A stretch of 64,000 nucleotides of DNA from Candidatus Zhuqueibacterota bacterium (GCA_049322915.1 JBMOPW010000011.1:1-64000), one strand, 5' to 3'. Positions 1 to 64,000 are shown, counted from the first letter of the stretch. Translations and numbers: made by a program. The notes: generated from the letters alone by a model not told the origin.

Positions 1-78
1 AAAAATTTAAGCCCAAATTGCAAAACGCTTGACTCTAATTTGCAGGCTTTTTATATTAACGCTAAACCACCTGTGCAG

Positions 79-127
79 GTGGGGAATATGTTTGCCCCGC
101 TAGTGGGGAATATGATTGCCCTTGACA
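79..127. mobile_element. Terminal inverted-repeat end of an IS21-family-like insertion sequence (body lies left of the window)
   Basis: Two 19-bp direct repeats GTGGGGAATATG(T/A)TTGCCC at 79-97 and 103-121 end in TTGACA (TGTCAA on the other strand). This is the multi-repeat TG...CA end architecture of IS21 elements. No transposase is in the window. Confidence 0.6.
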
Positions 128-388
128 GCACCCGAGTGCTTTCAGCGTACAAACGAGACAGCGAATCCCACTCCAAGATGGTATATTTGCCAGAGTCAGT
201 TCCGCTACAATCAGCGGCGTGTAACGCTATATATAAAATAATAATAAACCCTGCCCATACCTACCCCCCACCACCGCTGAGGTAGATTTTCACGTATCGT
301 GAAGAGAGTGGAGATTAACTGAGCGAGCGATTAAGGGGTGGGGAGTTTGAGCGGATAATTTAATAAATAAATTGTGCGTCGAATAAGC

Positions 389-518
389 TTCTAACAAAAT
401 CATTTATTTGACTGCTTTAGCATCCGGCGTTTTCCAGGTTTTGTATGTTACCAACTTCCAGTGCTTTTTCGGGGTTGCGTGCGTGTTATTAGGCGGTAAA
501 TGATGATTGTCGTTAACG
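389..518 (+). mobile_element. Integron attC recombination site
   Basis: R'' TTCTAAC at 389-395 and R' GTTAACG at 512-518. Arm AATCAT[t]TATTT[g]ACTGCTT pairs with AGGCGGTAAATGATGATT, leaving two extrahelical bases and an unpaired central spacer. Length is 130 bp and an ORF starts 34 bp after the GTT. Confidence 0.72.
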
Positions 519-545
519 CACTCCGTCCAAAATTAGGTACAGAAA

Positions 546-2315
546 ATGTATGACACACTTCACAAATCCGTGACTGGTATTATTATTCTGGGGTGGTTTT
601 TTCTAGTATTGAGCGCGTCGAGTACGGTTGTTCAATCCGCCTCTCCCTCAACATTTCAATCCGCTTTTGAACTGGTAATCCTGGCCGATGCCAACGACCC
701 ATATTACTCCCTGGCAGAGGAAATCGCCACTACAGAAAAAGCCCCAATTTTTCACACCTTATCTGATGCTGTAAATTGTCACCCAATATTCCTGATCTGG
801 GTTGTGTCCCCTTCATTCCTGTCAGATTTCAAGGTAATTGAATTTGGGTTGGCAATGAAAGAACAGCCTTATGCAATTTCCACAGGCATTATCACTGCAT
901 CCACTCTTGAAGATGCACGAAATTTATGGGATCGCCGTTCTCACGTTCAAGGACAATCCTTGTTTGCTGTCAACGCAACTTATCCTTCTGCGCATGTCTA
1001 TGAAGGACGAATTATTGACTTTACGCACGAGCAACAGGTGATATCCCCTTTAACAAAGGAAAGCTTTAACACCAGCATCCAAGCCGCAGATTATTTGACA
1101 TTTACAGGACATGGGGGAAGCTCGTATTTAAGGCTTGATGAGGACTTAACGTTCACAACAGATGATGTTCCTCCATTGTATGCTATCATCCTTAGCACCG
1201 CGAGTTGCCAGACCTTTCGTCCATGGGAAGAAAACTCAATAGCCCTTAAATTTGCAGACCAGGGAGTAGCCGCTTATTCAGGGTTTGTCTACAGCCCAAT
1301 TGAGGGATATTTGCTCGGCGAATTTGACGGGCTCCCTTTTCGGTATACATGGTCAGATTTTCCTATTGGGCATGTGATTCAAATTCAGAATCGCGGCACA
1401 ATACAAGGGTTTGCCGCCTTTCCATTCCGATACTTACTGGGAGACCCCCGAATATCACTTCAATCCGCGCCTCCGTATCAGTTGGTGGACGATCACATCA
1501 ATGGGGAGCATCGTGTCTTAACCTTTCGGGATGTTCCCAAAGGTGTCATTCCCATCCGCATTTCCAATGGTGCTGAGTATCATTTTGTCGAAGTTTTGGA
1601 TGGAACATCTGCGGCTGAACACGATTTTTTCTACAATAGTCAACTACAAATGGTCAATTTCCAAAACGACAAATTCGTTTTGCTGGTTCACAAAGGGGGA
1701 GATTTGACATTGGAGTTGCACGCGCAAGCCCCCTGGTATTGGATTGTCGGGGACATCCTGTTGGACTCGCTCGATCATACATATATCTTCAACCCACAGT
1801 CCAGTGGCGATATACTCTCAATGTTATTTGCCCTCATCCCTCTCATCTGGGGAATATGGCAATTCCATAAAAAACGATTTGGCTGGAAAGATATTCGCCT
1901 TGCCCTTGTTATTGGGCTGGGAATGAGCGTGTTGCTGGGAATTTACGCCTTTATTCGTCTTGATGACATTACAATTATTTCAAAAGATGTCGTGTACAGC
2001 CCACTCAATGTTATAGCAAACTTTTTATTAGGCGCATGTGGCGTCTTGATATACATTCGCGCTCGTTCACTGACAGGCAAATCAATTGCCTTATTCGTAA
2101 TGACTTTTTCAAGTTGGTCAGGAGCACTATTTTTTGGACTGTGGGCAGCAATACCTAATATCTTTCTTTTTAAACCACAAATTGGCGCGACGCTCTACAA
2201 TTATTCACTTGCTCTACTACCAGCAATTGCATTTTTTGTAACTTTTATCGGCATCAGCCTTTTCATGTGGCTGGTAATGGGCAAAAATACCACCCGACAC
2301 GTTCATGTCCCATAA
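546..2315 (+). CDS. Membrane-anchored protein with peptidase C25 (gingipain)/caspase-like domain; probable gene cassette
   Basis: N-terminal signal/TM segment, motifs FTGHGG, ILSTASCQT and YLLGDP, and about 5-6 C-terminal hydrophobic helices. Visibly AT-richer than neighbouring genes and follows an attC. Confidence 0.55.
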   Translation: MYDTLHKSVTGIIILGWFFLVLSASSTVVQSASPSTFQSAFELVILADANDPYYSLAEEIATTEKAPIFHTLSDAVNCHPIFLIWVVSPSFLSDFKVIEFGLAMKEQPYAISTGIITASTLEDARNLWDRRSHVQGQSLFAVNATYPSAHVYEGRIIDFTHEQQVISPLTKESFNTSIQAADYLTFTGHGGSSYLRLDEDLTFTTDDVPPLYAIILSTASCQTFRPWEENSIALKFADQGVAAYSGFVYSPIEGYLLGEFDGLPFRYTWSDFPIGHVIQIQNRGTIQGFAAFPFRYLLGDPRISLQSAPPYQLVDDHINGEHRVLTFRDVPKGVIPIRISNGAEYHFVEVLDGTSAAEHDFFYNSQLQMVNFQNDKFVLLVHKGGDLTLELHAQAPWYWIVGDILLDSLDHTYIFNPQSSGDILSMLFALIPLIWGIWQFHKKRFGWKDIRLALVIGLGMSVLLGIYAFIRLDDITIISKDVVYSPLNVIANFLLGACGVLIYIRARSLTGKSIALFVMTFSSWSGALFFGLWAAIPNIFLFKPQIGATLYNYSLALLPAIAFFVTFIGISLFMWLVMGKNTTRHVHVP

Positions 2316-2331
2316 TTTCAAACCCAGGCGA

Positions 2332-2408
2332 ATCGGGTAAGGGCAGGTTTTTCTCCTGCACTCTCCCCACAACACCGTGGTCCCGAAGTTTCGGGACAGT
2401 GCGGTTTA
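2332..2408 (-). mobile_element. Group II (class C-like) intron 3' remnant, domains V-VI
   Basis: Minus strand reads AACCGCACTG..ACGGTGTTGTGGGGAGAG-TGCAGG-AGAAAAA-CCTGC-CCTTACCCGAT. This resembles the IIC D5 (AACCGC...ACGGTGGTGTG) and a D6 ending in YACYCGAT. No RT ORF is present. Confidence 0.6.
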
Positions 2409-2427
2409 CATCAGCGGGAAATTCGGA

Positions 2428-3963
2428 CTACTTCAGAATGAACCGCTTCTCCCCTACCGCTGTCTTTCCGTTCTGCACATCTGTCACTTTCACCACGAGT
2501 TGTGATGGGCCGAGCGGGAATTTGGAAAAATCGATGGTCAGATAGATTTGCTGGAACTCGCCCATTCCAGCCGTTTCAAACGAACTGCCAATTGTCTCCT
2601 TTTTATCCCCTCCCACCAGATGGCTGAAGAATTGAACCAGCGACGCCCACGAGTTTTTATCCACAATCACAGAGTTCACCTCGTAAGCCACGCTGAATCG
2701 CGCCTGTCCCGAATCATCCAGCGTCAGGTTATAGACCTCGAAATAGATATTCATGGGTATGGATTTATTGACGATGTGACCCAGATGCGGCACGACGAGA
2801 ATGTTGTTGGGCTTCAGATTGCGGGGCTGGGACGAGCCTTCGCTGATCCGGGCGGCGAGTTGGATATCGCTCATCCGCAGAGAATCCCCGGAAAAATCGC
2901 GGACATTCACCTGGGCTGTGAGTATGGCCAACCGACCGCCGGTTTCATTGTCCAACTGGAGGGCGAAGTTGTACGTCCCTGGCAGGAGATTTTCATTGTG
3001 CTGGTTGATGTAAATCCGTTTATCGATTTCCTGCTGACTGCGCGCGGCCAGCTTCAGCGTCTCCTGATGCCCGGCCACAACGTCGAAATTGGCGTCCATG
3101 AACGTGACCCGTTTCTCCACAAGCGTTTCGAAAGGCATTTGTCCGCCCGGTTCGAAACCGAGCTGATTCAACGGCAGGGAGTAATACAGTTCCATCCGCG
3201 ACCGACCGTTTTCTCCGCGAAAAATACAACTGGCGATGCGGGCGTCGAGTTGCTTTTTGCCATAATCAAAATCATACCTGACCGGGGGAATACTTTCCAG
3301 CACCAGTTTCTTTTCCGAGTCCATTTCGCGGGCATGCTGAAAGAACACTGTTTGCGCGGCGCCCGGCGAGAGCGACGACCTCACGTCCCTGAAATTCTGA
3401 TATCGCTGATGCAGCTCCTCCCGTTCGGAATACAACTCGGCGGCGACCAGCGTCTTCTGGTTCACCGGGCCGGATTCCACCGCATCCAGCAGGCTATGCG
3501 CTTCTCGATAGCCATAGCCAAATTCATCGACAAAATCGATGAACAGATTCAGCCGATAGTAGGCCCAGGTTTCGTTGTCTTTATAGGCTTTGCCCAGCCC
3601 AACGCTGCTGACCCGGTCGTCCGGCTCGCCGTACTTCAAATAGTATTTGCCGCGGTCGTCCAGCAGCAGCGGTTTGATGATATTGGAAAAGTGCTTTTGC
3701 GCGAACGAAAATCGTCTCAGGTATTCGTCGTAAAATTCATTGTATTCTGTGTGCGGCGTGGGATCGAGCATTTTCCAATACTTCGCCTCCCATTTGGCTT
3801 TCTCTTCCGGAGCGTGAATCAATTGATAGATTTTTTTCAATTCCACAGAAAGCATCGCTTCAAAAGCAGCGCTCTGTTGCCCGGCGTTGGTGAAAAGCTC
3901 CTGCGCGTTCGCGGACAGGCTCAGCGCCAGACAGGCCAGTGTGATGAAACAGCGAAGGTTCAC
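2428..3963 (-). CDS. GWxTD domain-containing secreted protein (degenerate motif)
   Basis: Signal peptide from a likely GTG start at 3963 (AAAGGA upstream). Motifs YW..LDPTP.T..NEF..EY..R, DDRGKYYLKYGEPD and ETWAY. C-terminal Ig-like domains with MSDIQLA and IYFEVYNL. Confidence 0.8.
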   Translation of the reverse strand: MNLRCFITLACLALSLSANAQELFTNAGQQSAAFEAMLSVELKKIYQLIHAPEEKAKWEAKYWKMLDPTPHTEYNEFYDEYLRRFSFAQKHFSNIIKPLLLDDRGKYYLKYGEPDDRVSSVGLGKAYKDNETWAYYRLNLFIDFVDEFGYGYREAHSLLDAVESGPVNQKTLVAAELYSEREELHQRYQNFRDVRSSLSPGAAQTVFFQHAREMDSEKKLVLESIPPVRYDFDYGKKQLDARIASCIFRGENGRSRMELYYSLPLNQLGFEPGGQMPFETLVEKRVTFMDANFDVVAGHQETLKLAARSQQEIDKRIYINQHNENLLPGTYNFALQLDNETGGRLAILTAQVNVRDFSGDSLRMSDIQLAARISEGSSQPRNLKPNNILVVPHLGHIVNKSIPMNIYFEVYNLTLDDSGQARFSVAYEVNSVIVDKNSWASLVQFFSHLVGGDKKETIGSSFETAGMGEFQQIYLTIDFSKFPLGPSQLVVKVTDVQNGKTAVGEKRFILK

Positions 3964-3995
3964 CCTGTGCGTCCTTTTGCTAATTCCTACCAAAG

Positions 3996-4037
3996 AAAAA
4001 GGCGGTATTTCCGCGATACGGGAAATACCACCTCTTT
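3996..4037 (-). terminator. Intrinsic terminator between the third PorV-like gene and the GWxTD gene
   Basis: Minus strand GGTGGTATTTCC-loop-GGAAATACCGCC followed by TTTTTCTTT. Confidence 0.7.
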
Positions 4038-4054
4038 CGGCGAGCTAAATAATG

Positions 4055-5113
4055 CTATAATCCAAATGAAAACGAGAAGCTATGGGCCGAAGTCAAAATG
4101 CCAAGATCGTTGTACGAATAATCCATTCTCACTTTTGAGTCCATGCCGGGGATCTTCACATAGAATCCGGCGCCAAAAGCGAATTTAAGATCATAGATCA
4201 GTTCCAATTCTTCCGCCTTGATCAATTTGTCTTCATCGAAATCCTCGGCGCGGTAAATCAACCCACCGCGAAGCGCCAGCATATTGTTCCAGACGTACTC
4301 AGCGCCAAAAGTCGAGTACGGGCTGTTGTCGCGCAGATCGTTGAAATCCAGATTGCACGTCATTCGGGAAGCGCCCCTGTTCAGGACATCCATCGAAAGC
4401 CCGAATCTGAAGATGAGCGGGATGGACCAGCCCTCGGTTTCCAGGCGCGCCTCTTTTTCCGGATTGCCATCAATCACTTCATCGATATCGGTCTTCACAA
4501 TCTGGTCGGTCCCTTTGAGCGTCATTTTGCCGCCGAAATTGCAGATGCTCATCCCAATTTTCAGGCCATGATAGCCGGTATCGAACTGGGTGCCGGCATC
4601 GATGGCAAATGTACTGGCCGACGAAAAACTGATCGATTCGTGGATGAATTTTGCGCTGGCGCCAAGCTGGAAGCGGTCTGTCAATTGCCGGGCGTAGGTG
4701 ATGCCCATGGCCAGATCGCTGGAACTGAAGTAAGCGCCGGTTCCATCCGGTTCCAGAGGCGTCGTGGTCTCCATATCGCCCATGGACAACGAGACGAAAC
4801 TCAATCCAATCGTGCCAATGCGGCCGAGGGGATACACGACTCCGAGGAAATTATGTTTGATATCCAGTATCCAGTCCGTGTAGGAAATACCCACTTCCAG
4901 AGAAGTGATATTGGCAATACCGGCCGGATTCCAATAGAGCGCAGAGACGTCATTCACCTGCGCGACAAATGCACCTCCCAGTCCGTTGCCCCGAGAGCCG
5001 ACTCCGATTTTCAGAAAATTGGCAGCCGATGTGCCGGTGTTGTCGGTACCGGCAACAGCGACGGGAACAATAAACAGGAGGCTCAAAATAATGTATAAAA
5101 ATCTTTTTATCAT
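4055..5113 (-). CDS. PorV/PorQ-family (FadL-like) outer-membrane beta-barrel, module 3
   Basis: Signal peptide; GTSAANFLKIGVGSRGNGLGGAFVA and ALYWNPAG; alternating beta-strand C-terminus. Paralogous to 12081-13112 and 20962-22014. Confidence 0.85.
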   Translation of the reverse strand: MIKRFLYIILSLLFIVPVAVAGTDNTGTSAANFLKIGVGSRGNGLGGAFVAQVNDVSALYWNPAGIANITSLEVGISYTDWILDIKHNFLGVVYPLGRIGTIGLSFVSLSMGDMETTTPLEPDGTGAYFSSSDLAMGITYARQLTDRFQLGASAKFIHESISFSSASTFAIDAGTQFDTGYHGLKIGMSICNFGGKMTLKGTDQIVKTDIDEVIDGNPEKEARLETEGWSIPLIFRFGLSMDVLNRGASRMTCNLDFNDLRDNSPYSTFGAEYVWNNMLALRGGLIYRAEDFDEDKLIKAEELELIYDLKFAFGAGFYVKIPGMDSKVRMDYSYNDLGILTSAHSFSFSFGL

Positions 5114-5152
5114 TTTATATCCTCCAAAAAAGTAACACTGTCCGAAAGTGGT

Positions 5153-7993
5153 TTACTTGATGATGGCAAATTTGCCCATTTTTTCGCCGATGCCTTTGGC
5201 ATTCACATGGTAGATGTAAATTCCAAAAGCGACTTCCTGCTGGTTGTACGTCCATAAATTCCAGGCCTGAACCGCCGGGCCGCGATAGCCGGTGTCATTT
5301 GGTTCGTGATGCAATACCTGAACCAGCTCGCCGGAAATGGTGAAGATGCGAATTTCACATTCCTCCGGCAGATTGTGGAACTGGAGTTCTTTTATCCAGG
5401 GCTCGGTTTCGTACGCCGAGGTGACAATATACGGGTTCGGAATGACCGAAATCATCTCCAGGCTGCTCTCGGTTGCATTGGCCGAAGAGCCTCCGGTTGT
5501 ACGAAGCGTGTACGAATCAGCCGAAGTCAGCGGTTTGGTGCAGAATATCCGGGCAATGTCACCCTGCTTGGGAGCGACTTCCACCCATTTCGGATCGACA
5601 ATCGTCGTATCCACGCCATCGATCACCGTATCGATCGTAGCCGGCACCCGTGTCATTGTCAGCACCCACGTGAATTTGATCTGATTGTTGATCGTCTCGC
5701 GCAGTTTGATATTGTCGCCACTGGTCCATGCGGCCACCATCTCCGGAGTGGTATCTGCCGGATTCCTGTCGAATACGGCAAGGGCAGCCTGGCGGTTCAA
5801 TGTGGTATTCCAAATCTGGAATGGAAATACCATGCTCGCCGGGTAAAACGCAGTGTCGCCTGCAGCATTGAATCGGACTTCATAATCATAGGGATAATTG
5901 GAAGTCGGCGCGGCGGTGAATTGCCAGTTGCACTCACTGGAGTCTCCGGATTCCAACGCCCAATAGCTTTTTTCCGCGTCGAAAAATATCCCATCTTCGT
6001 CTATTAGCTTGAGTTGGAAACCATCGATGACCGGTGTATCTTCTTCTCCGTGTAAATTCGGGCAATCTTCAATCACCATTTTTCCTTTCAGGCTATCGAA
6101 CACGGAGAATGTCTTCACCCCGGGCGTGGACATATCATCGATTGTAATGGTATAGGCGTTGTCCACGATTTCGGTTTCGCTGAACACCTCCCACAGCAGG
6201 TCCACACTGGATACGCCGCTGGTATGGGCTGCGGCAAGTTCGGGACCGCTGTAGCCGGCCGCTTTTTTCTGGGGAATGACAGCCACGGTATTATCATTAT
6301 CAATAGTCGCGTTGGACAGTCGGGGATTTTCCAGCGGCACGACCGGCAGGATGCCCCAGACATCCTCATGATCGTAGGCGCAGACGGCATACCAGTATTC
6401 GACGCCGTTTTTCAGATTCCGATCGACAAATTTATGATTCAACCCGGTATCATCGCCGAGATAAAAATAGGGATCCAGCGTACTCACGCCGGCGATGTCA
6501 TTGACCAGATCGTACTGGGCAATGGGGACATAGCCGACCAGCGCGCCGATGGCATTGGTGATGGGCTCACCCCAGGAAAGACCGCGATCCGTTGACCGAT
6601 AGACTTTGTATCCCTCGAACGCATTGTTCCCGGTGAACTCATCGACAGAGCTTTCCGTGGGATCGGCGTTCCAGTATAGAGTGACGGTTTGATCCCCGGC
6701 CACTGCTTTGACGGACGGCATGGTGGAGGCATTCGGCGTCTTGTAATTCATATCATAAATGGTCTGACACAGTGCGGCATTGGCCAGTAAGTCCGCTTTA
6801 TTCGTGCCAAAAATATTGGCGAACGTGAATGTGACTGTCTGTCCCGGGGCCAGATCGAACGGGCCTGAGGCGTGAACCGACGCCACATCCGGGCCGTAAG
6901 TATTGGGCGTCTGTGTCCAGTCGTTGCTGTGCGGAGCGACATTGTGAATTGATTCAATGCCAATGGTCAACTCATTATAAATATCCGCCTGAGTCGGTAG
7001 CGCATAAAAATCCGTATAGGTAGCAATGGACAGCGTGGTCAACCCCAGTTCATTGCCATCCGGGCCCAGGGGGGTTTCCAGCATTTTCAAACCCTGCCAG
7101 GCAACGCCTTTTTCAAGGTAGCCTTCTGCTTTATCGTCGCCGTCCCAGATGTATAGGAAATTGCCCAGGACAGGATCATCATCGATGGAAATGTATTTGG
7201 CAAAATCATCTTCCCATTCGTTATTCCCCTCTTCCGGGCAATCCATCTCTGTGTAAATTCCGGCGTAGCAATCTTTAATCGTATCCGTCCCGGTATTGGT
7301 GAGATAGTATTTGAACACGATGATGTCCTCAGCCAACATACTGGAAAATTGAAGCGCGCGCCCGAAGCTCTTAATGTGCAACGGCGTTAGTTGCTGGCAA
7401 TCCTCGCAATCGTCGGTAGCCATCCAGACGCCTTCGGCGTCCCCGGCGACTTCACCATCGGATCGAACGCCGGGAAATCCGTCCAACCCAATTGGCCCGA
7501 CATCGTCTGGCCATTCGGCCGGCCAGGAAGCCGGCTTGTTGCTGAGCGCGATGCCATTATCGCCCACGCCGGAATCGTAGCCCGGCATCGGTTCAAAATG
7601 GCCTTCGTTATTCTCCTGAAATATACCGATACCGCCATTGGAGACGCGCTTTTCCCCATTTAAAATTCCGCCGATGAGTAGCGTCTGGCACCACTGGTAG
7701 GTGATGCTGGATCCGATGGGGTATTCGAATGTCAACATCTCGCGGCTGTAGCCCAATGTATTGGCATTATTTATTTCGAGCCCGATTTTGCCGACATCGA
7801 AGCGACCGTACTTGCGGTCATTGAAACTGGCTGGCTTCGATAAATTCAGGGCCGGCGTTTGCCCGTATTGTCGGCACAGCGCCTGATAGTATTCCAATTT
7901 AGTCATGCCTTTTTTTGCCTGCGCGACAAGTGCGTTTTGCAGCGAGAAAAGAAAGGCGATGATTAAAAACAGGAAGACTCCTTTTTTAATCAT
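5153..7993 (-). CDS. Large secreted protein with FN3-like domain and variant T9SS-like CTD, module 3
   Basis: Signal peptide (start after GGAGG). FN3-like AGDQTVTLYW..FEGYKVYRS..YWYAVCAYD. CTD ISVIPNPY..FHNLP..IRIFTISGELV..WNL..VAFGIYIYHV..GKFAIIK. Confidence 0.75.
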   Translation of the reverse strand: MIKKGVFLFLIIAFLFSLQNALVAQAKKGMTKLEYYQALCRQYGQTPALNLSKPASFNDRKYGRFDVGKIGLEINNANTLGYSREMLTFEYPIGSSITYQWCQTLLIGGILNGEKRVSNGGIGIFQENNEGHFEPMPGYDSGVGDNGIALSNKPASWPAEWPDDVGPIGLDGFPGVRSDGEVAGDAEGVWMATDDCEDCQQLTPLHIKSFGRALQFSSMLAEDIIVFKYYLTNTGTDTIKDCYAGIYTEMDCPEEGNNEWEDDFAKYISIDDDPVLGNFLYIWDGDDKAEGYLEKGVAWQGLKMLETPLGPDGNELGLTTLSIATYTDFYALPTQADIYNELTIGIESIHNVAPHSNDWTQTPNTYGPDVASVHASGPFDLAPGQTVTFTFANIFGTNKADLLANAALCQTIYDMNYKTPNASTMPSVKAVAGDQTVTLYWNADPTESSVDEFTGNNAFEGYKVYRSTDRGLSWGEPITNAIGALVGYVPIAQYDLVNDIAGVSTLDPYFYLGDDTGLNHKFVDRNLKNGVEYWYAVCAYDHEDVWGILPVVPLENPRLSNATIDNDNTVAVIPQKKAAGYSGPELAAAHTSGVSSVDLLWEVFSETEIVDNAYTITIDDMSTPGVKTFSVFDSLKGKMVIEDCPNLHGEEDTPVIDGFQLKLIDEDGIFFDAEKSYWALESGDSSECNWQFTAAPTSNYPYDYEVRFNAAGDTAFYPASMVFPFQIWNTTLNRQAALAVFDRNPADTTPEMVAAWTSGDNIKLRETINNQIKFTWVLTMTRVPATIDTVIDGVDTTIVDPKWVEVAPKQGDIARIFCTKPLTSADSYTLRTTGGSSANATESSLEMISVIPNPYIVTSAYETEPWIKELQFHNLPEECEIRIFTISGELVQVLHHEPNDTGYRGPAVQAWNLWTYNQQEVAFGIYIYHVNAKGIGEKMGKFAIIK

Positions 7994-8028
7994 AGTATTT
8001 TCCTCCATAACATTGATTGGTGTGCATG

Positions 8029-10809
8029 TTAAAATCCAGCAGCTAAGCCGACCTGAAACGTCCTCGGCGCTCCGTAGTAATAGGGAACATTGACCCAGTC
8101 CTGGGAATAGTCCCAGTTGGACGACACATCCGGCTTACCGGTCGATCCGTTCACAATGTAGACATTGATCTTGTTGAGGATATTGGTGAAATCCGCATAG
8201 AACGTGAGTTTGATCTTGTCCCAGGTGTAATTTTTAGTCGCCCGCAGATCGACATTCATTGTCCAGGGTTTCCGCGCGCTGTTGGGTTCGTCGATTCTCA
8301 GACCGCGACTGCTCAACGGCGTGTAGGGCAACCCGCTTCCATAGTTGCCGACGATATTGACAGCCCAATTGCCGGGCCTGCCAAAGTCGAGCACAAAATT
8401 CACCGTGTGCGTCTGATCCCAATCCATGGTGACCATCTTCTTGGGCGGATAGGTTTTATTCACGGAGAAATTATACCAGTCGTTGTAACTGTCAGTCACA
8501 TCCGCGGCATTTCCTTCCGCTTTGGACAGCGTGTAGTTGATCTGACCGCCGAAATATTTGGAGAATCGCTTGTTCAATGTAAATTCAACGCCCTTGGCAT
8601 TGGCGTAATCCTGATTGATCAGCCGATGGTATTGCACCGGCACCGCCTGATAACGCCGATAGGTTGTATAGTCATAGATATTTTTGAAATAGAACGTCAC
8701 ATCAATCGCAATGTCCTCTGCCAGTTTTGTCTCCAATCCCAACTCATAAGCGATGGTTTTTTCCGGCTTGAGGTTGGCGTTTCCCAGCGTCGTATAAATG
8801 CCGTCGATAGCCATGTTCGGGAACGGATAATACGGGTCGTCCATATTTTCCGACTCGAACAAATAGGAATACTGGGGAATCTGATAGAAATGGCCGTAGG
8901 CAAAATGCAATACAGCCTTATCCATCACCGGATGAGCAAATCCCAGGCGGGGACTGATGTACATTTTCTTCTCGGCATCCACCAGGTTTTTCGTCGATGC
9001 CCCGGTCAGCGGATCCAGCACATACTCGGCCGTGGGCTGATGCGGATCGACCAGATATTTGGAGCGCGTATTCATATAATCCAGGCGCGCACCCGCATTG
9101 ACGACGATGCCCAGATTTTCGATTTCCATTTTGTCCTGAATATAGGCGGAACCCTCGATGGGTTTGTGCCGATATTTTTGAACCGCAGGAGCCGCAGTGT
9201 ACGGGCCGCTCACGTAGTGATAATTGAGTTCCGTCTGCTTGAGTTCAAAACCCAATTTGATCTGATGCACTCTGGTGATCTGGCTGGTCAGGTCGAACTT
9301 GCCGGAAGTGATGGTGTTCTCCCGATCCGACCAGGTCGCTCCGCCGCCTGAAGTCCAGACAGAATCGACATCATCCCAGAATACGGAATCAAATTCATAT
9401 TCCTGATCCGATGGAGAAATGTCCGCCAGGCCGGTGTACACGCCATCTTCATTGAAAATCTGCCATTCCCCATTTTCGTCCTGCATGCTGAAAAAGTCCT
9501 CGGCCTTGTAGCGATAGGTCGAGCGATGCGTGTAAAAAATGGAGGATTTAATTGTATAGAACGTGCTCTGGCCCAACTGATGCATCAACGTCCCGTTCAA
9601 CAAATAGTTGTTGTCGTAATTGGTGGATGTATTTTGCGGGACGTACTTATTTGTGTGCGAATAATTCTTGTATTTTTGTTTTCCACCCACAGCGCCCAGG
9701 GTCAGCTTGATTGGCGTTATCGGGCGCAAAACGATCTTCGCGTTCGCGCGGCGTTCTTTCTGGAATGGCTGACCGGTCCAGCCGAGATAGGTGTCCGTAT
9801 CCAGCGCATCGCCGGCGACGAAGAACGTATTATTATGGCCCAGGAATGGAATGGGCCCGCTCAAATCAGCTTCGGCATGAAATTCATTGTAGTCAGTCAC
9901 GGTTTTGGTCTTCCGCTCCCAGAAACGGGGATCGTAAATATTCTGACCCGGCGTAGATTGGGGATTGTTGCTGGCGTTGACCAAATTACCGTCGCTGTCC
10001 ACCCAGCGACCGAACTCATCCAAATATTTAAAGATGTGATCATACTCATGGGGATTGACAAACTTATCCGTCAGAAAACGGATTCGACCGCTGTAATTAT
10101 TCTGCCCCTCTTTGGTGACGATGTTCAAAATGCCGGACATGGCCTCGCCGTACTCCGCGTTGAATGTTCCGGTCATCACGGCGAGTTCGGAGATACCGAC
10201 ATTGGCCACATCGCTGCCCATTCCGCCGAAGAGTGGATCTTCGACGTAAAAACCGTCGATCATATAGGCCAATTCATTGGACCGCCCGCCGCGGACATTG
10301 AACTCCCTGACATCGCCGGTGCCGCTTTCGACAAAACCAGCCGTGGTCACCAGCACTTCCTCGAATGTGGAGACCGGCATTTTATCGATTTCTTCACTGG
10401 TTGTCACCGCAGTCGATGACGTTACATCCTTTTCGATCATCGGTTTTTCAGCGACAATCTCGACCACTTCGCCTTCGATGACTGTCACTTCCAGTTCAAA
10501 ATCCAGTTTTGTGGTCAGGTCAACGATCACCTGGACCTCTGAAATGACCGTGGCTTTGTAGCCCATCATCATCGCTTTGACGCGATATTTTCCGGGCGGC
10601 ACATTGATGACGTAGAAATATCCATTCATATCTGTGGACGCCCCCATTGGTGTCCCCTCCAGAAACACACTTGCCCCGGGGAGAGGGGCGCCAGTCTGTT
10701 TATCTGTTACCAATCCGGAGATCTTTCCGGTCGTGCCACCCATAAGCATGGGCGCCACACAGAGAATCAACAGAAAAAACAGAGCAACACTCCTAAAAAC
10801 GTTGCGCAT
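8029..10809 (-). CDS. TonB-dependent receptor (CarboxypepD-reg-like N-domain, plug, barrel), module 3
   Basis: TTGKISG..LPGA.V, plug motifs NVRGGRSNE and TGTFNAEYGEAMSG, SPRLGFA, GNANLKPEKT, C-terminal Phe. Confidence 0.9.
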   Translation of the reverse strand: MRNVFRSVALFFLLILCVAPMLMGGTTGKISGLVTDKQTGAPLPGASVFLEGTPMGASTDMNGYFYVINVPPGKYRVKAMMMGYKATVISEVQVIVDLTTKLDFELEVTVIEGEVVEIVAEKPMIEKDVTSSTAVTTSEEIDKMPVSTFEEVLVTTAGFVESGTGDVREFNVRGGRSNELAYMIDGFYVEDPLFGGMGSDVANVGISELAVMTGTFNAEYGEAMSGILNIVTKEGQNNYSGRIRFLTDKFVNPHEYDHIFKYLDEFGRWVDSDGNLVNASNNPQSTPGQNIYDPRFWERKTKTVTDYNEFHAEADLSGPIPFLGHNNTFFVAGDALDTDTYLGWTGQPFQKERRANAKIVLRPITPIKLTLGAVGGKQKYKNYSHTNKYVPQNTSTNYDNNYLLNGTLMHQLGQSTFYTIKSSIFYTHRSTYRYKAEDFFSMQDENGEWQIFNEDGVYTGLADISPSDQEYEFDSVFWDDVDSVWTSGGGATWSDRENTITSGKFDLTSQITRVHQIKLGFELKQTELNYHYVSGPYTAAPAVQKYRHKPIEGSAYIQDKMEIENLGIVVNAGARLDYMNTRSKYLVDPHQPTAEYVLDPLTGASTKNLVDAEKKMYISPRLGFAHPVMDKAVLHFAYGHFYQIPQYSYLFESENMDDPYYPFPNMAIDGIYTTLGNANLKPEKTIAYELGLETKLAEDIAIDVTFYFKNIYDYTTYRRYQAVPVQYHRLINQDYANAKGVEFTLNKRFSKYFGGQINYTLSKAEGNAADVTDSYNDWYNFSVNKTYPPKKMVTMDWDQTHTVNFVLDFGRPGNWAVNIVGNYGSGLPYTPLSSRGLRIDEPNSARKPWTMNVDLRATKNYTWDKIKLTFYADFTNILNKINVYIVNGSTGKPDVSSNWDYSQDWVNVPYYYGAPRTFQVGLAAGF

Positions 10810-11785
10810 AAATCAGTCCTCCTATTTATTATGTGTGATAATTGAATTGATAACAACGAAGAGCGGTCCAGCGTTCACCTCCTTCCAGGGGATCCAATTG
10901 AGTTCTGCGTTCATAAAAACACCCTCTTCTTTTAACCTCAATCGTCCATTCGCATGCATCCCGGCAAATCGATCACAGGAGCCTGGTTCACAGATTGAAT
11001 GTCGTCGCATGTTTCGCAGACGAATCCGATAGCGCTCGAAATTGCCATCGATGACCGAGACTCACCTTTTGCGCATTGGACGGTCGGTGAACAGAATGTG
11101 CTTCATGGCAGCCAGCACAATGCATTGCGCCGGATTCCATCGCTCTGACACATGATGTGACTTAATTTTGTGGCAGTATGCACAGACTTGCCTGCTCGGT
11201 TCATTATCCCGGCGCTCGGGACAGACCGAAGCCGTACTGTCCGTCGAAAGCGTGTTGCAATATTCGAAGCGATTCGATCGGGGTGCAGGGTTTCGCGCAC
11301 TTCAATCACGAGTAAATCACTCGCTGCACGCAGTGGGCATTCCGGTTTTCCCGGCGCCGCGTCATTGCTACATCATCTTCACTGACTCAACTCAGACCGG
11401 GAATTTCACAGGCCGGGATTCCGCAGCGGTTCATTTCGCCCGCGCCGGCAGCATTCAAATAAGCTCCCTATAAGTAATTGAAAAAATGGCAAAAAATCAA
11501 TAACCCATTCAGGGCATTTTCATTCTATCGAGGGAAATTCGTGGCTCTCAATTTAAGTTTTTGGACATGGATGAATTCACAATGAACTGCGTTGCCAAAA
11601 GAACGCGTTAGAGGAGCGCGATATTGGGATGGCAGACCGACGTGACGGTCGTTCGGGTTCATCCCAATTTCCATTCGCCGCTGCTGAGCAAATACGGATA
11701 AAAAATATGGTCATCGTCCGGCCACTTGATCGCGCTGGATATTCATCCAGCGTCCGGGGAGTGGACGTGGCAATTCATTGTAAAA

Positions 11786-11992
11786 AAAGTTCGACACCTT
11801 GAATAGCCCCGACTTTTAAGTCGGCGAACAGAATTTTACCGTATATTTTTGAGCGTTAGCCGCTTTTCAGCGCCGACTCATTCCTATACTATGAAATTCA
11901 ATTTCATTTTTAAAACCACATTCAGCTTTTCAGAATCGATAATTTCAGATGTATCTTTTTCTTTGTGCCTTCGAGACTCTGAGGCTGATAAG
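11786..11992. repeat. Dispersed ~200 bp non-coding repeat, copy 1 (REP/MITE-like)
   Basis: Aligns with 40276-40643 through ACCTTGAA..GCCCCGACTTT.AAGTCGG, ACTCATTC.TATA..TGAAATTCAATTT.ATTTTTAAAACCA.ATTCA.CTTTTCAGAATCGATAATTT and TTGTG.CTT.GAGA. Confidence 0.8.
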
Positions 11993-12022
11993 TTTCAAAT
12001 ATGAAAGAACGTACCTGACATA

Positions 12023-12061
12023 AAAATCAAAAAGCTCCTCATCAGGGAGCCTTTTGATTTT
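12023..12061 (-). terminator. Intrinsic terminator ending the module 1-2 operon
   Basis: AAAATCAAAAGGCTCC-loop-GGAGCTTTTTGATTTT on the minus strand; the G-U pair favours minus-strand RNA. Lies 20 bp after the PorV stop. Confidence 0.75.
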
Positions 12062-12080
12062 GATGAACGATGGAGATATT

Positions 12081-13112
12081 TTAAAATTCAAAAGCAAGGC
12101 TGAACCGCTGCACTTCATTCAGAATGCCGAAATCAGCGAACGAGTAATCGATTTTCAGTTTGAAATTCCCAGGCAGAGAATAGGCGAGGCCGGCGCCTAA
12201 TGTCAGCCCTTCTTCGCTGTCTTTCATGTACAGATTCTTGTAACCGCAGCGTAAAAAAATCATATTCTTCAACGCGTACTCGGTTCCAATATTGATGTAC
12301 TCGGTATTGTCGTTGGGATGCATGGCGTCCATCGCGACAGTCCAGCGATAATTGTAATTATCGATCACGTTCATCGCCACGCCAAATCGGAACAGCAGCG
12401 GCAGAGACCATTTTTCGGTTCGCATGTTGCCCACAATTTTATTGTTATTGCCTTCTTTTCCAGGGGCAATATCGACAGGAATCTGGGTATCGCTGCCGAG
12501 CATCTGCATTTTATTGCCAAAATTGCTGATGCTCATACCGATGGTCATGCCCCGAAACTGGGTCGTGAACAGCGTGCCAATATCAAGGGCGATACTGGAT
12601 GCGCTCATGTGCCACAATTTCTGCTGAATATACTTTGCTGTAAAACCGATGGAAAACCGATCCGTCAGATTTCTCGCATACGATGTTCCAATGGCAATAT
12701 CGCTGGCTGAGAATCTTTCATCGGTACCTTCGGGGTAAGTGATGGTTCTCACTTCCATTTCATCCATGGACAACGATGTGAAGCTCAATCCCACAGCGCC
12801 GAAACTGCCGAGAGGAATGCACACGCCGGCATAGTCGAAATAGGTTTCCGCCAGCCAGTTGGTATGATTGAGGGTAACGCCGACACCGGTCAGTCGCGCA
12901 AGGCCAGCCGGGTTCCAGTACAGGGCTGTGGCGTCGTTCGCCAGAGCAACGAACGCGCCGCCCATGCCAATGGCCCGGGCGCCGACTTCAACTGCAAGGA
13001 ATGGCGCGGCGGTCGTACCCACTTTGGAAACATCCGATACAAATTCCTGGCCGATCACAGGAGTAAGCTGGACCAGGCACACAAAAAGTAAAAGGATAAT
13101 AATCTTTTTCAT
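12081..13112 (-). CDS. PorV/PorQ-family outer-membrane beta-barrel, module 2
   Basis: KVGTTAAPFLAVEVGARAIGMGGAFVA, ALYWNPAG, C-terminal RFSLAFEF. Confidence 0.85.
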   Translation of the reverse strand: MKKIIILLLFVCLVQLTPVIGQEFVSDVSKVGTTAAPFLAVEVGARAIGMGGAFVALANDATALYWNPAGLARLTGVGVTLNHTNWLAETYFDYAGVCIPLGSFGAVGLSFTSLSMDEMEVRTITYPEGTDERFSASDIAIGTSYARNLTDRFSIGFTAKYIQQKLWHMSASSIALDIGTLFTTQFRGMTIGMSISNFGNKMQMLGSDTQIPVDIAPGKEGNNNKIVGNMRTEKWSLPLLFRFGVAMNVIDNYNYRWTVAMDAMHPNDNTEYINIGTEYALKNMIFLRCGYKNLYMKDSEEGLTLGAGLAYSLPGNFKLKIDYSFADFGILNEVQRFSLAFEF

Positions 13113-13129
13113 CAGTCAAAACCTCCTAA

Positions 13130-16100
13130 CTATTTGATCACCGCAAATTTATCTATATGACTCTCACCGGTCGGTGTGCTGACATGGTAAATGTAAACGC
13201 CATACGCGATGTCCATGCCATCCTTGGAAATCAGATTCCAGGACTCGGAGCCGTCGTCAATGGCGCTGTCGTGTTCGATCGTATCCACCAGATACCCGCG
13301 CATGGTAAAAATCTTGATGGTACACTTTTGCGGCAGGTGAATGAAATCAATTTTGCGAATCCCACGACCGGATGAATAGTAATGTTGCGGTTCCCATGAG
13401 GCTGTAACAATATATGGATTGGGTACAACCGCTATTTTTTCCAGACTTTGCTTTGAATGAGCCACCTTCTTATCCACATAGGGCGCTCGGGCCGTGAATG
13501 TAAAATGATCGTCGCTCGTAAATGGTTTATCTACGGCAATACGAAAAATGTCCCCCGGTTTGGGCGGAATTTTTTCAACAAAAATGGTATCGACGATGAT
13601 CTGGCGGATTTCTCCTTCGGCGTTCTCCACCGGATTGCCGTTGGCGTCGAGGGAGTCCCGCATGACGTAGATATCCGATGGTTCCCAGAACTTGACCTGC
13701 CACGTGCCGCGCACGCGGTTATTCACGAGTGTGGCCGGCGTCAAATAATCCTGACTGGACAACATGGAGTCTTTATCCGTGTCAAAGAAGACAAAGTCCG
13801 CAGTATCGCCGGTGGAGCTATTGAACACTTTGAAATTCGCCGGTTTGCCATTCTTCGAGACCGATACGATATCATCATAAATTACGATATGATAGTCAAA
13901 GGGCACGCGGACGCCCTGGTTGGAATAGAGTGTGACAGAGTACTCGTAATTCGATTGCGTCCGGTTCGGCTCCGGAATGGGATCGTTGGGACCAATCAGT
14001 CCGTACTGCGCCATGTAGTGTTGAAGCTGATCGCCCTGCAACCAACCGCTTTCCGCCTGATTGGCTTGCAAAGAGTCGTTGCTGATCAACACGCGCAGTC
14101 CGTCAAAATAGCTGTTGAAATCTTCCCCGAACAGATAAGGACTATCGTAAACAGGGTAATATTGATAGCTGACTTCAGCGTAATAGACTTTTCCCCCATT
14201 GCTGATGGGCAGGGAGCCTCCGGGCAACGCCCTGAAATTCCCGACATCAAATCCGACTTCGTAATCCACGCCGATCTGATATTCCTTATCCTCGCCGGGC
14301 AGCTTCACCACGGTCGACGAGGGAACCAGTTGTATGCGTTTCATCAGCACCCACTGGGTGTCGAGCTTGACTGTTTCCGTAAATACCCGAAAATCTTTCA
14401 CGTAGAAGGTCGTATCCGTGATGACTTTTGTCGAACCCTCCATTTCAAAATGGCTGCTGTCATCAAAAGTAATTTCGTACTGAACGCCATCAACGATCCT
14501 GGTCGGGTCCAGTGGCTCGACGCGTATTTCGCCGGTGCCATTTCCTCCAATGCGTTCGACCCAGCCATTATCCGTGGTCAACTCCGGCGGATCCACATAG
14601 CCCGCTGCCGGCGCGTTGGGAACCACTTGCACGGTGTTTATATCCAGGAAATTCACCACACCGCTGGCGTCGAACTGTATCTTCTTTTCGCACCATGAAG
14701 GCGCTTTTGCCTGGAGACTGTCGAAAACGGACAAGCCCCTGGCGTAAAAATCATCGTAATAGCCCTTGTCGTACGAACAAACGGCGTAGAAATAGGTCTG
14801 GCCATTTTCCACCAGTCCAGCCCATGTTTGTCCGGAATCGACAAAGGTATATTGCAGACCGTTGTCCGTGCCCGTATTGAACTGCACACCATCGCGTCCG
14901 ACCGGGTGCGGGCCTTTCAAGCCATCGGCTATATCGAACTGGGCGATGGGTTTATTGAACGCCGGATTGCCATAGGTATCTGTGCCAATGTAGCTTTCCA
15001 GAAAACCGGGATCCGTCGCGCGGTAGATGAGGTATCCTTCAAAGTCATAGCCGTAAATCGGGTCGCGCGAACCCTCGGCGCGTTTGTCCCAGTACAGCGT
15101 GACGCGCTCGTCGCCGGGCACTGCTGTGACATTGGGCTTCAACGGGACTGCTGCGAAATTGTAGTCATGATCGTAAATTTGCTGCATGGTCATGGCATTG
15201 CGCACCAGGTCATCCCGGTCAACGCCCATGACCATACTGATGGCGAATTTCCGGCGTGAGTTTGGATCCGGCGCCGGCGGCAGGCTGAAATAACCGGAAC
15301 CGTAATGCATCACAATATCGACCTCGCCGACTGGCTTGGCAAAGGAGCCGGGCACTGTTTGCTGCCACGTGAGTTGATCATCGGCCAGATCGATGATCGA
15401 CTTTTTCCAGTCCGCGCTCATGAAACTGGTCAAACCAATCTGGTCTGATTCATCATTATCTGTATATTCAAAATTGGGCTCGCCGCGATCCGGCACACCA
15501 TTGCCCTCGGTTCCATTTCTATCCGGCCCGGGGTATTCGGGATTGTCTGAACCCAGACCATCCGTACCAATGTCGTCAATCAGGGGATCCCAGTCGCCAT
15601 CGTTATCGATCCCATCTTCCTGGCTTTCATCCCAGGGATTGCCATCCGCTCCGATCAATCCATCTCCATCATCATCCTTGCCGTTTGTCGGATTGCCTGG
15701 CGATTCCAAAAATTTCCAACCGAAAAATCCCGGCACAAAGCCTCCATCCGCCGGACTCCACAGATCTCTGTCCCACTGATAGACAATATCCTGCTCCTGG
15801 TTGAACTCGGACAGGTCGTCGCTGTTGTCCTCCTGCTCTCCGATATCAGCGTCACCGTACATGCCAAAGACAACCTTCTCGTACAGCGTTTTGCCGACGT
15901 TGGTGATCCAGTAGGTGAAGATAATGATATCTTCAGCGGCAGGATCTGACCATTGGTAACCGCGCACTTCCACGTCAACGGCCAGGCCGCGTTTCGATGA
16001 ATCATCGGGATTGGGGAAAAAATTCCATTCATCGTTGGCGTCGTCATTCATGCGGAAGTAGGATTCCTGGGACGCGCGATTGTAGGCGCCGTATTGTCCA

Positions 16101-16699
16101 TTCCAGAACGGAATGCCGGTGTTGGGATTGACCCAATCCGGGCGATCCGGCCAGATCCAGGGCCAGCTATCCGGCTTGCCGTCATCATCCGCGGAGCCCA
16201 TGTGCGCCGGGATATCATCGCGACCATCGTTGTCGGATGAACCCTGGCCATCGTACATGGCGATGTAATCCTGTGTTTCATCTGAATAGCCCGGGATGGG
16301 TTCAAAACAGTACTGATATTCGCTGCCCGGCGCCATATCTGCGCGGCCAACATCGCCAAGCCCATCACTGAAAATTCGGCGCAATTGATTGTCCGCGTCA
16401 AGAACTTCAGCGCCGACAATCGGCGTGAATTCTGCAAAATAACTATGGCCGGAACTCTTCGGGAAAATACCGGATTGAAGCCGGTTGGAATCACCCCACC
16501 AGTTACCGATGTCGCCATAGTTGAAATAAATCGTGAGAATGTTATTTCCATCGTGGATACCCTGTTTGCGATGCTCGTGGCCTAACGGTTTTTTCAATGA
16601 AGCGCGGGACGTGTACTTATCCCCGCCGCAAAAGGCCGGCAGGGTCCACGCAAACAGGATGATTAAGACAAATCCAATTAGCTTTTTATTGAATGACAT
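13130..16699 (-). CDS. Large secreted protein with Asp-rich DxDxDG repeats, FN3-like domain and variant CTD, module 2
   Basis: Signal peptide after GGAGG; HDGNNI..FNYG, GWKFLESPG, GKDDDGDG/GIDNDGDW, PGDERVTLYW, FEGYLIYR; CTD IAVVPNPY..FIHLP..WNL..KFAVIK. Confidence 0.75.
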   Translation of the reverse strand: MSFNKKLIGFVLIILFAWTLPAFCGGDKYTSRASLKKPLGHEHRKQGIHDGNNILTIYFNYGDIGNWWGDSNRLQSGIFPKSSGHSYFAEFTPIVGAEVLDADNQLRRIFSDGLGDVGRADMAPGSEYQYCFEPIPGYSDETQDYIAMYDGQGSSDNDGRDDIPAHMGSADDDGKPDSWPWIWPDRPDWVNPNTGIPFWNGQYGAYNRASQESYFRMNDDANDEWNFFPNPDDSSKRGLAVDVEVRGYQWSDPAAEDIIIFTYWITNVGKTLYEKVVFGMYGDADIGEQEDNSDDLSEFNQEQDIVYQWDRDLWSPADGGFVPGFFGWKFLESPGNPTNGKDDDGDGLIGADGNPWDESQEDGIDNDGDWDPLIDDIGTDGLGSDNPEYPGPDRNGTEGNGVPDRGEPNFEYTDNDESDQIGLTSFMSADWKKSIIDLADDQLTWQQTVPGSFAKPVGEVDIVMHYGSGYFSLPPAPDPNSRRKFAISMVMGVDRDDLVRNAMTMQQIYDHDYNFAAVPLKPNVTAVPGDERVTLYWDKRAEGSRDPIYGYDFEGYLIYRATDPGFLESYIGTDTYGNPAFNKPIAQFDIADGLKGPHPVGRDGVQFNTGTDNGLQYTFVDSGQTWAGLVENGQTYFYAVCSYDKGYYDDFYARGLSVFDSLQAKAPSWCEKKIQFDASGVVNFLDINTVQVVPNAPAAGYVDPPELTTDNGWVERIGGNGTGEIRVEPLDPTRIVDGVQYEITFDDSSHFEMEGSTKVITDTTFYVKDFRVFTETVKLDTQWVLMKRIQLVPSSTVVKLPGEDKEYQIGVDYEVGFDVGNFRALPGGSLPISNGGKVYYAEVSYQYYPVYDSPYLFGEDFNSYFDGLRVLISNDSLQANQAESGWLQGDQLQHYMAQYGLIGPNDPIPEPNRTQSNYEYSVTLYSNQGVRVPFDYHIVIYDDIVSVSKNGKPANFKVFNSSTGDTADFVFFDTDKDSMLSSQDYLTPATLVNNRVRGTWQVKFWEPSDIYVMRDSLDANGNPVENAEGEIRQIIVDTIFVEKIPPKPGDIFRIAVDKPFTSDDHFTFTARAPYVDKKVAHSKQSLEKIAVVPNPYIVTASWEPQHYYSSGRGIRKIDFIHLPQKCTIKIFTMRGYLVDTIEHDSAIDDGSESWNLISKDGMDIAYGVYIYHVSTPTGESHIDKFAVIK

Positions 16700-16831
16700 C
16701 CAGAACCTCCGTGACAAAATGAACAATTCATACTGAACGTGCTTTCACACGGGTGTATTGGTTTAAATCAACGCATCGGTTCAAGCGACATACTTTGTGC
16801 CGGTATGCCAATTTCCCCGGGCACGCTCTGG

Positions 16832-19753
16832 TTAAAATGTAACAGCCATCCCCAGGCGTACGCTGCGCGGCGCCGAATAGTAGGTCGGCACATTGAAATA
16901 TTCGTCCACCGTATTCGGGCCGGCTGTATCATCGGTTCGAAGCTGGGTGATGGAATAGTTTGCCCGTCCGGTATCCGTGTACACATAATTTTCGTTTTTA
17001 ATATCAAACAGGTTGTACACATTGCAGAACAGAGAGAACTGCAAGTTATTATAATAGAGCTCTTTATTCATCCGTAAATCTACATTGAACTGCGTCGGTT
17101 TTCGGTTGGAATTCTGGAACACCGTCTGCAAATTCTGAAAGCCCTGGATGCCGGAGCTGGTCGGCGTGTAAGGCAATCCGCTTCCGTACTGGGCGATGAT
17201 GCTGATTCCCCAATCCCGCGGTTTGGTGATATTCACCGACATATTCAGGGTGTGGGTCTGATCCCAATCCAGCGGGATCATCTGTTTCTCAGCTTCGCGG
17301 CCGGACTGCTGGTCGTAATAAGCTGAGTTCGGATCAGAGGCATTTCCCTCAGCGACCGAATAGGTGTAATCAAGCGCGCCGGAGACGAAACCGGAATATC
17401 GCTTTTTTAGCGCCAGCGTGATGCCGCGAACATTGCCATAGTCGCGGTTGATGTAGCGGGCGTAATAATCCTGAGCGTACGTTTTGTATATTTCGGTGCC
17501 CAGCAGATTCCGAATATCCTTGTAAAACCCGGTGATGTCGAGAGCGATATTTTCGGCAAGCTGCTGCTGCAAACCTATTTCGTAGCTCACCGTCTTCTGC
17601 GGTTCCAGGTCAGCATTACCAATTAATGTCGAAGCAACGCCGCTGCCGGGATTGACTTCAAATTCCGGATTAGTGTAGAGATAGCTGTAATTGGGAATCT
17701 GTAAAAAATGACCGTACGAAATGTGAATCACACCGCGATTGGTGATGGGATAGGCGAAACCGATGCGCGGACTGACTTGATATTTGGGACTGGTATCTTT
17801 GAACCAGTACAGGCTGCCGGTCTGAATGGCCGCACCATTGGCCGTATCGACCAGGGCAATGTTTTTCAGTGTCGTCGCCGATTCCTGCTTTTCACTATTC
17901 AGCACGATCAACCGAATCTGATCATACGATGATTTGAGCGGATCGCCGCTATTGGGATCGATCAGGGTCCGTTCGCCGGTGACCGGGTCAACGCGAACAG
18001 GCACTTTCACTCGCACAGAACCGCCGCCATCGGTGATAGCGTCGAGAATTTCATATCTGTTCGGCTTCCACAGATTGGGATCGCTCATATCGGTGAGCAA
18101 CTTGCTGTTAGGATCGAAATACTCGAACCGAAGTCCGAGGTTCACAATCATGTCCTTCAACTCAATCTTGTCCTGAATATAACATGAAAAATCTCTGGGA
18201 TAATTGGCGTAGCGATCGTGGGACAGCATGGTCACATCCGCAATCTGCGTCCTCCAGTTGGTCGACTCATCGATGATCAGGCCGTAGCTATCCAGGAACA
18301 GTTTATTCCAGCGGAATTCCGCCCCGGCCTTGACCTGATGCGCCCGAGTGACCTGGCTGGTGATTTCAAACTTGTAGATATTGGTCAGGGTGCTGCGATA
18401 GTAATGTCCCAGACTGCCGCCGCCCATGTAGAACTGATACGTGCCGGAGCGGTCAAAGCGCTTGTCTGAAACATATTCTGACGAATAGGGGTCTTCGTAC
18501 AGATACGATTTCCCGTAGTTCCAGATATTGGAAAATTTGAAGCTGTAAAAAGTCTTCTGGTTGAGCGTGTGCGTCCAGGTTAAAATATGGTTCATTGAAT
18601 TCCCGAAGCTGGTCGCGCGACCATCGGGATTGTATTTGTATTTATGCGAATAGGATTTGGATTTCGAATTATCAATGAACACATTGTAGGTCAACTTCAT
18701 GGACGGTTTCAGGCTGTAGGCCAGCTTCACCTGACCGGTGGTGGAATAATAGGCGCTCATGGGCACGTACTCGCCATCGCCGGTCTCCTCGACGATCCAA
18801 TCGGCCGGGTCTTCGCCGGGATAGGCGTTCGAATCCGCAGGGCTGTACCGCCGAATGCCATAGAGGTAGCCGTCCGTGTCGTAATGCCGGGTCGACATGA
18901 AGAAAGTCAGCTTATCGTTGGTAAACGGCACCGGCCCGCTGATGCTACCCTGATAATCCTGAATGGCGAATGGATTGATCTCATCGATATTCATAAAAAT
19001 ATCTTCGTGGTCGCTGAAATAATCCCCAATGTAGCTCCGCAATTCTCCGGAATATTTTTTACTCCCCTCTTTCGTGACGATATTCACAATGCCGGACATG
19101 GCCTGTCCGTATTCGGCATTGAACGTACCGCTCACCAATTCCAACTCCTGGATAGCCGCGTTTTCAACGGACACAGCCATGCTGGAGGAATAGGGATCGG
19201 TGACGGAAATACCATCCACGAGGTAAGTGACTTCACTGGATCGCCCGCCGCGCACGTGCATGTCACCGCCGCTGCCCTGAACCACGCCGGCCTGAAGTTC
19301 CAGGACCTGGAAGAAATTCTCCACCGGCATCTCATTAATTTCCTGAGTGCCAATTATCGAACGGCTGGAGGTGATATCTTTCTGGATGAGCGGACGTTCC
19401 GCAACAATCGTCACGGCGTCGGCCATTTCCAGAACCGTCGGTTTCATTTCAATATTGAGGTCAGTGGTCAGATTCATTTGCACGCGCACTTCCTTCACGA
19501 TGACCGTGGTGTAGCCCATCATAGACGCCTTCAGGGTGTATGTGCCCGGCGGTATATTGATGATGTAGTAATTGCCATCCATGTCGGAAGCGGCGCCCAT
19601 CGCTGTTCCTTCGATCAAAATGTTTGCGCCGGGCAGCGGGGCATCCGAATCACTGTCCTTCACCACGCCGGCAATTTTTCCCGTGGTTCCTCCATACGCA
19701 TTGATGGAAAAAAGCACGAGCAAAAGGAAAACACGTATCAAACAGGTTCGCAT
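16832..19753 (-). CDS. TonB-dependent receptor, module 2
   Basis: TTGKIAG, HVRGGRSSE, SGTFNAEYGQAMSG, SPRIGFAYP, GNADLEPQKT, C-terminal Phe. Confidence 0.9.
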   Translation of the reverse strand: MRTCLIRVFLLLVLFSINAYGGTTGKIAGVVKDSDSDAPLPGANILIEGTAMGAASDMDGNYYIINIPPGTYTLKASMMGYTTVIVKEVRVQMNLTTDLNIEMKPTVLEMADAVTIVAERPLIQKDITSSRSIIGTQEINEMPVENFFQVLELQAGVVQGSGGDMHVRGGRSSEVTYLVDGISVTDPYSSSMAVSVENAAIQELELVSGTFNAEYGQAMSGIVNIVTKEGSKKYSGELRSYIGDYFSDHEDIFMNIDEINPFAIQDYQGSISGPVPFTNDKLTFFMSTRHYDTDGYLYGIRRYSPADSNAYPGEDPADWIVEETGDGEYVPMSAYYSTTGQVKLAYSLKPSMKLTYNVFIDNSKSKSYSHKYKYNPDGRATSFGNSMNHILTWTHTLNQKTFYSFKFSNIWNYGKSYLYEDPYSSEYVSDKRFDRSGTYQFYMGGGSLGHYYRSTLTNIYKFEITSQVTRAHQVKAGAEFRWNKLFLDSYGLIIDESTNWRTQIADVTMLSHDRYANYPRDFSCYIQDKIELKDMIVNLGLRFEYFDPNSKLLTDMSDPNLWKPNRYEILDAITDGGGSVRVKVPVRVDPVTGERTLIDPNSGDPLKSSYDQIRLIVLNSEKQESATTLKNIALVDTANGAAIQTGSLYWFKDTSPKYQVSPRIGFAYPITNRGVIHISYGHFLQIPNYSYLYTNPEFEVNPGSGVASTLIGNADLEPQKTVSYEIGLQQQLAENIALDITGFYKDIRNLLGTEIYKTYAQDYYARYINRDYGNVRGITLALKKRYSGFVSGALDYTYSVAEGNASDPNSAYYDQQSGREAEKQMIPLDWDQTHTLNMSVNITKPRDWGISIIAQYGSGLPYTPTSSGIQGFQNLQTVFQNSNRKPTQFNVDLRMNKELYYNNLQFSLFCNVYNLFDIKNENYVYTDTGRANYSITQLRTDDTAGPNTVDEYFNVPTYYSAPRSVRLGMAVTF

Positions 19754-19782
19754 TTCAATTCTCCTGGTATGAATGAATAATG

Positions 19783-20703
19783 TTAAAATGTTAATCCAAT
19801 GCCGCCCTTCACCATGAATCCGCCCAGATCCAATTCACCGATCTTCAACTCATCGAAAGCGCCCTCCGACACAAATTCGTTGACCGAATGCTTCTGCGTG
19901 AAGAATTGCCAGTCGCCATCGTCGATGTTAGCTTTGGCGTAATTGTAAGCGACCTCGACATTGAACGTCAGCAAGCCCATGTGGAAATTGCTGCCGAGAA
20001 TAAGGTGGTATCCCAATGGATTGGCATTGGTGCGGACATTGGCAAACAGGTCTGACGTGTTCACGGTGACGCTATCCGCGTAGACGCCTTTTCCGTTCGA
20101 GTAAATCGATTCGTACTGCCAATGAACGTTGCTCACGATCGATGAAAAATAGAAACCCAGTCCGCCTCCGACATACAGATCGAGCTTGTCGCTCATCGGG
20201 ATGAATGGGAGCGTGTATTGCACACTGAGCAACGCAGGATTCATGCGGATCTCCTGGGAATAATCCAGGGAATGGGTAATGTCAATATCCCGATCGGGCC
20301 AGACCGGCTCTTTGTCCTGAATCGATGCGAAGTAGCGCGTACTTGCATCGGCATTGAAATGTCCCACGGTGAAGGACAGCTTTAAATTCGGCTTGAGATA
20401 ATAATTGAGGCCGAAATTAATATACGACGAACCGCCTATTTCACCGTACCCCCCGGAGAGATTCTGAAAATCCGACGAGATAAGTTTCGCATCCAGTTGA
20501 GCGATGCCGTCGTTCAGTTGGGACAGGGATGGTTTGAAATAACCATAATCAACGAACAGCGCAATCTGCTTTGTCAGTGGCGTTTCCGAGCGCGCCTGCG
20601 GCTGCATTGCCTCAGGCGGATCTATTGGATTGGGCGCGGAAAGACCAATGCTGATGATGGAACAGACCATCAGAAGCGTGACAGTTAAGACATGTTTTAA
20701 CAT
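19783..20703 (-). CDS. Hypothetical outer-membrane beta-barrel protein (OmpW/OmpA-TM-like)
   Basis: Signal peptide; amphipathic strands (LYVGGGLGFY, FNVEVAYNY); C-terminal GGIGLTF. Confidence 0.6.
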   Translation of the reverse strand: MLKHVLTVTLLMVCSIISIGLSAPNPIDPPEAMQPQARSETPLTKQIALFVDYGYFKPSLSQLNDGIAQLDAKLISSDFQNLSGGYGEIGGSSYINFGLNYYLKPNLKLSFTVGHFNADASTRYFASIQDKEPVWPDRDIDITHSLDYSQEIRMNPALLSVQYTLPFIPMSDKLDLYVGGGLGFYFSSIVSNVHWQYESIYSNGKGVYADSVTVNTSDLFANVRTNANPLGYHLILGSNFHMGLLTFNVEVAYNYAKANIDDGDWQFFTQKHSVNEFVSEGAFDELKIGELDLGGFMVKGGIGLTF

Positions 20704-20847
20704 TGGTTTCCTTTCAAATAATGAAATGACAAAATGGGCGCGGTTAAAATGACTCGAAGAGATGATTGAAAAATCACGTGCTGAACAGGGATTTGAATAT
20801 GTGGGTACATGGATTTTTTCTAACGAATGGTGTCACGTGTTATTACG

Positions 20848-20927
20848 CCTTACCCCGAACCCCTTCTCCGTGCAACGAGAAGGGGATTTTTGAATCATCG
20901 GCGCCGCTGTTTGCAGCGCCGTGATGA
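20848..20927. repeat. Intergenic hairpins (REP-like CCCCTTCTC-n8-GAGAAGGGG plus a second stem) between modules 1 and 2
   Basis: Perfect 9-bp stem at 20860-20885; imperfect stem at 20895-20927. Confidence 0.45.
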
Positions 20928-20961
20928 GGTAATATGTAATCTGCTTTGGTCAATACATGAG

Positions 20962-22014
20962 TTAGAATTCAATGCCAATTGAAAAACGCTGGGTATTTTC
21001 CAGCCGACCGAAATTGGCATAGGCATAATCGACTTTAAATTTCAGGCTGGGGCTGATTGAATAGGCAAAACCTAGTCCGACATTGGTTGGAACATAGTCG
21101 CCGCCGGTATCTTCGCCGAATACGCTGCCGCGTTCATCGTCGGTCAGAAACAGCGCCTGCCATCCCATGCGAATGAACGCCCAGTTGAAATAGGCGTATT
21201 CCATGCCGACATTCACGCTCTCGGAATTATCATTGGGATGAAGCGCATCCAGGGCGAGGGTCAATCGATTTTGACGGGTATTGATGGCTTCCATGGCAAC
21301 GCCCACGCGGAAGGTGATGGGCAGTGACCAGGATTCCATCTGCAGGTAGGCGGGAATCTGGTCATTGCTCCCATTGGCGTCCGGGTTGACATCGACGTAC
21401 TCCCGCGCATCGCGGCCGGACATGGCCATGTTGGGCCCAAAATTGGAGATGCTCATGCCAATTCTCATTCCGTTGAATTGGGTGGTGAATAACGTGCCCA
21501 CATCGAATCCCACGCCGTTGGCAGCCATGTGCCAGATATTCTGTCGGATATATTTCACACTCATGCCGATGGAGAAACGATCTGTCAGGCTTCGGGCGTA
21601 GCAAAGCGTCCCGGCAATGTCGCCGGCGTCGAACAGTTCGCCGGTGCCTTCCGGCTGCAACTCGGACCGCACCTCCATCTCACCCATGCTCACCGAGGTG
21701 AGACTCAAGGCCAGAGTTCCCAGATTGCCCATATTCACCGAGAGCGCAGCATAGTCGTAACTGATGTCGGCGAGCCACTCGGTGTGCAACAAAATGGCCT
21801 CGTTGTGGGGAAGTCGCGCCAATCCGGCCGGGTTCCAGTAGATCGCTGTGACATCGTTAGAAACAGCCACAAAGGCTCCGCCCATTCCCAGGGCGCGCGA
21901 GCCAACGCCGATTTTCAGAAACTGCGCGGCGGTGGTTCCGACCTTCGATATGGCGAAGCTATTGCCAGCCATGAATAATAAGATGCATATAAGAATCACC
22001 GAATTTTTTTTCAT
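20962..22014 (-). CDS. PorV/PorQ-family outer-membrane beta-barrel, module 1
   Basis: KVGTTAAQFLKIGVGSRALGMGGAFVA, AIYWNPAG, C-terminal RFSIGIEF. Confidence 0.85.
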   Translation of the reverse strand: MKKNSVILICILLFMAGNSFAISKVGTTAAQFLKIGVGSRALGMGGAFVAVSNDVTAIYWNPAGLARLPHNEAILLHTEWLADISYDYAALSVNMGNLGTLALSLTSVSMGEMEVRSELQPEGTGELFDAGDIAGTLCYARSLTDRFSIGMSVKYIRQNIWHMAANGVGFDVGTLFTTQFNGMRIGMSISNFGPNMAMSGRDAREYVDVNPDANGSNDQIPAYLQMESWSLPITFRVGVAMEAINTRQNRLTLALDALHPNDNSESVNVGMEYAYFNWAFIRMGWQALFLTDDERGSVFGEDTGGDYVPTNVGLGFAYSISPSLKFKVDYAYANFGRLENTQRFSIGIEF

Positions 22015-22099
22015 CTGAAACAAGCTCCTGTTTATTAAATCGGGTTAGTATGACCTCCCGGCATCAACCGCTGCAGGGAGGCGATAATATCCATTATTT

Positions 22100-25000
22100 C
22101 TACTTTATCACAGCGAATTTGCCAATGTGCTCTCCGACGCCGGGGGCATCGACATGGAAAATATAAATTCCATAGGCGACGTCCATCTGGTTTTTGGATA
22201 ATAAATTCCAGGACTCAGCGCCATCTTCGAAGGGACTGTCGTGATTGAGCGTTTGAACCAGTTCCCCGGCCAGTGTGTAGATGCGAATCGTGCACTTGGC
22301 CGGCAGATGAATGAAGTTAATTAATCGATCCCCACGACCGGATTGCAAATTGGGTTTAATTTCAAATTCCGATGCAGCGACATAGGGATTCGGCACCACG
22401 GCAATTTTATCCAATTCAGACGTGGCTGTCCTGGAATCGATATAGGCTTTCAATGTGGTGAACGAATAGCTGTCTTTTTTGCTGAACGGTTTCATCGTGT
22501 GAATATGGAAAATATCGCCGGCTTCCGGCGCAATTTTTTCCACGAAAATAGTGTCAATCGGGACTTTCAAAACAGCGCCTTCTTTATCCTTGACCGGGTA
22601 ACCCAATGCATTCAGGGAATCTTTGGTCACGATGCTGTCGCGCGGCGCGTAGAATTTCACCTGCCAGGTTCCACGCGGCCGATTATTCACGTACGTGACC
22701 GGGGAAATGACGTCGCCATCGCTGATGGAGGAATCTTTATCCGCATCGTTGAAGATGAATTCGGTCTGAACGCTGTCCGTAACATTCAGGACAAGGAATC
22801 GGGCTGGAATTTTCCCATTCACCGAAACCCCTGAAATCGTGTCGGTCAGGACAATGTAATAGTCGTAAGGCACTTCAACGCCCTGATTCGAATAGCGGGT
22901 CACTATTCCTTTGTAATTGCTGTTGCCGGAGATAAAGCGGCTATTGGCCTGATCCGGCGCCAGCGGATCGTTTTTCACACGGACGCGCATCCCATCAATG
23001 TAGGGATTATTGTCGGTGCCATCCAAAAACGTTGACTGCGGAATCAGGTAAAATTGATATTTCACATAGTAGTCGTTCTTCGGGGAAAGCGTGACCGTGT
23101 CTTTGATGACGACCCAGCCTTTGGGGCTATCCAGCGCGAATAACAATGTATCGTTGGGGAATTGGTAGGAGCTGTCAGCATTCCACAACTGGAAATATTC
23201 ATTATTTAATACATATTGATTCGCTAGATTGATCGATGCGATTCGCACGGAATCAATCGGGGTTGCCGGGTACGTCGTCGTGTCCCAGGCAATGTATTGG
23301 TAACGAACTGTGACTGGCAGTAATTCGGTAACAATATTATCGACATCCCACAGGCTGAACGTGGTGTCGCTGTCTGTTGAATCATTGAATGTCAGCGAAT
23401 AGGTATGGCCTTGTTTCACACGGGATGGGTCGATAAAATCAACGGATACATGTCCTGTGGCCGGGCCCTTGTGTTTCACCAGATCGTTTTCAATGGCTGG
23501 CGGCACGTATCCACTGGCCGGAGATTGCGGCGTGACAATTGCCGTATTGACCGTGGGGTAATAGGTGCCGGAATGAGCCGGATATTCGTCGAACACCCAG
23601 TCGCATTCTGTGGGCGGAATATCCGTGGAATCTCCGTGGTCGAAAGCGACGACAGCGTAATAATAGATCTGCCCGTTAGTCACCGTCGAATCAGTCCACG
23701 AGTGTTTCAATGGCGATTCATCATCAGCGCCCATATAGAAATGAATTCCCTCGGTCGTCTCGATGGGATGGGCGCCATACCAGCCGTCGCCGGGTTTATT
23801 GAATTGCGCCATGGGCTTGTACAATTTGGGATTCCCGTGGTTATCGGTAATCACGTAGGCATCACTCAGGCCGTGATCGGTTCCGCGGTAAATATTGTAT
23901 CCGGCAAAATCATAGCCGTGGATGGGGTCCCGGGAGCTCTCTGCGAAGTCATCCCAGTACAGTGTCACGCGACCATCTCCGGCAACAGCGTTGACGCGCG
24001 GCTTTTCCGGGGCTCGCGTGAACCGATAGCCTTCATTGTAGATGCGCTGAACCGTCTTTGCGCTTCGGAATAAATCGGGCAGGTCGTAGCCAAAAAACAA
24101 CGTGATGGAAAATCGCCGCTGATCCCCGGGTCCCATTTTAATCGGCCCGGATGCGTATTGAAATGCATTGTCCTTGGTCTGTCCGAATGTGGTATCGAAC
24201 GTGCCGGCGACCATGAGCTGCCAGGTATCTTCGTCTTGAAGCGGCGTCATGGCATTATATTCGTACACCGCAAACGAGGTCAAACCAATCTGGTCCGCTT
24301 CATCGAGATCGGTCTCGTCATAATTGGGTTCGCCGTGGGTGGGCGCTCCATCGCCTTCGCCGCGGTCCCAGGTCTCAGTGCCGTCCTGTACACCGTTTCG
24401 ATTCAGGTCTCCGCTGACGCCATCGGCGCCCACGTCGTCTGTCAGGTTATTCCAGTCCATATCATTATCCACGTCGTCCTGCATGGATTCATCCACCATT
24501 CCATCATCATCATTGTCTTTATTGTCGTAGGGTTCACCGGGGCTTTCCAGAAATTTGTATCCCAGGTATCCCGGCAGCCAGGCGTTCGGCTTGCCGCGAA
24601 AATCATGATCCCAGGCGTAAACCATGTCATAAAAAGTGTCCCACGCGCCATCGTCGTCATCGTAATCGCTGGCGCCGCCAATATGGGGATCGCCGTACAT
24701 TCCCAGATAGACTTTATTGAGCGTGTCGGCGCCGACATTTTTGACATTGTAGATGAAGAAAATACAGTCCTGCGCCAGTGTCTGATGCCACTGATAACCG
24801 CGCGATTCCACCTCTACACCCAGACCGCGGCGATTGGGATCTCCGATTGGATCCGGGAAAAAGGCAAATTCGGCGTTGGCAGCGTCGTCCATGACGTAGT
24901 AGCTCTCCTGGTCGGCGGTCTCGGAGTCAAGGCCGTATTCCGCGATCCACGAGCCATCCCACTCTGAGCTTCGATTGGGCCAGCTCACCGGCCATGTATC

Positions 25001-25489
25001 TTCGGCATCGCTCATGGCTATGTAAGGCTGGTCATATCTGGCGAAATTGGCCAACGGCTCGAAGCCCCAGGGTAATCCTGTCCGCGTGTCCGTATCGCCG
25101 CCCTCATCCAATCCTTCGGAAATTATGTGCCGGCGAAAGTTCAGCGTGTCCGTGACTTCGGCTGCGACCAGCACGCCAAATTCATACCCGTAATCGTAGC
25201 CAATGCCTTTCGGCCATACCAGCGACGCTGTGTTGCCCGGCTGGCCAATGGTGCCAAAGTTATAGAATACCGTGGAAACCTGGTTGCCGCGATGGAATCC
25301 CTCCTTGCGCCAGTCATGGCTTCCGAGTAATTTTTTTCTCAGACTTTTCTGCTGCTCACGCCATTCCTTCCACTGCTCCGGTGTTCCTTTCTTTCCGGGC
25401 CGAGGCGCTAATTGCTGAGCGGCTGTGAAGCTCGTTTGAATGAGTAGCATCGAAATGATGAGATATATCCAGCTAAGTTTTATTTTCAT
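22100..25489 (-). CDS. Large secreted protein with Asp-rich repeats, FN3-like domain and variant CTD, module 1
   Basis: Signal peptide after AAGGAG; HRGNQV..FYNFG, GYKFLESPG, DNDDDGMVDE, AGDGRVTLYW; CTD IAVVPNPY..FIHLP..IRIYTLAGELV..WNL..GKFAVIK. Confidence 0.75.
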   Translation of the reverse strand: MKIKLSWIYLIISMLLIQTSFTAAQQLAPRPGKKGTPEQWKEWREQQKSLRKKLLGSHDWRKEGFHRGNQVSTVFYNFGTIGQPGNTASLVWPKGIGYDYGYEFGVLVAAEVTDTLNFRRHIISEGLDEGGDTDTRTGLPWGFEPLANFARYDQPYIAMSDAEDTWPVSWPNRSSEWDGSWIAEYGLDSETADQESYYVMDDAANAEFAFFPDPIGDPNRRGLGVEVESRGYQWHQTLAQDCIFFIYNVKNVGADTLNKVYLGMYGDPHIGGASDYDDDDGAWDTFYDMVYAWDHDFRGKPNAWLPGYLGYKFLESPGEPYDNKDNDDDGMVDESMQDDVDNDMDWNNLTDDVGADGVSGDLNRNGVQDGTETWDRGEGDGAPTHGEPNYDETDLDEADQIGLTSFAVYEYNAMTPLQDEDTWQLMVAGTFDTTFGQTKDNAFQYASGPIKMGPGDQRRFSITLFFGYDLPDLFRSAKTVQRIYNEGYRFTRAPEKPRVNAVAGDGRVTLYWDDFAESSRDPIHGYDFAGYNIYRGTDHGLSDAYVITDNHGNPKLYKPMAQFNKPGDGWYGAHPIETTEGIHFYMGADDESPLKHSWTDSTVTNGQIYYYAVVAFDHGDSTDIPPTECDWVFDEYPAHSGTYYPTVNTAIVTPQSPASGYVPPAIENDLVKHKGPATGHVSVDFIDPSRVKQGHTYSLTFNDSTDSDTTFSLWDVDNIVTELLPVTVRYQYIAWDTTTYPATPIDSVRIASINLANQYVLNNEYFQLWNADSSYQFPNDTLLFALDSPKGWVVIKDTVTLSPKNDYYVKYQFYLIPQSTFLDGTDNNPYIDGMRVRVKNDPLAPDQANSRFISGNSNYKGIVTRYSNQGVEVPYDYYIVLTDTISGVSVNGKIPARFLVLNVTDSVQTEFIFNDADKDSSISDGDVISPVTYVNNRPRGTWQVKFYAPRDSIVTKDSLNALGYPVKDKEGAVLKVPIDTIFVEKIAPEAGDIFHIHTMKPFSKKDSYSFTTLKAYIDSRTATSELDKIAVVPNPYVAASEFEIKPNLQSGRGDRLINFIHLPAKCTIRIYTLAGELVQTLNHDSPFEDGAESWNLLSKNQMDVAYGIYIFHVDAPGVGEHIGKFAVIK

Positions 25490-25680
25490 CAGGCAAATTC
25501 TCCTTAACGATATTAGAAGATAAAGCGCGTGGTTAAAACAGAATGTCATTATGTTTTAGAATCGAATTTCAATCTATTCAGGCCTATCGTCCTGCTCCCT
25601 TTGCATCGCTTCGGGGACAGGCGAAATCCAGTCTCAGCGCTGGAATGCAATGGGCGGACGCGGCCAGTTACACCATCCGA

Positions 25681-28581
25681 TTAAAATCCCATCTGAACGC
25701 CCAATCGAACTGAACGGGGTCCGGAATAATAACCAGGCCGGGTCAGAAAATCATCCAGATAATGCCGGCCAAATTCATCGCCGTGGTCAGTGTTGGGATA
25801 CAGCGCATAGGTGGCCCGACCGGTATCTGAATACACGTACAGTTCATTGAGTCGGTCGAACAGGTTGTAAATTTTCAAAAACAGTACCATGTGCATTTTA
25901 TCAGAGAGATAAAAATCCTTGTGCGCGTGCAGATCGACCTCAATATTGGACGGTTTGCGTTCGCTGTTCTCAGCATCGACGCGGATGGCGTCGCGGGTTG
26001 GCGTGTATGGCAGGCCGGAGCCGATTCTTCCCAACAGGCTGAATCCCCAATCTTTGGGTTTGCTCACGGTTACCGAGAAATTCAAGGTATGCGTCTGATC
26101 CCAATCCAGAGGGACAACGCGCTTTTCCGTCTCTTCCGGCGGCACGGTTTGCAAATCATAGAATCGGGATAATGGGTCCGAAGAATTGCCTTCGGCGACC
26201 GAGTAGGTGTAATCGATTGAGCCGGAGATATAATTCGAGCGTCGTTTTTCTAGCGACAGCGTAACGCCTTTCACATTGCCAAAATCGACGGTGGCATAGC
26301 GGCTGTAATAATCGCCCCGTGTGTACAGCTCAAATATTTCCGTTCCCAACCAGTCTTTGATGTCTTTATAAAAACAAATGGCTTCCAGGCCAATGAACTC
26401 TGCGACCTGCTGCTGCAACCCAATTTCGTAGATCACTGTTTGTTGAGGATTCAGATCAGCATTGCCCAATACACTGTTGAAGCGGCCGCTGATGACCTCA
26501 AATTCCGGATTTGAATAAAGATAAGCGAATGGCGGAATCTGGAAGAAATGACCATACGAAAAGTGAATTGTGCCCTGATCCGTGATGGGATAGGCAACTC
26601 CCAACCGCGGGCTGACCTGATGCTTAACAGTGGCATCTTTTAATGCCAGATCATCCAGGGACGTCCGATTACCAGGGACAAGACGGCGGTCGCTGTTATC
26701 CTCAACCACCTTCCACGCGGAATTGAAATAATCGTAGCGCAGACCGACATTGACGATCATGTCTTTCAGTTCGATTTTGTCCTGAATATAAGCAGCTAAT
26801 TCTTTGGGATAGCGCCGATACTGATCGTTACCGGTGCTGGTCAGGGGCGTATAAATTTGGGGCATCCAGTTGGTTGTCTCGCTGATGTCGATGTAATAAC
26901 TATGGTAGAACAGTTCGTGGTATCGGCCTTCGAGACCCAATTTGAACTGATGCGTTTTGTTGAATTGGTTAGTGATATCAAATCGCAGCACACTTGTCTT
27001 GGAATTTCGATAGGTATGGGTTTTGCTCTGACCACCGCCGTAAAACTCATTGCCCGGGGTGCTGGAGATCAGAATGGTCGGAAGATAGCGTGGGTCGCGC
27101 CAGTCTTCGTACAGGTACTCTTTAAAATCATTTTCGTAGTGGGCGACTTTTATTTCATAGAACGCACTCTGTGCAAGCTGATGCGTCATGTCCAGTTTAT
27201 GCGATATGCTCGATTGGTAAGTCGTTGGAGTTCCGTCCGGATTGTACTTGAAATAATGGCTGTAATCTTTATGTTCAATATCATCCATCAGGAGGTTATA
27301 CCGGAAAATTAAGTTCGATGAGAGCCGATAGGTCATTTTCGCCTGGCCGGAAAATTTCCGGTACGGATTCATAGGCACCAGTTTATTGTCCCCGCTGAAG
27401 CCGTTATCGCGAATCCCATCCCGGTCGAAATCTCTGTATGGCTCTGTATCGCTGAAACGGCTATTGCCATCAAGGTCTTCGTACGCCTCGCCGTAATCCC
27501 ATGCGCCGTTGTTATTGGCGTCAGTGTACGGCTCAGCCAGATCATGGACGCCGTTATTGTTCCAGTCTGTGAATGGCTCCAGGAAATTAAGTCGGCCATC
27601 GTTGTACGGCGTGCGCGCTAAAATATCGGCGGAGGCTTCATCCACGTAAATTGCATCGCCGACTGCATGCTCACGCTTTCCGTACAGATAGCCGTTTTCA
27701 TCGTAATAACGGCCAGAGACAAAGAAAGAAAATTTATCGCCGGCAAAAGGCAACGGACCATCGAGACTGAAATCGAAGTTTTTTTGGCTGAATGGATCGA
27801 CATCATCCACATTGAGAAAAATATCTGTGTGGTCGCTCAACCGATCGCCCATATACGCGGAGAAATTTCCATGATAGTCCCGGCCACCTTCTTTGGTGAC
27901 AATATTCACCACACCGGACATGGCCTGACCGTATTCGGCATTGAACGTGCCGCTGACGACCTGCAATTCCTGGATGGCGGTATTTTCCACTTCGACTGCC
28001 ATGCCGCCCCAAAAGGGGTTAGAAACGGAGATGCCATCGATCATGTAGGCAATTTCATTGGCGCGACCGCCTCGGATGTGCATTGCGCCATCCGCGCCGG
28101 TCGTCACACCGGCTTTGGTCGATAAGACGCCGCGGAACGATTCCACTGGCATCTCTTTAATTTCAGATGACGTAACAATGGCGCGACCAGAAGTCAAGTC
28201 TTTCTGAACGATCGGGCGCTCGGCAATGATCACAACCTCTTCACCCAGGTCGACGACCGACTGTGACAGTTTGAAATTTATCTCAGAGGTCAATCCCACC
28301 CGCACCAGCACTTCCTTTTGCACCATGGTTGTGTAGCCCATCATCGACGCCCGGACGCTATAGGTTCCCGGCGGCACATTGATGATGTAATAGTAACCAT
28401 CCAAAGTAGTTGATGCGCCCATCATTGTGCCGTCAATGATGACATTAGCCCCCGGAAGCGGATCTCCGCTTTCGGCATCAACGACGAGGCCGCTGATCTT
28501 ACCAGTAACGTCTCCCAACACCATCATTGGGATCAACATGAGACAGATAAGGGACAAGACAATAACCTGTTTAGCAATCAA
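25681..28581 (-). CDS. TonB-dependent receptor with DxNxNG repeat insertion, module 1
   Basis: TTG start with GGAGGG; TGKISG, HIRGGRANE, SGTFNAEYGQAMSG, SPRLGVAYP, C-terminal Phe. Confidence 0.9.
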   Translation of the reverse strand: MIAKQVIVLSLICLMLIPMMVLGDVTGKISGLVVDAESGDPLPGANVIIDGTMMGASTTLDGYYYIINVPPGTYSVRASMMGYTTMVQKEVLVRVGLTSEINFKLSQSVVDLGEEVVIIAERPIVQKDLTSGRAIVTSSEIKEMPVESFRGVLSTKAGVTTGADGAMHIRGGRANEIAYMIDGISVSNPFWGGMAVEVENTAIQELQVVSGTFNAEYGQAMSGVVNIVTKEGGRDYHGNFSAYMGDRLSDHTDIFLNVDDVDPFSQKNFDFSLDGPLPFAGDKFSFFVSGRYYDENGYLYGKREHAVGDAIYVDEASADILARTPYNDGRLNFLEPFTDWNNNGVHDLAEPYTDANNNGAWDYGEAYEDLDGNSRFSDTEPYRDFDRDGIRDNGFSGDNKLVPMNPYRKFSGQAKMTYRLSSNLIFRYNLLMDDIEHKDYSHYFKYNPDGTPTTYQSSISHKLDMTHQLAQSAFYEIKVAHYENDFKEYLYEDWRDPRYLPTILISSTPGNEFYGGGQSKTHTYRNSKTSVLRFDITNQFNKTHQFKLGLEGRYHELFYHSYYIDISETTNWMPQIYTPLTSTGNDQYRRYPKELAAYIQDKIELKDMIVNVGLRYDYFNSAWKVVEDNSDRRLVPGNRTSLDDLALKDATVKHQVSPRLGVAYPITDQGTIHFSYGHFFQIPPFAYLYSNPEFEVISGRFNSVLGNADLNPQQTVIYEIGLQQQVAEFIGLEAICFYKDIKDWLGTEIFELYTRGDYYSRYATVDFGNVKGVTLSLEKRRSNYISGSIDYTYSVAEGNSSDPLSRFYDLQTVPPEETEKRVVPLDWDQTHTLNFSVTVSKPKDWGFSLLGRIGSGLPYTPTRDAIRVDAENSERKPSNIEVDLHAHKDFYLSDKMHMVLFLKIYNLFDRLNELYVYSDTGRATYALYPNTDHGDEFGRHYLDDFLTRPGYYSGPRSVRLGVQMGF

Positions 28582-28988
28582 TGGTACCCTCCATATTATT
28601 TGGCTCGATTGGTTTGATTGTGACTGAATGAAATGAATGAAGAGAGTGGCATTGCGTCATCCCACATTCTTTAATATCTCCCCGACGATCGTCATTTACT
28701 CAGGTAGGAGATGGCATCAATAGAACTGGCTTTCATTCAAACACAAAACAGATTTAGGAACAACTTGTTTCTTTGCAATGGACTGGTATTCTGTAAATGA
28801 ATCTATGATTAAATTCGATTCGATTCAAGGAGCGGGAAAAAGTAACTAAAGAAAGAGATTGATTTATGGATTAATTATCTCAAAACAAGATTTCAGATGT
28901 GCTGAAATGACTGATTCCTTGTTAAATTAATTCAATCATGGAGTTCGGGCTAATGTATTATTTTATTTCATACCCGTTTAAGGGAAGC

Positions 28989-29017
28989 AATTTAACAAAT
29001 GAATTCAACTTTGTCAA
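28989..29017 (-). promoter_or_regulatory. Sigma70-type promoter for the TBDR operon
   Basis: Minus strand TTGACA (29017-29012), 17-bp spacer ending TGT, then TAAATT (extended -10). Confidence 0.6.
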
Positions 29018-29057
29018 GTAAAAAAATTACCTGATTTTAATTTTAAAAATTTTTCAT

Positions 29058-29086
29058 TTGACATTTATATTTTTTTTTATTATAAT
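29058..29086 (+). promoter_or_regulatory. Consensus sigma70 promoter for 29342-32317
   Basis: TTGACA (29058-29063), 17 bp, TATAAT (29081-29086). Confidence 0.8.
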
Positions 29087-29341
29087 TTCATGTTATATTT
29101 AGACATGTTCATTCACACGACTGGCTTATCTCTTTTAAAATTAACTATTCTATCCATAGGATATAAGTTTTTATTACCACCCCATTTTCATCATTGGACA
29201 TACGTTCACATTTTCTTACTATTTTCAAACATATCAACAAGCATCTCACGAGTAGCAGTACGAAAGAGGAGGTGATCGAGCTTTTATAATTTGTGGTCGA
29301 ATTAATCAATTAATTAATCAACAAATTTTAGGAGGTTCGTA

Positions 29342-32317
29342 ATGTCTTTCAAAAAGTTACTGGTTTTGATCGTGGCCTCGTTGCTGGTATTATCTTCTAT
29401 TAATGCCTGGGCGACTGAGGAAGGTGAAAACAAATTCCGTCTAAGTTGGTCCTCTCAGAAAGTTGATTTCCCGGCTGGTATTCCCTACACCCTCTGGGAT
29501 TCAAAAACCCTTCCGGATTATAACAACAATGGCAAGAACGAATTGTTCTGCGCGGCGGATGACCCGGTCGGTGGCGCCTGGTACTTTGTTGTTGAAGCAA
29601 CTGCCAACGATGAGTACGAAGTGGTCTGGTACTACTTCATCGAAAACTGCGTCTACAGCTACGTTCTGTTCGGAACTCAGGAGAATGCAAGCCCGTTAGC
29701 AGATCTCGATGCCGATGGTCTGCCAGAATTGATCGCCGGCGTGCAGCAAACTGCCGGCAGCGGCTATGCCGGTCTCTGGATTTGGGAGAAAGACACCACC
29801 ATCACCGATGCCTATCCATTCCCGATGGACATGCCCACTTGCACCTACGATGTCAATGGCAATGGCGGCGGTATCACCATGGTGTTCGCCGGCCAGCTTG
29901 ATGGTGACATCCAGACAGAGTTGGTCATCGGTGAAACCCATGACGACGTCGTTTGGGTCGTTGAAGAGACAAGCGGCGATCTGGCTTTCCCGACCTTCGA
30001 AGTCGAATATACGGACACACTCGTCTACACGCCGTGGGGTTATTACTTTGGCGACCTGGACAACGACGGCATGAAAGATTTCGGCGTTGGCACTACTGAT
30101 TTCAACGGTATTCGTCTCTACGAAAATTCCGGTGTGGAAGACGATTACATCAAACATTTTGAATTACATCTCGATGACGATGTCGATGGCTACTGCCTGC
30201 GAGGCATGGGAGCCAGAGACATCAACGGCGATAGCCGCGGCGAAATCATCTATGTCAGAAACGATGCCCCTGGCAAAGTATACCTCGTCACCAACCCCGG
30301 TGAAATTGCTTTGATCGACTCCAATCATGTGCATGAACTTTATGTCAACCCTGAAGGCTTCAGCCTCTCGGGCGTTGCCTATGGCGATATGGATCATGGC
30401 TTCGGCAGCGATGGGTCTGACATCTATTTCATCGCTTCCTCCAATAAGATCATCGATCTGGAATATACCGGCCCGGTCGGTGAAACCGTACCTAATGAAG
30501 CACTTGCAGATCCGGCCAATTGGCAGACCTATGAACTGTATACCAATGCCAACCAGGATATGCAGCACCTCAGCATCAGCGATTTCGATCGCGATGGTGA
30601 AGGTGAAGTTGCCATCGTCTACGCCGGTTCCGGCGATGAAAATTATGTGCAAATCATCGAGCACGAAATGCTGCCCGATGCCGGTTTCGAAGTCATGTGG
30701 CACGATGACTCCACCTCCGTTCTGACCGTGGATCCGGTTCACAGCAATCCTCGCGGTATTTTCGCTGGCTCCGACGTGGACCAGGATGGAAAACCGGAAA
30801 TCATGTGTACTGAATACGAAGGCATATTCCATGTGTACGAAGTTGTCGCCGACAATACCGTGGAATGGGTATTTTCCTATAAGACCCCCCACGCGCCGGC
30901 TTCCGGCTCGCAACCTCGTGGCATAGGTGTTTCGGATATGGACGGCAACGGCAAGCAGGAAATCATCGTTCACATGGGTGCCCTGGCCGCTGGTCTGACT
31001 GCAAAACCGGACAGCATCGGCTTCTATTTCTTCGAATGGGATGGCGTCACGGATAACGGTTTTGGCATCAGTGGCGGACCTACCTACATTCTCCCTGCGA
31101 CCGAAATCGATCCGCGTTTGACGCGTACCGAACGTACCGAAGACGTCTATTTTGACGATGTCGACAATGATGGCCATATCGAAGCGTTGTGGCCGTGTAA
31201 TGCCGGAGCGAATGCCGGTGATGGTCTGTACATTTTCTCATGCGTGGACGGCGAATTGACCGGCTTCCCGACATGGAAAGTTGAACTGGCCCTGCACCGC
31301 GGTTCAGGCGAAATGACCGGCTCACCCCAGATCGCCATTACGGCTGACCTGAATGGCAACGGCCAAAAAGAAGCTATTTTTGCTACATGGAACAATGGCC
31401 AGATTAATTTTTATGAAGCCACTGCGCCGGATACCTACGAAGAAACAATTGTCTTCACCGACATCACGTTGACCGACGAAACAGTTTATCGCGGTATTGG
31501 CGTCACGGATATCGACGGCAATGGCGATGATGAATTGGTCTTCAATTCCTACTGGAATGCCACGATCTACATCATCAATGCGCCGGATAGCATTAAAAAT
31601 ATCAATATTGCTAATCCCGATCATTACGCCTGGTTGCGCGATGATGCAGGTGGCTCCGGCTTGACAGGTTGCCTGGCCGATCAAAACCAGAACGAATTGC
31701 CAGAATTTTACGTCACGCTCTATACCCGCGGCGCTGTCCGCGCCTTAGAGTACAATGGCAGCGGCGCCGATATGATGGCCCAGGAAAGCTGGACCATGAA
31801 AGAAGTCTATGTCGACCGCGATTTCATGTACGGCAATAAATATTCAATCGGCGTTGTCTCCGCTGTCCACGGTTCCTTTGGTGTGTACGCTCCGAATGGC
31901 GACCTCGATGGCGATGGCAAAAAAGAAGTTGTTGTATCGATGATTGAATCGCCCTATTCCGACACATGGCTCTATGTGTTCGAACATACTGGCAGTGATG
32001 GCGTTTCCGAAGAAACCTGGAAAGTCATCACCCCCAGCGATTACAAACTCGCTCAGAACTATCCCAATCCATTTAACCCGATCACGACCATCGAGTACAC
32101 CATTCCTCTCGATAAACGCGTCACGGTTAAAATTTACAACATGATGGGACAGGAAGTAAGAACATTGGTCAATGATCAATTCCAACCCCAGGGCACCCAT
32201 AAGGTCGTTTGGGACGGCACCAACAATCTTGGCAAAGCCGTCGCTACCGGCACCTATATGTACAGCCTTGAAGTCGGCAATGTCAAGCAGACCAAACGGA
32301 TGACATTGGTTAAATAA
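29342..32317 (+). CDS. Secreted FG-GAP/VCBS repeat (beta-propeller) protein with T9SS type A-like (FlgD-Ig) CTD
   Basis: AGGAGG RBS, signal peptide, many DxDxDGxxE repeats, CTD YKLAQNYPNPFNP..VWDG..VATGTYMY..KRMTLVK. Confidence 0.85.
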   Translation: MSFKKLLVLIVASLLVLSSINAWATEEGENKFRLSWSSQKVDFPAGIPYTLWDSKTLPDYNNNGKNELFCAADDPVGGAWYFVVEATANDEYEVVWYYFIENCVYSYVLFGTQENASPLADLDADGLPELIAGVQQTAGSGYAGLWIWEKDTTITDAYPFPMDMPTCTYDVNGNGGGITMVFAGQLDGDIQTELVIGETHDDVVWVVEETSGDLAFPTFEVEYTDTLVYTPWGYYFGDLDNDGMKDFGVGTTDFNGIRLYENSGVEDDYIKHFELHLDDDVDGYCLRGMGARDINGDSRGEIIYVRNDAPGKVYLVTNPGEIALIDSNHVHELYVNPEGFSLSGVAYGDMDHGFGSDGSDIYFIASSNKIIDLEYTGPVGETVPNEALADPANWQTYELYTNANQDMQHLSISDFDRDGEGEVAIVYAGSGDENYVQIIEHEMLPDAGFEVMWHDDSTSVLTVDPVHSNPRGIFAGSDVDQDGKPEIMCTEYEGIFHVYEVVADNTVEWVFSYKTPHAPASGSQPRGIGVSDMDGNGKQEIIVHMGALAAGLTAKPDSIGFYFFEWDGVTDNGFGISGGPTYILPATEIDPRLTRTERTEDVYFDDVDNDGHIEALWPCNAGANAGDGLYIFSCVDGELTGFPTWKVELALHRGSGEMTGSPQIAITADLNGNGQKEAIFATWNNGQINFYEATAPDTYEETIVFTDITLTDETVYRGIGVTDIDGNGDDELVFNSYWNATIYIINAPDSIKNINIANPDHYAWLRDDAGGSGLTGCLADQNQNELPEFYVTLYTRGAVRALEYNGSGADMMAQESWTMKEVYVDRDFMYGNKYSIGVVSAVHGSFGVYAPNGDLDGDGKKEVVVSMIESPYSDTWLYVFEHTGSDGVSEETWKVITPSDYKLAQNYPNPFNPITTIEYTIPLDKRVTVKIYNMMGQEVRTLVNDQFQPQGTHKVVWDGTNNLGKAVATGTYMYSLEVGNVKQTKRMTLVK

Positions 32318-32333
32318 TCTCTGCTGATTTTCA

Positions 32334-32369
32334 GAAAAACCCCGCTCCAATTTTTGGGCGGGGTTTTTC
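32334..32369 (+). terminator. Intrinsic terminator
   Basis: GAAAAACCCCGCTC-loop-GGGCGGGGTTTTTC followed by ATTTT. Confidence 0.8.
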
Positions 32370-32440
32370 ATTTTAATGCATTCACAGCATTCTTTGAGTT
32401 GCAATACTTGATGACACTCCCCCAGCTTACAGGAGAGAAA

Positions 32441-33175
32441 ATGTTCACCATCTCTTTCACCCACTCAATTTCGTTCCGGCGTTTTTTCAGCCGAATCCAG
32501 TTGTGGATTGTCCTGACAGCGCTGCTGCCCGGCTGCCATACTGGCGCTGACATTTACCCGGAGCATCTGTTGGCGCATCGCGCCAAACGCATCGCCCAAT
32601 TCAAACAGGAAAATGCCCATCTCTCAGCGCCGAAGACCATCATCCTTTTAGGCGACTCCATCACCGAGGGGTTCGATGCAGCGCGCTATTTTCCATCGCT
32701 GCCCATTTTGAATCGGGGCATTGTGGCCGACCACACCGGCATCGAGGGCTCAGGCGTGCTGCAGCGGCTGGACGAATCGATTTACCAATGTCGGCCGCGC
32801 GCTGTTTTTCTGATGATTGGCGTCAACGATCTCGCGGACAAGAAGTATCGTCCCCGGCAGATTGCCGCCGGCGCCGAGAAAATCATTCAAAAAATCCACC
32901 GCTTCGATCCATCCATCGCAGTCTATTTGCAGTCCGCTCTGCCGGCGACAGGGAAATACGCCCATCTCAATTCCCTCATTGTGGAATACAACCGGCGCCT
33001 GATCCTCATCGCCGCTGAGACGCACGTCGAGTTCATCGACCTCCACGCTCAATTCGTCGACGATTCCGGCCAATTGAAAGCTGAATACTCCCGCGATGGC
33101 ATTCATCTGACCGACGCCGGGTACGACGCCTGGAAGCAGATCGTCCTGCCCCTTTTGCAGCAAGTCCTTCAGTAA
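32441..33175 (+). CDS. GDSL/SGNH-family esterase, probable lipoprotein
   Basis: GDSITEG, NRGI, IGVND and DGIH blocks; LPGC lipobox; AGGAGA RBS. Confidence 0.85.
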   Translation: MFTISFTHSISFRRFFSRIQLWIVLTALLPGCHTGADIYPEHLLAHRAKRIAQFKQENAHLSAPKTIILLGDSITEGFDAARYFPSLPILNRGIVADHTGIEGSGVLQRLDESIYQCRPRAVFLMIGVNDLADKKYRPRQIAAGAEKIIQKIHRFDPSIAVYLQSALPATGKYAHLNSLIVEYNRRLILIAAETHVEFIDLHAQFVDDSGQLKAEYSRDGIHLTDAGYDAWKQIVLPLLQQVLQ

Positions 33176-33431
33176 ATTAGCCCCCTGACCTGGTTGCGCG
33201 CGGCAATCGAACGAACGGACATGCTTTTTATTCACCGCCCTTGTCATCTGAACCGCGGATACTATTTCCCTCCGGACTCAGACTCGCGCGGTAGCCCTGC
33301 TTTGCGTCCCTTCCTCGTATCCTCTTCTGCCACACAGACCGCACCGAACCGTCGGCGCGCCTTTTTCCAGCCTGAAAAATTCCTGAATTTTCGCTTGAAA
33401 TTTTCGATTATATTGATTACCTTGTCATCTT

Positions 33432-33450
33432 GATAATAATTATCATTATT
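33432..33450. promoter_or_regulatory. Fur box
   Basis: GATAATAATTATCATTATT, 16/19 identical to GATAATGATAATCATTATC, immediately upstream of the fur-like gene. Confidence 0.75.
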
Positions 33451-33469
33451 ATTATTGATGGGAATCGCC

Positions 33470-33910
33470 ATGGTCATCAGTCTCAGGGATCAATACAGGA
33501 ATCACATTCGCGCCAATAATTTAAAATCGTCCAAGCGACGGGACCTGATATTCGAATATATTATGAACATGTCCGAACATTTCACCATCGACAGCCTGTA
33601 TTCAGCCATGTTCAGGACAAGCCCGGATATTGGCATTGCCACGGTGTACCGCACCATTCGGCTGCTGGTTGATTGCGGGATTCTTCTGGAACATTCGTTC
33701 GGTGAGAAAAAAGGATACTATGAAGTGAACCGCGTTCAATCCCGGAGCCACGGACACCTGATCTGCCGCATGTGCGGGAAAATTTCGGAATTTCAGAACG
33801 ATGATATTGTGGAATTTCAGAAGGCCATCTCGGCGCAGCAGGATTTTAAAACCGATTTTTTCAGGCTGGAAATTTATGGAATATGTCACGACTGTCGAAA
33901 ACAAAGATAG
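33470..33910 (+). CDS. fur: Fur-family metal uptake regulator
   Basis: HFT, IGIATVYRTIRLL, HGHLICRMCG, GICHDC. Confidence 0.85.
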   Translation: MVISLRDQYRNHIRANNLKSSKRRDLIFEYIMNMSEHFTIDSLYSAMFRTSPDIGIATVYRTIRLLVDCGILLEHSFGEKKGYYEVNRVQSRSHGHLICRMCGKISEFQNDDIVEFQKAISAQQDFKTDFFRLEIYGICHDCRKQR

Positions 33911-34002
33911 AGTTCGAACGAAATCTCAGCGATAATGACTTGCTCCGGGTTGTATAAATTGACGCTATCCCCTAATATAGACAAGCCGGAACTAAAAAAG
34001 AA

Positions 34003-34106
34003 ATAGAACGCTGATGACGCGGATGACGCTGATGTTCAAGGATTCTTAATCAGTGTAAAAGCGCCGCCACCTTTTTGGTGTATCATCAGCGTCATCAGTG
34101 TTCTAT
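34003..34106. repeat. Palindromic intergenic element between fur and feoB
   Basis: 24-bp arms ATAGAACGCTGATGACGCGGATGA / TCATCAGCGTCATCAGTGTTCTAT (22/24 complementary) with internal GCTGATGAC-type 9-bp units. Confidence 0.7.
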
Positions 34107-34195
34107 AAAATTTTCTGCCAAAAAAAGTCTGAAAATTATGCGTAAGATAGTAAATTGAAAATTAAGTTACTTGAACGTTACGAAAAATCAAAGCT

Positions 34196-36163
34196 ATGGA
34201 TAAACACGTGGAAATCGAGTCAATCCCTTTTCATGAAAATGTCATTCTGCTGGTTGGAAATCCCAATGTCGGTAAAACGACCATCTTCAATCAGTTTGCC
34301 AGCAAATATGCGATAACGGCGAACTACCCATACACCACGGTGGAGGTGAATAAAGACAGAGTACGCATCGAAGGCAAGGAGTTTGTGCTCATCGACACGG
34401 CAGGCATCTATCGATTGGACCATCCATCCGAAGAGGGGCAGGTCACTCGAGATTTGATGTTCCTCTACCATCCTGAAATTATCATTCAGGTGATTGAAGC
34501 GGCCAATCTGGAAGGCTCGCTGACGCTGACCGCCCAGCTTTTGGATCTGAAAATTCCGATGATACTCGTGCTCAATATGTACGATGAATTGGTCCGGCAG
34601 GGATTGCGCGTGAATGCCAAAGCGTTGTCGGAACAATTGGGAGTGCCGGTGGTGGAAGCGGTGGCCATCGAAGGCGAAGGGATCGATCGGATCAAAAAGG
34701 CAATTCGCTCGCTCAAACCGCCGGAGCCGAGCTTGAAATACCCCCGCATCATCGAGAATTTCATGAACGATATCCTCAACCTGTTCCCCATAAAAAATAG
34801 GCCGGCCCGGCCTATCATCGCGCTTCTCGCGCTGGACGACCCGTTCGCCTCGCGCTGGATTTACGATAACTATGGGCCGGACATTGCTCAAAAAGCCGAG
34901 GCTGCTAAATCCCAGTTCGTCGATAAAAATATCGTCAATTTATCCATCAGTATCATGAATTCGCAAAACGCCTGGATCAACTCGGTCGTGGAGCGCGTGG
35001 TGACCCGGAAAGGCGAACTGACTAAATTCGGCATTCAGAAATTTGGCCAGTGGTCGCGGCATCCGGTGTACGGTTGGTTCATTGGCCTGGGCATGATCAT
35101 CATGACCTATCTCATCGTCGGAAAATTTGGCGCGTCATTTCTGGTCAGCAGTTTTGACCACTATCTCATCGCGCCCATCATCAGATTTCTGGATGGACTG
35201 ATTCAGAATCCCCTGCTGAATCGATTTCTCATCGGCGATTATGGCCTGCTGACGACTGGCTTGTTCAACGCTGTGGTCACGGTGCTGCCGATCATCACCC
35301 TGTTCTTTTTAGTACTCAATCTGCTGGAGGATGTGGGGTATCTGACCAATCTCCTCATTCTGACCAATCGCGTTTTCAAAAAAGTGGGACTGTCCGGAAA
35401 ATCGATTTTGCCGATTGTGTTGGGCTTCGGCTGCAAGACAATGGCGACGCTATCCACGAAAATTCTCGATTCCAAAAAAGAGAAATACATTGCCATTTTC
35501 CTCATCGGGTTGGCCATTCCCTGCTCCAGCCAGATGAGCGTGAGCATCGGCGTCCTTTCCACGCAGCCACTGGCCTCGTTCGTCATCGTCATTGCCACGC
35601 TGGCTGTGATTGAACTTTTCGCCGGCGTGGTTCTCAATAAAATCATCCCGCAATCGGGCCACTCGGATTTCATCATGGAGATCCCACCGATTCGCCTGCC
35701 GGATCTGCGCCTGCTGCTGAAGAAAACCTATTACCGTTCCCTCTGGTTTTTGAAAGAGGCGGTGCCGCTGTTCCTTCTGGGAGCGCTGGTTCTGTTCGTC
35801 CTGAACGAGACGTCCGGCATGAAAATGCTGGAATGGGTGATGCGCCCGGTGGTTGTCTCCCTGCTTCATCTGCCAATCGAGTTCACCGAGGCCCTGGTCA
35901 TGAGCTTCGCCCGCTCCGAGGCAGGCGCTGCACTGGTGTTGGCCATGGTGAAAAAGAGCGCCCTCACCCAGATTCAGGCCATTGTCTCCATCATCGTCCT
36001 CACCCTGTTCGTCCCGTGCATTTCCAACGTGATGGCCATGGTCAAAGAATTGGGCATGAAAAAAGCGCTGCTCATGGTGTTCGTCATCACGATCACGTCA
36101 TTCCTCGTCGGTGCGGCTGCTAATTTAATTCTGGAACATGTTAACTACGGAGGTTCTTTCTAA
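34196..36163 (+). CDS. feoB: Ferrous iron transporter FeoB
   Basis: GTPase motifs GNPNVGKT, NYPYTT, DTAG and NMYD; gate motifs LLEDVGYL, LGFGC, IPCS and FIMEIPP; polytopic C-terminus. Confidence 0.92.
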   Translation: MDKHVEIESIPFHENVILLVGNPNVGKTTIFNQFASKYAITANYPYTTVEVNKDRVRIEGKEFVLIDTAGIYRLDHPSEEGQVTRDLMFLYHPEIIIQVIEAANLEGSLTLTAQLLDLKIPMILVLNMYDELVRQGLRVNAKALSEQLGVPVVEAVAIEGEGIDRIKKAIRSLKPPEPSLKYPRIIENFMNDILNLFPIKNRPARPIIALLALDDPFASRWIYDNYGPDIAQKAEAAKSQFVDKNIVNLSISIMNSQNAWINSVVERVVTRKGELTKFGIQKFGQWSRHPVYGWFIGLGMIIMTYLIVGKFGASFLVSSFDHYLIAPIIRFLDGLIQNPLLNRFLIGDYGLLTTGLFNAVVTVLPIITLFFLVLNLLEDVGYLTNLLILTNRVFKKVGLSGKSILPIVLGFGCKTMATLSTKILDSKKEKYIAIFLIGLAIPCSSQMSVSIGVLSTQPLASFVIVIATLAVIELFAGVVLNKIIPQSGHSDFIMEIPPIRLPDLRLLLKKTYYRSLWFLKEAVPLFLLGALVLFVLNETSGMKMLEWVMRPVVVSLLHLPIEFTEALVMSFARSEAGAALVLAMVKKSALTQIQAIVSIIVLTLFVPCISNVMAMVKELGMKKALLMVFVITITSFLVGAAANLILEHVNYGGSF

Positions 36164-36900
36164 TGCATCATTTCAATCACGGCCATCACAAACACCATCG
36201 TTTTTTTCAACAGCGACGACACAAAGAACTGGAAGAATACCTGGAAATTCTCTGGTATATTCAGGAGCGACACGGCGCCAACATGAAGGAAATTCTGGTT
36301 CACGTCAATAGCGACTGGGACCCGTCCATCATTGAGGTGCTGAAGCAGCAGGGTTTCATCGAGGAGACAGAGAGCGAGATCAAATTCACGCAGAAAGGGC
36401 ACGACACCGCGCGGCTGCTGGTTCGATCCCATCGATTGGCCGAGCGGCTATTGACGGATGTGCTGGGAATGAATATCGATCGCGCCGAAACCGGCGCGTG
36501 CGAGTTCGAGCATTTCGTGGTGCCGGAAATTGTGGACAGCATCTGCACGCTGCTGGGTCACCCCAAAGTATGTCCCCATGGCATGCCAATTCCTCCCGGC
36601 GCCTGCTGCCAGGAAGCCAAACACTCCATTGAATCGCCGGCCAGGTCCATTACCGAAATGGAGTCCGGGCAAAAGGGGCGCGTTGCCTACATCAACACCC
36701 GATCCAATTCCCGAATGCACCAGTTGACTCAATTGGGCATCAAGCCGGGAGCGCAGATTTGGGTGCATCAAAAATACCCAACGTTTGTGCTGCGCATCGA
36801 CAACACGCAAATCGCTCTGGACGAGAAAGTCGCGCAGGATATTTTGGTCTGGGAACAAGCCAATGGCGGTGAATCCGATGAGTTGTTATCCGAGGAATGA
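36163..36900 (+). CDS. DtxR/MntR-family metal-dependent regulator with C-terminal FeoA domain
   Basis: EEYLE, HRLAERLLTDVLG, ACEFEH, LGHPKVCPHG; FeoA-like tail (LTQLGIKPG..IAL). Start overlaps the feoB stop (TAATG). Confidence 0.88.
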   Translation: MHHFNHGHHKHHRFFQQRRHKELEEYLEILWYIQERHGANMKEILVHVNSDWDPSIIEVLKQQGFIEETESEIKFTQKGHDTARLLVRSHRLAERLLTDVLGMNIDRAETGACEFEHFVVPEIVDSICTLLGHPKVCPHGMPIPPGACCQEAKHSIESPARSITEMESGQKGRVAYINTRSNSRMHQLTQLGIKPGAQIWVHQKYPTFVLRIDNTQIALDEKVAQDILVWEQANGGESDELLSEE

Positions 36901-37069
36901 ACTCACAACAGGAAGAATGCCGCTGCACCTGACTGCCTGAGCGCAGCGCCCACGGGGTCACGGCGGCGGCGATCCGGTTTTCCAGCTATCTTGTGAAAAA
37001 AAGCATTGCCCGGTCTGGTTTGATGACACCATTCAGCGCGTTGGGAATTTGCGCCGGTTTTCACTCCCA

Positions 37070-39895
37070 TCAAATGACTTTGACAACCACCACAGTCTGG
37101 TCGTCATGCTGGCTCATGTCTATTGTGAAATCCTTCACAGCGTTGATGACGCTGTCGCGAATGGCCAGCGCGCTTTCGGCGTTGCATCCTTTGAGCACAT
37201 CGGCCAGTTTCTCTTCGCCAAATTGAATTCTGTCCCTGCTCTGAGCTTCGGTAATGCCATCCGTCACAAATAAAAAGATATCGCCCACATCGTAGGTAAT
37301 AACCTTTTCTTCGATTTCTGAGCTGAAGATTTTTTCGCTGTCCAGACCCAGGCCCAATCCGCGGGGCGTGATGATCTGCACCGTCTCTGTGCCGGCGTGG
37401 TAATAGAACAGAGGTTGATGCCCGGCCCGGGCCAGCACAACCCGCCTCTTTTGCGTTTCGAACAATCCACTGATAGCCGTTACGAACGATTGTTTGTCCA
37501 GATCGCGGTACAGGATTTGATTGGCGCGGATGAACAGCTCGCGCGGCTTCAATCCAAATCCGAATAACGAACGAAGTATGCCCTGAATTTTGAAAAGGTA
37601 CAGCGCCGCGGATGTGCCTTTGCCGCTCACATCGCCCACAATGACATTGACCGAGTGCGGCTCGCCATTGAGATAATCGAAATAATCGCCGCCCACTTCT
37701 GTCGCGGGAATGGATGTGCCGGAAATTTCCAGGCCTTCGATGATTGGGGTGTGCTGCGGAAGCGACGCCAGTTGAATGCGCCGCGCAATCATCAATTCAT
37801 GTTTGAGCCGCTCCTGTTCCGTGATCTCCTCGTGCAGAAACGCATTTTCAATGGCGACCGATGACTGTTTCGCCACCGCCGTGAAGAACGTCAAATCATC
37901 GGCGTGCGTCGGGGCTTCGGACAATTTCTCTCCAATCAGCAGCGTGCCCACAAGGCGATCCTTGAACCAGATGGGAATGATGTGCTGAAAGCCGCATTGC
38001 TCGAAATAGGACTTGAGATCCGGCGGCAAATAATCCACGCTGAAACGGGAGTCAGTCCGAAGCTTTCGCAGCACGCGAACAAACGCCTGCCGGACATCCA
38101 GATTGAATTCCTGGGATTCCATGCCATCGAAACGGTACGCCGCCTGATAGCAGCATGTCTCTTCATCTCTGAAAAATACAATGCCGGTCGATTTGAGCTG
38201 CAACAATTCCGTCAGTTTCTGGGCAATGCCCCGGGCGAGATCCATGATGGTTAATTTGGTCGCCATCACCTCGGCCAGGGCATTGGCTGACTTGCCATAA
38301 TCGAATTGCAGCCGGTAATATTTCTTATCGATGATCGTCTGTCCCCAGCGCCGGATCTTCCAGAATAAAAGAGTGAAACCGATGGCGAGGCCCATCACCA
38401 GAATTTTTTCGATGAAATCCTGCTGGCCGGGACTCAGCGGCTCATCGATGATTTCGAACGACGTAATGGTCAGGCGAATATTGGGGATACGAAAGGCGAG
38501 CTTCGGCAGTTGACTGAGAAGCCGAATGAACAGCGCCAGGAGCAGCAGGAGCCAGGCGGACGAAATGATGGTGTGTTGCACATTTTTCCGAATGCTGAGT
38601 TTCAGATCGAGGAGTTTATAACGGCCGATCGTGTAAATATAGGCCAGGGGAACAAGGCAATACAGCAGCACCCAATGGGCAGCGACCTCGTAATTTGTAT
38701 CCACGCCGGTCAGCAGAAGGATAACCATATTGGGCAGCGTCAGGCCGTAGATGGTCAGCGCGATGATCCGACTGAGCCGCTTCAATTCAGCGGCGCGCTG
38801 TTTGCGAAAAATAAAATGAACCGCAAAATTATAGGCAAGCGCCACCAGGAACAGGATGGAAATAGTCTGCTCGTGGATGGTTTTGAAGTGCCTGAAAAAA
38901 TCGATGATCACGTACAGCGAAAATCCGATCGCAGCCACGTAGGGTATCCGCCGAATCCATTTTTTCCCGGCGACATCCTTCCACTCTTTTGGGAAGAAAT
39001 AGGCGCTGTCCAGCCAGAACGCCAGTCCAATGGCGATGGCCATCGTCTGTGTCAAATAGCGCACGATGGCAAAATCATCGAATTCAATTTTAAGCCGACC
39101 GAACGTGAGGGCCAGCGCATACCCACAGATCAACATAGCAAAACTCAGCAACCGGGCTGATTTTTTCGAAGCGCTCACCATGGCGAAGAAGAAAGCCGCC
39201 CCAATCAATGAGGCGCCGGCCAACAATTGCAGCAACACGATGATTGGGAATCCGAAACTGGCCAGGGTCACGTGGAGCGTGATAGTGCGATTTCGGCGGA
39301 TGATATCGTAATTGATGGTTTTGCCGGCGCGGGCGCTGCGCATGATCCTGTCTGCTTCCCAGATGTCATTAAAGGTTCGGCCGTTGATGCGCACAATCAA
39401 ATCGCCAACATGCATGCCGGCCCGCTCCGACGCGCCGCCCGGATTCACTTTTATCACATGCGCCGCCGACGGCAGGACGCGGAAGAAGCTGTCCGGCAGC
39501 GCCGATTTTCTGACCTTCAATTGCTTGATTTCTTTCGGATCGGAACGTAATAAAATAATGGTAAAAAAGGAATCATCCGGCGCGGCATTCAGGCGTTTTA
39601 GCCAGTCATTTGATCGTCCCATCTTCTTTTGGTCGTTGCCCAGTAGATAATCTCCGATCCGAGCGGAGTCGTCACTCGCGGGGGCGAACTTCGGCGCCCT
39701 GCCCCGGAGAGGAAAGAGTTCGCCGGAAAACGGTCGGGTGATATAAAATTGCGACGGCGGCGCAGTGAAAAGATTTTCATCCGTGGGAAGGGTAGCGATT
39801 CGATAGAAATTGTACCCGGCAATATACATGAGGGTTACGGCGATCGCGCTGAACATCAGGCGAAACTGTTTGGGGTGGGTATCGAAATAGGCCAT
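37070..39895 (-). CDS. Membrane-bound PDZ-GAF-SpoIIE (PP2C/RsbU-like) phosphatase
   Basis: PDZ (VNPGGASERAGMHVGDLIVRING), several TM helices, GAF-like segment ending AIENA, PP2C motifs EVGGDYFD, GDVSGKG, RAGH, TDGITEA and DDQT. Confidence 0.88.
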   Translation of the reverse strand: MAYFDTHPKQFRLMFSAIAVTLMYIAGYNFYRIATLPTDENLFTAPPSQFYITRPFSGELFPLRGRAPKFAPASDDSARIGDYLLGNDQKKMGRSNDWLKRLNAAPDDSFFTIILLRSDPKEIKQLKVRKSALPDSFFRVLPSAAHVIKVNPGGASERAGMHVGDLIVRINGRTFNDIWEADRIMRSARAGKTINYDIIRRNRTITLHVTLASFGFPIIVLLQLLAGASLIGAAFFFAMVSASKKSARLLSFAMLICGYALALTFGRLKIEFDDFAIVRYLTQTMAIAIGLAFWLDSAYFFPKEWKDVAGKKWIRRIPYVAAIGFSLYVIIDFFRHFKTIHEQTISILFLVALAYNFAVHFIFRKQRAAELKRLSRIIALTIYGLTLPNMVILLLTGVDTNYEVAAHWVLLYCLVPLAYIYTIGRYKLLDLKLSIRKNVQHTIISSAWLLLLLALFIRLLSQLPKLAFRIPNIRLTITSFEIIDEPLSPGQQDFIEKILVMGLAIGFTLLFWKIRRWGQTIIDKKYYRLQFDYGKSANALAEVMATKLTIMDLARGIAQKLTELLQLKSTGIVFFRDEETCCYQAAYRFDGMESQEFNLDVRQAFVRVLRKLRTDSRFSVDYLPPDLKSYFEQCGFQHIIPIWFKDRLVGTLLIGEKLSEAPTHADDLTFFTAVAKQSSVAIENAFLHEEITEQERLKHELMIARRIQLASLPQHTPIIEGLEISGTSIPATEVGGDYFDYLNGEPHSVNVIVGDVSGKGTSAALYLFKIQGILRSLFGFGLKPRELFIRANQILYRDLDKQSFVTAISGLFETQKRRVVLARAGHQPLFYYHAGTETVQIITPRGLGLGLDSEKIFSSEIEEKVITYDVGDIFLFVTDGITEAQSRDRIQFGEEKLADVLKGCNAESALAIRDSVINAVKDFTIDMSQHDDQTVVVVKVI

Positions 39896-40275
39896 GGATC
39901 GTTCTTTCAGGCAACTTCTAAAAATACTCTCTCACAACCGAATTTATACAGGCAGGAATACGGCGCATTTGAGTTCAGGTTTCTGCTTTTATTCCAGCCG
40001 ATGTCTGGCATGCAATATAGCGAATCCATTTTGAAAAATCAAGCGCTATTCAGTGGGCGCGGCAATTTCTATCGCTTGACTTTTAAGTATTTTATGTTTA
40101 TATTTTTGTCGCTATTCAGGCATGCATTCTTGCTACCAATTCGCGACGCGACATGAAGATGTCAATCTCATTTTCATTCCCGGGTCGACTCTAAAAAACC
40201 TTAAAAGGCTTTGATACGTTGGTGATGATATCTATTCCACGTCATAAATGACATGGCCATTCGATTGAAAAAGTG

Positions 40276-40643
40276 AAAAGTCAGATACCTTGAACCGCCC
40301 CGACTTTCAAGTCGGGGAAAAATTTGCCTTTGAGTCTTGGGCTTTAGCCCCATTTAAAGTGGACTCATTCTTATAATGTGAAATTCAATTTTATTTTTAA
40401 AACCAAATTCATCTTTTCAGAATCGATAATTTTCGATATAACTTATTCTTGTGTCTTAGCCTGCATTATTCATAGTATTTTTAAAGGAGGCTGGCTAACC
40501 TGAATGTTGCTCTTTTTAGAATAAACGCATAAAAACTGAGTTTCAAAATAGCTTAGCCTTTAGCTAATTGAAAATCTGAATGTTGACTCAAATTCTGAGC
40601 AAGTTCATGAATAATTCAGGTCAGAGATTTAGTGGCTGAATAG
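40276..40643. repeat. Dispersed repeat copy 2, interrupted by a MITE
   Basis: Homologous to 11786-11992; contains CCCCGACTT-TC-AAGTCGGGG and GGGCTTTAGCCC palindromes. Confidence 0.8.
40460..40620. mobile_element. 161-bp MITE with 14-bp terminal inverted repeats (IS1380-like ends)
   Basis: CCTGCATTATTCAT ... ATGAATAATTCAGG (1 mismatch), flanked by TTAG/TCAG. Absent at the equivalent site in copy 1. Confidence 0.7.
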
Positions 40644-40679
40644 CGACATATTTTTCGAAACCAAATACGGAGAGAACCG

Positions 40680-41681
40680 ATGAAACGTTTCGAAGGGCTA
40701 CTGTTAATTCTGGTGTTCATTGCCGCGCAGGCCGCACCGTTGCTGGCGAAACAAAAAACGCTCTACGTGGTCACCCGAAGCACGAAAAAATTCCGAATCG
40801 GCAGTCAGGAATTTCCCTCTGTCGGCCTGTTTTCGACAACGAACGATGGGAAAACGTGGAAGCATTACGGTTGGGATTACACCAAATGTTTTTCCGTATC
40901 CATGACCCGACTGGCTGGCAGGCACCTGATGTACCTGTCCTGCGGCAATGGCGTTCAGAAATCAGTTGACGACGGAAAGACCTGGTCAATCACCACCGGG
41001 GCGGCCATGACCGAATGCCTGAAAACTGCCATCGATCCAAAACACCAGGAGACTGTCTACGCTGCCACGGCCTATGGCATTTACAAAACCGAAGACGGCG
41101 GGAAGACATGGCAGGAGAAAAATCTGGGACTCACCAGTACATTCACTCCGACGGTATTGCTGGATCAAAATCAATCGGGCATGCTGTACTGCGCCACCGA
41201 GGCTGGCATTCATCGCAGCGCAAACGGCGGCGACATCTGGGAGCCCATCGGGCTCATCGGTCTTGGCATTCGGACATTGATTCAACATCCTTCCAACCAT
41301 GACATTTTCATCGCCGGCACGGAGAACGACGGGGTATTCGTTTCAACGGATCACGGCCGGACCTGGGTTCAAAAATCAGGCGGAATGACGCACACGACAA
41401 TTTACGCGCTGACAGTGGATCCAAAGGACGCGCTGGTCATTTACGCCGGGACGTTCCGCGGCGGTATTTTCAAGACGGAGGATGGCGGAGCATCGTGGCG
41501 GGCGATCAATCAGGATTTAACCAACATGGACATCCACGCGCTGGCCATTGATCCGGAAAATAGCAACAAGGTGTACGCCGGCACCCTGAATGACGGCATC
41601 TGGCTCAGCGAAAACGCCGGGCAAAGCTGGCGCTTCATCGGTCTGGAGACCAGCCAGGTGTGGGACATGCTGTTCGAGTGA
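40680..41681 (+). CDS. Secreted BNR/Asp-box repeat beta-propeller protein (Ycf48/VPS10-like)
   Basis: Signal peptide; seven [ST]x[DN]xGxxW-type repeats. Confidence 0.85.
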   Translation: MKRFEGLLLILVFIAAQAAPLLAKQKTLYVVTRSTKKFRIGSQEFPSVGLFSTTNDGKTWKHYGWDYTKCFSVSMTRLAGRHLMYLSCGNGVQKSVDDGKTWSITTGAAMTECLKTAIDPKHQETVYAATAYGIYKTEDGGKTWQEKNLGLTSTFTPTVLLDQNQSGMLYCATEAGIHRSANGGDIWEPIGLIGLGIRTLIQHPSNHDIFIAGTENDGVFVSTDHGRTWVQKSGGMTHTTIYALTVDPKDALVIYAGTFRGGIFKTEDGGASWRAINQDLTNMDIHALAIDPENSNKVYAGTLNDGIWLSENAGQSWRFIGLETSQVWDMLFE

Positions 41682-41853
41682 TTCGGGCAGAACCGGCGTC
41701 CGGTCCTGAATTTCCAGGCGCGGCAGCATTGATGCGGAGCGCTATCTACCATGGTCTGCTCCATCCCTGTCCTGACGCGCGTGCAAATCTGACCGGCTTT
41801 TTCCATCAATTCATCAATCGAAAGAATATTTCCTTTCATGGAAGGGTATCATT

Positions 41854-44283
41854 ATGAAGCGAGCTTTCGTGGCTTCGTTGATCTTGCTCTGGGCGCTGAC
41901 GTGCCTCTCCGCTGTCTATGCTTCCGACACAGGGTACAGCGCCCGCGTCGATGAACTGTTTTCCTGGGCCGATACGGTGAGGACGGATAATTTCCTCATC
42001 GCGGCCGCTAAAATTTATCATGGGAAATCCGCCGATGAAGGCATTCAAATGTTCGAGCGCATGTTGCAGCGCCGCGACAATTCACCCAGCGGCATGTTCG
42101 CCATTTACAGCATGATGATCGGCTACCTGGCTGCCAGGGATAAAATGCCGCAATCGCTCCGGGATGATGTCCGCGATTATCTGGCTGTGGCCAATTTCTA
42201 TCGCGGCGACACTGAAAATCATCTCACCATGTACTATACCGGCCTGTACCTGGCTGCTCAGACCTTTCCGGATTTGCCGGCCAGGAAATGGTACACTGGA
42301 AAATCGTCTGCCGAGAACAAGCAGGAGGCTATGGACTGGTTTGATCTGTGGATGCGCCAGACAACCAGCATTGGTCAGGGCGAATTCGACTCCCCGACCT
42401 ATATGCCGGTGTTCATCGCGCCCATGTTCGGATTGTCCCAATTTGCCGAAGACCCGGTATTGAAACAAAACGCGTTGATCATGGTGCACTGGCTGATCGC
42501 TGATTTTGCCGTGGAACACTTGAACGGCGTCTACGTCGGCGCCCATAGCCGCGATTACCCGGAGCGGAAAATTCAGCCCAAACATCCCAGTTCGGATATG
42601 ACAGCCTGGGGTTGGCTGCTGTTCGGAAAAACAAATTCCCGCTATCACCCCACGTTGCTAGCGGCTGCGCTGAGCGATTTCAACCTGCCGGAAATTTTGT
42701 ATTCCATTGGAACGGATCGCGACACGCCCTATGTCCACACCGAGACCAAACGGGTTCGCAACATCATCCGCTTCAGCGAGCAGCGCAATCCGCCGGTCTA
42801 CAAATACACGTACATGACCGGAGAATACGGGCTCGGCTCCATGATGGGCGGAGGGATTTTACAGCCCATTCAGCAGCACACCTGGGATGTCACGTTCATG
42901 ACGGACAGCCCCTACATGTGCATTTTCACGGTGCACCCGTATATCGGCGAAAAAGACCTGGGCATGTTCTTTCCCGAGGAGATGAAATTCGCTTTCGATG
43001 AGGTGGCGCGGCATCACACCTATTACGCCGACGAGGGAAAATGGGCGAGCAGCTCTCCCTATGAAAAGACATTCCAGCACAAAAATACACTGATCGTTTT
43101 GTACAACATTCCGCCCCATGAACGCTATGGCCACATCGATGGATTCTTTCCTAAAGACCTGGCGCGCCGGGACAGCGATGCCTCCGGCTGGATTTTTTGC
43201 CGGGGCGGCAACACTTTCATCGCCTATTTTCCGCTTCAACCGTACGAGTGGATTGAGGAAGCGGACGCATTCCGGCTTCGAAGCCACGATTTGAAGAATG
43301 GCTGCATCGTCGAAGTGGCGCAGGCCGATGAATACGATTCTTTCGATGCGTTCAAGGCGCAGATTCGCACCAACACACTGGTGCACGATACATTCGACCA
43401 GACGCTGACCGTGAGCTACACGACCTCTGCCGGCGATATTATGACATTTGCCTACGACGGCGAACGCCGGCTGAATGGTCATTTCATCGATTATTCGACG
43501 TACAAACTTTTCGAGGGACCGTTTTTAAATGCAGAGCCGGGAAGCCGAACAATGGAAATCACTTACAAAGATGAAGGAATGGTTTTAGACATGGCGACAG
43601 AAGAGAAGGGGCAGATTTTACCGATGTATCTGTGCCCAAAAATTGATGAAGACTTTGCACTTACTGGAAAAATAGACAACCCGGCCTGGAACAAGTCCAG
43701 CGCTGTGCCATTGGTCGATGCCATCACCGGCAAAGACGGTAAATTCGCCACGACGGTGCAGGCGCTTTACAGCGATGCGTATTTGTACGTTGCCTTCACC
43801 TGCGCGGACGACTATATCTGGGGCACGGAGACGGAGCGCAATAGCCCGATTTACGACGAGGAATGTGTGGAAGTTTTTCTCAATCCGGCCAATGCCGGAC
43901 ATCAGTATTACGAAATCAATCTCAGCCCAAAGAACGTGGTTTTCGATGCTGCGTTGCTCAACAATCGGACGCCTGCCAATCCATTCGCCGAGTTCATGGG
44001 CTTCCCGGATTGGGACATGAAAAAGCTGGAAACTGCTGTGTCCATCGATGGCGAAGTCGACTCTGACGGCAATGGCCGAAGCTGGACCGCTGAGTTGAAA
44101 ATACCCATGGCCGAGTTGTTCGGAGCGCCCCATTGTCCCCCGCTGCCCGGCGATGTCTGGCGGGCGAATTTCTTCCGAATCGATTCCCCGAAGAAAGGCG
44201 AGCGGCATCATTATGCCTGGAGCCCCACGGAGCGAATCGCGTTTCATCTGCCGTGGCGGTTTGGCTATCTGAAATTTCAATAA
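41854..44283 (+). CDS. Secreted hypothetical protein with C-terminal CBM9-like (DOMON) sugar-binding domain
   Basis: Signal peptide; N-terminal helical domain with TENH, GEFDSPTY and GAHSRDY; C-terminal LYVAF..D..VEVFL..YYEIN.SP..WTAELKIP..WRANFFR..WSP. Confidence 0.65.
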   Translation: MKRAFVASLILLWALTCLSAVYASDTGYSARVDELFSWADTVRTDNFLIAAAKIYHGKSADEGIQMFERMLQRRDNSPSGMFAIYSMMIGYLAARDKMPQSLRDDVRDYLAVANFYRGDTENHLTMYYTGLYLAAQTFPDLPARKWYTGKSSAENKQEAMDWFDLWMRQTTSIGQGEFDSPTYMPVFIAPMFGLSQFAEDPVLKQNALIMVHWLIADFAVEHLNGVYVGAHSRDYPERKIQPKHPSSDMTAWGWLLFGKTNSRYHPTLLAAALSDFNLPEILYSIGTDRDTPYVHTETKRVRNIIRFSEQRNPPVYKYTYMTGEYGLGSMMGGGILQPIQQHTWDVTFMTDSPYMCIFTVHPYIGEKDLGMFFPEEMKFAFDEVARHHTYYADEGKWASSSPYEKTFQHKNTLIVLYNIPPHERYGHIDGFFPKDLARRDSDASGWIFCRGGNTFIAYFPLQPYEWIEEADAFRLRSHDLKNGCIVEVAQADEYDSFDAFKAQIRTNTLVHDTFDQTLTVSYTTSAGDIMTFAYDGERRLNGHFIDYSTYKLFEGPFLNAEPGSRTMEITYKDEGMVLDMATEEKGQILPMYLCPKIDEDFALTGKIDNPAWNKSSAVPLVDAITGKDGKFATTVQALYSDAYLYVAFTCADDYIWGTETERNSPIYDEECVEVFLNPANAGHQYYEINLSPKNVVFDAALLNNRTPANPFAEFMGFPDWDMKKLETAVSIDGEVDSDGNGRSWTAELKIPMAELFGAPHCPPLPGDVWRANFFRIDSPKKGERHHYAWSPTERIAFHLPWRFGYLKFQ

Positions 44284-44365
44284 ATCCTTTTGGGAGCCTG
44301 GCCCGGGTTCCGGCGATTGATGATTCATCAAAACGTTGTATCGATTTCAGACAGGAGAATTCAGC

Positions 44366-46756
44366 ATGAAAAATTATCTTTTCTCCCTGGTGATTGTTGC
44401 GGTACTGATTCGAACAGTGATGGCCCAGGACTATCTGCCGGAATACAATCCGGTGTTTGAAGATTCGGTCATCGCGCAGGTATTTATAGAAATTGACCCG
44501 GATTCCCTCGCGCTCATTTTGAGCCCGGACAATCTCTACAGCGACCACGAATACCCGGCCACGTTCATTTTCGACAATGGCATCATTCGCGACACGCTGA
44601 CCCAGGTGGGATTCCGGCTGCGGGGAAACACCTCCCGCCAATCCCACAAAAAATCGTTCAAGGTCTCGTTCAACAGTTTCGAGAGCGGTCGCAAATTTTA
44701 CGACGTGGAAAAACTGAACCTGAACAGCGAGCACAACGATCCCAGCATTATCCGCTCAAAGCTGTGCTGGGATTTATTCGGGAACATGCGGGTGCCGGCG
44801 TCGCGGGCGAATCATGTCAAACTGACCATCAACGGCGAGTACTATGGGCTTTACATCAATGTCGAGCACATCGACGAAAATTTTGTCCGCTCCCGTTTCG
44901 GAAATGACGAGGGGAATTTGTACAAATGTCTTTACCCGGCCGACCTGGCCTATCAGGGCGACAATCCGGATGCGTATAAAGTTTATATCTACGGCCGGCG
45001 TATTTATGATCTGAAAACCAACACCGAGGCCGACGATTATTCCGATCTGGCTCTTCTCATCCAAACGCTGCATTCCACCGATGACTCCCAATTCCGGGCT
45101 GAAATTGAAAGGATATTCAACGTCCCCTCGTTTTTGCGGGCGCTGGCCGTGGACATTCTCACCGGAAGTTGGGATGATTACTGGTTCTGGAACAACAATT
45201 ATTACCTCTATTTCAATCAGCGAACCGGGAAATTCGAATTCATACCCTACGACTATGACAATTCCTTCGGCATCTGGTGGGACGGCATTATGCCCGGAAT
45301 CGACTGGGGCTATCGAAACGTGTACCAGTGGGGACATCCGGATCAACAGCGACCGCTGGTGACGCGCATTCTGGGCATCCAGGAATACCGCAATCGGCTC
45401 ACGTTCTATATCCGTCAGCTTGTCCAGGACTATTTCAACAGTGATTTTCTGGCTCCGGCCATCGATCGCATTCATGCCATAATCTCATCGGCAGCTGAGC
45501 AGGATACATTTCGTACGCTGGATTATGGTTTCACCATTCAGGATTTTCACAACTCGTACGAACAATCCCTGGGCGGCCATGTTCCTTATGGCGTGAAGCC
45601 GTATATTTCCACGCGCAGCCAGACGGCGCTGGATCAGCTTGAGACCGTGAACATCTCTCCCATCATTTCTGAAGTAATAATTTCTCCGGACATCCCGGTC
45701 GCAGGCCTCGATATCGCGCTCACCGCACGGATCGAAGATGAGGACAGCTATCGCTCGGTCAAAGTGGTCTATTTCATCAACAGCGTGCAGCAGCCGAGAA
45801 TGACCATGTACGACGATGGGCAGCATGGGGACGGCGCGCCCGGCGATGATATTTTTGGCGCGACCATTCCGGCGGTGAATCAATCTGCGCTCATTCAGTT
45901 TTACATCGTCGCTGCCGATCTCGCCGGCAACCAGACCGTGGAACCGTACGGCGCACCGGGTTCGATGTTTGAGATGAACATTGGCCTTTCCCAACTGAAG
46001 CTGTTCATCAATGAATTTATGGCCAGCAATAATGCAACCCTCGCCGATCCGTTCGGCGACTATGATGACTGGATTGAAATTTACAACGGCGACACCAGCG
46101 CTATCTGGCTGGGCGATAAATTTTTGACCGACAACCTCGCCAACCCTGATAAATGGGCGTTGCCGGACACGACGCTGTCCCCCGGCCAATTCCTGCTGAT
46201 CTGGGCCGATGATGAGGTCGAACAGGGCCCGCTGCACACCAGTTACAAACTCGATCGCGACAGCGAGGAGATCGGCCTGTTCGACTCCGAAGCCAACGGT
46301 TTTGCCCTGATCGATTCGGTGACCTACGGCTACCAGGTTACGGATGTTTCCATGGGACGAGTGCCTGATGGCGGCCACATCTGGCAGTCGCTGTTGCAGC
46401 CAAGCCCGGGTTATTCGAATGTCGCCACCGGCATTCAGCGTCCTGGCCCGGCTACGCCGGTTGATTTTCAATTGATGCAGAATTACCCCAATCCGTTCAA
46501 CGCCGAGACTGTGATCACGGCCCTGGCGCCGGTCGCTTCGCATCTGAGGCTGACCATCACCAATATTTTAGGCGAGCAGGTGCGCCGGATAGATGAAAAG
46601 CATTGCGCCCCGGGTGTGATTCGTTTTCGCTGGAACGGGACCGATGACGCCGGCGCGACCCTGGCTTCGGGCGTCTATTTCGCCAGACTGGAGGCGCTGG
46701 ATACGGCTGGAAATCGCATCGCATATTCAAAAATTAAAGTACTATTTATTCAGTGA
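44366..46756 (+). CDS. CotH-family kinase with lamin-tail domain and T9SS-like CTD
   Basis: GFRLRGNTSR, KKSFK, YGLYINVE, WDDY..NNYYLY, IPYDYDNSFG; LTD (INEFMASN, DWIEIYN); CTD QNYPNPFN..WNG..ASGVYF. Confidence 0.88.
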   Translation: MKNYLFSLVIVAVLIRTVMAQDYLPEYNPVFEDSVIAQVFIEIDPDSLALILSPDNLYSDHEYPATFIFDNGIIRDTLTQVGFRLRGNTSRQSHKKSFKVSFNSFESGRKFYDVEKLNLNSEHNDPSIIRSKLCWDLFGNMRVPASRANHVKLTINGEYYGLYINVEHIDENFVRSRFGNDEGNLYKCLYPADLAYQGDNPDAYKVYIYGRRIYDLKTNTEADDYSDLALLIQTLHSTDDSQFRAEIERIFNVPSFLRALAVDILTGSWDDYWFWNNNYYLYFNQRTGKFEFIPYDYDNSFGIWWDGIMPGIDWGYRNVYQWGHPDQQRPLVTRILGIQEYRNRLTFYIRQLVQDYFNSDFLAPAIDRIHAIISSAAEQDTFRTLDYGFTIQDFHNSYEQSLGGHVPYGVKPYISTRSQTALDQLETVNISPIISEVIISPDIPVAGLDIALTARIEDEDSYRSVKVVYFINSVQQPRMTMYDDGQHGDGAPGDDIFGATIPAVNQSALIQFYIVAADLAGNQTVEPYGAPGSMFEMNIGLSQLKLFINEFMASNNATLADPFGDYDDWIEIYNGDTSAIWLGDKFLTDNLANPDKWALPDTTLSPGQFLLIWADDEVEQGPLHTSYKLDRDSEEIGLFDSEANGFALIDSVTYGYQVTDVSMGRVPDGGHIWQSLLQPSPGYSNVATGIQRPGPATPVDFQLMQNYPNPFNAETVITALAPVASHLRLTITNILGEQVRRIDEKHCAPGVIRFRWNGTDDAGATLASGVYFARLEALDTAGNRIAYSKIKVLFIQ

Positions 46757-46796
46757 AATATTCAGACGCAACATCAGCAAAGAAAAGGATGGTGTG

Positions 46797-48569
46797 ATGC
46801 CACGAAATCATTCAATGAAGTTCTTTTTCAAACTGATTCTCTCGTTTCTTCTGCTCATATTTTGCTCCGTCAATTCCGCCAGTGGCCAGAGCGCGGTCAA
46901 CTTTGCCGGGCACATGCACTCACTGGAAAAATCCATCGGCGGCCGCATTGGCATCGCGGCCCGAAATCTCCGCACCGGCGAGACCCTGGCCTATAAATCC
47001 GAAGAGAAATTTCCCTCGGCCAGCGTCATCAAAGTGCCGGTGATGGTCGAATATTTTTATCAGGTCGCCGAAGGCAAAATTTCACCTGCGCAAAAAATGA
47101 AGCTCGACGAGTCCAATAAATTCGGGGGTTCAGGTCTGTACCAGTACTTCTTCGGCGCAACCGAGCAGCAACTCATCGATGCGGTGAGCATGATGATCAT
47201 CGTCAGCGACAATACAGCCACCAATCTTGTCCTTGACGCGCTGGGCAGCACGCACGAGGAAAAACTGGCCGCAGTGAACGAACGCATGAAGAGCCTCGGC
47301 TTGAAGGACACCCGCCTGCTCAACAAACTGATGTCGTGGCCGACAAAGACCAACGCGCCGGAGTCGATTCGCTACGGCGTGGGGGTCACAACGCCGCAGG
47401 ACATGGTCATGCTGATGGAGAAAATGTACACCTGCCAGTTGGCCGATTCCAGCGTCTGCCGGCAGATGATCGACATGTTGGCGAAGCAGGAATATAACGA
47501 CATGATCCCGCGGTTGTTGCCGTTCGAGTCAGCGCCGGCATTGCGCGTGGCCCATAAAACGGGCAGCGTCACCGGCGTGGCCAATGACATCGGGCTGATT
47601 CTCTCGCCCAACGCCGATATTGCCATTGCGATCTTCTGCGACCAGATTCAGGACAGGCGCGAAAGTTCGGAGAATAGCGGGGTAATGGCGGCGGCCCAGG
47701 CTGCGCGCCTGGTTTGGAATCACTTCACCGGCGCGAATGGCGTTGACCGGCCGGCAGCGTACCGCGTCGACTGGAGCAGCTTTCCCGGCGGTGAATGGAC
47801 GCGCATTTTTCTGACTCACGGCTTGTTCCCCCATCCGGCGCGGATGAGCGGCCATCGCTATCAGGAGACATTTTTCCCGGCCGACCCGCATTATCTGGAC
47901 AGCAGCGCGGTGATTTTTGTGCCGAAAGGCTTTTACGAAACCGACCGCGGCGTCGATGTCATCGTGCATTTTCACGGTTGGAACAACGATGTGCTGAATG
48001 TGATGGAAAAATTCGATCTGTTTCAACAACTCATTGCCTCGCAGAAAAATGCCATTCTCGTTCTGGCGCAGGGACCCTATCGGGCATCGGACTCCCACGG
48101 CGGAACCATGGAAGACGCGGATGGATTGAAGCGCTTCATCGATGAGATCGTTCTGATTCTGAAAAACGAGCGGCGCATTGTCCAGCCCCGGGCGGGCAAC
48201 GTCATCCTCTCAGCCCACAGCGGCGGCTATCGCCCGGCAATTTTCTCCGTGGAACGAGGCGGACTGTCGGAGCGCATTGCCGAGGTTTTTCTCTTCGACG
48301 CTTTTTACGGCGAGACCGAGCGGCTCATTCCCTGGCTGCTCAGCGACAAAGGCCATCGGTTGCGGAGCATTTACACCGAACATCTTGCGCCGGAACATCA
48401 CCAATTCATGAAGCTGCTGGACAAAGCCAATCTGAAATTTGGCAATCAGTTCAAGACGAAGGACAGGATTACGCTCTCGCCCACAGATGTCTCGCACAAC
48501 GATGTCATTTTGGGTACATTTCAGCAATGGTTGGAAGGCAGTTGCCTGCCGAATCGGAAGCCGCAGTGA
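46797..48569 (+). CDS. Class A beta-lactamase-like serine hydrolase fused to an alpha/beta-hydrolase-like domain
   Basis: SVIK (SxxK), SDN and HKTG motifs; second domain with IVHFHGW, AHSGGY and LFDAFYG; signal peptide. Confidence 0.8.
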   Translation: MPRNHSMKFFFKLILSFLLLIFCSVNSASGQSAVNFAGHMHSLEKSIGGRIGIAARNLRTGETLAYKSEEKFPSASVIKVPVMVEYFYQVAEGKISPAQKMKLDESNKFGGSGLYQYFFGATEQQLIDAVSMMIIVSDNTATNLVLDALGSTHEEKLAAVNERMKSLGLKDTRLLNKLMSWPTKTNAPESIRYGVGVTTPQDMVMLMEKMYTCQLADSSVCRQMIDMLAKQEYNDMIPRLLPFESAPALRVAHKTGSVTGVANDIGLILSPNADIAIAIFCDQIQDRRESSENSGVMAAAQAARLVWNHFTGANGVDRPAAYRVDWSSFPGGEWTRIFLTHGLFPHPARMSGHRYQETFFPADPHYLDSSAVIFVPKGFYETDRGVDVIVHFHGWNNDVLNVMEKFDLFQQLIASQKNAILVLAQGPYRASDSHGGTMEDADGLKRFIDEIVLILKNERRIVQPRAGNVILSAHSGGYRPAIFSVERGGLSERIAEVFLFDAFYGETERLIPWLLSDKGHRLRSIYTEHLAPEHHQFMKLLDKANLKFGNQFKTKDRITLSPTDVSHNDVILGTFQQWLEGSCLPNRKPQ

Positions 48570-48575
48570 TGGATA

Positions 48576-48610
48576 AAAAAAATCCCCGGCGAAGCAGGAC
48601 GCCGGGGAGA
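48576..48610 (-). terminator. Intrinsic terminator between convergent genes
   Basis: TCCCCGGCG-loop-CGCCGGGGA stem with an A-tract on the plus strand (U-tract for the csp transcript). Confidence 0.7.
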
Positions 48611-48632
48611 TACGCAGCGGTGAATCGTTTTG

Positions 48633-48836
48633 CTATCGGTTAACGGAAACGTTTGTCGCTTGCAAACCTTTGTCTGTCTCTTCAACCTCGAATTGAACAC
48701 TATCGCCCTGGCGCAGCGTTTTATAGCCTTCCGCCTGGATAGATTTGAAATGAACAAAAACGTCATCCCCAGATTCTCTCTGGATAAAACCATAGCCCTT
48801 GGAAGCGTTGAACCACTTCACTGTTCCTTTTTCCAT
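48633..48836 (-). CDS. cspA: Cold-shock protein
   Basis: [28 protein letters not shown]. Confidence 0.93.
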
Positions 48837-49220
48837 CAAGTCAATCCCTCAAATTTAAATGATACAATTGTACAGCACCACTTTTCACCCGTCTCATCCA
48901 TCACGATCAGATCACATCCGTCAACTCGTTTAATGATAGAGAGATAATGAAAGCCGGTCAGATCGAATTACGGCTAAAGATAAAATAAATATTTTTAAAA
49001 GTCAAGATTTTTTCCTATTTTTTAATGATTGTCGTATGATTTGAATGGCATCCAAATTAAACTAACGACGCGATCAGAGTTTTTTTCCCAAAGAATCAGG
49101 ATTTTCGACTGTCAAATTCGTTGCCAATCGTGATTTGCCGGTTCAGCCGCGCGCTCTGAAAAAACCAGCAATGATCTCTTGAATCCTTCAGGTTAAATGC
49201 GGCCGGTTGCATAATTTCGT

Positions 49221-49249
49221 TTGACATTCCTCGGTTTGTTTGTTATATT
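49221..49249 (+). promoter_or_regulatory. Sigma70-type promoter
   Basis: TTGACA, 17-bp spacer ending TGT, then TATATT. Confidence 0.65.
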
Positions 49250-49297
49250 CTCTGCAACTGTAACTCGACAATTCCAACTCAAACTCAAGGACCTCCC

Positions 49298-49822
49298 ATG
49301 ATCTCAATCGCTCCGAAAGATCTGAAGATTCATCCGGTTGACCTGTGGCTCAATCAGTGGTTGCTGTTGACAGTCGGAGATAGACACGCGTTCAATACCA
49401 TGACTGTTGCCTGGGGCAGCATCGGCGGCATGTGGCAAAAGCCATTCGTCCAGGTGGTTGTCCGGCCAACGCGGCACACATTCAAATTCATTGAAAAATA
49501 TTCGACGTTCACGCTCTGCGCCTTTTCAGAAAGCCATCGCAAAGCATTGGCCTATCTGGGCACCAAATCAGGCCGAGACGGCAACAAAATTCAGGAATCG
49601 GGCCTGACCATCATCGATTCCCACGCGGTGGATGCGCCTTCATTCAAAGAGGCGGAGCTGATTCTGGAATGCAAAAAAATTTACTGGCAGGATATGAACC
49701 CCCACAATTTCATTGACACTGCCATTCACAGAAACTACCCGGCCAAGGACTATCATCGCATTTACTTCGGCGAAATTGTCTACGTCCTGGCGGACGATTC
49801 TTTCAAAAATTCACCCGAATGA
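49298..49822 (+). CDS. Flavin reductase-like FMN-binding protein
   Basis: FNTMTVAWG, VRPTRHT, GTKSGRDGNK, YHRIYFGEI. Confidence 0.88.
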   Translation: MISIAPKDLKIHPVDLWLNQWLLLTVGDRHAFNTMTVAWGSIGGMWQKPFVQVVVRPTRHTFKFIEKYSTFTLCAFSESHRKALAYLGTKSGRDGNKIQESGLTIIDSHAVDAPSFKEAELILECKKIYWQDMNPHNFIDTAIHRNYPAKDYHRIYFGEIVYVLADDSFKNSPE

Positions 49823-49839
49823 TGATGTGGGAAAACGCC

Positions 49840-52362
49840 ATGAATACGTTCAAGTTTCGATTATTCGCTCTCATCTTTTCTGCGACGATGCTTTGGTGCA
49901 GCAACCACGCCGGTCACTCGCAGAGCTGGATTCGGATCAATCAACTGGGTTATGTACCGGCATCGATCAAAGTCGCGGTGCTCGTGAGCAAGGATGACAT
50001 TGACTGCGCGCGTTTCTCGCTTCACGATGCAGCAACGAAACAGGAGGTCTGGTCTTCCAATTCAGTGCAGGCCGCCGGCGGATACGGTCCGTTCGTTCGT
50101 ACCTTTCGGCTCGATTTCTCCCGGTTCGATCAACCTGGCGACTATTACATTAAAACCAACGCCGCCGCATCGCCGGTCTTCCCCATTGGCGCGGATGTCT
50201 ACGCCGGCGCCGCCGATTTTCTTCTCCTGTACATGCGTCAGCAGCGCTGCGGATTCAATCCATTTTTGAACGACTCCTGCCACACGCACGATGGGTTCAC
50301 CATTTACGGGCCCATACCGGACGGCACGCCCATCGATGCCATCGGCGGCTGGCATGATGCCGGCGATTATCTGCAGTACGTGACAACCTCGGCCAACGCG
50401 ACCTACCACCTGCTGTTTGCCTATCGGGAGAACCCGGCGTCGTTCGGCGATGAGTTTTCAGCTAATGGCCTTCCCGGTAAAAATGGCCTGGCCGATGTGC
50501 TGGACGAGGCCAAATGGGGCCTGGATTGGCTGCTCAAAATGCATCCGCGCGAAGATTGGATGTTCAACCAAATTGCCGACGACCGCGACCACGCCGGTTG
50601 GCGGCTGCCAAACCAGGATACCACAAAATACGGAGTCGTGGGCCTGGCGCGGCCGGTGTATTTCTGCAATGGTCAGCCTCAGGGGCTGTTTCGATATAAA
50701 AATAGAACCACAGGCGCTGCGTCCACTGCTGGAAAATTCGCGGCAGCGTTTGCCCTGGGCGCTGAGATTTTCAGTGAAATCGATCCGGACTATGCCCGGC
50801 ACTTGGCCACGAAGGCAGCATCGGCCTATCGTTTCGGCGAGGCCAGGCCCGGCGTCTGCCAGACCGCACCCTGTCGCGCCCCGTATTTTTACGAAGAAGA
50901 CAACTGGGTCGATGATATGGAATTAGGTGCTGCGGCTCTCTTTGCATTGACGGAGCAGCCGGCATATTTCGACGATGCACTGAATTTCAGTCGCGACGAA
51001 CGAGTCACTCCCTGGATGGGCGCGGACACTGCCCGGCATTATCAGTGGTATCCCTTCATGAATCTCGGCCATTTTGAATTGGCCCGCAATGCATCGGAAG
51101 CGACCCGCACCGAACTGGCTGAAAATTATCAGGAGGGCCTGCGACGAACCTACGCCCGCGGGAAAGATAATCCGTTTCTGATGGGCGCGCCATTCATCTG
51201 GTGCTCGAATAACCTGGTTGTTGCCCTGGCGACGCAATGCAATCTGTATCATCGATTGACCGGGGACAGCACGTATCTCGAAATGGAGGCTGCGCTGCGC
51301 GATTGGCTGTTCGGCGCAAATCCCTGGGGCGTGAGCATGGTCATCGGACTGCCCACCAGCGGGACGTACGCCCATGATTCCCATTCCGCCTTCTCCAATC
51401 TGCACGGCTATCCCGTGGACGGTGGATTACTGGACGGGCCGGTGTACGGCAGCATTTTTCGCAGCCTGAAATATGTGGCGCTTCGCGAGACCGACGAATA
51501 CGCGCCGTTCCAGTCGGATCTGGTCGTCTATCACGATGATGTCGGAGACTATGCGACCAATGAAGCGACCATGGATGGAACCGCGACGCTTGTTCCGTAT
51601 CTCGCTGCGCTGGACGCACAGGGACGATTTGCAACTCCCGGCCGCCAGCAGCGTCGCGAATATCAATTCAGCCACGGCGCGATCATTCGCGGCGACACCA
51701 CCCAAAAGGCGTTGGCGCTGGTCTTCACCGGCGATGAGTTTGCCGATGGCGGCGACACCATTCGGGCCGTGCTGAAAAGGCATGGGGCGCCTGCGTCCTT
51801 CTTCTTCACCGGGAATTTCTACCGGAATCCGGCCTTCGCGCCTTTAATTCATCAATTGAACCAGGACGGTCATCTGCTCGGGCCGCATTCGGACCGGCAT
51901 CTGCTCTATTGCGACTGGGACAATCGCGACAGCCTGCTCGTCACCCGGCGCCAGTTCGAAACCGATATGAAGACCAATCTGCGCGCCATGCAGCAACTGG
52001 GAATTCCCTCGGCGCAGCGCCAATATTTCATCCCCCCTTTTGAATGGTACAACGCCACCATCAGTCGCTGGGCGCAGCAGATGGGGCTGATCCTGTTCAA
52101 TTTTACGCCGGGCACATTGTCCCACGCGGATTGGACTTATCCCCAACTCGGGCGCGGCTATGCGACTGCCGATCACATTTTCGACAGCATTCTTTCATTC
52201 GAAAAAAAACAGCCGCAGGGTCTTAACGGATTCATTCTGCTGAGCCACATCGGCGCAGATCCCCGTCGTCCGGATAAATTCTACCACCATCTCGATGCGC
52301 TTCTTCGCCATCTTTCCGAACGCGGTTATGCCTTCAAACGCATTGACGCGCTGATTGATTAA
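49840..52362 (+). CDS. Glycoside hydrolase family 9 (CelD-N Ig + GH9) fused to a CE4 polysaccharide deacetylase
   Basis: IRINQLGY, GGWHDAGDY, TNEATMDGTA; C-terminal ALVFTGD, FFFTG, GPHSDRH, PPFEWYN and ILLSH. Confidence 0.85.
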   Translation: MNTFKFRLFALIFSATMLWCSNHAGHSQSWIRINQLGYVPASIKVAVLVSKDDIDCARFSLHDAATKQEVWSSNSVQAAGGYGPFVRTFRLDFSRFDQPGDYYIKTNAAASPVFPIGADVYAGAADFLLLYMRQQRCGFNPFLNDSCHTHDGFTIYGPIPDGTPIDAIGGWHDAGDYLQYVTTSANATYHLLFAYRENPASFGDEFSANGLPGKNGLADVLDEAKWGLDWLLKMHPREDWMFNQIADDRDHAGWRLPNQDTTKYGVVGLARPVYFCNGQPQGLFRYKNRTTGAASTAGKFAAAFALGAEIFSEIDPDYARHLATKAASAYRFGEARPGVCQTAPCRAPYFYEEDNWVDDMELGAAALFALTEQPAYFDDALNFSRDERVTPWMGADTARHYQWYPFMNLGHFELARNASEATRTELAENYQEGLRRTYARGKDNPFLMGAPFIWCSNNLVVALATQCNLYHRLTGDSTYLEMEAALRDWLFGANPWGVSMVIGLPTSGTYAHDSHSAFSNLHGYPVDGGLLDGPVYGSIFRSLKYVALRETDEYAPFQSDLVVYHDDVGDYATNEATMDGTATLVPYLAALDAQGRFATPGRQQRREYQFSHGAIIRGDTTQKALALVFTGDEFADGGDTIRAVLKRHGAPASFFFTGNFYRNPAFAPLIHQLNQDGHLLGPHSDRHLLYCDWDNRDSLLVTRRQFETDMKTNLRAMQQLGIPSAQRQYFIPPFEWYNATISRWAQQMGLILFNFTPGTLSHADWTYPQLGRGYATADHIFDSILSFEKKQPQGLNGFILLSHIGADPRRPDKFYHHLDALLRHLSERGYAFKRIDALID

Positions 52363-52562
52363 CCGACTTTTCCAAGACCGCTTTTCAAAATCTTGATTGT
52401 TATTTCTTGCTGGCCGCTTCCCCTCCTGTTATTTTTTTCAGCCGAATGTCGACATTGATAATAGTGCTCCTTCTTCTTGTACGGTCTGGACAGACAGCCC
52501 TGACCGATTTTTTCGCTGAGCTGCACCTCATTTTAAAAACGGATTCCCGGAGCGTTTTTGCC

Positions 52563-53837
52563 ATGGAGAAAAAACAACGCATCCTTGTCATCGATAATGA
52601 CCTGCATTTCATCCATACAATTCAAAAATATTTTGCTGTTGATTATACTGTAAAAACAGCATCGACTGAAAGCGAGGCGCTGTCCGGCGTCGGCGAATTC
52701 GCGCCTGATTTGATATTCATCAGCCTCTCCGCGCCGGAATTCGATGGCTTCAGCATCTGCCGGCAACTGAAAAATAGAAGGGCTTCATCAAACACCCCGA
52801 TCATTTTCGTCTCGGACCACGTTCAACTGGATGAGAAAATGAAGTGCTTCATGTCAGGCGGGATCGATTACCTCATCAAGCCTGTGGAGCAAAGCGAAAT
52901 CAACCTGCGCATCAAGACCCATCTGGAATTGAAAAATGCCCATGAGTCGGTTCAATTGTACAATCAAAAACTGAAGGAGTTGCTGGAGGAACGCACCAGG
53001 GATTTGATCAGGAGCGAGCGTCAGTCCGCAATTTGCCTGATGATTCAGGGCATCATCCACAATTTGAGAAATCCGATGGTTGGCATTCTCGGACATGCGG
53101 AGTTCATCCGAACCAGCGCCGGCGCGTTCACGAAAACGCTGGAGCGCGGCGAGCGACCCAATTCCAACGAGTGCATCCGCGTGATGGATGGGCTGATTGC
53201 TGACGCCGACTCCGTTATTACCGCCGCGAACCTGTTGAATCGCATGATCGATTCGCTGATGGTGAAGAGCCGCTCAGACAAACGCACAGAGATTGAATCC
53301 ATTGATTTGAATGAACTGCTGATGAATGAACTGGAGTTTCTCACTGCGGATTTGAAATTTAAACATTTCATCAACAAGGAAATTCACCTGAGTCCCAATC
53401 CATTATGGGTGAATGTGGTGGTCTCCGAAATTTCCCAGGTTTTTCAGAATATTTTGAGGAATGCTATCCAGGCGCTGTGGCAGAAAAAATCGGCCGCCAT
53501 TGTCATCGAGTCCGGAGGCGACGATAGCCGAGTCTGGTTCTCGGTGGCGGATAATGGCGTGGGGATCTCGCATAAAATCATCGACAGGATTTTCGATCCG
53601 TTTTTCACGACCAAACCGGCTCCGTGCGGCGTGGATTCACTCAGACCCCATGGCACCGGGCTGGGTTTGTATTCCTGTCTGGAAATTTTGAAATCCTACC
53701 GCGGCGAAATCAAAGTCGCGTCAGAGGAAGGACAGGGCGCGACATTCACCGTGTTTCTTCCGCACGCCAGCGATGAGCTCTCGCATCCCGCTGTGATTGG
53801 CGCCGATGCACTGGTGACAACCGCCCATTCCGAATGA
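52563..53837 (+). CDS. Hybrid receiver-histidine kinase
   Basis: REC fold (ILVIDND..DYLIKP), H-box HNLRNP, N-box NILRNA, DNGVG, FDPFFTTK, GTGLGL. Confidence 0.88.
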   Translation: MEKKQRILVIDNDLHFIHTIQKYFAVDYTVKTASTESEALSGVGEFAPDLIFISLSAPEFDGFSICRQLKNRRASSNTPIIFVSDHVQLDEKMKCFMSGGIDYLIKPVEQSEINLRIKTHLELKNAHESVQLYNQKLKELLEERTRDLIRSERQSAICLMIQGIIHNLRNPMVGILGHAEFIRTSAGAFTKTLERGERPNSNECIRVMDGLIADADSVITAANLLNRMIDSLMVKSRSDKRTEIESIDLNELLMNELEFLTADLKFKHFINKEIHLSPNPLWVNVVVSEISQVFQNILRNAIQALWQKKSAAIVIESGGDDSRVWFSVADNGVGISHKIIDRIFDPFFTTKPAPCGVDSLRPHGTGLGLYSCLEILKSYRGEIKVASEEGQGATFTVFLPHASDELSHPAVIGADALVTTAHSE

Positions 53838-53988
53838 TAACTGAGCGCCATCCGGCCGACCGATCATCTGCTTTAAAAACGCTCTGTCCGATGGTGATTC
53901 AACCGCTGATCCATGATGGCTGAATTCACTCATAATTTGAATGACCAGTTGAAAGCATGTTCAATAAATTTCTGACATTTTTATATCT

Positions 53989-54012
53989 GGAGTGGACGGT
54001 CGCGACCGTCCA
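53989..54012. repeat. REP-like palindrome
   Basis: GGAG followed by the perfect 20-bp palindrome TGGACGGTCGCGACCGTCCA. Confidence 0.55.
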
Positions 54013-54097
54013 ATACCCGTATGTCCTATAATAATATAGGTGCCAAAATTTTAACTGGTCATACGTATTTTTAGTTGAACAACAGGACTGTAAAAAC

Positions 54098-54125
54098 ATT
54101 AAAGCCCGTCTGCACGGGCTTTAAT
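54098..54125. terminator. Probable bidirectional terminator
   Basis: Perfect 12-bp stem ATTAAAGCCCGT-CTGC-ACGGGCTTTAAT between convergent genes. Confidence 0.65.
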
Positions 54126-54399
54126 TGTTCTGGGACAAAAGTAATGTTGGTGAAACACGGAACAGATTATATTGAGGAGGACAACACGTTACATACTTTC
54201 CTTGAAACTACTCAGGTGTTCACTATTTTGAGATGCAATGGATGCCGCTGAAGCGGCTGAATTCTTCAGCGCGCAACTACTATCCCAATGCTGAAGCATG
54301 GCGCTGGTTCAAAATTGTACCAACAACACGATGTATTGTGGTGTTAAACAGCCAACCCGCCAGTTGACCAGCAAATTCCGGAATACGTGCGCCGAGTAA

Positions 54400-56031
54400 T
54401 TACATTTCCTTTTTCCAGGTCTGGATTAACCGCTCTTTCTTCAGTCCCTGTTGAATGAATTCCCAGGGAAGTTTCGCATCGGCGTCGCGGTTTTGATAGA
54501 GCAGGTGTTCAACATCAATTTCAGCCATGCGCCAGGCCGTATCCCAATCCACATTCTGGTTTATTTTTAAGTAGATGGCCTGCGCCACTTTCTGATCGCC
54601 CAATGAAAACACCCCCTGCAGGATTTCATCTTTGATACTTTTCTCAGGGAAAAGCACACCGGGCAATTTTGTAAAAACTGACTTGAGGTGCTTTCGTTTC
54701 TTCTGAATTTCTTTTGGCCGTTCCATTTTCGACCATTGGAACGGCGTGAATGGTTTGGGGATGAATGTATTCACACTGACGGACATGGTCTGCTTTTTCG
54801 ATTTCATGCGGTGGATGCGAGCCACCATGTCCGCTATGCCGACGATATCGTCCATCGTCTCGCCGGGCAGGCCGATCATGAAATATAATTTAATATGCGA
54901 CATATTCGACCCGGCGATGATTGACGCTGCGTGATAAATCTGCTCATCCGATAGTTTTTTATTAATGCGGGTGCGCATTCCTTCTGTACCGGCTTCAGGG
55001 GCGAAGCTGAGGGATTTCACCAGCCCGCGATCCAGCACGGCCATGAAATCCTCGGTGATCTTATCCAACCGGAACGAGGATAATCCCAACTCATACCCGC
55101 GATTGACCAGTTCGCTGCACAATTCATACAGCCGGGGGTAATCGGAAAGCGCCGAGCCAATCAGCCCCACGCGTTGAGCACCCTGGCCATGAGTTTCAAC
55201 CGTATCGAGAATGACTTCGATTGGAAAAATCCGAAGCGGAAAATAGACATGGCTCGCCGCGCAAAAGTGGCACAGCCGCCCGCATCCGCGACCGACTTCG
55301 ACCAGGAACATATCCCTGAAGTGAATGTCCGGGCCAATCACCGCTGAATACTGGGGCAGTTGACTTTCGAACTTGTACGCCGGTTTTTGCAGGTCCTGTC
55401 CCGGCCGGTCGAAGAAAGTCGAATGGACGCCGGGAATATCAACGAGCGAGGCCAGAAAATCCTGTCGATCAGTTCTCTCCGCCCGATGGTGCTGCAATCG
55501 CTCCATCAGTTGGACTAATTGCGGCTCGATTTCGCCGATGAACATGAAGTCAAAGAACGGCTCAACAGGCGCCGGATTGATGAAACAGATGGCGCCGCCG
55601 GCAATGACCATTGGCTCGCGCGCGTGGCGTTTTTCTGCAAACGGCTCGATTCCCGCCGACAACAACATCTCAACAACATGCGGGAAGTCCAGCTCAAACG
55701 AGACAGAGAACGCAACGACATCAAAGTGGCGAAGCTCCTGGCCTGATTCCAGAGTTCGGGTAAAACGAGGCAGGCGCGTTTCGTAAAAAGCCCGCTCGCA
55801 GCGGACATCCGGCAACTCATTCAACAGGCGATACAATGCCTGAAATCCGAGGTTGGACATTCCGACAGCATAGGAATTCGGAAATACCAGCGCGATGGAC
55901 AGTGGAGCTTCGGGCCGAACCGTTACGCTCGACTTTTCCCGCTGCAGCAGCGATTCCCTGTAGTCCCTGTAAGAATTCACCTCAGATTTTTTCATACGAA
56001 CATCAATGGGAGCGCCGCGCCATTTTTTCAA
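54400..56031 (-). CDS. B12-binding-like radical SAM protein (start uncertain)
   Basis: FPNSYAVGMSNLG, EVGRGCGRLCHFC (CxxxCxxC), APEAGT, KLYFMIGLPGET, FIPKPFTPFQW. Confidence 0.85.
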   Translation of the reverse strand: MKKWRGAPIDVRMKKSEVNSYRDYRESLLQREKSSVTVRPEAPLSIALVFPNSYAVGMSNLGFQALYRLLNELPDVRCERAFYETRLPRFTRTLESGQELRHFDVVAFSVSFELDFPHVVEMLLSAGIEPFAEKRHAREPMVIAGGAICFINPAPVEPFFDFMFIGEIEPQLVQLMERLQHHRAERTDRQDFLASLVDIPGVHSTFFDRPGQDLQKPAYKFESQLPQYSAVIGPDIHFRDMFLVEVGRGCGRLCHFCAASHVYFPLRIFPIEVILDTVETHGQGAQRVGLIGSALSDYPRLYELCSELVNRGYELGLSSFRLDKITEDFMAVLDRGLVKSLSFAPEAGTEGMRTRINKKLSDEQIYHAASIIAGSNMSHIKLYFMIGLPGETMDDIVGIADMVARIHRMKSKKQTMSVSVNTFIPKPFTPFQWSKMERPKEIQKKRKHLKSVFTKLPGVLFPEKSIKDEILQGVFSLGDQKVAQAIYLKINQNVDWDTAWRMAEIDVEHLLYQNRDADAKLPWEFIQQGLKKERLIQTWKKEM

Positions 56032-56117
56032 CGGTGACCGGTTGGGGTGTATTCATCAGAAAAAAAACACGGCGCTCCCGCCTTTTGGTGATGTGATATA
56101 TGTGAAAAGTGTTCCGC

Positions 56118-57359
56118 TTACATTTCCATGCGCCGACGCAAAAACGTGGGCAGTTCGTAATTATCGGTTTTGGAACCGCCATCGCTCTCATCCGGAAAAT
56201 CGAATTCCGGATCGCGGCTCGTTCCGTTCAATTTGATTTTTCCGTGGCCGTTGCCATTACCGTTGCCATTTCCATTACCAGAGATAGCCTCCAGCTCGCT
56301 CTGCCGCTGGTAGGTCGGAATATCCAGGTAGTCAATCGTCGTATGAATAAAATCCATCTTCTTTCGCGCGCCGGCCAGCTTCTGTTTGCGGTTGTTCTGA
56401 TTGAAACCTGTGGCAATGACCGTGACGCGGATCTGATCTTTGAACTGGTCATCGATCACAGCGCCGACAATCACATTGGCATCCTGTCCCACGGCTTCCT
56501 GAATGATACTGGCAGCAAGGTCCACTTCGCTCAGCGTGAGGTCTTCGCCGCCGGTGATATTCACTAGCAAGCCCAGCGCGCCTGCAATGGAAACCTCTTC
56601 CAGCAGCGGACTGGAAATGGCGTTTTTAGCAGCTTCGGACGCTTTGTTATCTCCCGTCGCCACAGCCGATCCCATCAACGCATCGCCCATTTCGGACATG
56701 ACCGTTTTCACATCAGCAAAATCGAGATTGATGAGTCCGGGCACGGAGATCAAATCGGAAATGCCCTTGGTCGCATTGAACAGCACGTCATCGGCCATTT
56801 GAAATGCTTTGTTCAGCCGCGTATCCTTGGAAACGATGGAAAGAAGGCGCTGGTTCGGGATCACGATGAGCGTATCAACGCGTTCCTTCAATTCCGCCAG
56901 ACCTTCCTCAGCGCGCGCCATGCGTTTGGGGCCTTCAAAGTGAAACGGTTTGGTCACAATGCCCACGGTGAGCGCGCCGAGGTCTTTGGCGATTTCAGCG
57001 ACGATGGGCGCCGCACCGGTGCCGGTGCCGCCACCCATTCCAGCGGTCACAAAAACCATATCCGTGTCTTTCAACGCATTGAACACCGCGTCTTTGTCTT
57101 CTTCCACAGCGCGACGGCCAACCTCCGGATTCGCTCCGGCGCCGAGGCCTTTGGTTGAATTTCTTCCGATCTGCAATCGAATGGGCGCTTTGCAAATATT
57201 CAGCGCCTGCAAATCGGTATTTACAGCAATAAACTCCACGCCGGTGAGCCCTGCGGAGATCATGCGATTCACTGCATTGCCCCCGGCGCCTCCAACGCCA
57301 ATCACTTTCATCTTGGCGGTTGGGGTGCTCGATTCATCAAAATTAAATGTAAGACTCAT
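56118..57359 (-). CDS. ftsZ: Cell division protein FtsZ
   Basis: [28 protein letters not shown]-terminal PTFLRR. Confidence 0.97.
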
Positions 57360-57605
57360 AATGTGCCCTCCCCAATTGAATGGGTCATTTTATACGCAGT
57401 CAGTATCTGTCTTTTCCTGGCTCACTGACAGTTTATTCCTCAATATGTTGTTTAATTTTTGTCCTCAAAAGACCTGGTAATTCAAAAAATTTCCACTAAA
57501 ATTACAACCGTCACCGGCCATTCACTCGCATCCGAAACCGGACAAAGCAGCCGTCGGAATTCGATGCGAAGGACGCCTTTTTCAGGTGGCCGGTGAATTG
57601 CGTTT

Positions 57606-58856
57606 CTACGAGAACCAGCCTTTCATTCGCTCCCAGACGCGATCGAAAAGGCCAATCTCGCCTTCATTCAAAATGCCATCTAATTCAGATCGACCATTGA
57701 CTGCATAGAGTATCAGGCCAACGCCAGTCGCGTGAATCGGACTTTGCGCCAGATCGATGAGTCCGACGAAGCCCTTGGGAATGCCCAGCTTCACCGGCAT
57801 GTCAAAAACCTCCTCAGCCAGTTCAACGGCGCCCGGCAGCATTGCGCCGCCGCCGGTGATCACCAGACCAGCCGTCATCATATTGGCAAATTCCGATTTC
57901 CTGATTTCGCCGGCGGCAAGTCGAAAGATCTCCTCCATGCGCGGATTGATAATATCGACCAGCAATTCCTGCGCAACGCGCCGTGGCGGCCGGTCTCCCA
58001 CGCCGGGAATCTCCACGGTTGACTCTTTTCCCTTCAGGTGGGTATGCAGGACGAGGCCGGCTTTTCGTTTGACAAGTTCCGCCTGATCCAGCGGAGTGCG
58101 CAGGCACAGGGCAATATCATGAGTCACATTGCCGCCGCCCAGAGCAACGACCGCTGTATGACGGATGCATCCCTCGAAAAACATGGCGATATCCGTAGTT
58201 CCTCCGCCGACGTCCATGACAACCACACCAAGCTCTTTTTCATCATCACTGAGCACGGAGTAGCTCGACGCCAGAGGTTCCAGAACCAGATCTTTGACAT
58301 CAAATCCAGCGCGTTCAACGCTTCGAATGATATTCTGTGCGGATGTAATGGCGCCAGTCACAATATGAACCTCAGTCTCCAATCGTACGCCCGACATGCC
58401 CAATGGATCTTTTATACCGCGCTGATCATCCACGATGAACTCCTGCGGAATGATATGAATGATCTCCCGATCGATCGGCATCACAACCGCCTTGGCCGCA
58501 TCGATCGCGCGTCGAACATCATCCTCGGTAATCTCATTATCCGGCCCGGCAACAGCAACGACGCCGCGTCCGTTGTAACTGCGGATGTGATCACCGGCGA
58601 TTCCAACGTAGACCTGATTGACCTGAATACCTGCCATCTGTTCGGCTTTTTCCACGGCTAATTCAATGGAACGAACGGTTTTTTCGAGGTTGACAACCAC
58701 GCCTTTCCGCAATCCTTCGGAGGGCGCAGTGCCAACGCCGACAATCTTTGGCAGCTCACCCTCCGAGACCTCGGCGATGATGACGCCAATTTTTGTCGTT
58801 CCAATGTCAAGGCCGGTAATAAATTCGGTACCTGCCATCAGGTTTCTCCTTTTCAC
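57606..58856 (-). CDS. ftsA: Cell division protein FtsA
   Basis: GLDIGTTK, DVGGGTTD, ITGGGA; upstream of ftsZ. Confidence 0.96.
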   Translation of the reverse strand: MKRRNLMAGTEFITGLDIGTTKIGVIIAEVSEGELPKIVGVGTAPSEGLRKGVVVNLEKTVRSIELAVEKAEQMAGIQVNQVYVGIAGDHIRSYNGRGVVAVAGPDNEITEDDVRRAIDAAKAVVMPIDREIIHIIPQEFIVDDQRGIKDPLGMSGVRLETEVHIVTGAITSAQNIIRSVERAGFDVKDLVLEPLASSYSVLSDDEKELGVVVMDVGGGTTDIAMFFEGCIRHTAVVALGGGNVTHDIALCLRTPLDQAELVKRKAGLVLHTHLKGKESTVEIPGVGDRPPRRVAQELLVDIINPRMEEIFRLAAGEIRKSEFANMMTAGLVITGGGAMLPGAVELAEEVFDMPVKLGIPKGFVGLIDLAQSPIHATGVGLILYAVNGRSELDGILNEGEIGLFDRVWERMKGWFS

Positions 58857-59587
58857 TTATATTTCACAATCACCTGGTCCTTATACCTCAAATCAAGGGC
58901 CAGTACTTTATTCAAATCACCTTGCTTTTTCAGTTGTAGGTAGACCTTTGAAAGATTAAATAATTTCTGGGCGAACATCGATTTGCCCAAAATTATCATG
59001 GCGCGCTTGCCTTTCAGGAAAAGAACGATGCCGCGATCCTGCTGAAAATGCAGCTCGGAAATTTCATGGGATAGCACAAAATCCCGGGCGCGAAGCTCAT
59101 TGAGAATGGCCGCCGCCTGTTTGATATAATGCGGTTGCTTCGGAATTCGTCCACCGGCCGGACTCTCATGGAACGATAGCCCGGTGATGACCGGCAAATC
59201 GTACAGCGCTCTGGGCGAATAGTCTTCGATGACAGTGCCATCCGGCTGGACAGCCGCGAGCAGCGAACCGCTGATGGACGCAACGAGCCGTTTTTCCTTA
59301 ATTTTTATCTTCAGCGCTGACGGAAGGAATCGACTCACGCTCACCTTTTCAACCATCGGGTTCCTTTTGATCCGGGCTTCAATTTCACCCGTGTCGACTT
59401 TAAAAATATCTTTGCCGAATTCGATTTGGGCCTGGCTCAATATTTCCATCTCAGAAACCAATTGATTATTATGCACGCGGGCAGATTTCAGAATGAACGC
59501 ATCATTCTTCCGGAACCAAACGAAGGTCAGAATAAGCATCAATGCAATGAGCGCAATGCCGGTGGATATTTTAATTATTTTTTCCAT
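58853..59587 (-). CDS. ftsQ: Cell division protein FtsQ/DivIB
   Basis: Single TM, POTRA (NPMVEKVSVSRFLPSALKIKIKE), C-terminal DLRYKDQVIV; synteny. Confidence 0.88.
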   Translation of the reverse strand: MEKIIKISTGIALIALMLILTFVWFRKNDAFILKSARVHNNQLVSEMEILSQAQIEFGKDIFKVDTGEIEARIKRNPMVEKVSVSRFLPSALKIKIKEKRLVASISGSLLAAVQPDGTVIEDYSPRALYDLPVITGLSFHESPAGGRIPKQPHYIKQAAAILNELRARDFVLSHEISELHFQQDRGIVLFLKGKRAMIILGKSMFAQKLFNLSKVYLQLKKQGDLNKVLALDLRYKDQVIVKYK

Positions 59588-59877
59588 GATCTGACCCCAG
59601 TAATTACTTGACTTGCTCGTGTTATCAATTGACGAGCACCTATCAATTTGCAATCATTTCTCATTTTTCAAAACTATCTTCGGGGCGCCACCGATCGGCG
59701 CTGATTATGGCGGAGAGACTGTCTCGGACCTTTCCGGTGAATTCATTGTTCAAAACAATCCGCCATTCAATGATTTCAATCAGTCGCGTTCCGACTTTTT
59801 TTTCCCCTGGAAATTAACTCGTTTCCAAGACAGTCTCCCATTGTGCCGCCCCGTGTCAAACTAAAAAACGTCCCTTT

Positions 59878-61098
59878 TTATCTTCTCTTCTTCTTCCTCA
59901 AGCTCCTGGCGTTTGCGCTGGTGACATAATTATTTCGGGAAAGAGCGACGCGCCCATTGGCGTCTCCGTTTAATTGCGACGATATATTCAACAACACGCC
60001 CACTGCAACAAAATGCACCACCAGCGAACTCCCACCGTAGCTGATGAAGGGCATGGTGATACCCGTGACCGGGAGTAAATTCAGAGCGACGCCGGCATTG
60101 AACCAGGCGAAAATGATAATCGAAGACGTCATTCCCAGCGCCAACAATTGCCCTTCACGATCCGGCGCGTGAGATGCGATCCATAATCCGCGCCACAAGA
60201 AGGCGAGGAACAAAATCAGGAGCAGGACACAGCCAATCAGGCCAATCTCTTCCCCCACGATGGAGAAGATAAAATCGGTGAAAGGCTGCGGCAGGAAATG
60301 AAGCTTCTGCCGGCTATTGCCCAAACCGACGCCGAAAAGCCCGCCATTGGCGAACGAAATCAGGGATTGCGTCACCTGCCAGGGCGGCTCCTGCAAACCG
60401 CGAACTGCGTCCACGAATTTCATGAGCCTGATTTTCTGATATGGAAATGTGGTCAGCAAAAAGCCCACCAGCGTCAGTGCAGAAATGCCAAGCCCGGCCA
60501 AGTGATAGATACTGGCGCCAGCCACAAAAATGAGCATTGTGCTGATGATGAACGTGAGCATGCCGGTGCCCAGGTCCGGTTCCATCAGAATTGGGATGAC
60601 AATGAGCGCGATGATGAACAGCGTCGGTAATAATCCTTCGCTGAAATTTTTGATCCGCTCCCCCTTCTTGACCAAGAACGTCGATAGAAAAAGAATGAGT
60701 ACGTACTTGGCGATCTCCGACGGCTGAAATACCACACCCAGCAGGTCAATGGAACGACGGCTCCCTTTGTGGAAATTGCCGGCAAACAGCACGTACATCA
60801 GCATAATGAATGTGGCCGCCATCAGCAGCGGCGCAATCCGTTGAAGGGTGTGATAATCGATTTGCATGACCAGCACCATCAGCACGAGACCCAGGAAGAG
60901 CCGGAATAACTGCTTTTCCAGAAAATAATGGCTGTTGCCAAGCGCCTCCTTCGCTTTGAAATTACTGGCGCTATAAATTGCCGCTGTGCCGTACGCCGCT
61001 AACAACAGCACGATGATGAGCAGCAGCATATCGTACTTGACCAGGCCTGTGAATAGGCGTCGTCGTGTCGGCTGCCGTTTTAACTTCAATTTTACCAA
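59878..61098 (-). CDS. ftsW: SEDS peptidoglycan polymerase FtsW
   Basis: FQPSEIAK, EPDLG, GVGLGNSRQK, TDFIFSIVGEE, PFISYGGSS. Confidence 0.94.
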   Translation of the reverse strand: MVKLKLKRQPTRRRLFTGLVKYDMLLLIIVLLLAAYGTAAIYSASNFKAKEALGNSHYFLEKQLFRLFLGLVLMVLVMQIDYHTLQRIAPLLMAATFIMLMYVLFAGNFHKGSRRSIDLLGVVFQPSEIAKYVLILFLSTFLVKKGERIKNFSEGLLPTLFIIALIVIPILMEPDLGTGMLTFIISTMLIFVAGASIYHLAGLGISALTLVGFLLTTFPYQKIRLMKFVDAVRGLQEPPWQVTQSLISFANGGLFGVGLGNSRQKLHFLPQPFTDFIFSIVGEEIGLIGCVLLLILFLAFLWRGLWIASHAPDREGQLLALGMTSSIIIFAWFNAGVALNLLPVTGITMPFISYGGSSLVVHFVAVGVLLNISSQLNGDANGRVALSRNNYVTSANARSLRKKKRR

Positions 61099-61291
61099 AT
61101 TTCAAATCCTACAATCTGATGAATGCTTTCAACTTTATTTCATACCTGCCGCCATCCCGGTTTTTGCCTGGCTGCTGGCGACTCTTGAAAAGACAATCGC
61201 CCGGTCATCGGGCGTACTGCGCACCGGTCGGATTCGACAGAACATCAGGGACAGGCTCCAACTTTTTCCTTCCTCGCAAAGTCCCCGGTAA

Positions 61292-62380
61292 TCAACGGAC
61301 CTTGAACGTGCTCAAGGTCAATAGCACAAGCAGGATTCCCACAATCCAAAATCGAATCACCACTTGTGATTCATGCCAATTCTTCAGTTCGTAATGGTGA
61401 TGCAGCGGCGCCATTTTGAACAACCGCTTTCCACCGGTTTTCCTGAAATAGTAGACCTGCAAAATAACGGACAGCGTCTCTGCAACAAAGACACCACCGA
61501 TGATGATCAAAAACAATTCCTTTTTCAGCAGAATGGCCATGGTGCCAATGGCGCCTCCCAGGGCGAGTGACCCGGTATCGCCCATGAACACCTGAGCCGG
61601 ATGACAATTGAACCAGAGAAATCCCAACGACGCGCCAATGAGCGCGGCGGAATAGACCGTCAACTCGCCGGCGCCGGGCAGATGGACGATATTCAGGTAA
61701 TCGCTCAACACGGCGTTTCCTGTAATGTAGCTGATGCCGGCCCAGGCCATGGCGGTGATCCCAACCAGGCCAATGGCCAGACCATCCAGCCCATCGGTCA
61801 GATTGACGGCATTCGATGTGGCCGTGATGATGAAAACCACGACCGGGATGTACAGGTACCCAAAATCAATCATATAATTTTTGAAAAATGGCACCGTGGA
61901 CAGGGTTCGAAATTCTTTCATGTCGGGATGAAAATAAAGCACACTGCCGATGATCAATCCCAGCGCAACCTGTCCGACCATTTTGTAGCGGCCGATAAGC
62001 CCCTTTGGTTTTTTCTTCACAACCTTCAAAAAATCATCGAGGAAACCGACAAGCCCCATCCACACGGTGGCCAGGATAATGAGCAGCACATAGACATTGT
62101 CCAGCCGGGCGAACAGCAACGTCGGGATCAGGATCGAAATCAGGACGATCATTCCCCCCATCGTCGGCGTTCCAGCCTTTTTCAAATGCGTCTGCGGTCC
62201 GTCCGTGCGCACTTTTTCGCCGATCTGTTTTCTCTTCAGCATATTGATAATGAGGGGCCCGATAAAGAAACTAATCAGCAGCGCGAAAATCGCTGCAGAA
62301 GCAGAGCGAAACGTAATATATCTAAAAATGTTGAAGCCGGAAATTACGTCTCTCAGCGGGTACAGTAAGTGATAGAACAT
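61292..62380 (-). CDS. mraY: Phospho-N-acetylmuramoyl-pentapeptide transferase
   Basis: GTPTMGG, GFLDD, SNAVNLTDGLDGLA, FMGDTGS, MAPLHHHYE. Confidence 0.97.
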   Translation of the reverse strand: MFYHLLYPLRDVISGFNIFRYITFRSASAAIFALLISFFIGPLIINMLKRKQIGEKVRTDGPQTHLKKAGTPTMGGMIVLISILIPTLLFARLDNVYVLLIILATVWMGLVGFLDDFLKVVKKKPKGLIGRYKMVGQVALGLIIGSVLYFHPDMKEFRTLSTVPFFKNYMIDFGYLYIPVVVFIITATSNAVNLTDGLDGLAIGLVGITAMAWAGISYITGNAVLSDYLNIVHLPGAGELTVYSAALIGASLGFLWFNCHPAQVFMGDTGSLALGGAIGTMAILLKKELFLIIIGGVFVAETLSVILQVYYFRKTGGKRLFKMAPLHHHYELKNWHESQVVIRFWIVGILLVLLTLSTFKVR

Positions 62381-62400
62381 TCGTTCATCCCTGTGATAAA

Positions 62401-63783
62401 TTAATGTCCTGCAATGTGATTAGTGACATCTTCCATCGCCATCCCCCGGGAACCTTTTACAAGCACAAGATCGTTCTCCTGAACAATATTTCTGAGATGA
62501 TTCACCAGCGCCTGTTTGGTGGCAAAATGTATTGCATTCTTCAAACCCAACCGCGCTGCGGTTTCTGTCGTATGGGTGGACATGGGGCCCACTGTCAGAA
62601 GAAAATCTATGTTGTTCAATGCAACTACGTACTCACCAATGCCCTTGTGTTCCTGCTCTGCCCATTGACCCAATTCCAGCATGTCCGCCAACACGGCTAT
62701 TCTGCGGCCGCGGGTTTCCGTCTGCGACAGCGTTTGCAGCGCCTTTTTCGCGGACGCCGGATTGGAATTATAACAATCATTGATGATGACAATTCCCTCG
62801 TGACGAATGATCTCCATTCGTTTCGAAGTGGGCAGGAATTTTTCCAGCGCCGTTTTCACCTGAACCATGTTTAAATCGAACTCCAGCCCCACTGCCACTG
62901 CTGCTAACGCATTGTAGATGTTATGCATCCCTGAAATCCCCAGTTTAATTTCTGTATTATTAACTGTAAAACTGGCTCGCCCATCCTGATCCAGCCCGAT
63001 GAAACGCCCCTGCACATTTGCCGGTCGCTCGAATCCAAATGTCACCACTTTCCTGACGTCGGGGAGAGCATCGCACAAATTTGGATCATCCACATTCACG
63101 AACGCGGTCTGTCCGTCGCGCGATAAATAATCCCACAGTTCCCGTTTCGCTTTTGAAACGCCCTGTAACGATCCAAAAAATTCCAGGTGCGCCGGGCCGA
63201 TGTTGGTGATGAGCCCGTGAGTTGGCGCTGCGATTTCAGCAAGACGAGCTATTTCTCCGAAATTGCTTGTGCCCATTTCTATGACCGCAACCGTGTGGCC
63301 TTGTTCCAGACTGAGCAACGAAAGTGGAACACCCACGTGATTGTTCAAATTGCCTTTATTTTTATGAACCTGAAATTTCGCGGACAACACATTGGACACC
63401 ATCTCTTTGGTCGTGGTTTTACCGTTGCTGCCGGTCAACGCCAGCACCGGCAGTTGAAATTTCATCCGGTGGTAATGACTGATTTCCTGCAACGCCAGCA
63501 GTGTATCATCGACGACGAGCAGATTGTAGCCATAGTGCGATTCCTGCGCCTCCAGCCATGTGCGGGAGACGACGCATATCCGTTGATTGTTCTTTGCCAT
63601 ATCCGGAATGAACTGATGCCCATCGAATCGCTCGCCTTTAATGGCGATGAAAATTTCGCCGGGCTGAATGGATCGGGAATCGATTGAAAATCCACTGACC
63701 GGCCGGCTGAGCAACGCAGCATCGCCGCGGTACTCGAACCGACATTGTTTTATATCGAGCAGTTCTTTCGGTTTCATAGTCAT
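62401..63783 (-). CDS. murF: UDP-MurNAc-tripeptide D-Ala-D-Ala ligase
   Basis: IDSRSI, TGSNGKTTTKEM, NNHVGVP, EMG, NDCYNSNP, KGSRGM. Confidence 0.94.
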   Translation of the reverse strand: MTMKPKELLDIKQCRFEYRGDAALLSRPVSGFSIDSRSIQPGEIFIAIKGERFDGHQFIPDMAKNNQRICVVSRTWLEAQESHYGYNLLVVDDTLLALQEISHYHRMKFQLPVLALTGSNGKTTTKEMVSNVLSAKFQVHKNKGNLNNHVGVPLSLLSLEQGHTVAVIEMGTSNFGEIARLAEIAAPTHGLITNIGPAHLEFFGSLQGVSKAKRELWDYLSRDGQTAFVNVDDPNLCDALPDVRKVVTFGFERPANVQGRFIGLDQDGRASFTVNNTEIKLGISGMHNIYNALAAVAVGLEFDLNMVQVKTALEKFLPTSKRMEIIRHEGIVIINDCYNSNPASAKKALQTLSQTETRGRRIAVLADMLELGQWAEQEHKGIGEYVVALNNIDFLLTVGPMSTHTTETAARLGLKNAIHFATKQALVNHLRNIVQENDLVLVKGSRGMAMEDVTNHIAGH

Positions 63784-63801
63784 GAAAATGCCTCCACCTC
63801 A

Positions 63802-64000
63802 TCACCAGCTTTTTATTTCAGCCAAATCGATTGCCGGCTCACATTCCACCACGCAGCGCGCGCCGACACGTATCTTTCTCATGGGTTCCGGCGCCTGTCG
63901 TTTCACCTGACCACTGCCGTGAACCACCACGCGCAATCCCTTTCGGGACATTTCCGACACAGCATCCCGCAGGCTCAAACCGATGACCGACGGCACAACC
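63802..64000 (-). CDS. ftsI: C-terminal PASTA domain of a class B PBP (probably FtsI), truncated by the window edge
   Basis: VPSVIGLSLRDA..GL..GSGQVKRQAP is a PASTA pattern; position at the head of the dcw genes. Confidence 0.7.
   Translation of the reverse strand, partial: VVPSVIGLSLRDAVSEMSRKGLRVVVHGSGQVKRQAPEPMRKIRVGARCVVECEPAIDLAEIKSW

Follow-up and report, generated by a model that had tools for sequence, protein, structure and literature searches.

A conserved triad of TonB-dependent receptor, secreted protein and PorV/PorQ-family barrel as a proposed, apparently undescribed SusD-independent uptake module

In Bacteroides, SusC-type uptake across the outer membrane uses SusD as a lid. 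The locus analysed here lies in a window of 64,000 nucleotides from a Candidatus Zhuqueibacterota bacterium (GCA_049322915.1), and it raises the question of what partner serves a TonB-dependent receptor whose neighbours are a large secreted protein and a small barrel. The first-pass annotation had described one three-gene unit present three times, in the same order and on the same strand, with no SusD, carbohydrate-active enzyme (CAZyme), peptidase or regulator across 24 kb. Both observations held. Nine ORFs, all on the minus strand, form three co-directional units (A, B and C; Table 1) with the boundaries first annotated, and a Pfam scan of the ORFs of 4055–28581 recovered none of those four kinds of family. 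Our reading, to which we assign a probability of roughly 0.55, is that the units are copies of a conserved module for nutrient uptake at the outer membrane, in which a tail-anchored partner serves the receptor. The triad is real and widespread and, as a SusD-independent uptake module, apparently undescribed; a full-text literature search found no published description of a unit of receptor, CTD protein and PorV-like barrel.

Table 1. Features of the locus in window coordinates
Feature	Position	Strand	Basis or remark
Unit A TonB-dependent receptor, 966 aa	28581-25681	-	Pfam: N-terminal CarboxypepD_reg, plug, 22-strand-type barrel
Unit A large secreted protein, ORF 1149 aa	25549-22100	-	no Pfam family
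Unit A PorV/PorQ-family barrel, 353 aa	22023-20962	-	NF033709, 232.7 bits
Accessory beta-barrel gene, 306 aa	20703-19783	-	29 bp upstream of receptor B
Unit B TonB-dependent receptor, 973 aa	19753-16832	-	Pfam/NCBIfam, paralogue comparison
Unit B large secreted protein with CTD, 1198 aa	16726-13130	-	39% identity to unit A protein
Unit B PorV/PorQ-family barrel, 343 aa	13112-12081	-	NF033709, 249.1 bits
Unit B/C spacer, 1271 bp	10810-12080	.	without ORF over 132 aa
Unit C TonB-dependent receptor, 926 aa	10809-8029	-	Pfam/NCBIfam, paralogue comparison
Unit C large secreted protein with CTD, 951 aa	8008-5153	-	paralogue comparison, alignments
Unit C PorV/PorQ-family barrel, 352 aa	5113-4055	-	NF033709, 202.7 bits
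GWxTD-domain protein downstream of unit C	2428-3993	-	TIGR04514
FG-GAP repeat protein with canonical T9SS type-A CTD	29342-32317	+	divergent from unit A; Pfam

The three units are old paralogues, with identities of 34–41% among the receptors and 39–50% among the barrels; the large proteins of A and B align over their full length (39%) and those of A and C in pieces (24–36%). The accessory gene between units A and B has counterparts in the same place at other loci (L001, L002, L003, L027 and L094; 29–36% identity by tblastn). No Pfam or NCBIfam family covers its product, which the Atlas groups with OMP_b-brl-like barrels, and it is best regarded as a conserved accessory gene for an outer-membrane beta-barrel. 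The spacer between units B and C is not explained by RNA, because Rfam gave no match anywhere in the window at the gathering threshold, and nothing in the syntenic contig of genome G036 matched it at the nucleotide level. Promoter and terminator scans did not define transcription units, as promoter counts lay near those of shuffled sequence (17 against 11.0, s.d. 3.0, and 28 against 15.1, s.d. 3.8) and terminators occurred at the expected level. Three sequencing data sets from three studies were listed for unit A, all of them DNA and none RNA, and one of the three may be where the DNA analysed here comes from.

Whether the triad is more than a local repetition can be judged from its distribution. 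Our survey covered 74 loci in records of KSB1, Calditrichota, Neomarinimicrobiota, Ignavibacteria, WOR-3 and Fidelibacterota, which together carry 87 genes for the large protein. A receptor lay upstream of every such gene with room for one (65 of 65), a barrel lay downstream just as regularly (65 of 65), and all 48 genes with room on both sides stood in a full triad. This order is not due to chance, and its conservation in several phyla is what the first-pass annotation had anticipated. The window's own genome holds 18 complete triads and two more that are cut by contig ends. The three gene families diverge together, in the comparison that had been proposed as a check: their distance matrices correlate across the 18 triads (Mantel r 0.81–0.87, p = 1e-4) and across a set of 63 (r 0.83–0.91). 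The partial correlation of tail and barrel given the receptor was 0.04 and that of large protein and receptor given the barrel 0.67, a difference from which we drew no inference of domain-specific covariation because longer proteins give less noisy distances; tail and barrel appear not to covary beyond their shared history.

The receptors had been called SusC-sized TonB-dependent transporters. In size (926–973 aa) and in domain content (CarboxypepD_reg, Plug and TonB_dep_Rec_b-barrel of Pfam in all three) this description stands, but the SusC/RagA family model TIGR04056 does not include them: their scores of 51.9 (unit A), 64.1 and 72.7 bits lie under the cut-off of 368.25, and the matches span model positions 2–210 only. 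Resemblance to the SusC/SusD (RagA/RagB) core of polysaccharide utilisation loci (PULs) lies in the arrangement: the gene for a receptor with an N-terminal carboxypeptidase-regulatory-like domain immediately precedes that for a surface partner, such pairs recur many times in a genome, and sister copies, though not the three in the window, lie among secreted glycoside hydrolases, CBM proteins and LacI/AraC regulators. Besides the receptors (52–73 bits against 368), two components set the triad apart. SusD is an alpha-helical, TPR-like lipoprotein, whereas the triad partner is an all-beta protein of about 1000–1200 aa from an unannotated family, with a putative Sec signal peptide that, read from the translation, has no lipobox, and with a T9SS tail. 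The triad also has an obligatory third gene, the barrel.

What kind of protein this partner is must be read largely from its fold. None of the three large proteins (951–1198 aa) matches a Pfam family, and the family to which they belong, 602 clusters at 50% identity (E up to 1e-30), goes under the label hypothetical wherever it is named. The translations show hydrophobic N-termini with Ala-X-Ala-like sites, which we read as putative Sec signal peptides; the probable start of the unit A protein is M21, at 25489, and its Atlas record begins at residue 21. The AF2 model of this protein (pLDDT 80.4) is all-beta and comprises a supersandwich at about 55–565 with an Asp-rich insert at 340–420, an FN3 domain at about 515–640, a variable beta region at 641–1035 and the CTD at 1046–1149 (bases 22103–22414). 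In alignments, most of the Asp-rich insert is missing from the unit C protein, whose middle region is also shorter. The N-terminal supersandwich, of the galactose-mutarotase-like kind, aligns best with N-domains of the GH15 and GH94 type (9ju0, Z 20.1, rmsd 3.0 over 252 residues; 1ulv, Z 19.5; 1lf6, Z 19.4). A fold search of the unit A model recognised no catalytic domain, and a sequence search of the PDB with the large-protein profile gave no hit. Foldseek with the whole model returned mainly FN3 and Ig arrays (TM < 0.25), gave a probability of 1.0 for GH94 N-domain rows only, and included PorZ (5m11) among its matches at E 6e-5. Across the 18 paralogues, conservation is highest in the FN3 domain (0.51) and the tail (0.53) and lowest in the middle region (0.24, with 41% gaps); only 26 positions are conserved in at least 17 of the 18, mainly in FN3 and tail. 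This pattern fits a protein that docks through constant regions and binds through a variable one.

A supersandwich might also cut polymers rather than bind them, in which case the large protein would be a surface enzyme of an unrecognised family, a lyase or glycanase. We consider this improbable. The fold matches include some enzymes in which the aligned segment may be the catalytic one (GH174 fucanases, Z 14.4 and 12.3; a PL26 lyase, Z 13.9), and E215, D222, D261, D298, D299, D314 and E335 are among the acidic residues invariant in an alignment of 54 sequences, but these residues are not kept across the 18 paralogues and the best fold matches are non-catalytic N-domains. Moreover, the loci have secreted GH enzymes of their own, and the same domain occurs beside genes for starch, xylan, beta-glucan, mannan and peptides, for all of which one active site is unlikely. 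A binding partner for the receptor remains our preferred reading of the fold.

The large proteins had further been credited with a C-terminal domain (CTD) for type IX secretion (T9SS), and the tail bears this out in divergent form. The type-A models PF18962 (Pfam) and TIGR04183 (NCBIfam) missed it; it was recognised as type A only through profile–profile comparison, when 32 large-protein tails were aligned by hhalign with 13 canonical CTDs from the window's genome (probability 95.9%, E 6.2e-9, 52 columns). We class it as a divergent member of the T9SS type-A CTDs. NCBIfam matches at E up to 0.01 included no type-B model, and weak matches linked the unit B protein to the PorZ C-terminus and the unit C protein to the C-termini of PorZ and PorU. 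An extra insert and an end motif of its own distinguish the tail from the other CTDs of the genome, and a loop of about 20 residues within it is modelled at low confidence (AF2). A search of the genome for SprA, as had been proposed, gave one SprA_N match, accompanied by two full PorU genes (869 and 819 bits) and one true PorV (258.6 bits, cut-off 250). GldM (TIGR03517, PF12081) and GldL (TIGR03513) were not found in the genome, which says nothing about their absence because the control searches were likewise silent or below cut-off.

The third gene was identified from the outset as PorV/PorQ-like, and family models agree: all three barrels match PF19572 (PorV, Pfam) and score 203–249 bits with the PorV/PorQ family model NF033709, whose cut-off is 90. 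They do not reach the equivalog cut-offs (NF033710, NF033711 and NF052325, the set for PorV, PorQ and PorV2), with 79–100 bits against 250 for PorV, 93–101 against 220 for PorQ and 94–121 against 325 for PorV2. A complex model of barrel A (residues 26–353) with tail A (residues 1036–1149) scored 0.90, the best of three controls scoring 0.00, although this value may stem from resemblance to a PorV complex already known, because the Flavobacterium johnsoniae PorV has been solved (6h3i and the 8gl* entries). Of 157 solved complexes 116 attain a score this high, as do 2 of 215 mismatched pairs. At least 93% of contacts are shared between the runs, and the partner's pLDDT is at least 78. The unit A tail is predicted to dock on its own barrel, and the CTD–PorV interface that had been conjectured is to this extent borne out. 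The barrel might have a different role, as a FadL-type channel or as a BamG-like helper in assembling the receptor or the large protein, with a contact to the tail that is only transient. PorV itself falls in the FadL superfamily, weak Toluene_X and BamG matches occur (NF053685, E 4.9e-7, 29 bits against a cut-off of 250), and, according to PMC12578637, the loops of BamG hold a surface protein. We rate this role as very improbable, since the PorV/PorQ family scores lie far above the BamG and FadL matches and a tail–barrel interface is predicted with a clear gap to the best control.

A barrel dedicated to one tailed protein has precedents. In the PorQ–PorZ and PorV–PorU pairs of the T9SS attachment complex of Porphyromonas gingivalis, too, a PorV/PorQ-family barrel goes with a single T9SS protein, and there the CTD of that protein is retained as an anchor (PMC10202324); the weak PorZ and PorU C-terminus matches of the triad tails and the presence of PorZ in the Foldseek list point the same way. 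The triad pair differs in being linked to a receptor, in its roughly 20 copies, in its place in nutrient rather than secretion loci and in having barrels under the PorV, PorQ and PorV2 equivalog cut-offs. In SprF–SprB of F. johnsoniae, a PorP/SprF-like barrel adjoins the gene of a type-B CTD cargo, so that one cargo again goes with one adjoining barrel gene (PMC10202324 and PMC11205867). There, however, the cargo is tied to gliding, whereas that of the triad is tied to a receptor, and the triad tail is related to type A and its barrel to the PorV/PorQ family.

We propose the following course of events. The large protein would be exported by Sec and taken across the outer membrane by the T9SS, guided by its divergent type-A CTD, to be received by the adjoining PorV/PorQ-family barrel, which would keep the tail in the manner of PorQ–PorZ and PorV–PorU. 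This would place the all-beta protein on the cell surface, next to or over its own TonB-dependent receptor, where it could capture a polymer or oligomer and hand it over for TonB-driven import. Functionally it would correspond to a surface partner of the SusD or SusE/F type, with a barrel anchor replacing the lipid. We infer tail retention, receptor contact, substrate binding and the imports of the three window copies; as the first-pass annotation proposed, the large protein may cap its receptor and the three copies may differ in substrate.

Tail retention is the step at which a simpler scheme competes. The private barrel might act as a shuttle only, which picks up the large protein at the translocon and delivers it to PorU; there the tail would be cut, and the protein, LPS-linked or released, would act near the receptor without being held by the barrel or joined in a receptor complex. 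The canonical PorV does act as a shuttle, according to PMC10202324, the tail shares its ancestry with cleavable CTDs of type A, two PorU sortases are encoded in the genome, and the missing tail–barrel covariation beyond shared history (partial r 0.04) is in keeping with such a role. Yet a housekeeping PorV is already present, and some 20 private barrels would be costly for mere cargo transport. The tail is also among the best conserved regions of the large protein and is set apart from the other CTDs by its insert and end motif, and PMC10202324 puts forward the hypothesis that cognate PorV-like barrels may shield a CTD from cleavage. We judge a pure shuttle to be rather unlikely and favour a tail that stays on its barrel.

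The proposed independence of SusD is consistent with this genome, which is 96% complete and gave no match to PF07980 (SusD), the control being positive in B. thetaiotaomicron. It does not extend to mutual exclusion: among the genomes of a phylum sample that carry the large protein, 23 of 54 also hold one to five SusD matches. Both occur together in 23 of the 61 genomes of that sample and in 23 of 101 in a Bacteroidota sample. Strict exclusion of SusD is ruled out by this co-occurrence, and the triad is not a strict SusD replacement.

Because no CAZyme, peptidase or regulator gene adjoins the three window copies, their uptake role rests on the sister copies. We scanned 101 of the 132 ORFs flanking sister triads in the same genome. 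One triad context combines GH13, a CBM20/CTD protein and LacI; another has two GH10 genes, a CBM9/CTD protein and an SSF symporter; further contexts are GH16/CTD with GH5 and CBM9/CTD, GH38 with AraC, GH94 with PF10091/CTD and LacI, and peptidases (Tricorn S41; M20 and S51). Since GH genes, T9SS-tailed CBM proteins and LacI/AraC regulators adjoin them, the sister triads sit in PUL-like loci. In other genomes, 7 of 18 loci carry GH or phosphorylase genes and 7 carry murein-turnover enzymes.

PULs are at present located through susC/susD pairs, an approach that overlooks entire phyla which abound in sediments, in the deep ocean and in hot springs. Were the triad the uptake core of those phyla, it would supply a marker for their polysaccharide utilisation loci, give a role to a large family so far called hypothetical, and reveal a new use of type IX secretion, the building of a nutrient importer instead of the release of enzymes or adhesins. 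More tentatively, and with doubt prevailing, we suggest that receptor, large protein and private barrel form one stable three-part machine, a lipoprotein-free counterpart of SusCD across KSB1, Calditrichota, Marinimicrobia, Ignavibacteria, WOR-3 and Fidelibacterota, whose genes mark the polymer-utilisation loci of these groups as susC/susD do in Bacteroidia, and that the window subtype, with its FG-GAP/CTD neighbour, may import cell-wall (murein) fragments of dead bacteria. An FG-GAP_3 protein adjoins the triad in 10 of the 18 loci of other genomes, and the FG-GAP/CTD protein is a recurrent neighbour of the window's triad type. Proteins with a GWxTD domain, like the one downstream of unit C, also flank triads at C14:548596 and on C2, as well as the triad variant at C7:51541.

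The three co-directional units that the first-pass annotation had read from this window are all present on the minus strand, exactly at the coordinates listed in the table, and, again as had been claimed, the ORFs scanned in these 24 kb include no family of SusD proteins, CAZymes, peptidases or regulators. The first gene of each unit encodes a receptor of 926-973 amino acids with CarboxypepD_reg, Plug and TonB_dep_Rec_b-barrel domains (Pfam), the second a large protein of 951-1198 amino acids that matches no Pfam family, and the third a barrel of 343-353 amino acids that matches PF19572 (PorV; Pfam) and scores 203-249 bits against the PorV/PorQ family model NF033709, for which the cut-off is 90. 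Intergenic gaps within units are 17-131 bp. Identity between units is 34-41% for the receptors and 39-50% for the barrels; for the large proteins it is 39% between A and B and, in separate pieces, 24-36% between A and C. The three copies are old paralogues. Receptor A and large protein A contain Asp/Asn/Gly-rich stretches that, in translation, resemble thrombospondin-type-3 repeats of the calcium-binding kind; most of these stretches are missing from unit C.

Features of the window, domains of the large protein and neighbours of sister triads in the same genome
Feature	Position	Strand	Remarks
Unit A	28581-20962	-	
Unit B	19753-12081	-	
Unit C	10809-4055	-	
FG-GAP protein beside unit A	29342-32317		
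306-aa beta-barrel gene	19783-20703	-	29 bp upstream of receptor B; no Pfam or NCBIfam family
Spacer, units B/C	10810-12080		1271 bp; no ORF over 132 aa; no Rfam family
Asp/Asn/Gly-rich stretch, receptor A	27400-27600		residues ~330-395; from translation
Asp/Asn/Gly-rich stretch, large protein A	24290-24530		residues 340-420; from translation
CotH kinase-like protein with LTD and FlgD_ig tail; GH9 fused to polysaccharide deacetylase	44336-46756 and 49819-52362	+	
Galactose-mutarotase-like supersandwich	residues ~55-565		Asp-rich insert 340-420; AlphaFold2 model
FN3 domain	residues ~515-640		AlphaFold2 model
Further beta sandwiches	to residue 1035		AlphaFold2 model
C-terminal domain	residues 1046-1149		loop 1055-1073 poorly modelled
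Two triads	C35		GH13 amylase, CBM20/DUF4961 protein with T9SS tail, LacI regulator, SSF symporter
Triad	C34:312001		two GH10, CBM9/CTD proteins, SSF symporter
Triad	C40		GH16-malectin-CTD, CBM9/CTD, GH5, SSF symporter
Triad	C34:647399		GH38, DUF4185, AraC
Triad	C14:905336		LacI, CBM9/CTD, GH94, PF10091/CTD
Triad	C16:135870		tricorn-type S41 protease
Triad	C16:209968		M20, S51, DcuC
Triad	C2		GWxTD protein, OPT transporter
Triad	C14:548596		GWxTD protein, GDSL/TPR protein

The triad of receptor, large protein and barrel is real, ancient and widespread. A genome from a different genus of the same family (G036) has the three-unit array in synteny (blocks of 66-71% nucleotide identity), indicating that the triplication is old. 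A scan of one genome per species confirmed 647 places; 74 loci were retained, and HMMs derived from the nine proteins of the window's three units were run against their ORFs. Among the 87 large-protein genes in these loci, a receptor lies upstream in 65/65 with upstream room and a barrel downstream in 65/65 with downstream room; the complete triad stands on a single strand in all 48 genes with room on both sides, and the proposed gene order is thus kept elsewhere. Relatives of the large protein number 1381 at 90% clustering, come from records labelled KSB1, Calditrichaeota, Marinimicrobia, Fidelibacterota or FCB-group, and are called hypothetical in every source that gives one a name. When all 1.84 billion representatives were scanned, 602 clusters were returned at E<=1e-30, 2426 at 1e-10 and 4403 at 0.001.

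The window's own genome (6.25 Mb, 45 contigs, 96% complete) holds 18 complete triads and two interrupted at contig ends, together with variants: a receptor and barrel without large protein (C7:51541), and an array of four tandem large-protein paralogues of 1000-1044 amino acids none of which has its own barrel, with a 23S-rRNA-IVP-like gene and then a receptor behind them (C26:170109-188203, locus L090). The first-pass annotation had proposed comparing the three gene families for congruence, and their distance matrices do correlate over the 18 triads (Mantel r 0.82, 0.81 and 0.87; p = 1e-4 each), as they do over 63 triads from all genomes in hand (r 0.83-0.91), implying that the triad duplicates and diverges as a whole. 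Beyond this shared history, the distances of tail and barrel do not track each other (partial r 0.04).

A coupling to type IX secretion (T9SS) had been suggested earlier, with SprA and PorKLMN to be looked for. One SprA_N match, two full PorU matches (plus dozens limited to the CTD) and a PorV are present in the genome; the GldL and GldM models found no match and their controls were likewise silent. The motor proteins have either diverged beyond the reach of models trained on Bacteroidota or are absent from the contigs. Only one barrel reaches the PorV equivalog cut-off of 250 (C44:52867-53985, or L092:6865-7986; 258.6 bits), and it adjoins a T9SS-dependent M6-like inactivated metalloprotease (NF052323, 623 bits). 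Given this true PorV, the triad barrels are extra paralogues; they score under the PorV, PorQ and PorV2 cut-offs. PF07980 (SusD) has no match in the genome, while the control rang in B. thetaiotaomicron. The triad would work like SusC/SusD, yet it is not a member of that system: its receptors fail TIGR04056 and SusD is absent.

The AlphaFold2 model of the large protein (54 sequences; mean pLDDT 80.4, pTM 0.66) is all-beta. Its supersandwich aligns with 9ju0 over 252 residues (Z 20.1, rmsd 3.0), followed by 1ulv (Z 19.5) and 1lf6 (Z 19.4), with further matches to the N-domains of GH94 and GH65 enzymes and to galactose mutarotases (Z about 13). By sequence, the large protein has no relatives in the PDB. 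The fold search, which effectively covered residues 59-596, recognised no catalytic domain. We consider it unlikely that the large protein is an unrecognised enzyme. Conservation among the 18 paralogues of this genome is highest in the FN3 domain (0.51) and the tail (0.53), intermediate in the supersandwich (0.36-0.38) and lowest in the insert (0.27; 53% gaps) and the middle region (0.24; 41% gaps).

The tail is missed by the CTD models of Pfam and NCBIfam; a profile of 32 tails matches a profile made from 13 canonical type-A CTDs of this genome with a probability of 95.9% (E 6.2e-9). The CTD-barrel interface called for by the first-pass annotation was indeed predicted, with a score of 0.90 for barrel A (residues 26-353, 60-row alignment) and tail A (residues 1036-1149) and 0.00 for the best of three controls. 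Among solved complexes 116 of 157 attain this mark, and among mismatched pairs 2 of 215; these benchmark counts are only rough because the alignments were self-made. Across runs at least 93% of contacts agree and partner pLDDT is at least 78. As modelled, the score shows that the pair resembles a PorV-CTD pair, which is not proof of binding; F. johnsoniae PorV structures are already solved (6h3i, 8gl6 and others). A role of the barrel as a channel or in assembly is, beside this predicted interface, very improbable. We find it rather doubtful that the barrel is a private shuttle whose cargo is then cleaved; a passage of the review PMC10202324 hypothesises that a CTD is shielded from cleavage by its cognate PorV-like barrel.

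Taken together, it is very probable that the triad is an uptake module independent of SusD. In the mechanism that we favour, to which as a whole we assign a probability of roughly 0.55, the large protein would be exported by Sec and next by T9SS, and its own PorV/PorQ-type barrel would receive it and probably keep hold of it; displayed beside its receptor, it would bind substrate through its variable part and hand oligomers to the receptor. The analysis shows the linkage of the genes, the context of their loci, the homology of the tail, the fold and the predicted interface; that the tail is retained and that the large protein contacts the receptor and binds a ligand is inferred. The anchoring would be similar to that of PorQ-PorZ and PorV-PorU, and the one-barrel-per-cargo layout to that of SprF-SprB, from which the triad differs in its type-A tail.

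Near the window's triads are only an FG-GAP/CTD protein, a GDSL lipase and a GWxTD protein. Flanks of the other 15 triads and of three further loci in the same genome were covered by scanning 101 of 132 ORFs, the 31 omitted being short, duplicated or at far edges, and the neighbours are listed in the table. Across the 18 loci examined in other genomes (101 ORFs scanned), glycoside hydrolase or phosphorylase genes occur in seven (GH94 twice, GH130, GH3 with GH16, GH13, GH18 and GHL10), murein-turnover enzymes in seven (Amidase_2 twice, Amidase_3 with AnmK, NamZ with S66 and M15, S13 with an AmiA-like protein, and M23 twice), and an FG-GAP protein adjoins the triad in ten, as at unit A. The peptidoglycan-turnover neighbours, comprising muramoyl-alanine amidases, AnmK, NamZ, LD-carboxypeptidase, D-Ala-D-Ala peptidases and M23, accompany triads of the subtype nearest unit A (loci L036, L056, L066, L070, L072, L032 and L040). 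This hints that the unit-A-like subtype imports cell-wall fragments, the murein link being a lead from other genomes.

In the phylum sample of 61 genomes, 54 carry the large protein and 25 carry SusD (23 have both, 31 just the large protein, 2 just SusD and 5 neither). Among 101 genomes from the phylum of an Ignavibacteria MAG the counts are 44 and 48, with both in 23, and the large protein is present in none of the 17 genomes with at least six SusD matches. The two systems overlap, and neither is expanded where the other is, a pattern that is descriptive since genomes and samples are related.

Full-text literature searches found no description of the triad, which as far as they reach is undescribed. 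The Ignavibacterium beta-1,2-glucan paper names a TonB-dependent transporter as part of its cluster, without biochemical evidence from close homologues.

The CotH kinase-like gene and the GH9/polysaccharide deacetylase gene both lie distant from the triads. In G036, whose contig is otherwise syntenic, nothing matches the spacer between units B and C at the nucleotide level. The 306-amino-acid gene holds the same position in five related loci (29-36% identity); its product looks like an OMP_b-brl-type barrel and may belong to unit B as its fourth component.

Follow-up and report, generated by a model that had tools for sequence, protein, structure and literature searches.

A compact dcw cluster in candidate phylum KSB1 and its nearest relatives, and the possible loss of MurD and MurE

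The canonical dcw cluster, represented here by Calditrichaceae (locus L005) and Ignavibacteria (L003), has the order mraZ-rsmH-ftsL-ftsI-murE-murF-mraY-murD-ftsW-murG-murC-ftsQ-ftsA-ftsZ. Tannerella forsythia, which belongs to the same superphylum as the lineage described below, no longer makes all of its wall precursors de novo and feeds on wall fragments from other bacteria: it is a MurNAc auxotroph without murA and murB that relies on salvage via AmgK and MurU and has kept MurC to MurF. For the FCB superphylum, the sections of Leonard et al. 2022 (PMC8871954) drawn on here place murB and ddlB outside the dcw cluster, and describe a murA-murB tandem elsewhere, without reporting that the cluster has lost murD, murE or murC.

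MurC, MurD, MurE and MurF are deemed universally essential among bacteria that have a wall and are treated as antibiotic targets; Mpl is regarded as a recycling enzyme that cells can do without (PMC3060825, in the sections used here and below). Mpl, for which the same sections give a specific sequence motif, joins tri-, tetra- and pentapeptides onto UDP-MurNAc and can also take L-Ala if overexpressed. Together with LdcA and AmpG it makes up a recycling branch in Gram-negatives, in which a MurC-like ligase is able to load tripeptide upstream of MurF (PMC3060825).

Gene content of the cluster

In the window, that is, the whole 64-kb stretch of DNA that was analysed, a dcw cluster of seven co-directional minus-strand genes follows the canonical relative order: PBP(PASTA)-murF-mraY-ftsW-ftsQ-ftsA-ftsZ. 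The first gene encodes a class B PBP (FtsI/SpoVD-type), of which only the 3' end is present (63802..63999; Pfam PASTA 37.2 bits, E = 2.8e-9); its reading frame runs on past the window's end, which falls within the gene and leaves the upstream ftsL/rsmH/mraZ region outside the 64 kb. The next, murF (62401..63783), starts 18 bp past the PBP stop, in the canonical murE slot, and encodes a UDP-MurNAc-tripeptide:D-Ala-D-Ala ligase of 460 aa. It scores 411.4 bits on TIGR01143 (cutoff 288.6), the match spanning positions 1-416 of 418, and outscores the other Mur ligase models, with MurE, MurC and MurD all at 111 bits or less (murE model 110.9, cutoff 257.3). Every invariant column of a 30-sequence alignment is kept in this MurF.

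Downstream of murF lie mraY (61292..62380; 362 aa; TIGR00445 396.3 bits, cutoff 192.05) and ftsW (59878..61098; 406 aa), encoding a SEDS glycosyltransferase that passes TIGR02614 only just (339.1 bits, cutoff 337.5) and scores lower on the rival SpoVE (331.7, below its cutoff of 448.8) and RodA (285.8) models. The ftsQ/divIB gene (58853..59653; 266 aa) is called from Pfam POTRA_1 (52.6 bits) and FtsQ_DivIB_C (32.5 bits), the NCBIfam FtsQ model giving 23.4 bits, far under its cutoff. It is followed by ftsA (57606..58856; 416 aa; TIGR01174 444.6 bits), and the final gene is ftsZ (56118..57359; 413 aa; TIGR00065 440 bits). Measured between longest ORFs, the spacings are 18 bp (PBP-murF), 20 bp (murF-mraY), 193 bp (mraY-ftsW), 224 bp (ftsW-ftsQ), -4 bp (ftsQ-ftsA, an overlap) and 246 bp (ftsA-ftsZ). 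An initial sequence-only reading of this DNA had named both the gene order and the absent genes correctly, as judged by ORF calls and Pfam/NCBIfam scores, along with the 18-bp and 193-bp gaps; its figure of ~290 bp for ftsW-ftsQ would follow from a later ftsQ start codon.

The canonical slots of murE, murD, murG and murC are all empty, and neither a gene nor a remnant of murE, murD, murG, murC, murB or ddl was found anywhere in the window. The underlying ORF scan (Pfam and/or NCBIfam) covered 32 of the 39 ORFs of at least 90 aa, the seven omitted all being 106 aa or shorter. When the Calditrichaceae proteins were run by tblastn through the window in all six reading frames, MurE, MurD and MurC gave only paralogous matches, on murF, and MurG gave nothing under E = 0.5. 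Compared with the canonical cluster, the window keeps the order and strand of its retained genes, whose products are orthologous to those of L005 and L003 (MraY 57-59%, FtsZ 50-53% identical), but lacks four genes without remnants. The ORF family scans also found no Mpl-type ligase, LdcA or muropeptide importer encoded within the 64 kb. T9SS and TonB features are present elsewhere in the window.

The compact order in relatives

As a comparison set we used the best 80 loci from a MurF-alignment scan of a genome collection, in which the top MurF identity was 45%. The usual layout prevails in these loci, with murE before murF in 56/80 and murD after mraY in 51/80. Adjacency of PBP with murF and of mraY with ftsW occurs together only in L001 and L004, both of which have the order PBP-murF-mraY-ftsW-murG-ftsQ-ftsA-ftsZ by NCBIfam. 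Three further loci in which a PBP was called before murF (L039, L044 and L061) were left uncounted, since their gaps of 1.1-1.8 kb are roomy enough for an uncalled murE; the simple ORF caller produced spurious opposite-strand ORFs on high-GC loci.

L001 and L004 are also the nearest of the 80 loci to the window (MraY 68/64%, FtsA 67/62%, FtsZ 63/56% identical), compared with MraY 57-59%, FtsA 50-56% and FtsZ 52-53% for Calditrichia. In a MurF+MraY+FtsW tree, the window, L001 and L004 lie together on the same side of a branch with SH-aLRT 82 that is nested in the FCB group with support 100; the other FCB-group members in the tree (Ignavibacteria, Calditrichia) have the canonical dcw order. MurF matches that carry the name 'candidate division KSB1' share 50-58% identity with the window's protein, one partial match reaching 66%. 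These identities, together with the T9SS and TonB features, place the window's lineage within candidate phylum KSB1 (Zhuqueibacterota) or in a group closely related to it.

The KSB1 MAG OFTM153 (p__KSB1;c__UBA2214; 97.74% complete, 1.1% contamination) has the dcw order mraZ-mraW-x-ftsI-murF-mraY-ftsW-murG-ftsQ-ftsA-ftsZ (PMC10732223, supplement file 1). The PBP-murF and mraY-ftsW junctions of L001, L004 and OFTM153 are identical to the window's, and all three lack murE, murD and murC at the same junctions as the window does. The difference lies in murG, which all three keep between ftsW and ftsQ; in the window a structured gap of 224 bp occupies that place. We consider the best reading to be that the window's cluster is the normal inherited form in KSB1 and its nearest relatives, and that it stems neither from an error in assembly nor from three recent deletions.

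The initial suggestion that a functionally coherent block was lost by three excisions is not borne out, since the absences are of different ages. That of murB and ddl is FCB-wide, these genes presumably never having been in the cluster in this superphylum and being located elsewhere, and that of murE, murD and murC is common to L001, L004 and OFTM153. The absence of murG, by contrast in age, appears special to the window, perhaps together with its closest relatives. Among the matches listed, 13 of 82 MurF matches less than 56% identical to the window's sit on a contig of exactly the same length as that of a MurG match, against 0/37 of those at 56% or above, although ten of the 37 sit on contigs of at least 20 kb, one of them 5.2 Mb long. 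The murG gene would have been part of the ancestral cluster, as it still is in relatives, and probably moved elsewhere in the window's lineage.

Mur ligases of KSB1 and the source of the stem peptide

In the published annotation table of the near-complete MAG OFTM153 (PMC10732223), checked for this one genome by Pfam domain name rather than by K01925/K01928 or by sequence, only three proteins have a 'Mur ligase middle domain': MurF, FolC and OFTM153_22_50, the last labelled K01924,K02558 (both MurC and Mpl). No MurD or MurE is among its Mur-ligase-domain proteins; for a Planctomycetota MAG, the same table has MurC, MurD, MurE, MurF and FolC all present. K01776 (murI) does not occur in the PMC10732223 annotation file that we searched. 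OFTM153 encodes two copies of LdcA and, following the FCB pattern, has murA and murB in tandem on the same scaffold. Its MurC/Mpl-type ligase lies alone elsewhere, and the neighbours (dtd, maf, a rodZ-like gene and an R3H protein) are uninformative on substrate. Because it keeps murA and murB, OFTM153 is not a general wall-precursor auxotroph: T. forsythia lost the sugar step (MurA/MurB), whereas here the peptide steps are missing.

Calls for murD and murE are also rare among 44 KSB1 MAGs in the table of Li et al. (PMC9012183, supplement file 7), which was made with KofamScan in mapper mode on MAGs at least 50% complete, a zero meaning no match above threshold. By our recount, murE is called in 10/44 and murD in 9/44, both in 4 and neither in 29/44; murI is called in 4/44 and dat in 10/44. 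The counts for other genes are 40/44 for mpl and for ldcA, 39/44 for dapF and for mraY, 38/44 for murG, 33/44 for murF and 23/44 for ampG. The murC and mpl calls occur together in 35/44 MAGs, as expected if a single protein bears both labels. A threshold artefact is unlikely, as the vertical Calditrichaceae orthologues score twofold above the NCBIfam cutoffs (MurD 434.8 against 211.95, MurE 511.8 against 257.3). A search with Calditrichaceae MurE gave no KSB1-named match among the matches listed, which were at least 45% identical; with the MurF of L005 itself only 40% identical to the window's, this speaks neither for nor against a KSB1 MurE. The murE and murD calls that do occur may reflect contamination or genuine differences between KSB1 lineages, among which the window's subclade is not placed.

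We also considered AmgK-based MurNAc salvage. Both murA and murB are uncalled in 18/44 MAGs, 15 of which have an amgK call (murU is called in 1/44 overall), but the only K07102 match in OFTM153 is a RapZ-type P-loop ATPase, so the 'amgK' label is unreliable and we demoted this candidate.

The explanation that we tentatively favour, giving it a little less than an even chance, is that the compact dcw cluster of KSB1 is inherited, that murD and murE are truly lost, and that MurF receives its substrate from a MurC/Mpl-type ligase which loads preformed tripeptide. Provided that the window's genome resembles those of its relatives, murD, murE and the glutamate racemase gene murI would most likely be gone from the whole genome. 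A single MurC/Mpl-type ligase, encoded elsewhere, would then load the first three stem residues onto UDP-MurNAc in one step, taking as its substrate preformed L-Ala-gamma-D-Glu-mDAP from recycling of the cell's own wall and/or imported wall fragments, while LdcA would cut tetrapeptide down to tripeptide. MurF would add D-Ala-D-Ala and the usual pathway would continue from there, the genes retained in the cluster being those for the late steps (MurF, MraY, FtsW and FtsI, then FtsQ, FtsA and FtsZ). KSB1 may, in short, build its wall from ready-made peptide pieces. The Mpl branch, dispensable elsewhere beside essential MurC, MurD and MurE, would here be the sole route. A need for external tripeptide to sustain net wall growth is not known from any free-living bacterium with a genome of 4-5 Mb.

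The sequence-only reading had proposed salvage or a non-canonical route for the missing genes, and for murD and murE the published per-genome tables of relatives lend this support. Of the ordinary mur genes whose presence elsewhere in the genome it had named as evidence to the contrary, relatives have murB and murG and, with some ambiguity, murC, but not murD or murE.

Simple relocation, which we consider unlikely, would place ordinary, vertically inherited murE, murD, murG, murC, murB and ddl elsewhere in the genome, leaving a textbook pathway with an operon broken up as in many phyla. Relatives do have murA-murB, murG and a MurC-type ligase inside or outside the cluster, murE and murD KOs are called in some of the 44 MAGs, and of the window's genome the analysis covered these 64 kb, on a contig of 134,641 bp. 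However, OFTM153, at its high completeness, has no further Mur-ligase-domain protein, and the 29 MAGs without murD and murE stand against the 33-40 of 44 in which murF, mraY, murG and mpl are called. Moreover, murI is missing as well, from 40/44 MAGs, and normally divergent orthologues would easily pass the thresholds. Should murD and murE nevertheless sit elsewhere in this genome, the finding shrinks to ordinary operon dispersal.

A further alternative, which strikes us as rather improbable, is de novo synthesis by unrecognised means, in which either enzymes outside the Mur family (for example, ATP-grasp ligases building a free peptide that a MurC/Mpl-type ligase then attaches) or broadened versions of the remaining ligases supply the stem and no external peptide is needed. 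This would suit the large genomes and many habitats of KSB1 (as described in the sections of PMC9012183 and PMC11683472 used here), the retention of murA and murB in OFTM153, the prevalence of dapF, the position of the MurC/Mpl-type ligase among housekeeping and cell-shape genes, and the four ddl-family calls in each of the Clade I MAGs. Yet no candidate enzyme was found, a source of D-Glu is unannotated in most MAGs (murI and dat both being rare), and salvage explains directly why ldcA and mpl are near-universal.

Another of the initial suggestions, that the genes gave way to a second mur cluster at a different place in the genome, perhaps acquired horizontally, found no support and is very improbable: a further set of Mur ligases is lacking in OFTM153, which has only the murA-murB tandem and the lone MurC/Mpl-type ligase, and the window's MurF, MraY and FtsW group with FCB relatives, as vertical descent predicts. 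An assembly or binning artefact at the dcw junctions is more improbable still, for although the murG-less ftsW-ftsQ junction is seen solely in the window, the PBP-murF and mraY-ftsW junctions are found again in L001, L004 and OFTM153, which are assemblies independent of one another, reading frames are intact, spacing is tight, composition is flat, and the junctions have no repeats that could mislead an assembler.

Extending the favoured loss of murD and murE to the whole phylum yields a broader proposal, possible but doubtful in our view: that KSB1/Zhuqueibacterota, free-living and with large genomes, makes peptidoglycan with two Mur ligases (MurC/Mpl-type and MurF), without MurD, MurE or glutamate racemase, using either necromass wall peptides or an undescribed stem-peptide-first route, and that the window's compact dcw cluster is the footprint of this. 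If true, a widespread environmental phylum without MurD and MurE would overturn the generalisation that these ligases are universally essential, and would offer a natural system for peptide loading by a MurC/Mpl-type ligase. It could explain resistance to cultivation, for which a supply of muropeptide or tripeptide may be needed, and would connect KSB1 with bacterial necromass and its turnover in sediments. The per-genome data are already in the published supplements of three papers, on which the main texts are silent, so the question is testable with public genomes.

The intergenic gaps

The repeat search of the window found no scars at the dcw junctions. The 193-bp mraY-ftsW gap (61099..61291, minus strand), which is the canonical murD slot, contains no MurD remnant by tblastn, and as RNA it folds no better than shuffles (z = -0.22). 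A scan of 55900-64000 for promoters and terminators gave 13 of each, where shuffles gave 8.3 +/- 2.2 and 9.1 +/- 3.3 respectively, and is unconvincing; the one exception is a terminator-like GC hairpin inside this gap, at 61214-61198.

The 224-bp ftsW-ftsQ gap (59654..59877, minus strand) corresponds to the murG slot of the closest relatives and to the canonical murG-murC slot, with no remnant of either gene. No Rfam family matches it, and the single Rfam match over 55900-64000 (21.3 bits, where the gathering score is 77) was taken as chance. As RNA, this gap is strongly structured, with an MFE of -73.7 against -57.2 +/- 4.3 for shuffles (z = -3.87; 0/200 shuffles equally good), and it holds an inverted repeat (59715-59728 / 59824-59837) that has no other copy in the window.

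Gene content of the dcw cluster

Seven dcw genes lie co-directionally on the minus strand of the window (56118-63999). The first, a class B PBP that continues beyond the window, is represented by its C-terminus (63802-63999), which carries a PASTA domain (Pfam, 37.2 bits). It is followed by murF (62401-63783; TIGR01143, 411.4 bits against a cutoff of 288.6), mraY (61292-62380; TIGR00445, 396.3 against 192.05), ftsW (59878-61098; TIGR02614, 339.1 against 337.5), ftsQ (58853-59653; Pfam POTRA_1 and FtsQ_DivIB_C) and, by family scan, ftsA (57606-58856) and ftsZ (56118-57359). The intergenic distances, in order from the PBP to ftsZ, are 18, 20, 193, 224, -4 and 246 bp. Profile scans detect none of murE, murD, murG, murC, murB and ddl within the cluster, and elsewhere in the window no mur gene turned up when 32 of the 39 ORFs of at least 90 aa (the seven left out are each no longer than 106 aa) were scanned against protein families. 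When Calditrichaceae MurE, MurD, MurG and MurC were compared with the whole window by six-frame tblastn, the only matches were paralogous ones on murF. A reading of the sequence alone had claimed this gene order and these missing mur genes; family scans and tblastn both agree with it, and the trimming of the cluster is real, being seen directly in the window. The ftsW-ftsQ gap that it described is also present, at 224 bp by longest ORF rather than ~290 bp.

Inheritance of the compact layout and the ages of the absences

For comparison we used the best 80 dcw loci among the matches listed in a genome-collection scan, none of them titled KSB1, with neighbouring genes assigned by best BLAST match to the proteins of L005, a Calditrichaceae locus with the complete canonical order (NCBIfam). 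Among these listed loci murE lies directly before murF in 56 of 80 and murD directly after mraY in 51 of 80; in the remaining loci MurF or MraY is uncalled or situated at the locus edge, and L039, L044 and L061 have gaps of 1.1-1.8 kb in which the crude ORF caller may have overlooked a murE. PBP-murF and mraY-ftsW adjacency are found together in only two of the 80 listed loci, L001 (titled 'uncultured Cytophagia') and L004 ('uncultured Deferribacteres'), whose order by NCBIfam is PBP-murF-mraY-ftsW-murG-ftsQ-ftsA-ftsZ. The same two are closest to the window among the listed loci: MraY, FtsA and FtsZ are 68%, 67% and 63% identical in L001 and 64%, 62% and 56% in L004, the corresponding values for the Calditrichia (L005, L007) being 57-59%, 50-56% and 52-53%. 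In a quick IQ-TREE phylogeny of MurF+MraY+FtsW (46 rows) the window, L001 and L004 fall together on one side of a branch with moderate support (SH-aLRT 82), nested in a fully supported group that includes Ignavibacteria and Calditrichia, both with canonical clusters. Since the three compact clusters are grouped and their kin are canonical, a single origin of the compact layout suffices.

A further example is OFTM153, a MAG GTDB-classified as KSB1 (97.74% complete, 1.1% contamination; PMC10732223 supplement), in which genes 67 to 57 of scaffold 50 are mraZ, mraW, a small unannotated ORF, ftsI, murF, mraY, ftsW, murG, ftsQ, ftsA and ftsZ. OFTM153, L001 and L004 have the same PBP-murF and mraY-ftsW junctions as the window, but keep the murG that is missing there. 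The compact layout is inherited.

Several features of these loci are recorded in passing. The division PBP has C-terminal PASTA in the window (63802-63999), L001 (7659-9830), L004 (7856-9934) and L005 (6340-8412), and the PBPs of these diderm FCB bacteria score best against SpoVD/PBP2X-type models; the FtsI row of OFTM153 lists no PASTA match. PASTA is otherwise more familiar from Gram-positive bacteria. Directly downstream of ftsZ the window encodes a 543-aa B12-binding radical SAM protein (54400-56031, minus), assigned to the uncharacterised family TIGR03960 with a score under the cutoff (317.9 bits against 462.3). OFTM153 differs at this point, ribosomal protein L28 coming next on the opposite strand. 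Ten Nitrospirota loci (L008, L009, L010, L011, L014, L015, L016, L025, L037 and L050) have an extra ORF of ~320-400 aa between mraY and murD that no dcw reference protein matches. In L031 (Paenibacillus camelliae), around 10001, a second PBP is followed after 188 bp by murF, without murE; the six other Paenibacillus loci differ from it at murF, and its murD is still after mraY. murE may have been relocated independently in this locus.

The sequence-only reading had also counted three excisions of one functionally coherent subset. This picture does not hold when set against the relatives' clusters and against Léonard et al. (PMC8871954), who describe a position of murB and ddlB apart from the cluster as characteristic of the FCB superphylum and reconstruct a murA-murB tandem for the FCB ancestor. 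OFTM153 has this same arrangement, its murA-murB tandem lying ~50 kb from the dcw cluster. With murB and ddl displaced FCB-wide and the compact layout shared by relatives, the supposed excisions are thus events of three ages: the absence of murB and ddl is FCB-wide, that of murE, murD and murC clade-wide, and that of murG lineage-specific. As a separate observation, calls of ddl-family ATP-grasp ligases (row K01921, PMC9012183 supplement file 7) number four each in 6/6 clade I KSB1 MAGs and one in most others.

An L001 MurG query matched many relatives, several named 'candidate divi...', among the matches listed, which reach down to 46% identity. We joined the MurF and MurG match lists on exactly equal contig sizes: 13 of the 82 MurF matches less than 56% identical to the window share a contig size with a listed MurG match, as do 0 of the 37 that are at least 56% identical, a comparison that a MurG more divergent than 46% would escape. 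Ten of these 37 are on contigs of at least 20 kb, one of 5.2 Mb whose MurF is 65% identical to that of the window. The pattern fits a departure of murG from the cluster in the window's subclade, as judged from these matches. Since 38 of 44 KSB1 MAGs have a murG call (PMC9012183 supplement file 7), relocation is its likely fate. In the slot that murG holds in L001, L004 and OFTM153, the window's 224-bp ftsW-ftsQ gap (59654-59877, minus) folds far better than shuffles (z = -3.87, 0/200), with a 16-bp long-range stem on an inverted repeat absent from the rest of the window, and has no family match in Rfam. It could be a putative leader of ftsQAZ or a scar from murG removal.

murD and murE in relatives and a possible route to the stem peptide

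The whole-genome Mur census was made on published annotation tables of relatives, that is, on annotations rather than sequences. In the DRAM table (PMC10732223 supplement) the OFTM153 rows come first, ahead of OFTM174; OFTM177, a second KSB1 MAG, is only partial and yields no count. The Pfam 'Mur ligase middle domain' occurs in only three proteins among the OFTM153 rows: 50_63 (MurF), 42_89 (FolC) and 22_50, labelled both K01924 (MurC) and K02558 (Mpl). A Planctomycetota MAG in the same table has MurC, MurD, MurE, MurF and FolC all annotated, so the DRAM pipeline does detect these genes. No murI KO is found among the table rows listed; LdcA is present in OFTM153 in two copies.

Li et al. provide KofamScan calls (mapper mode) for 44 MAGs at least 50% complete (PMC9012183 supplement file 7). 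murE is called in 10 and murD in 9 of the 44, both in 4 and neither in 29, and murI in 4; mpl and ldcA are called in 40 each, mraY in 39, murC in 36 and murF in 33. The murC and mpl calls coincide in 35/44, as expected from a double label on one protein. Once clade II, since moved to a sister phylum, is excluded, 7/33 MAGs have a murE call and 5/33 a murD call; some of the murD and murE positives may be genuine. A Zhuqueibacterota gain/loss table has amgK, murF, murG and mpl at low and murA, murB and murE at high orthogroup numbers, which we assume here to reflect size, and contains no murC or murD KO. Vertical Calditrichaceae orthologues score roughly twice the comparable NCBIfam cutoffs, and even divergent Mur ligases would be picked up by Pfam at the level of domains; both points argue against a threshold artefact. 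Judging by the relatives' annotation tables, murD and murE were probably lost rather than relocated. The salvage or non-canonical route proposed from the sequence is the best-supported reading for these two genes, and not for murB, ddl and murG, which are explained by location elsewhere, as, ambiguously, is murC.

Given a supply of UDP-MurNAc-tripeptide, the enzymes that are kept suffice for all late steps of the pathway. In the route that we propose, LdcA would make tripeptide from tetrapeptide, the single KSB1 MurC/Mpl-type ligase would load this preformed tripeptide, and MurF, MraY, MurG, FtsW and FtsI would carry out the remaining steps. Joint absence of the D-Glu-adding and DAP-adding enzymes and of the D-Glu-forming racemase is expected if D-Glu arrives within the peptide. 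The neighbours of the ligase gene in OFTM153 (dtd, maf, a rodZ-like gene and that of an R3H protein) suggest a housekeeping role without identifying a substrate. Taken whole, an inherited compact cluster, loss of murD and murE, and tripeptide loading by a ligase of predicted specificity make a tentative reading, to which we give somewhat less than an even chance. Against the tripeptide mechanism, OFTM153 keeps murA and murB, amgK calls are unreliable, and no free-living bacterium is known to take all of its stem peptide from outside. Tannerella forsythia offers a comparison in which the lost step is the sugar one (MurA/MurB). As regards the ligase family, PMC3060825 is reported to describe Mpl as dispensable where studied; overexpressed Mpl can accept L-Ala and rescue a murC(ts) mutant.

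We consider it unlikely that murD, murE and the others were simply relocated in this genome; the few positive MAGs leave room for this, and the annotation tables as a whole speak for loss. Dispersed mur genes are known from Bacillus and Bacteroidota. An unrecognised de novo route, which could draw on the kept murA and murB, seems to us slightly less likely still. Displacement by a second mur cluster gets little weight from us, and so does an artefact, against which stand the PBP-murF and mraY-ftsW junctions shared with L001, L004 and OFTM153.

The amgK calls bear a remark of their own. K07102 (amgK) is assigned jointly with RapZ (K06958) to a P-loop ATPase (PF03668) in rows OFTM153_54_1 and OFTM177_145_8 (PMC10732223 supplement file 1), and the only amgK call of OFTM153 is this RapZ-type ATPase; published KSB1 amgK calls may be partly false.

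Full-text literature searches, with subscription journals mostly outside their range, returned no description of a free-living lineage with a peptidoglycan pathway lacking MurD and MurE, nor of KSB1 cell-wall synthesis. In the main texts, 'mur' has 0 occurrences in PMC9012183, 'peptidoglycan' and 'mur' have 0 in PMC11683472, and 'peptidoglycan', 'cell wall' and 'mur' have 0 in PMC10732223. A MurE-MurF survey (PMC10214165) leaves Mpl unmentioned, and of its 14 passages that speak of lacking, absent or missing things the 12 examined include none on genomes without murD or murE. A whole-genome census of KSB1 Mur genes is feasible simply on public data, and the finding merits one.

Lineage and other genes of the window

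The remainder of the window encodes TonB-dependent receptors with CarboxypepD_reg domains, PorV-like proteins and T9SS C-terminal sorting domains, predicted features that are the signature of an FCB-group diderm. Those relatives of the window's MurF that bear a name are labelled 'candidate division KSB1' and share 50-58% identity with it; one partial match reaches 66%. According to PMC11683472, the name Zhuqueibacterota replaced KSB1 in 2024, and what the earlier survey called 'clade II' now belongs to a sister phylum, JdFR-76.

Three tandem paralogous cassettes occupy 5153-28581 (minus). In all of them a TonB-dependent receptor (34-41% identity among the three) precedes a protein of 950-1200 aa without Pfam domain (27-39% identical), and in 2/3 cassettes a PorV-like protein (50% identical) comes after these. 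They look like a family of candidate outer-membrane uptake or secretion loci. An 847-aa protein (49819-52362, plus) combines a polysaccharide deacetylase domain with a GH9 glycoside hydrolase that also has a CelD_N domain. Finally, a CotH kinase-family protein with lamin-tail and T9SS-type C-terminal domains and a 941-aa PDZ-SpoIIE phosphatase (44336-46756 and 37070-39895, respectively) belong to families with sporulation-derived names, yet are present here in a diderm.
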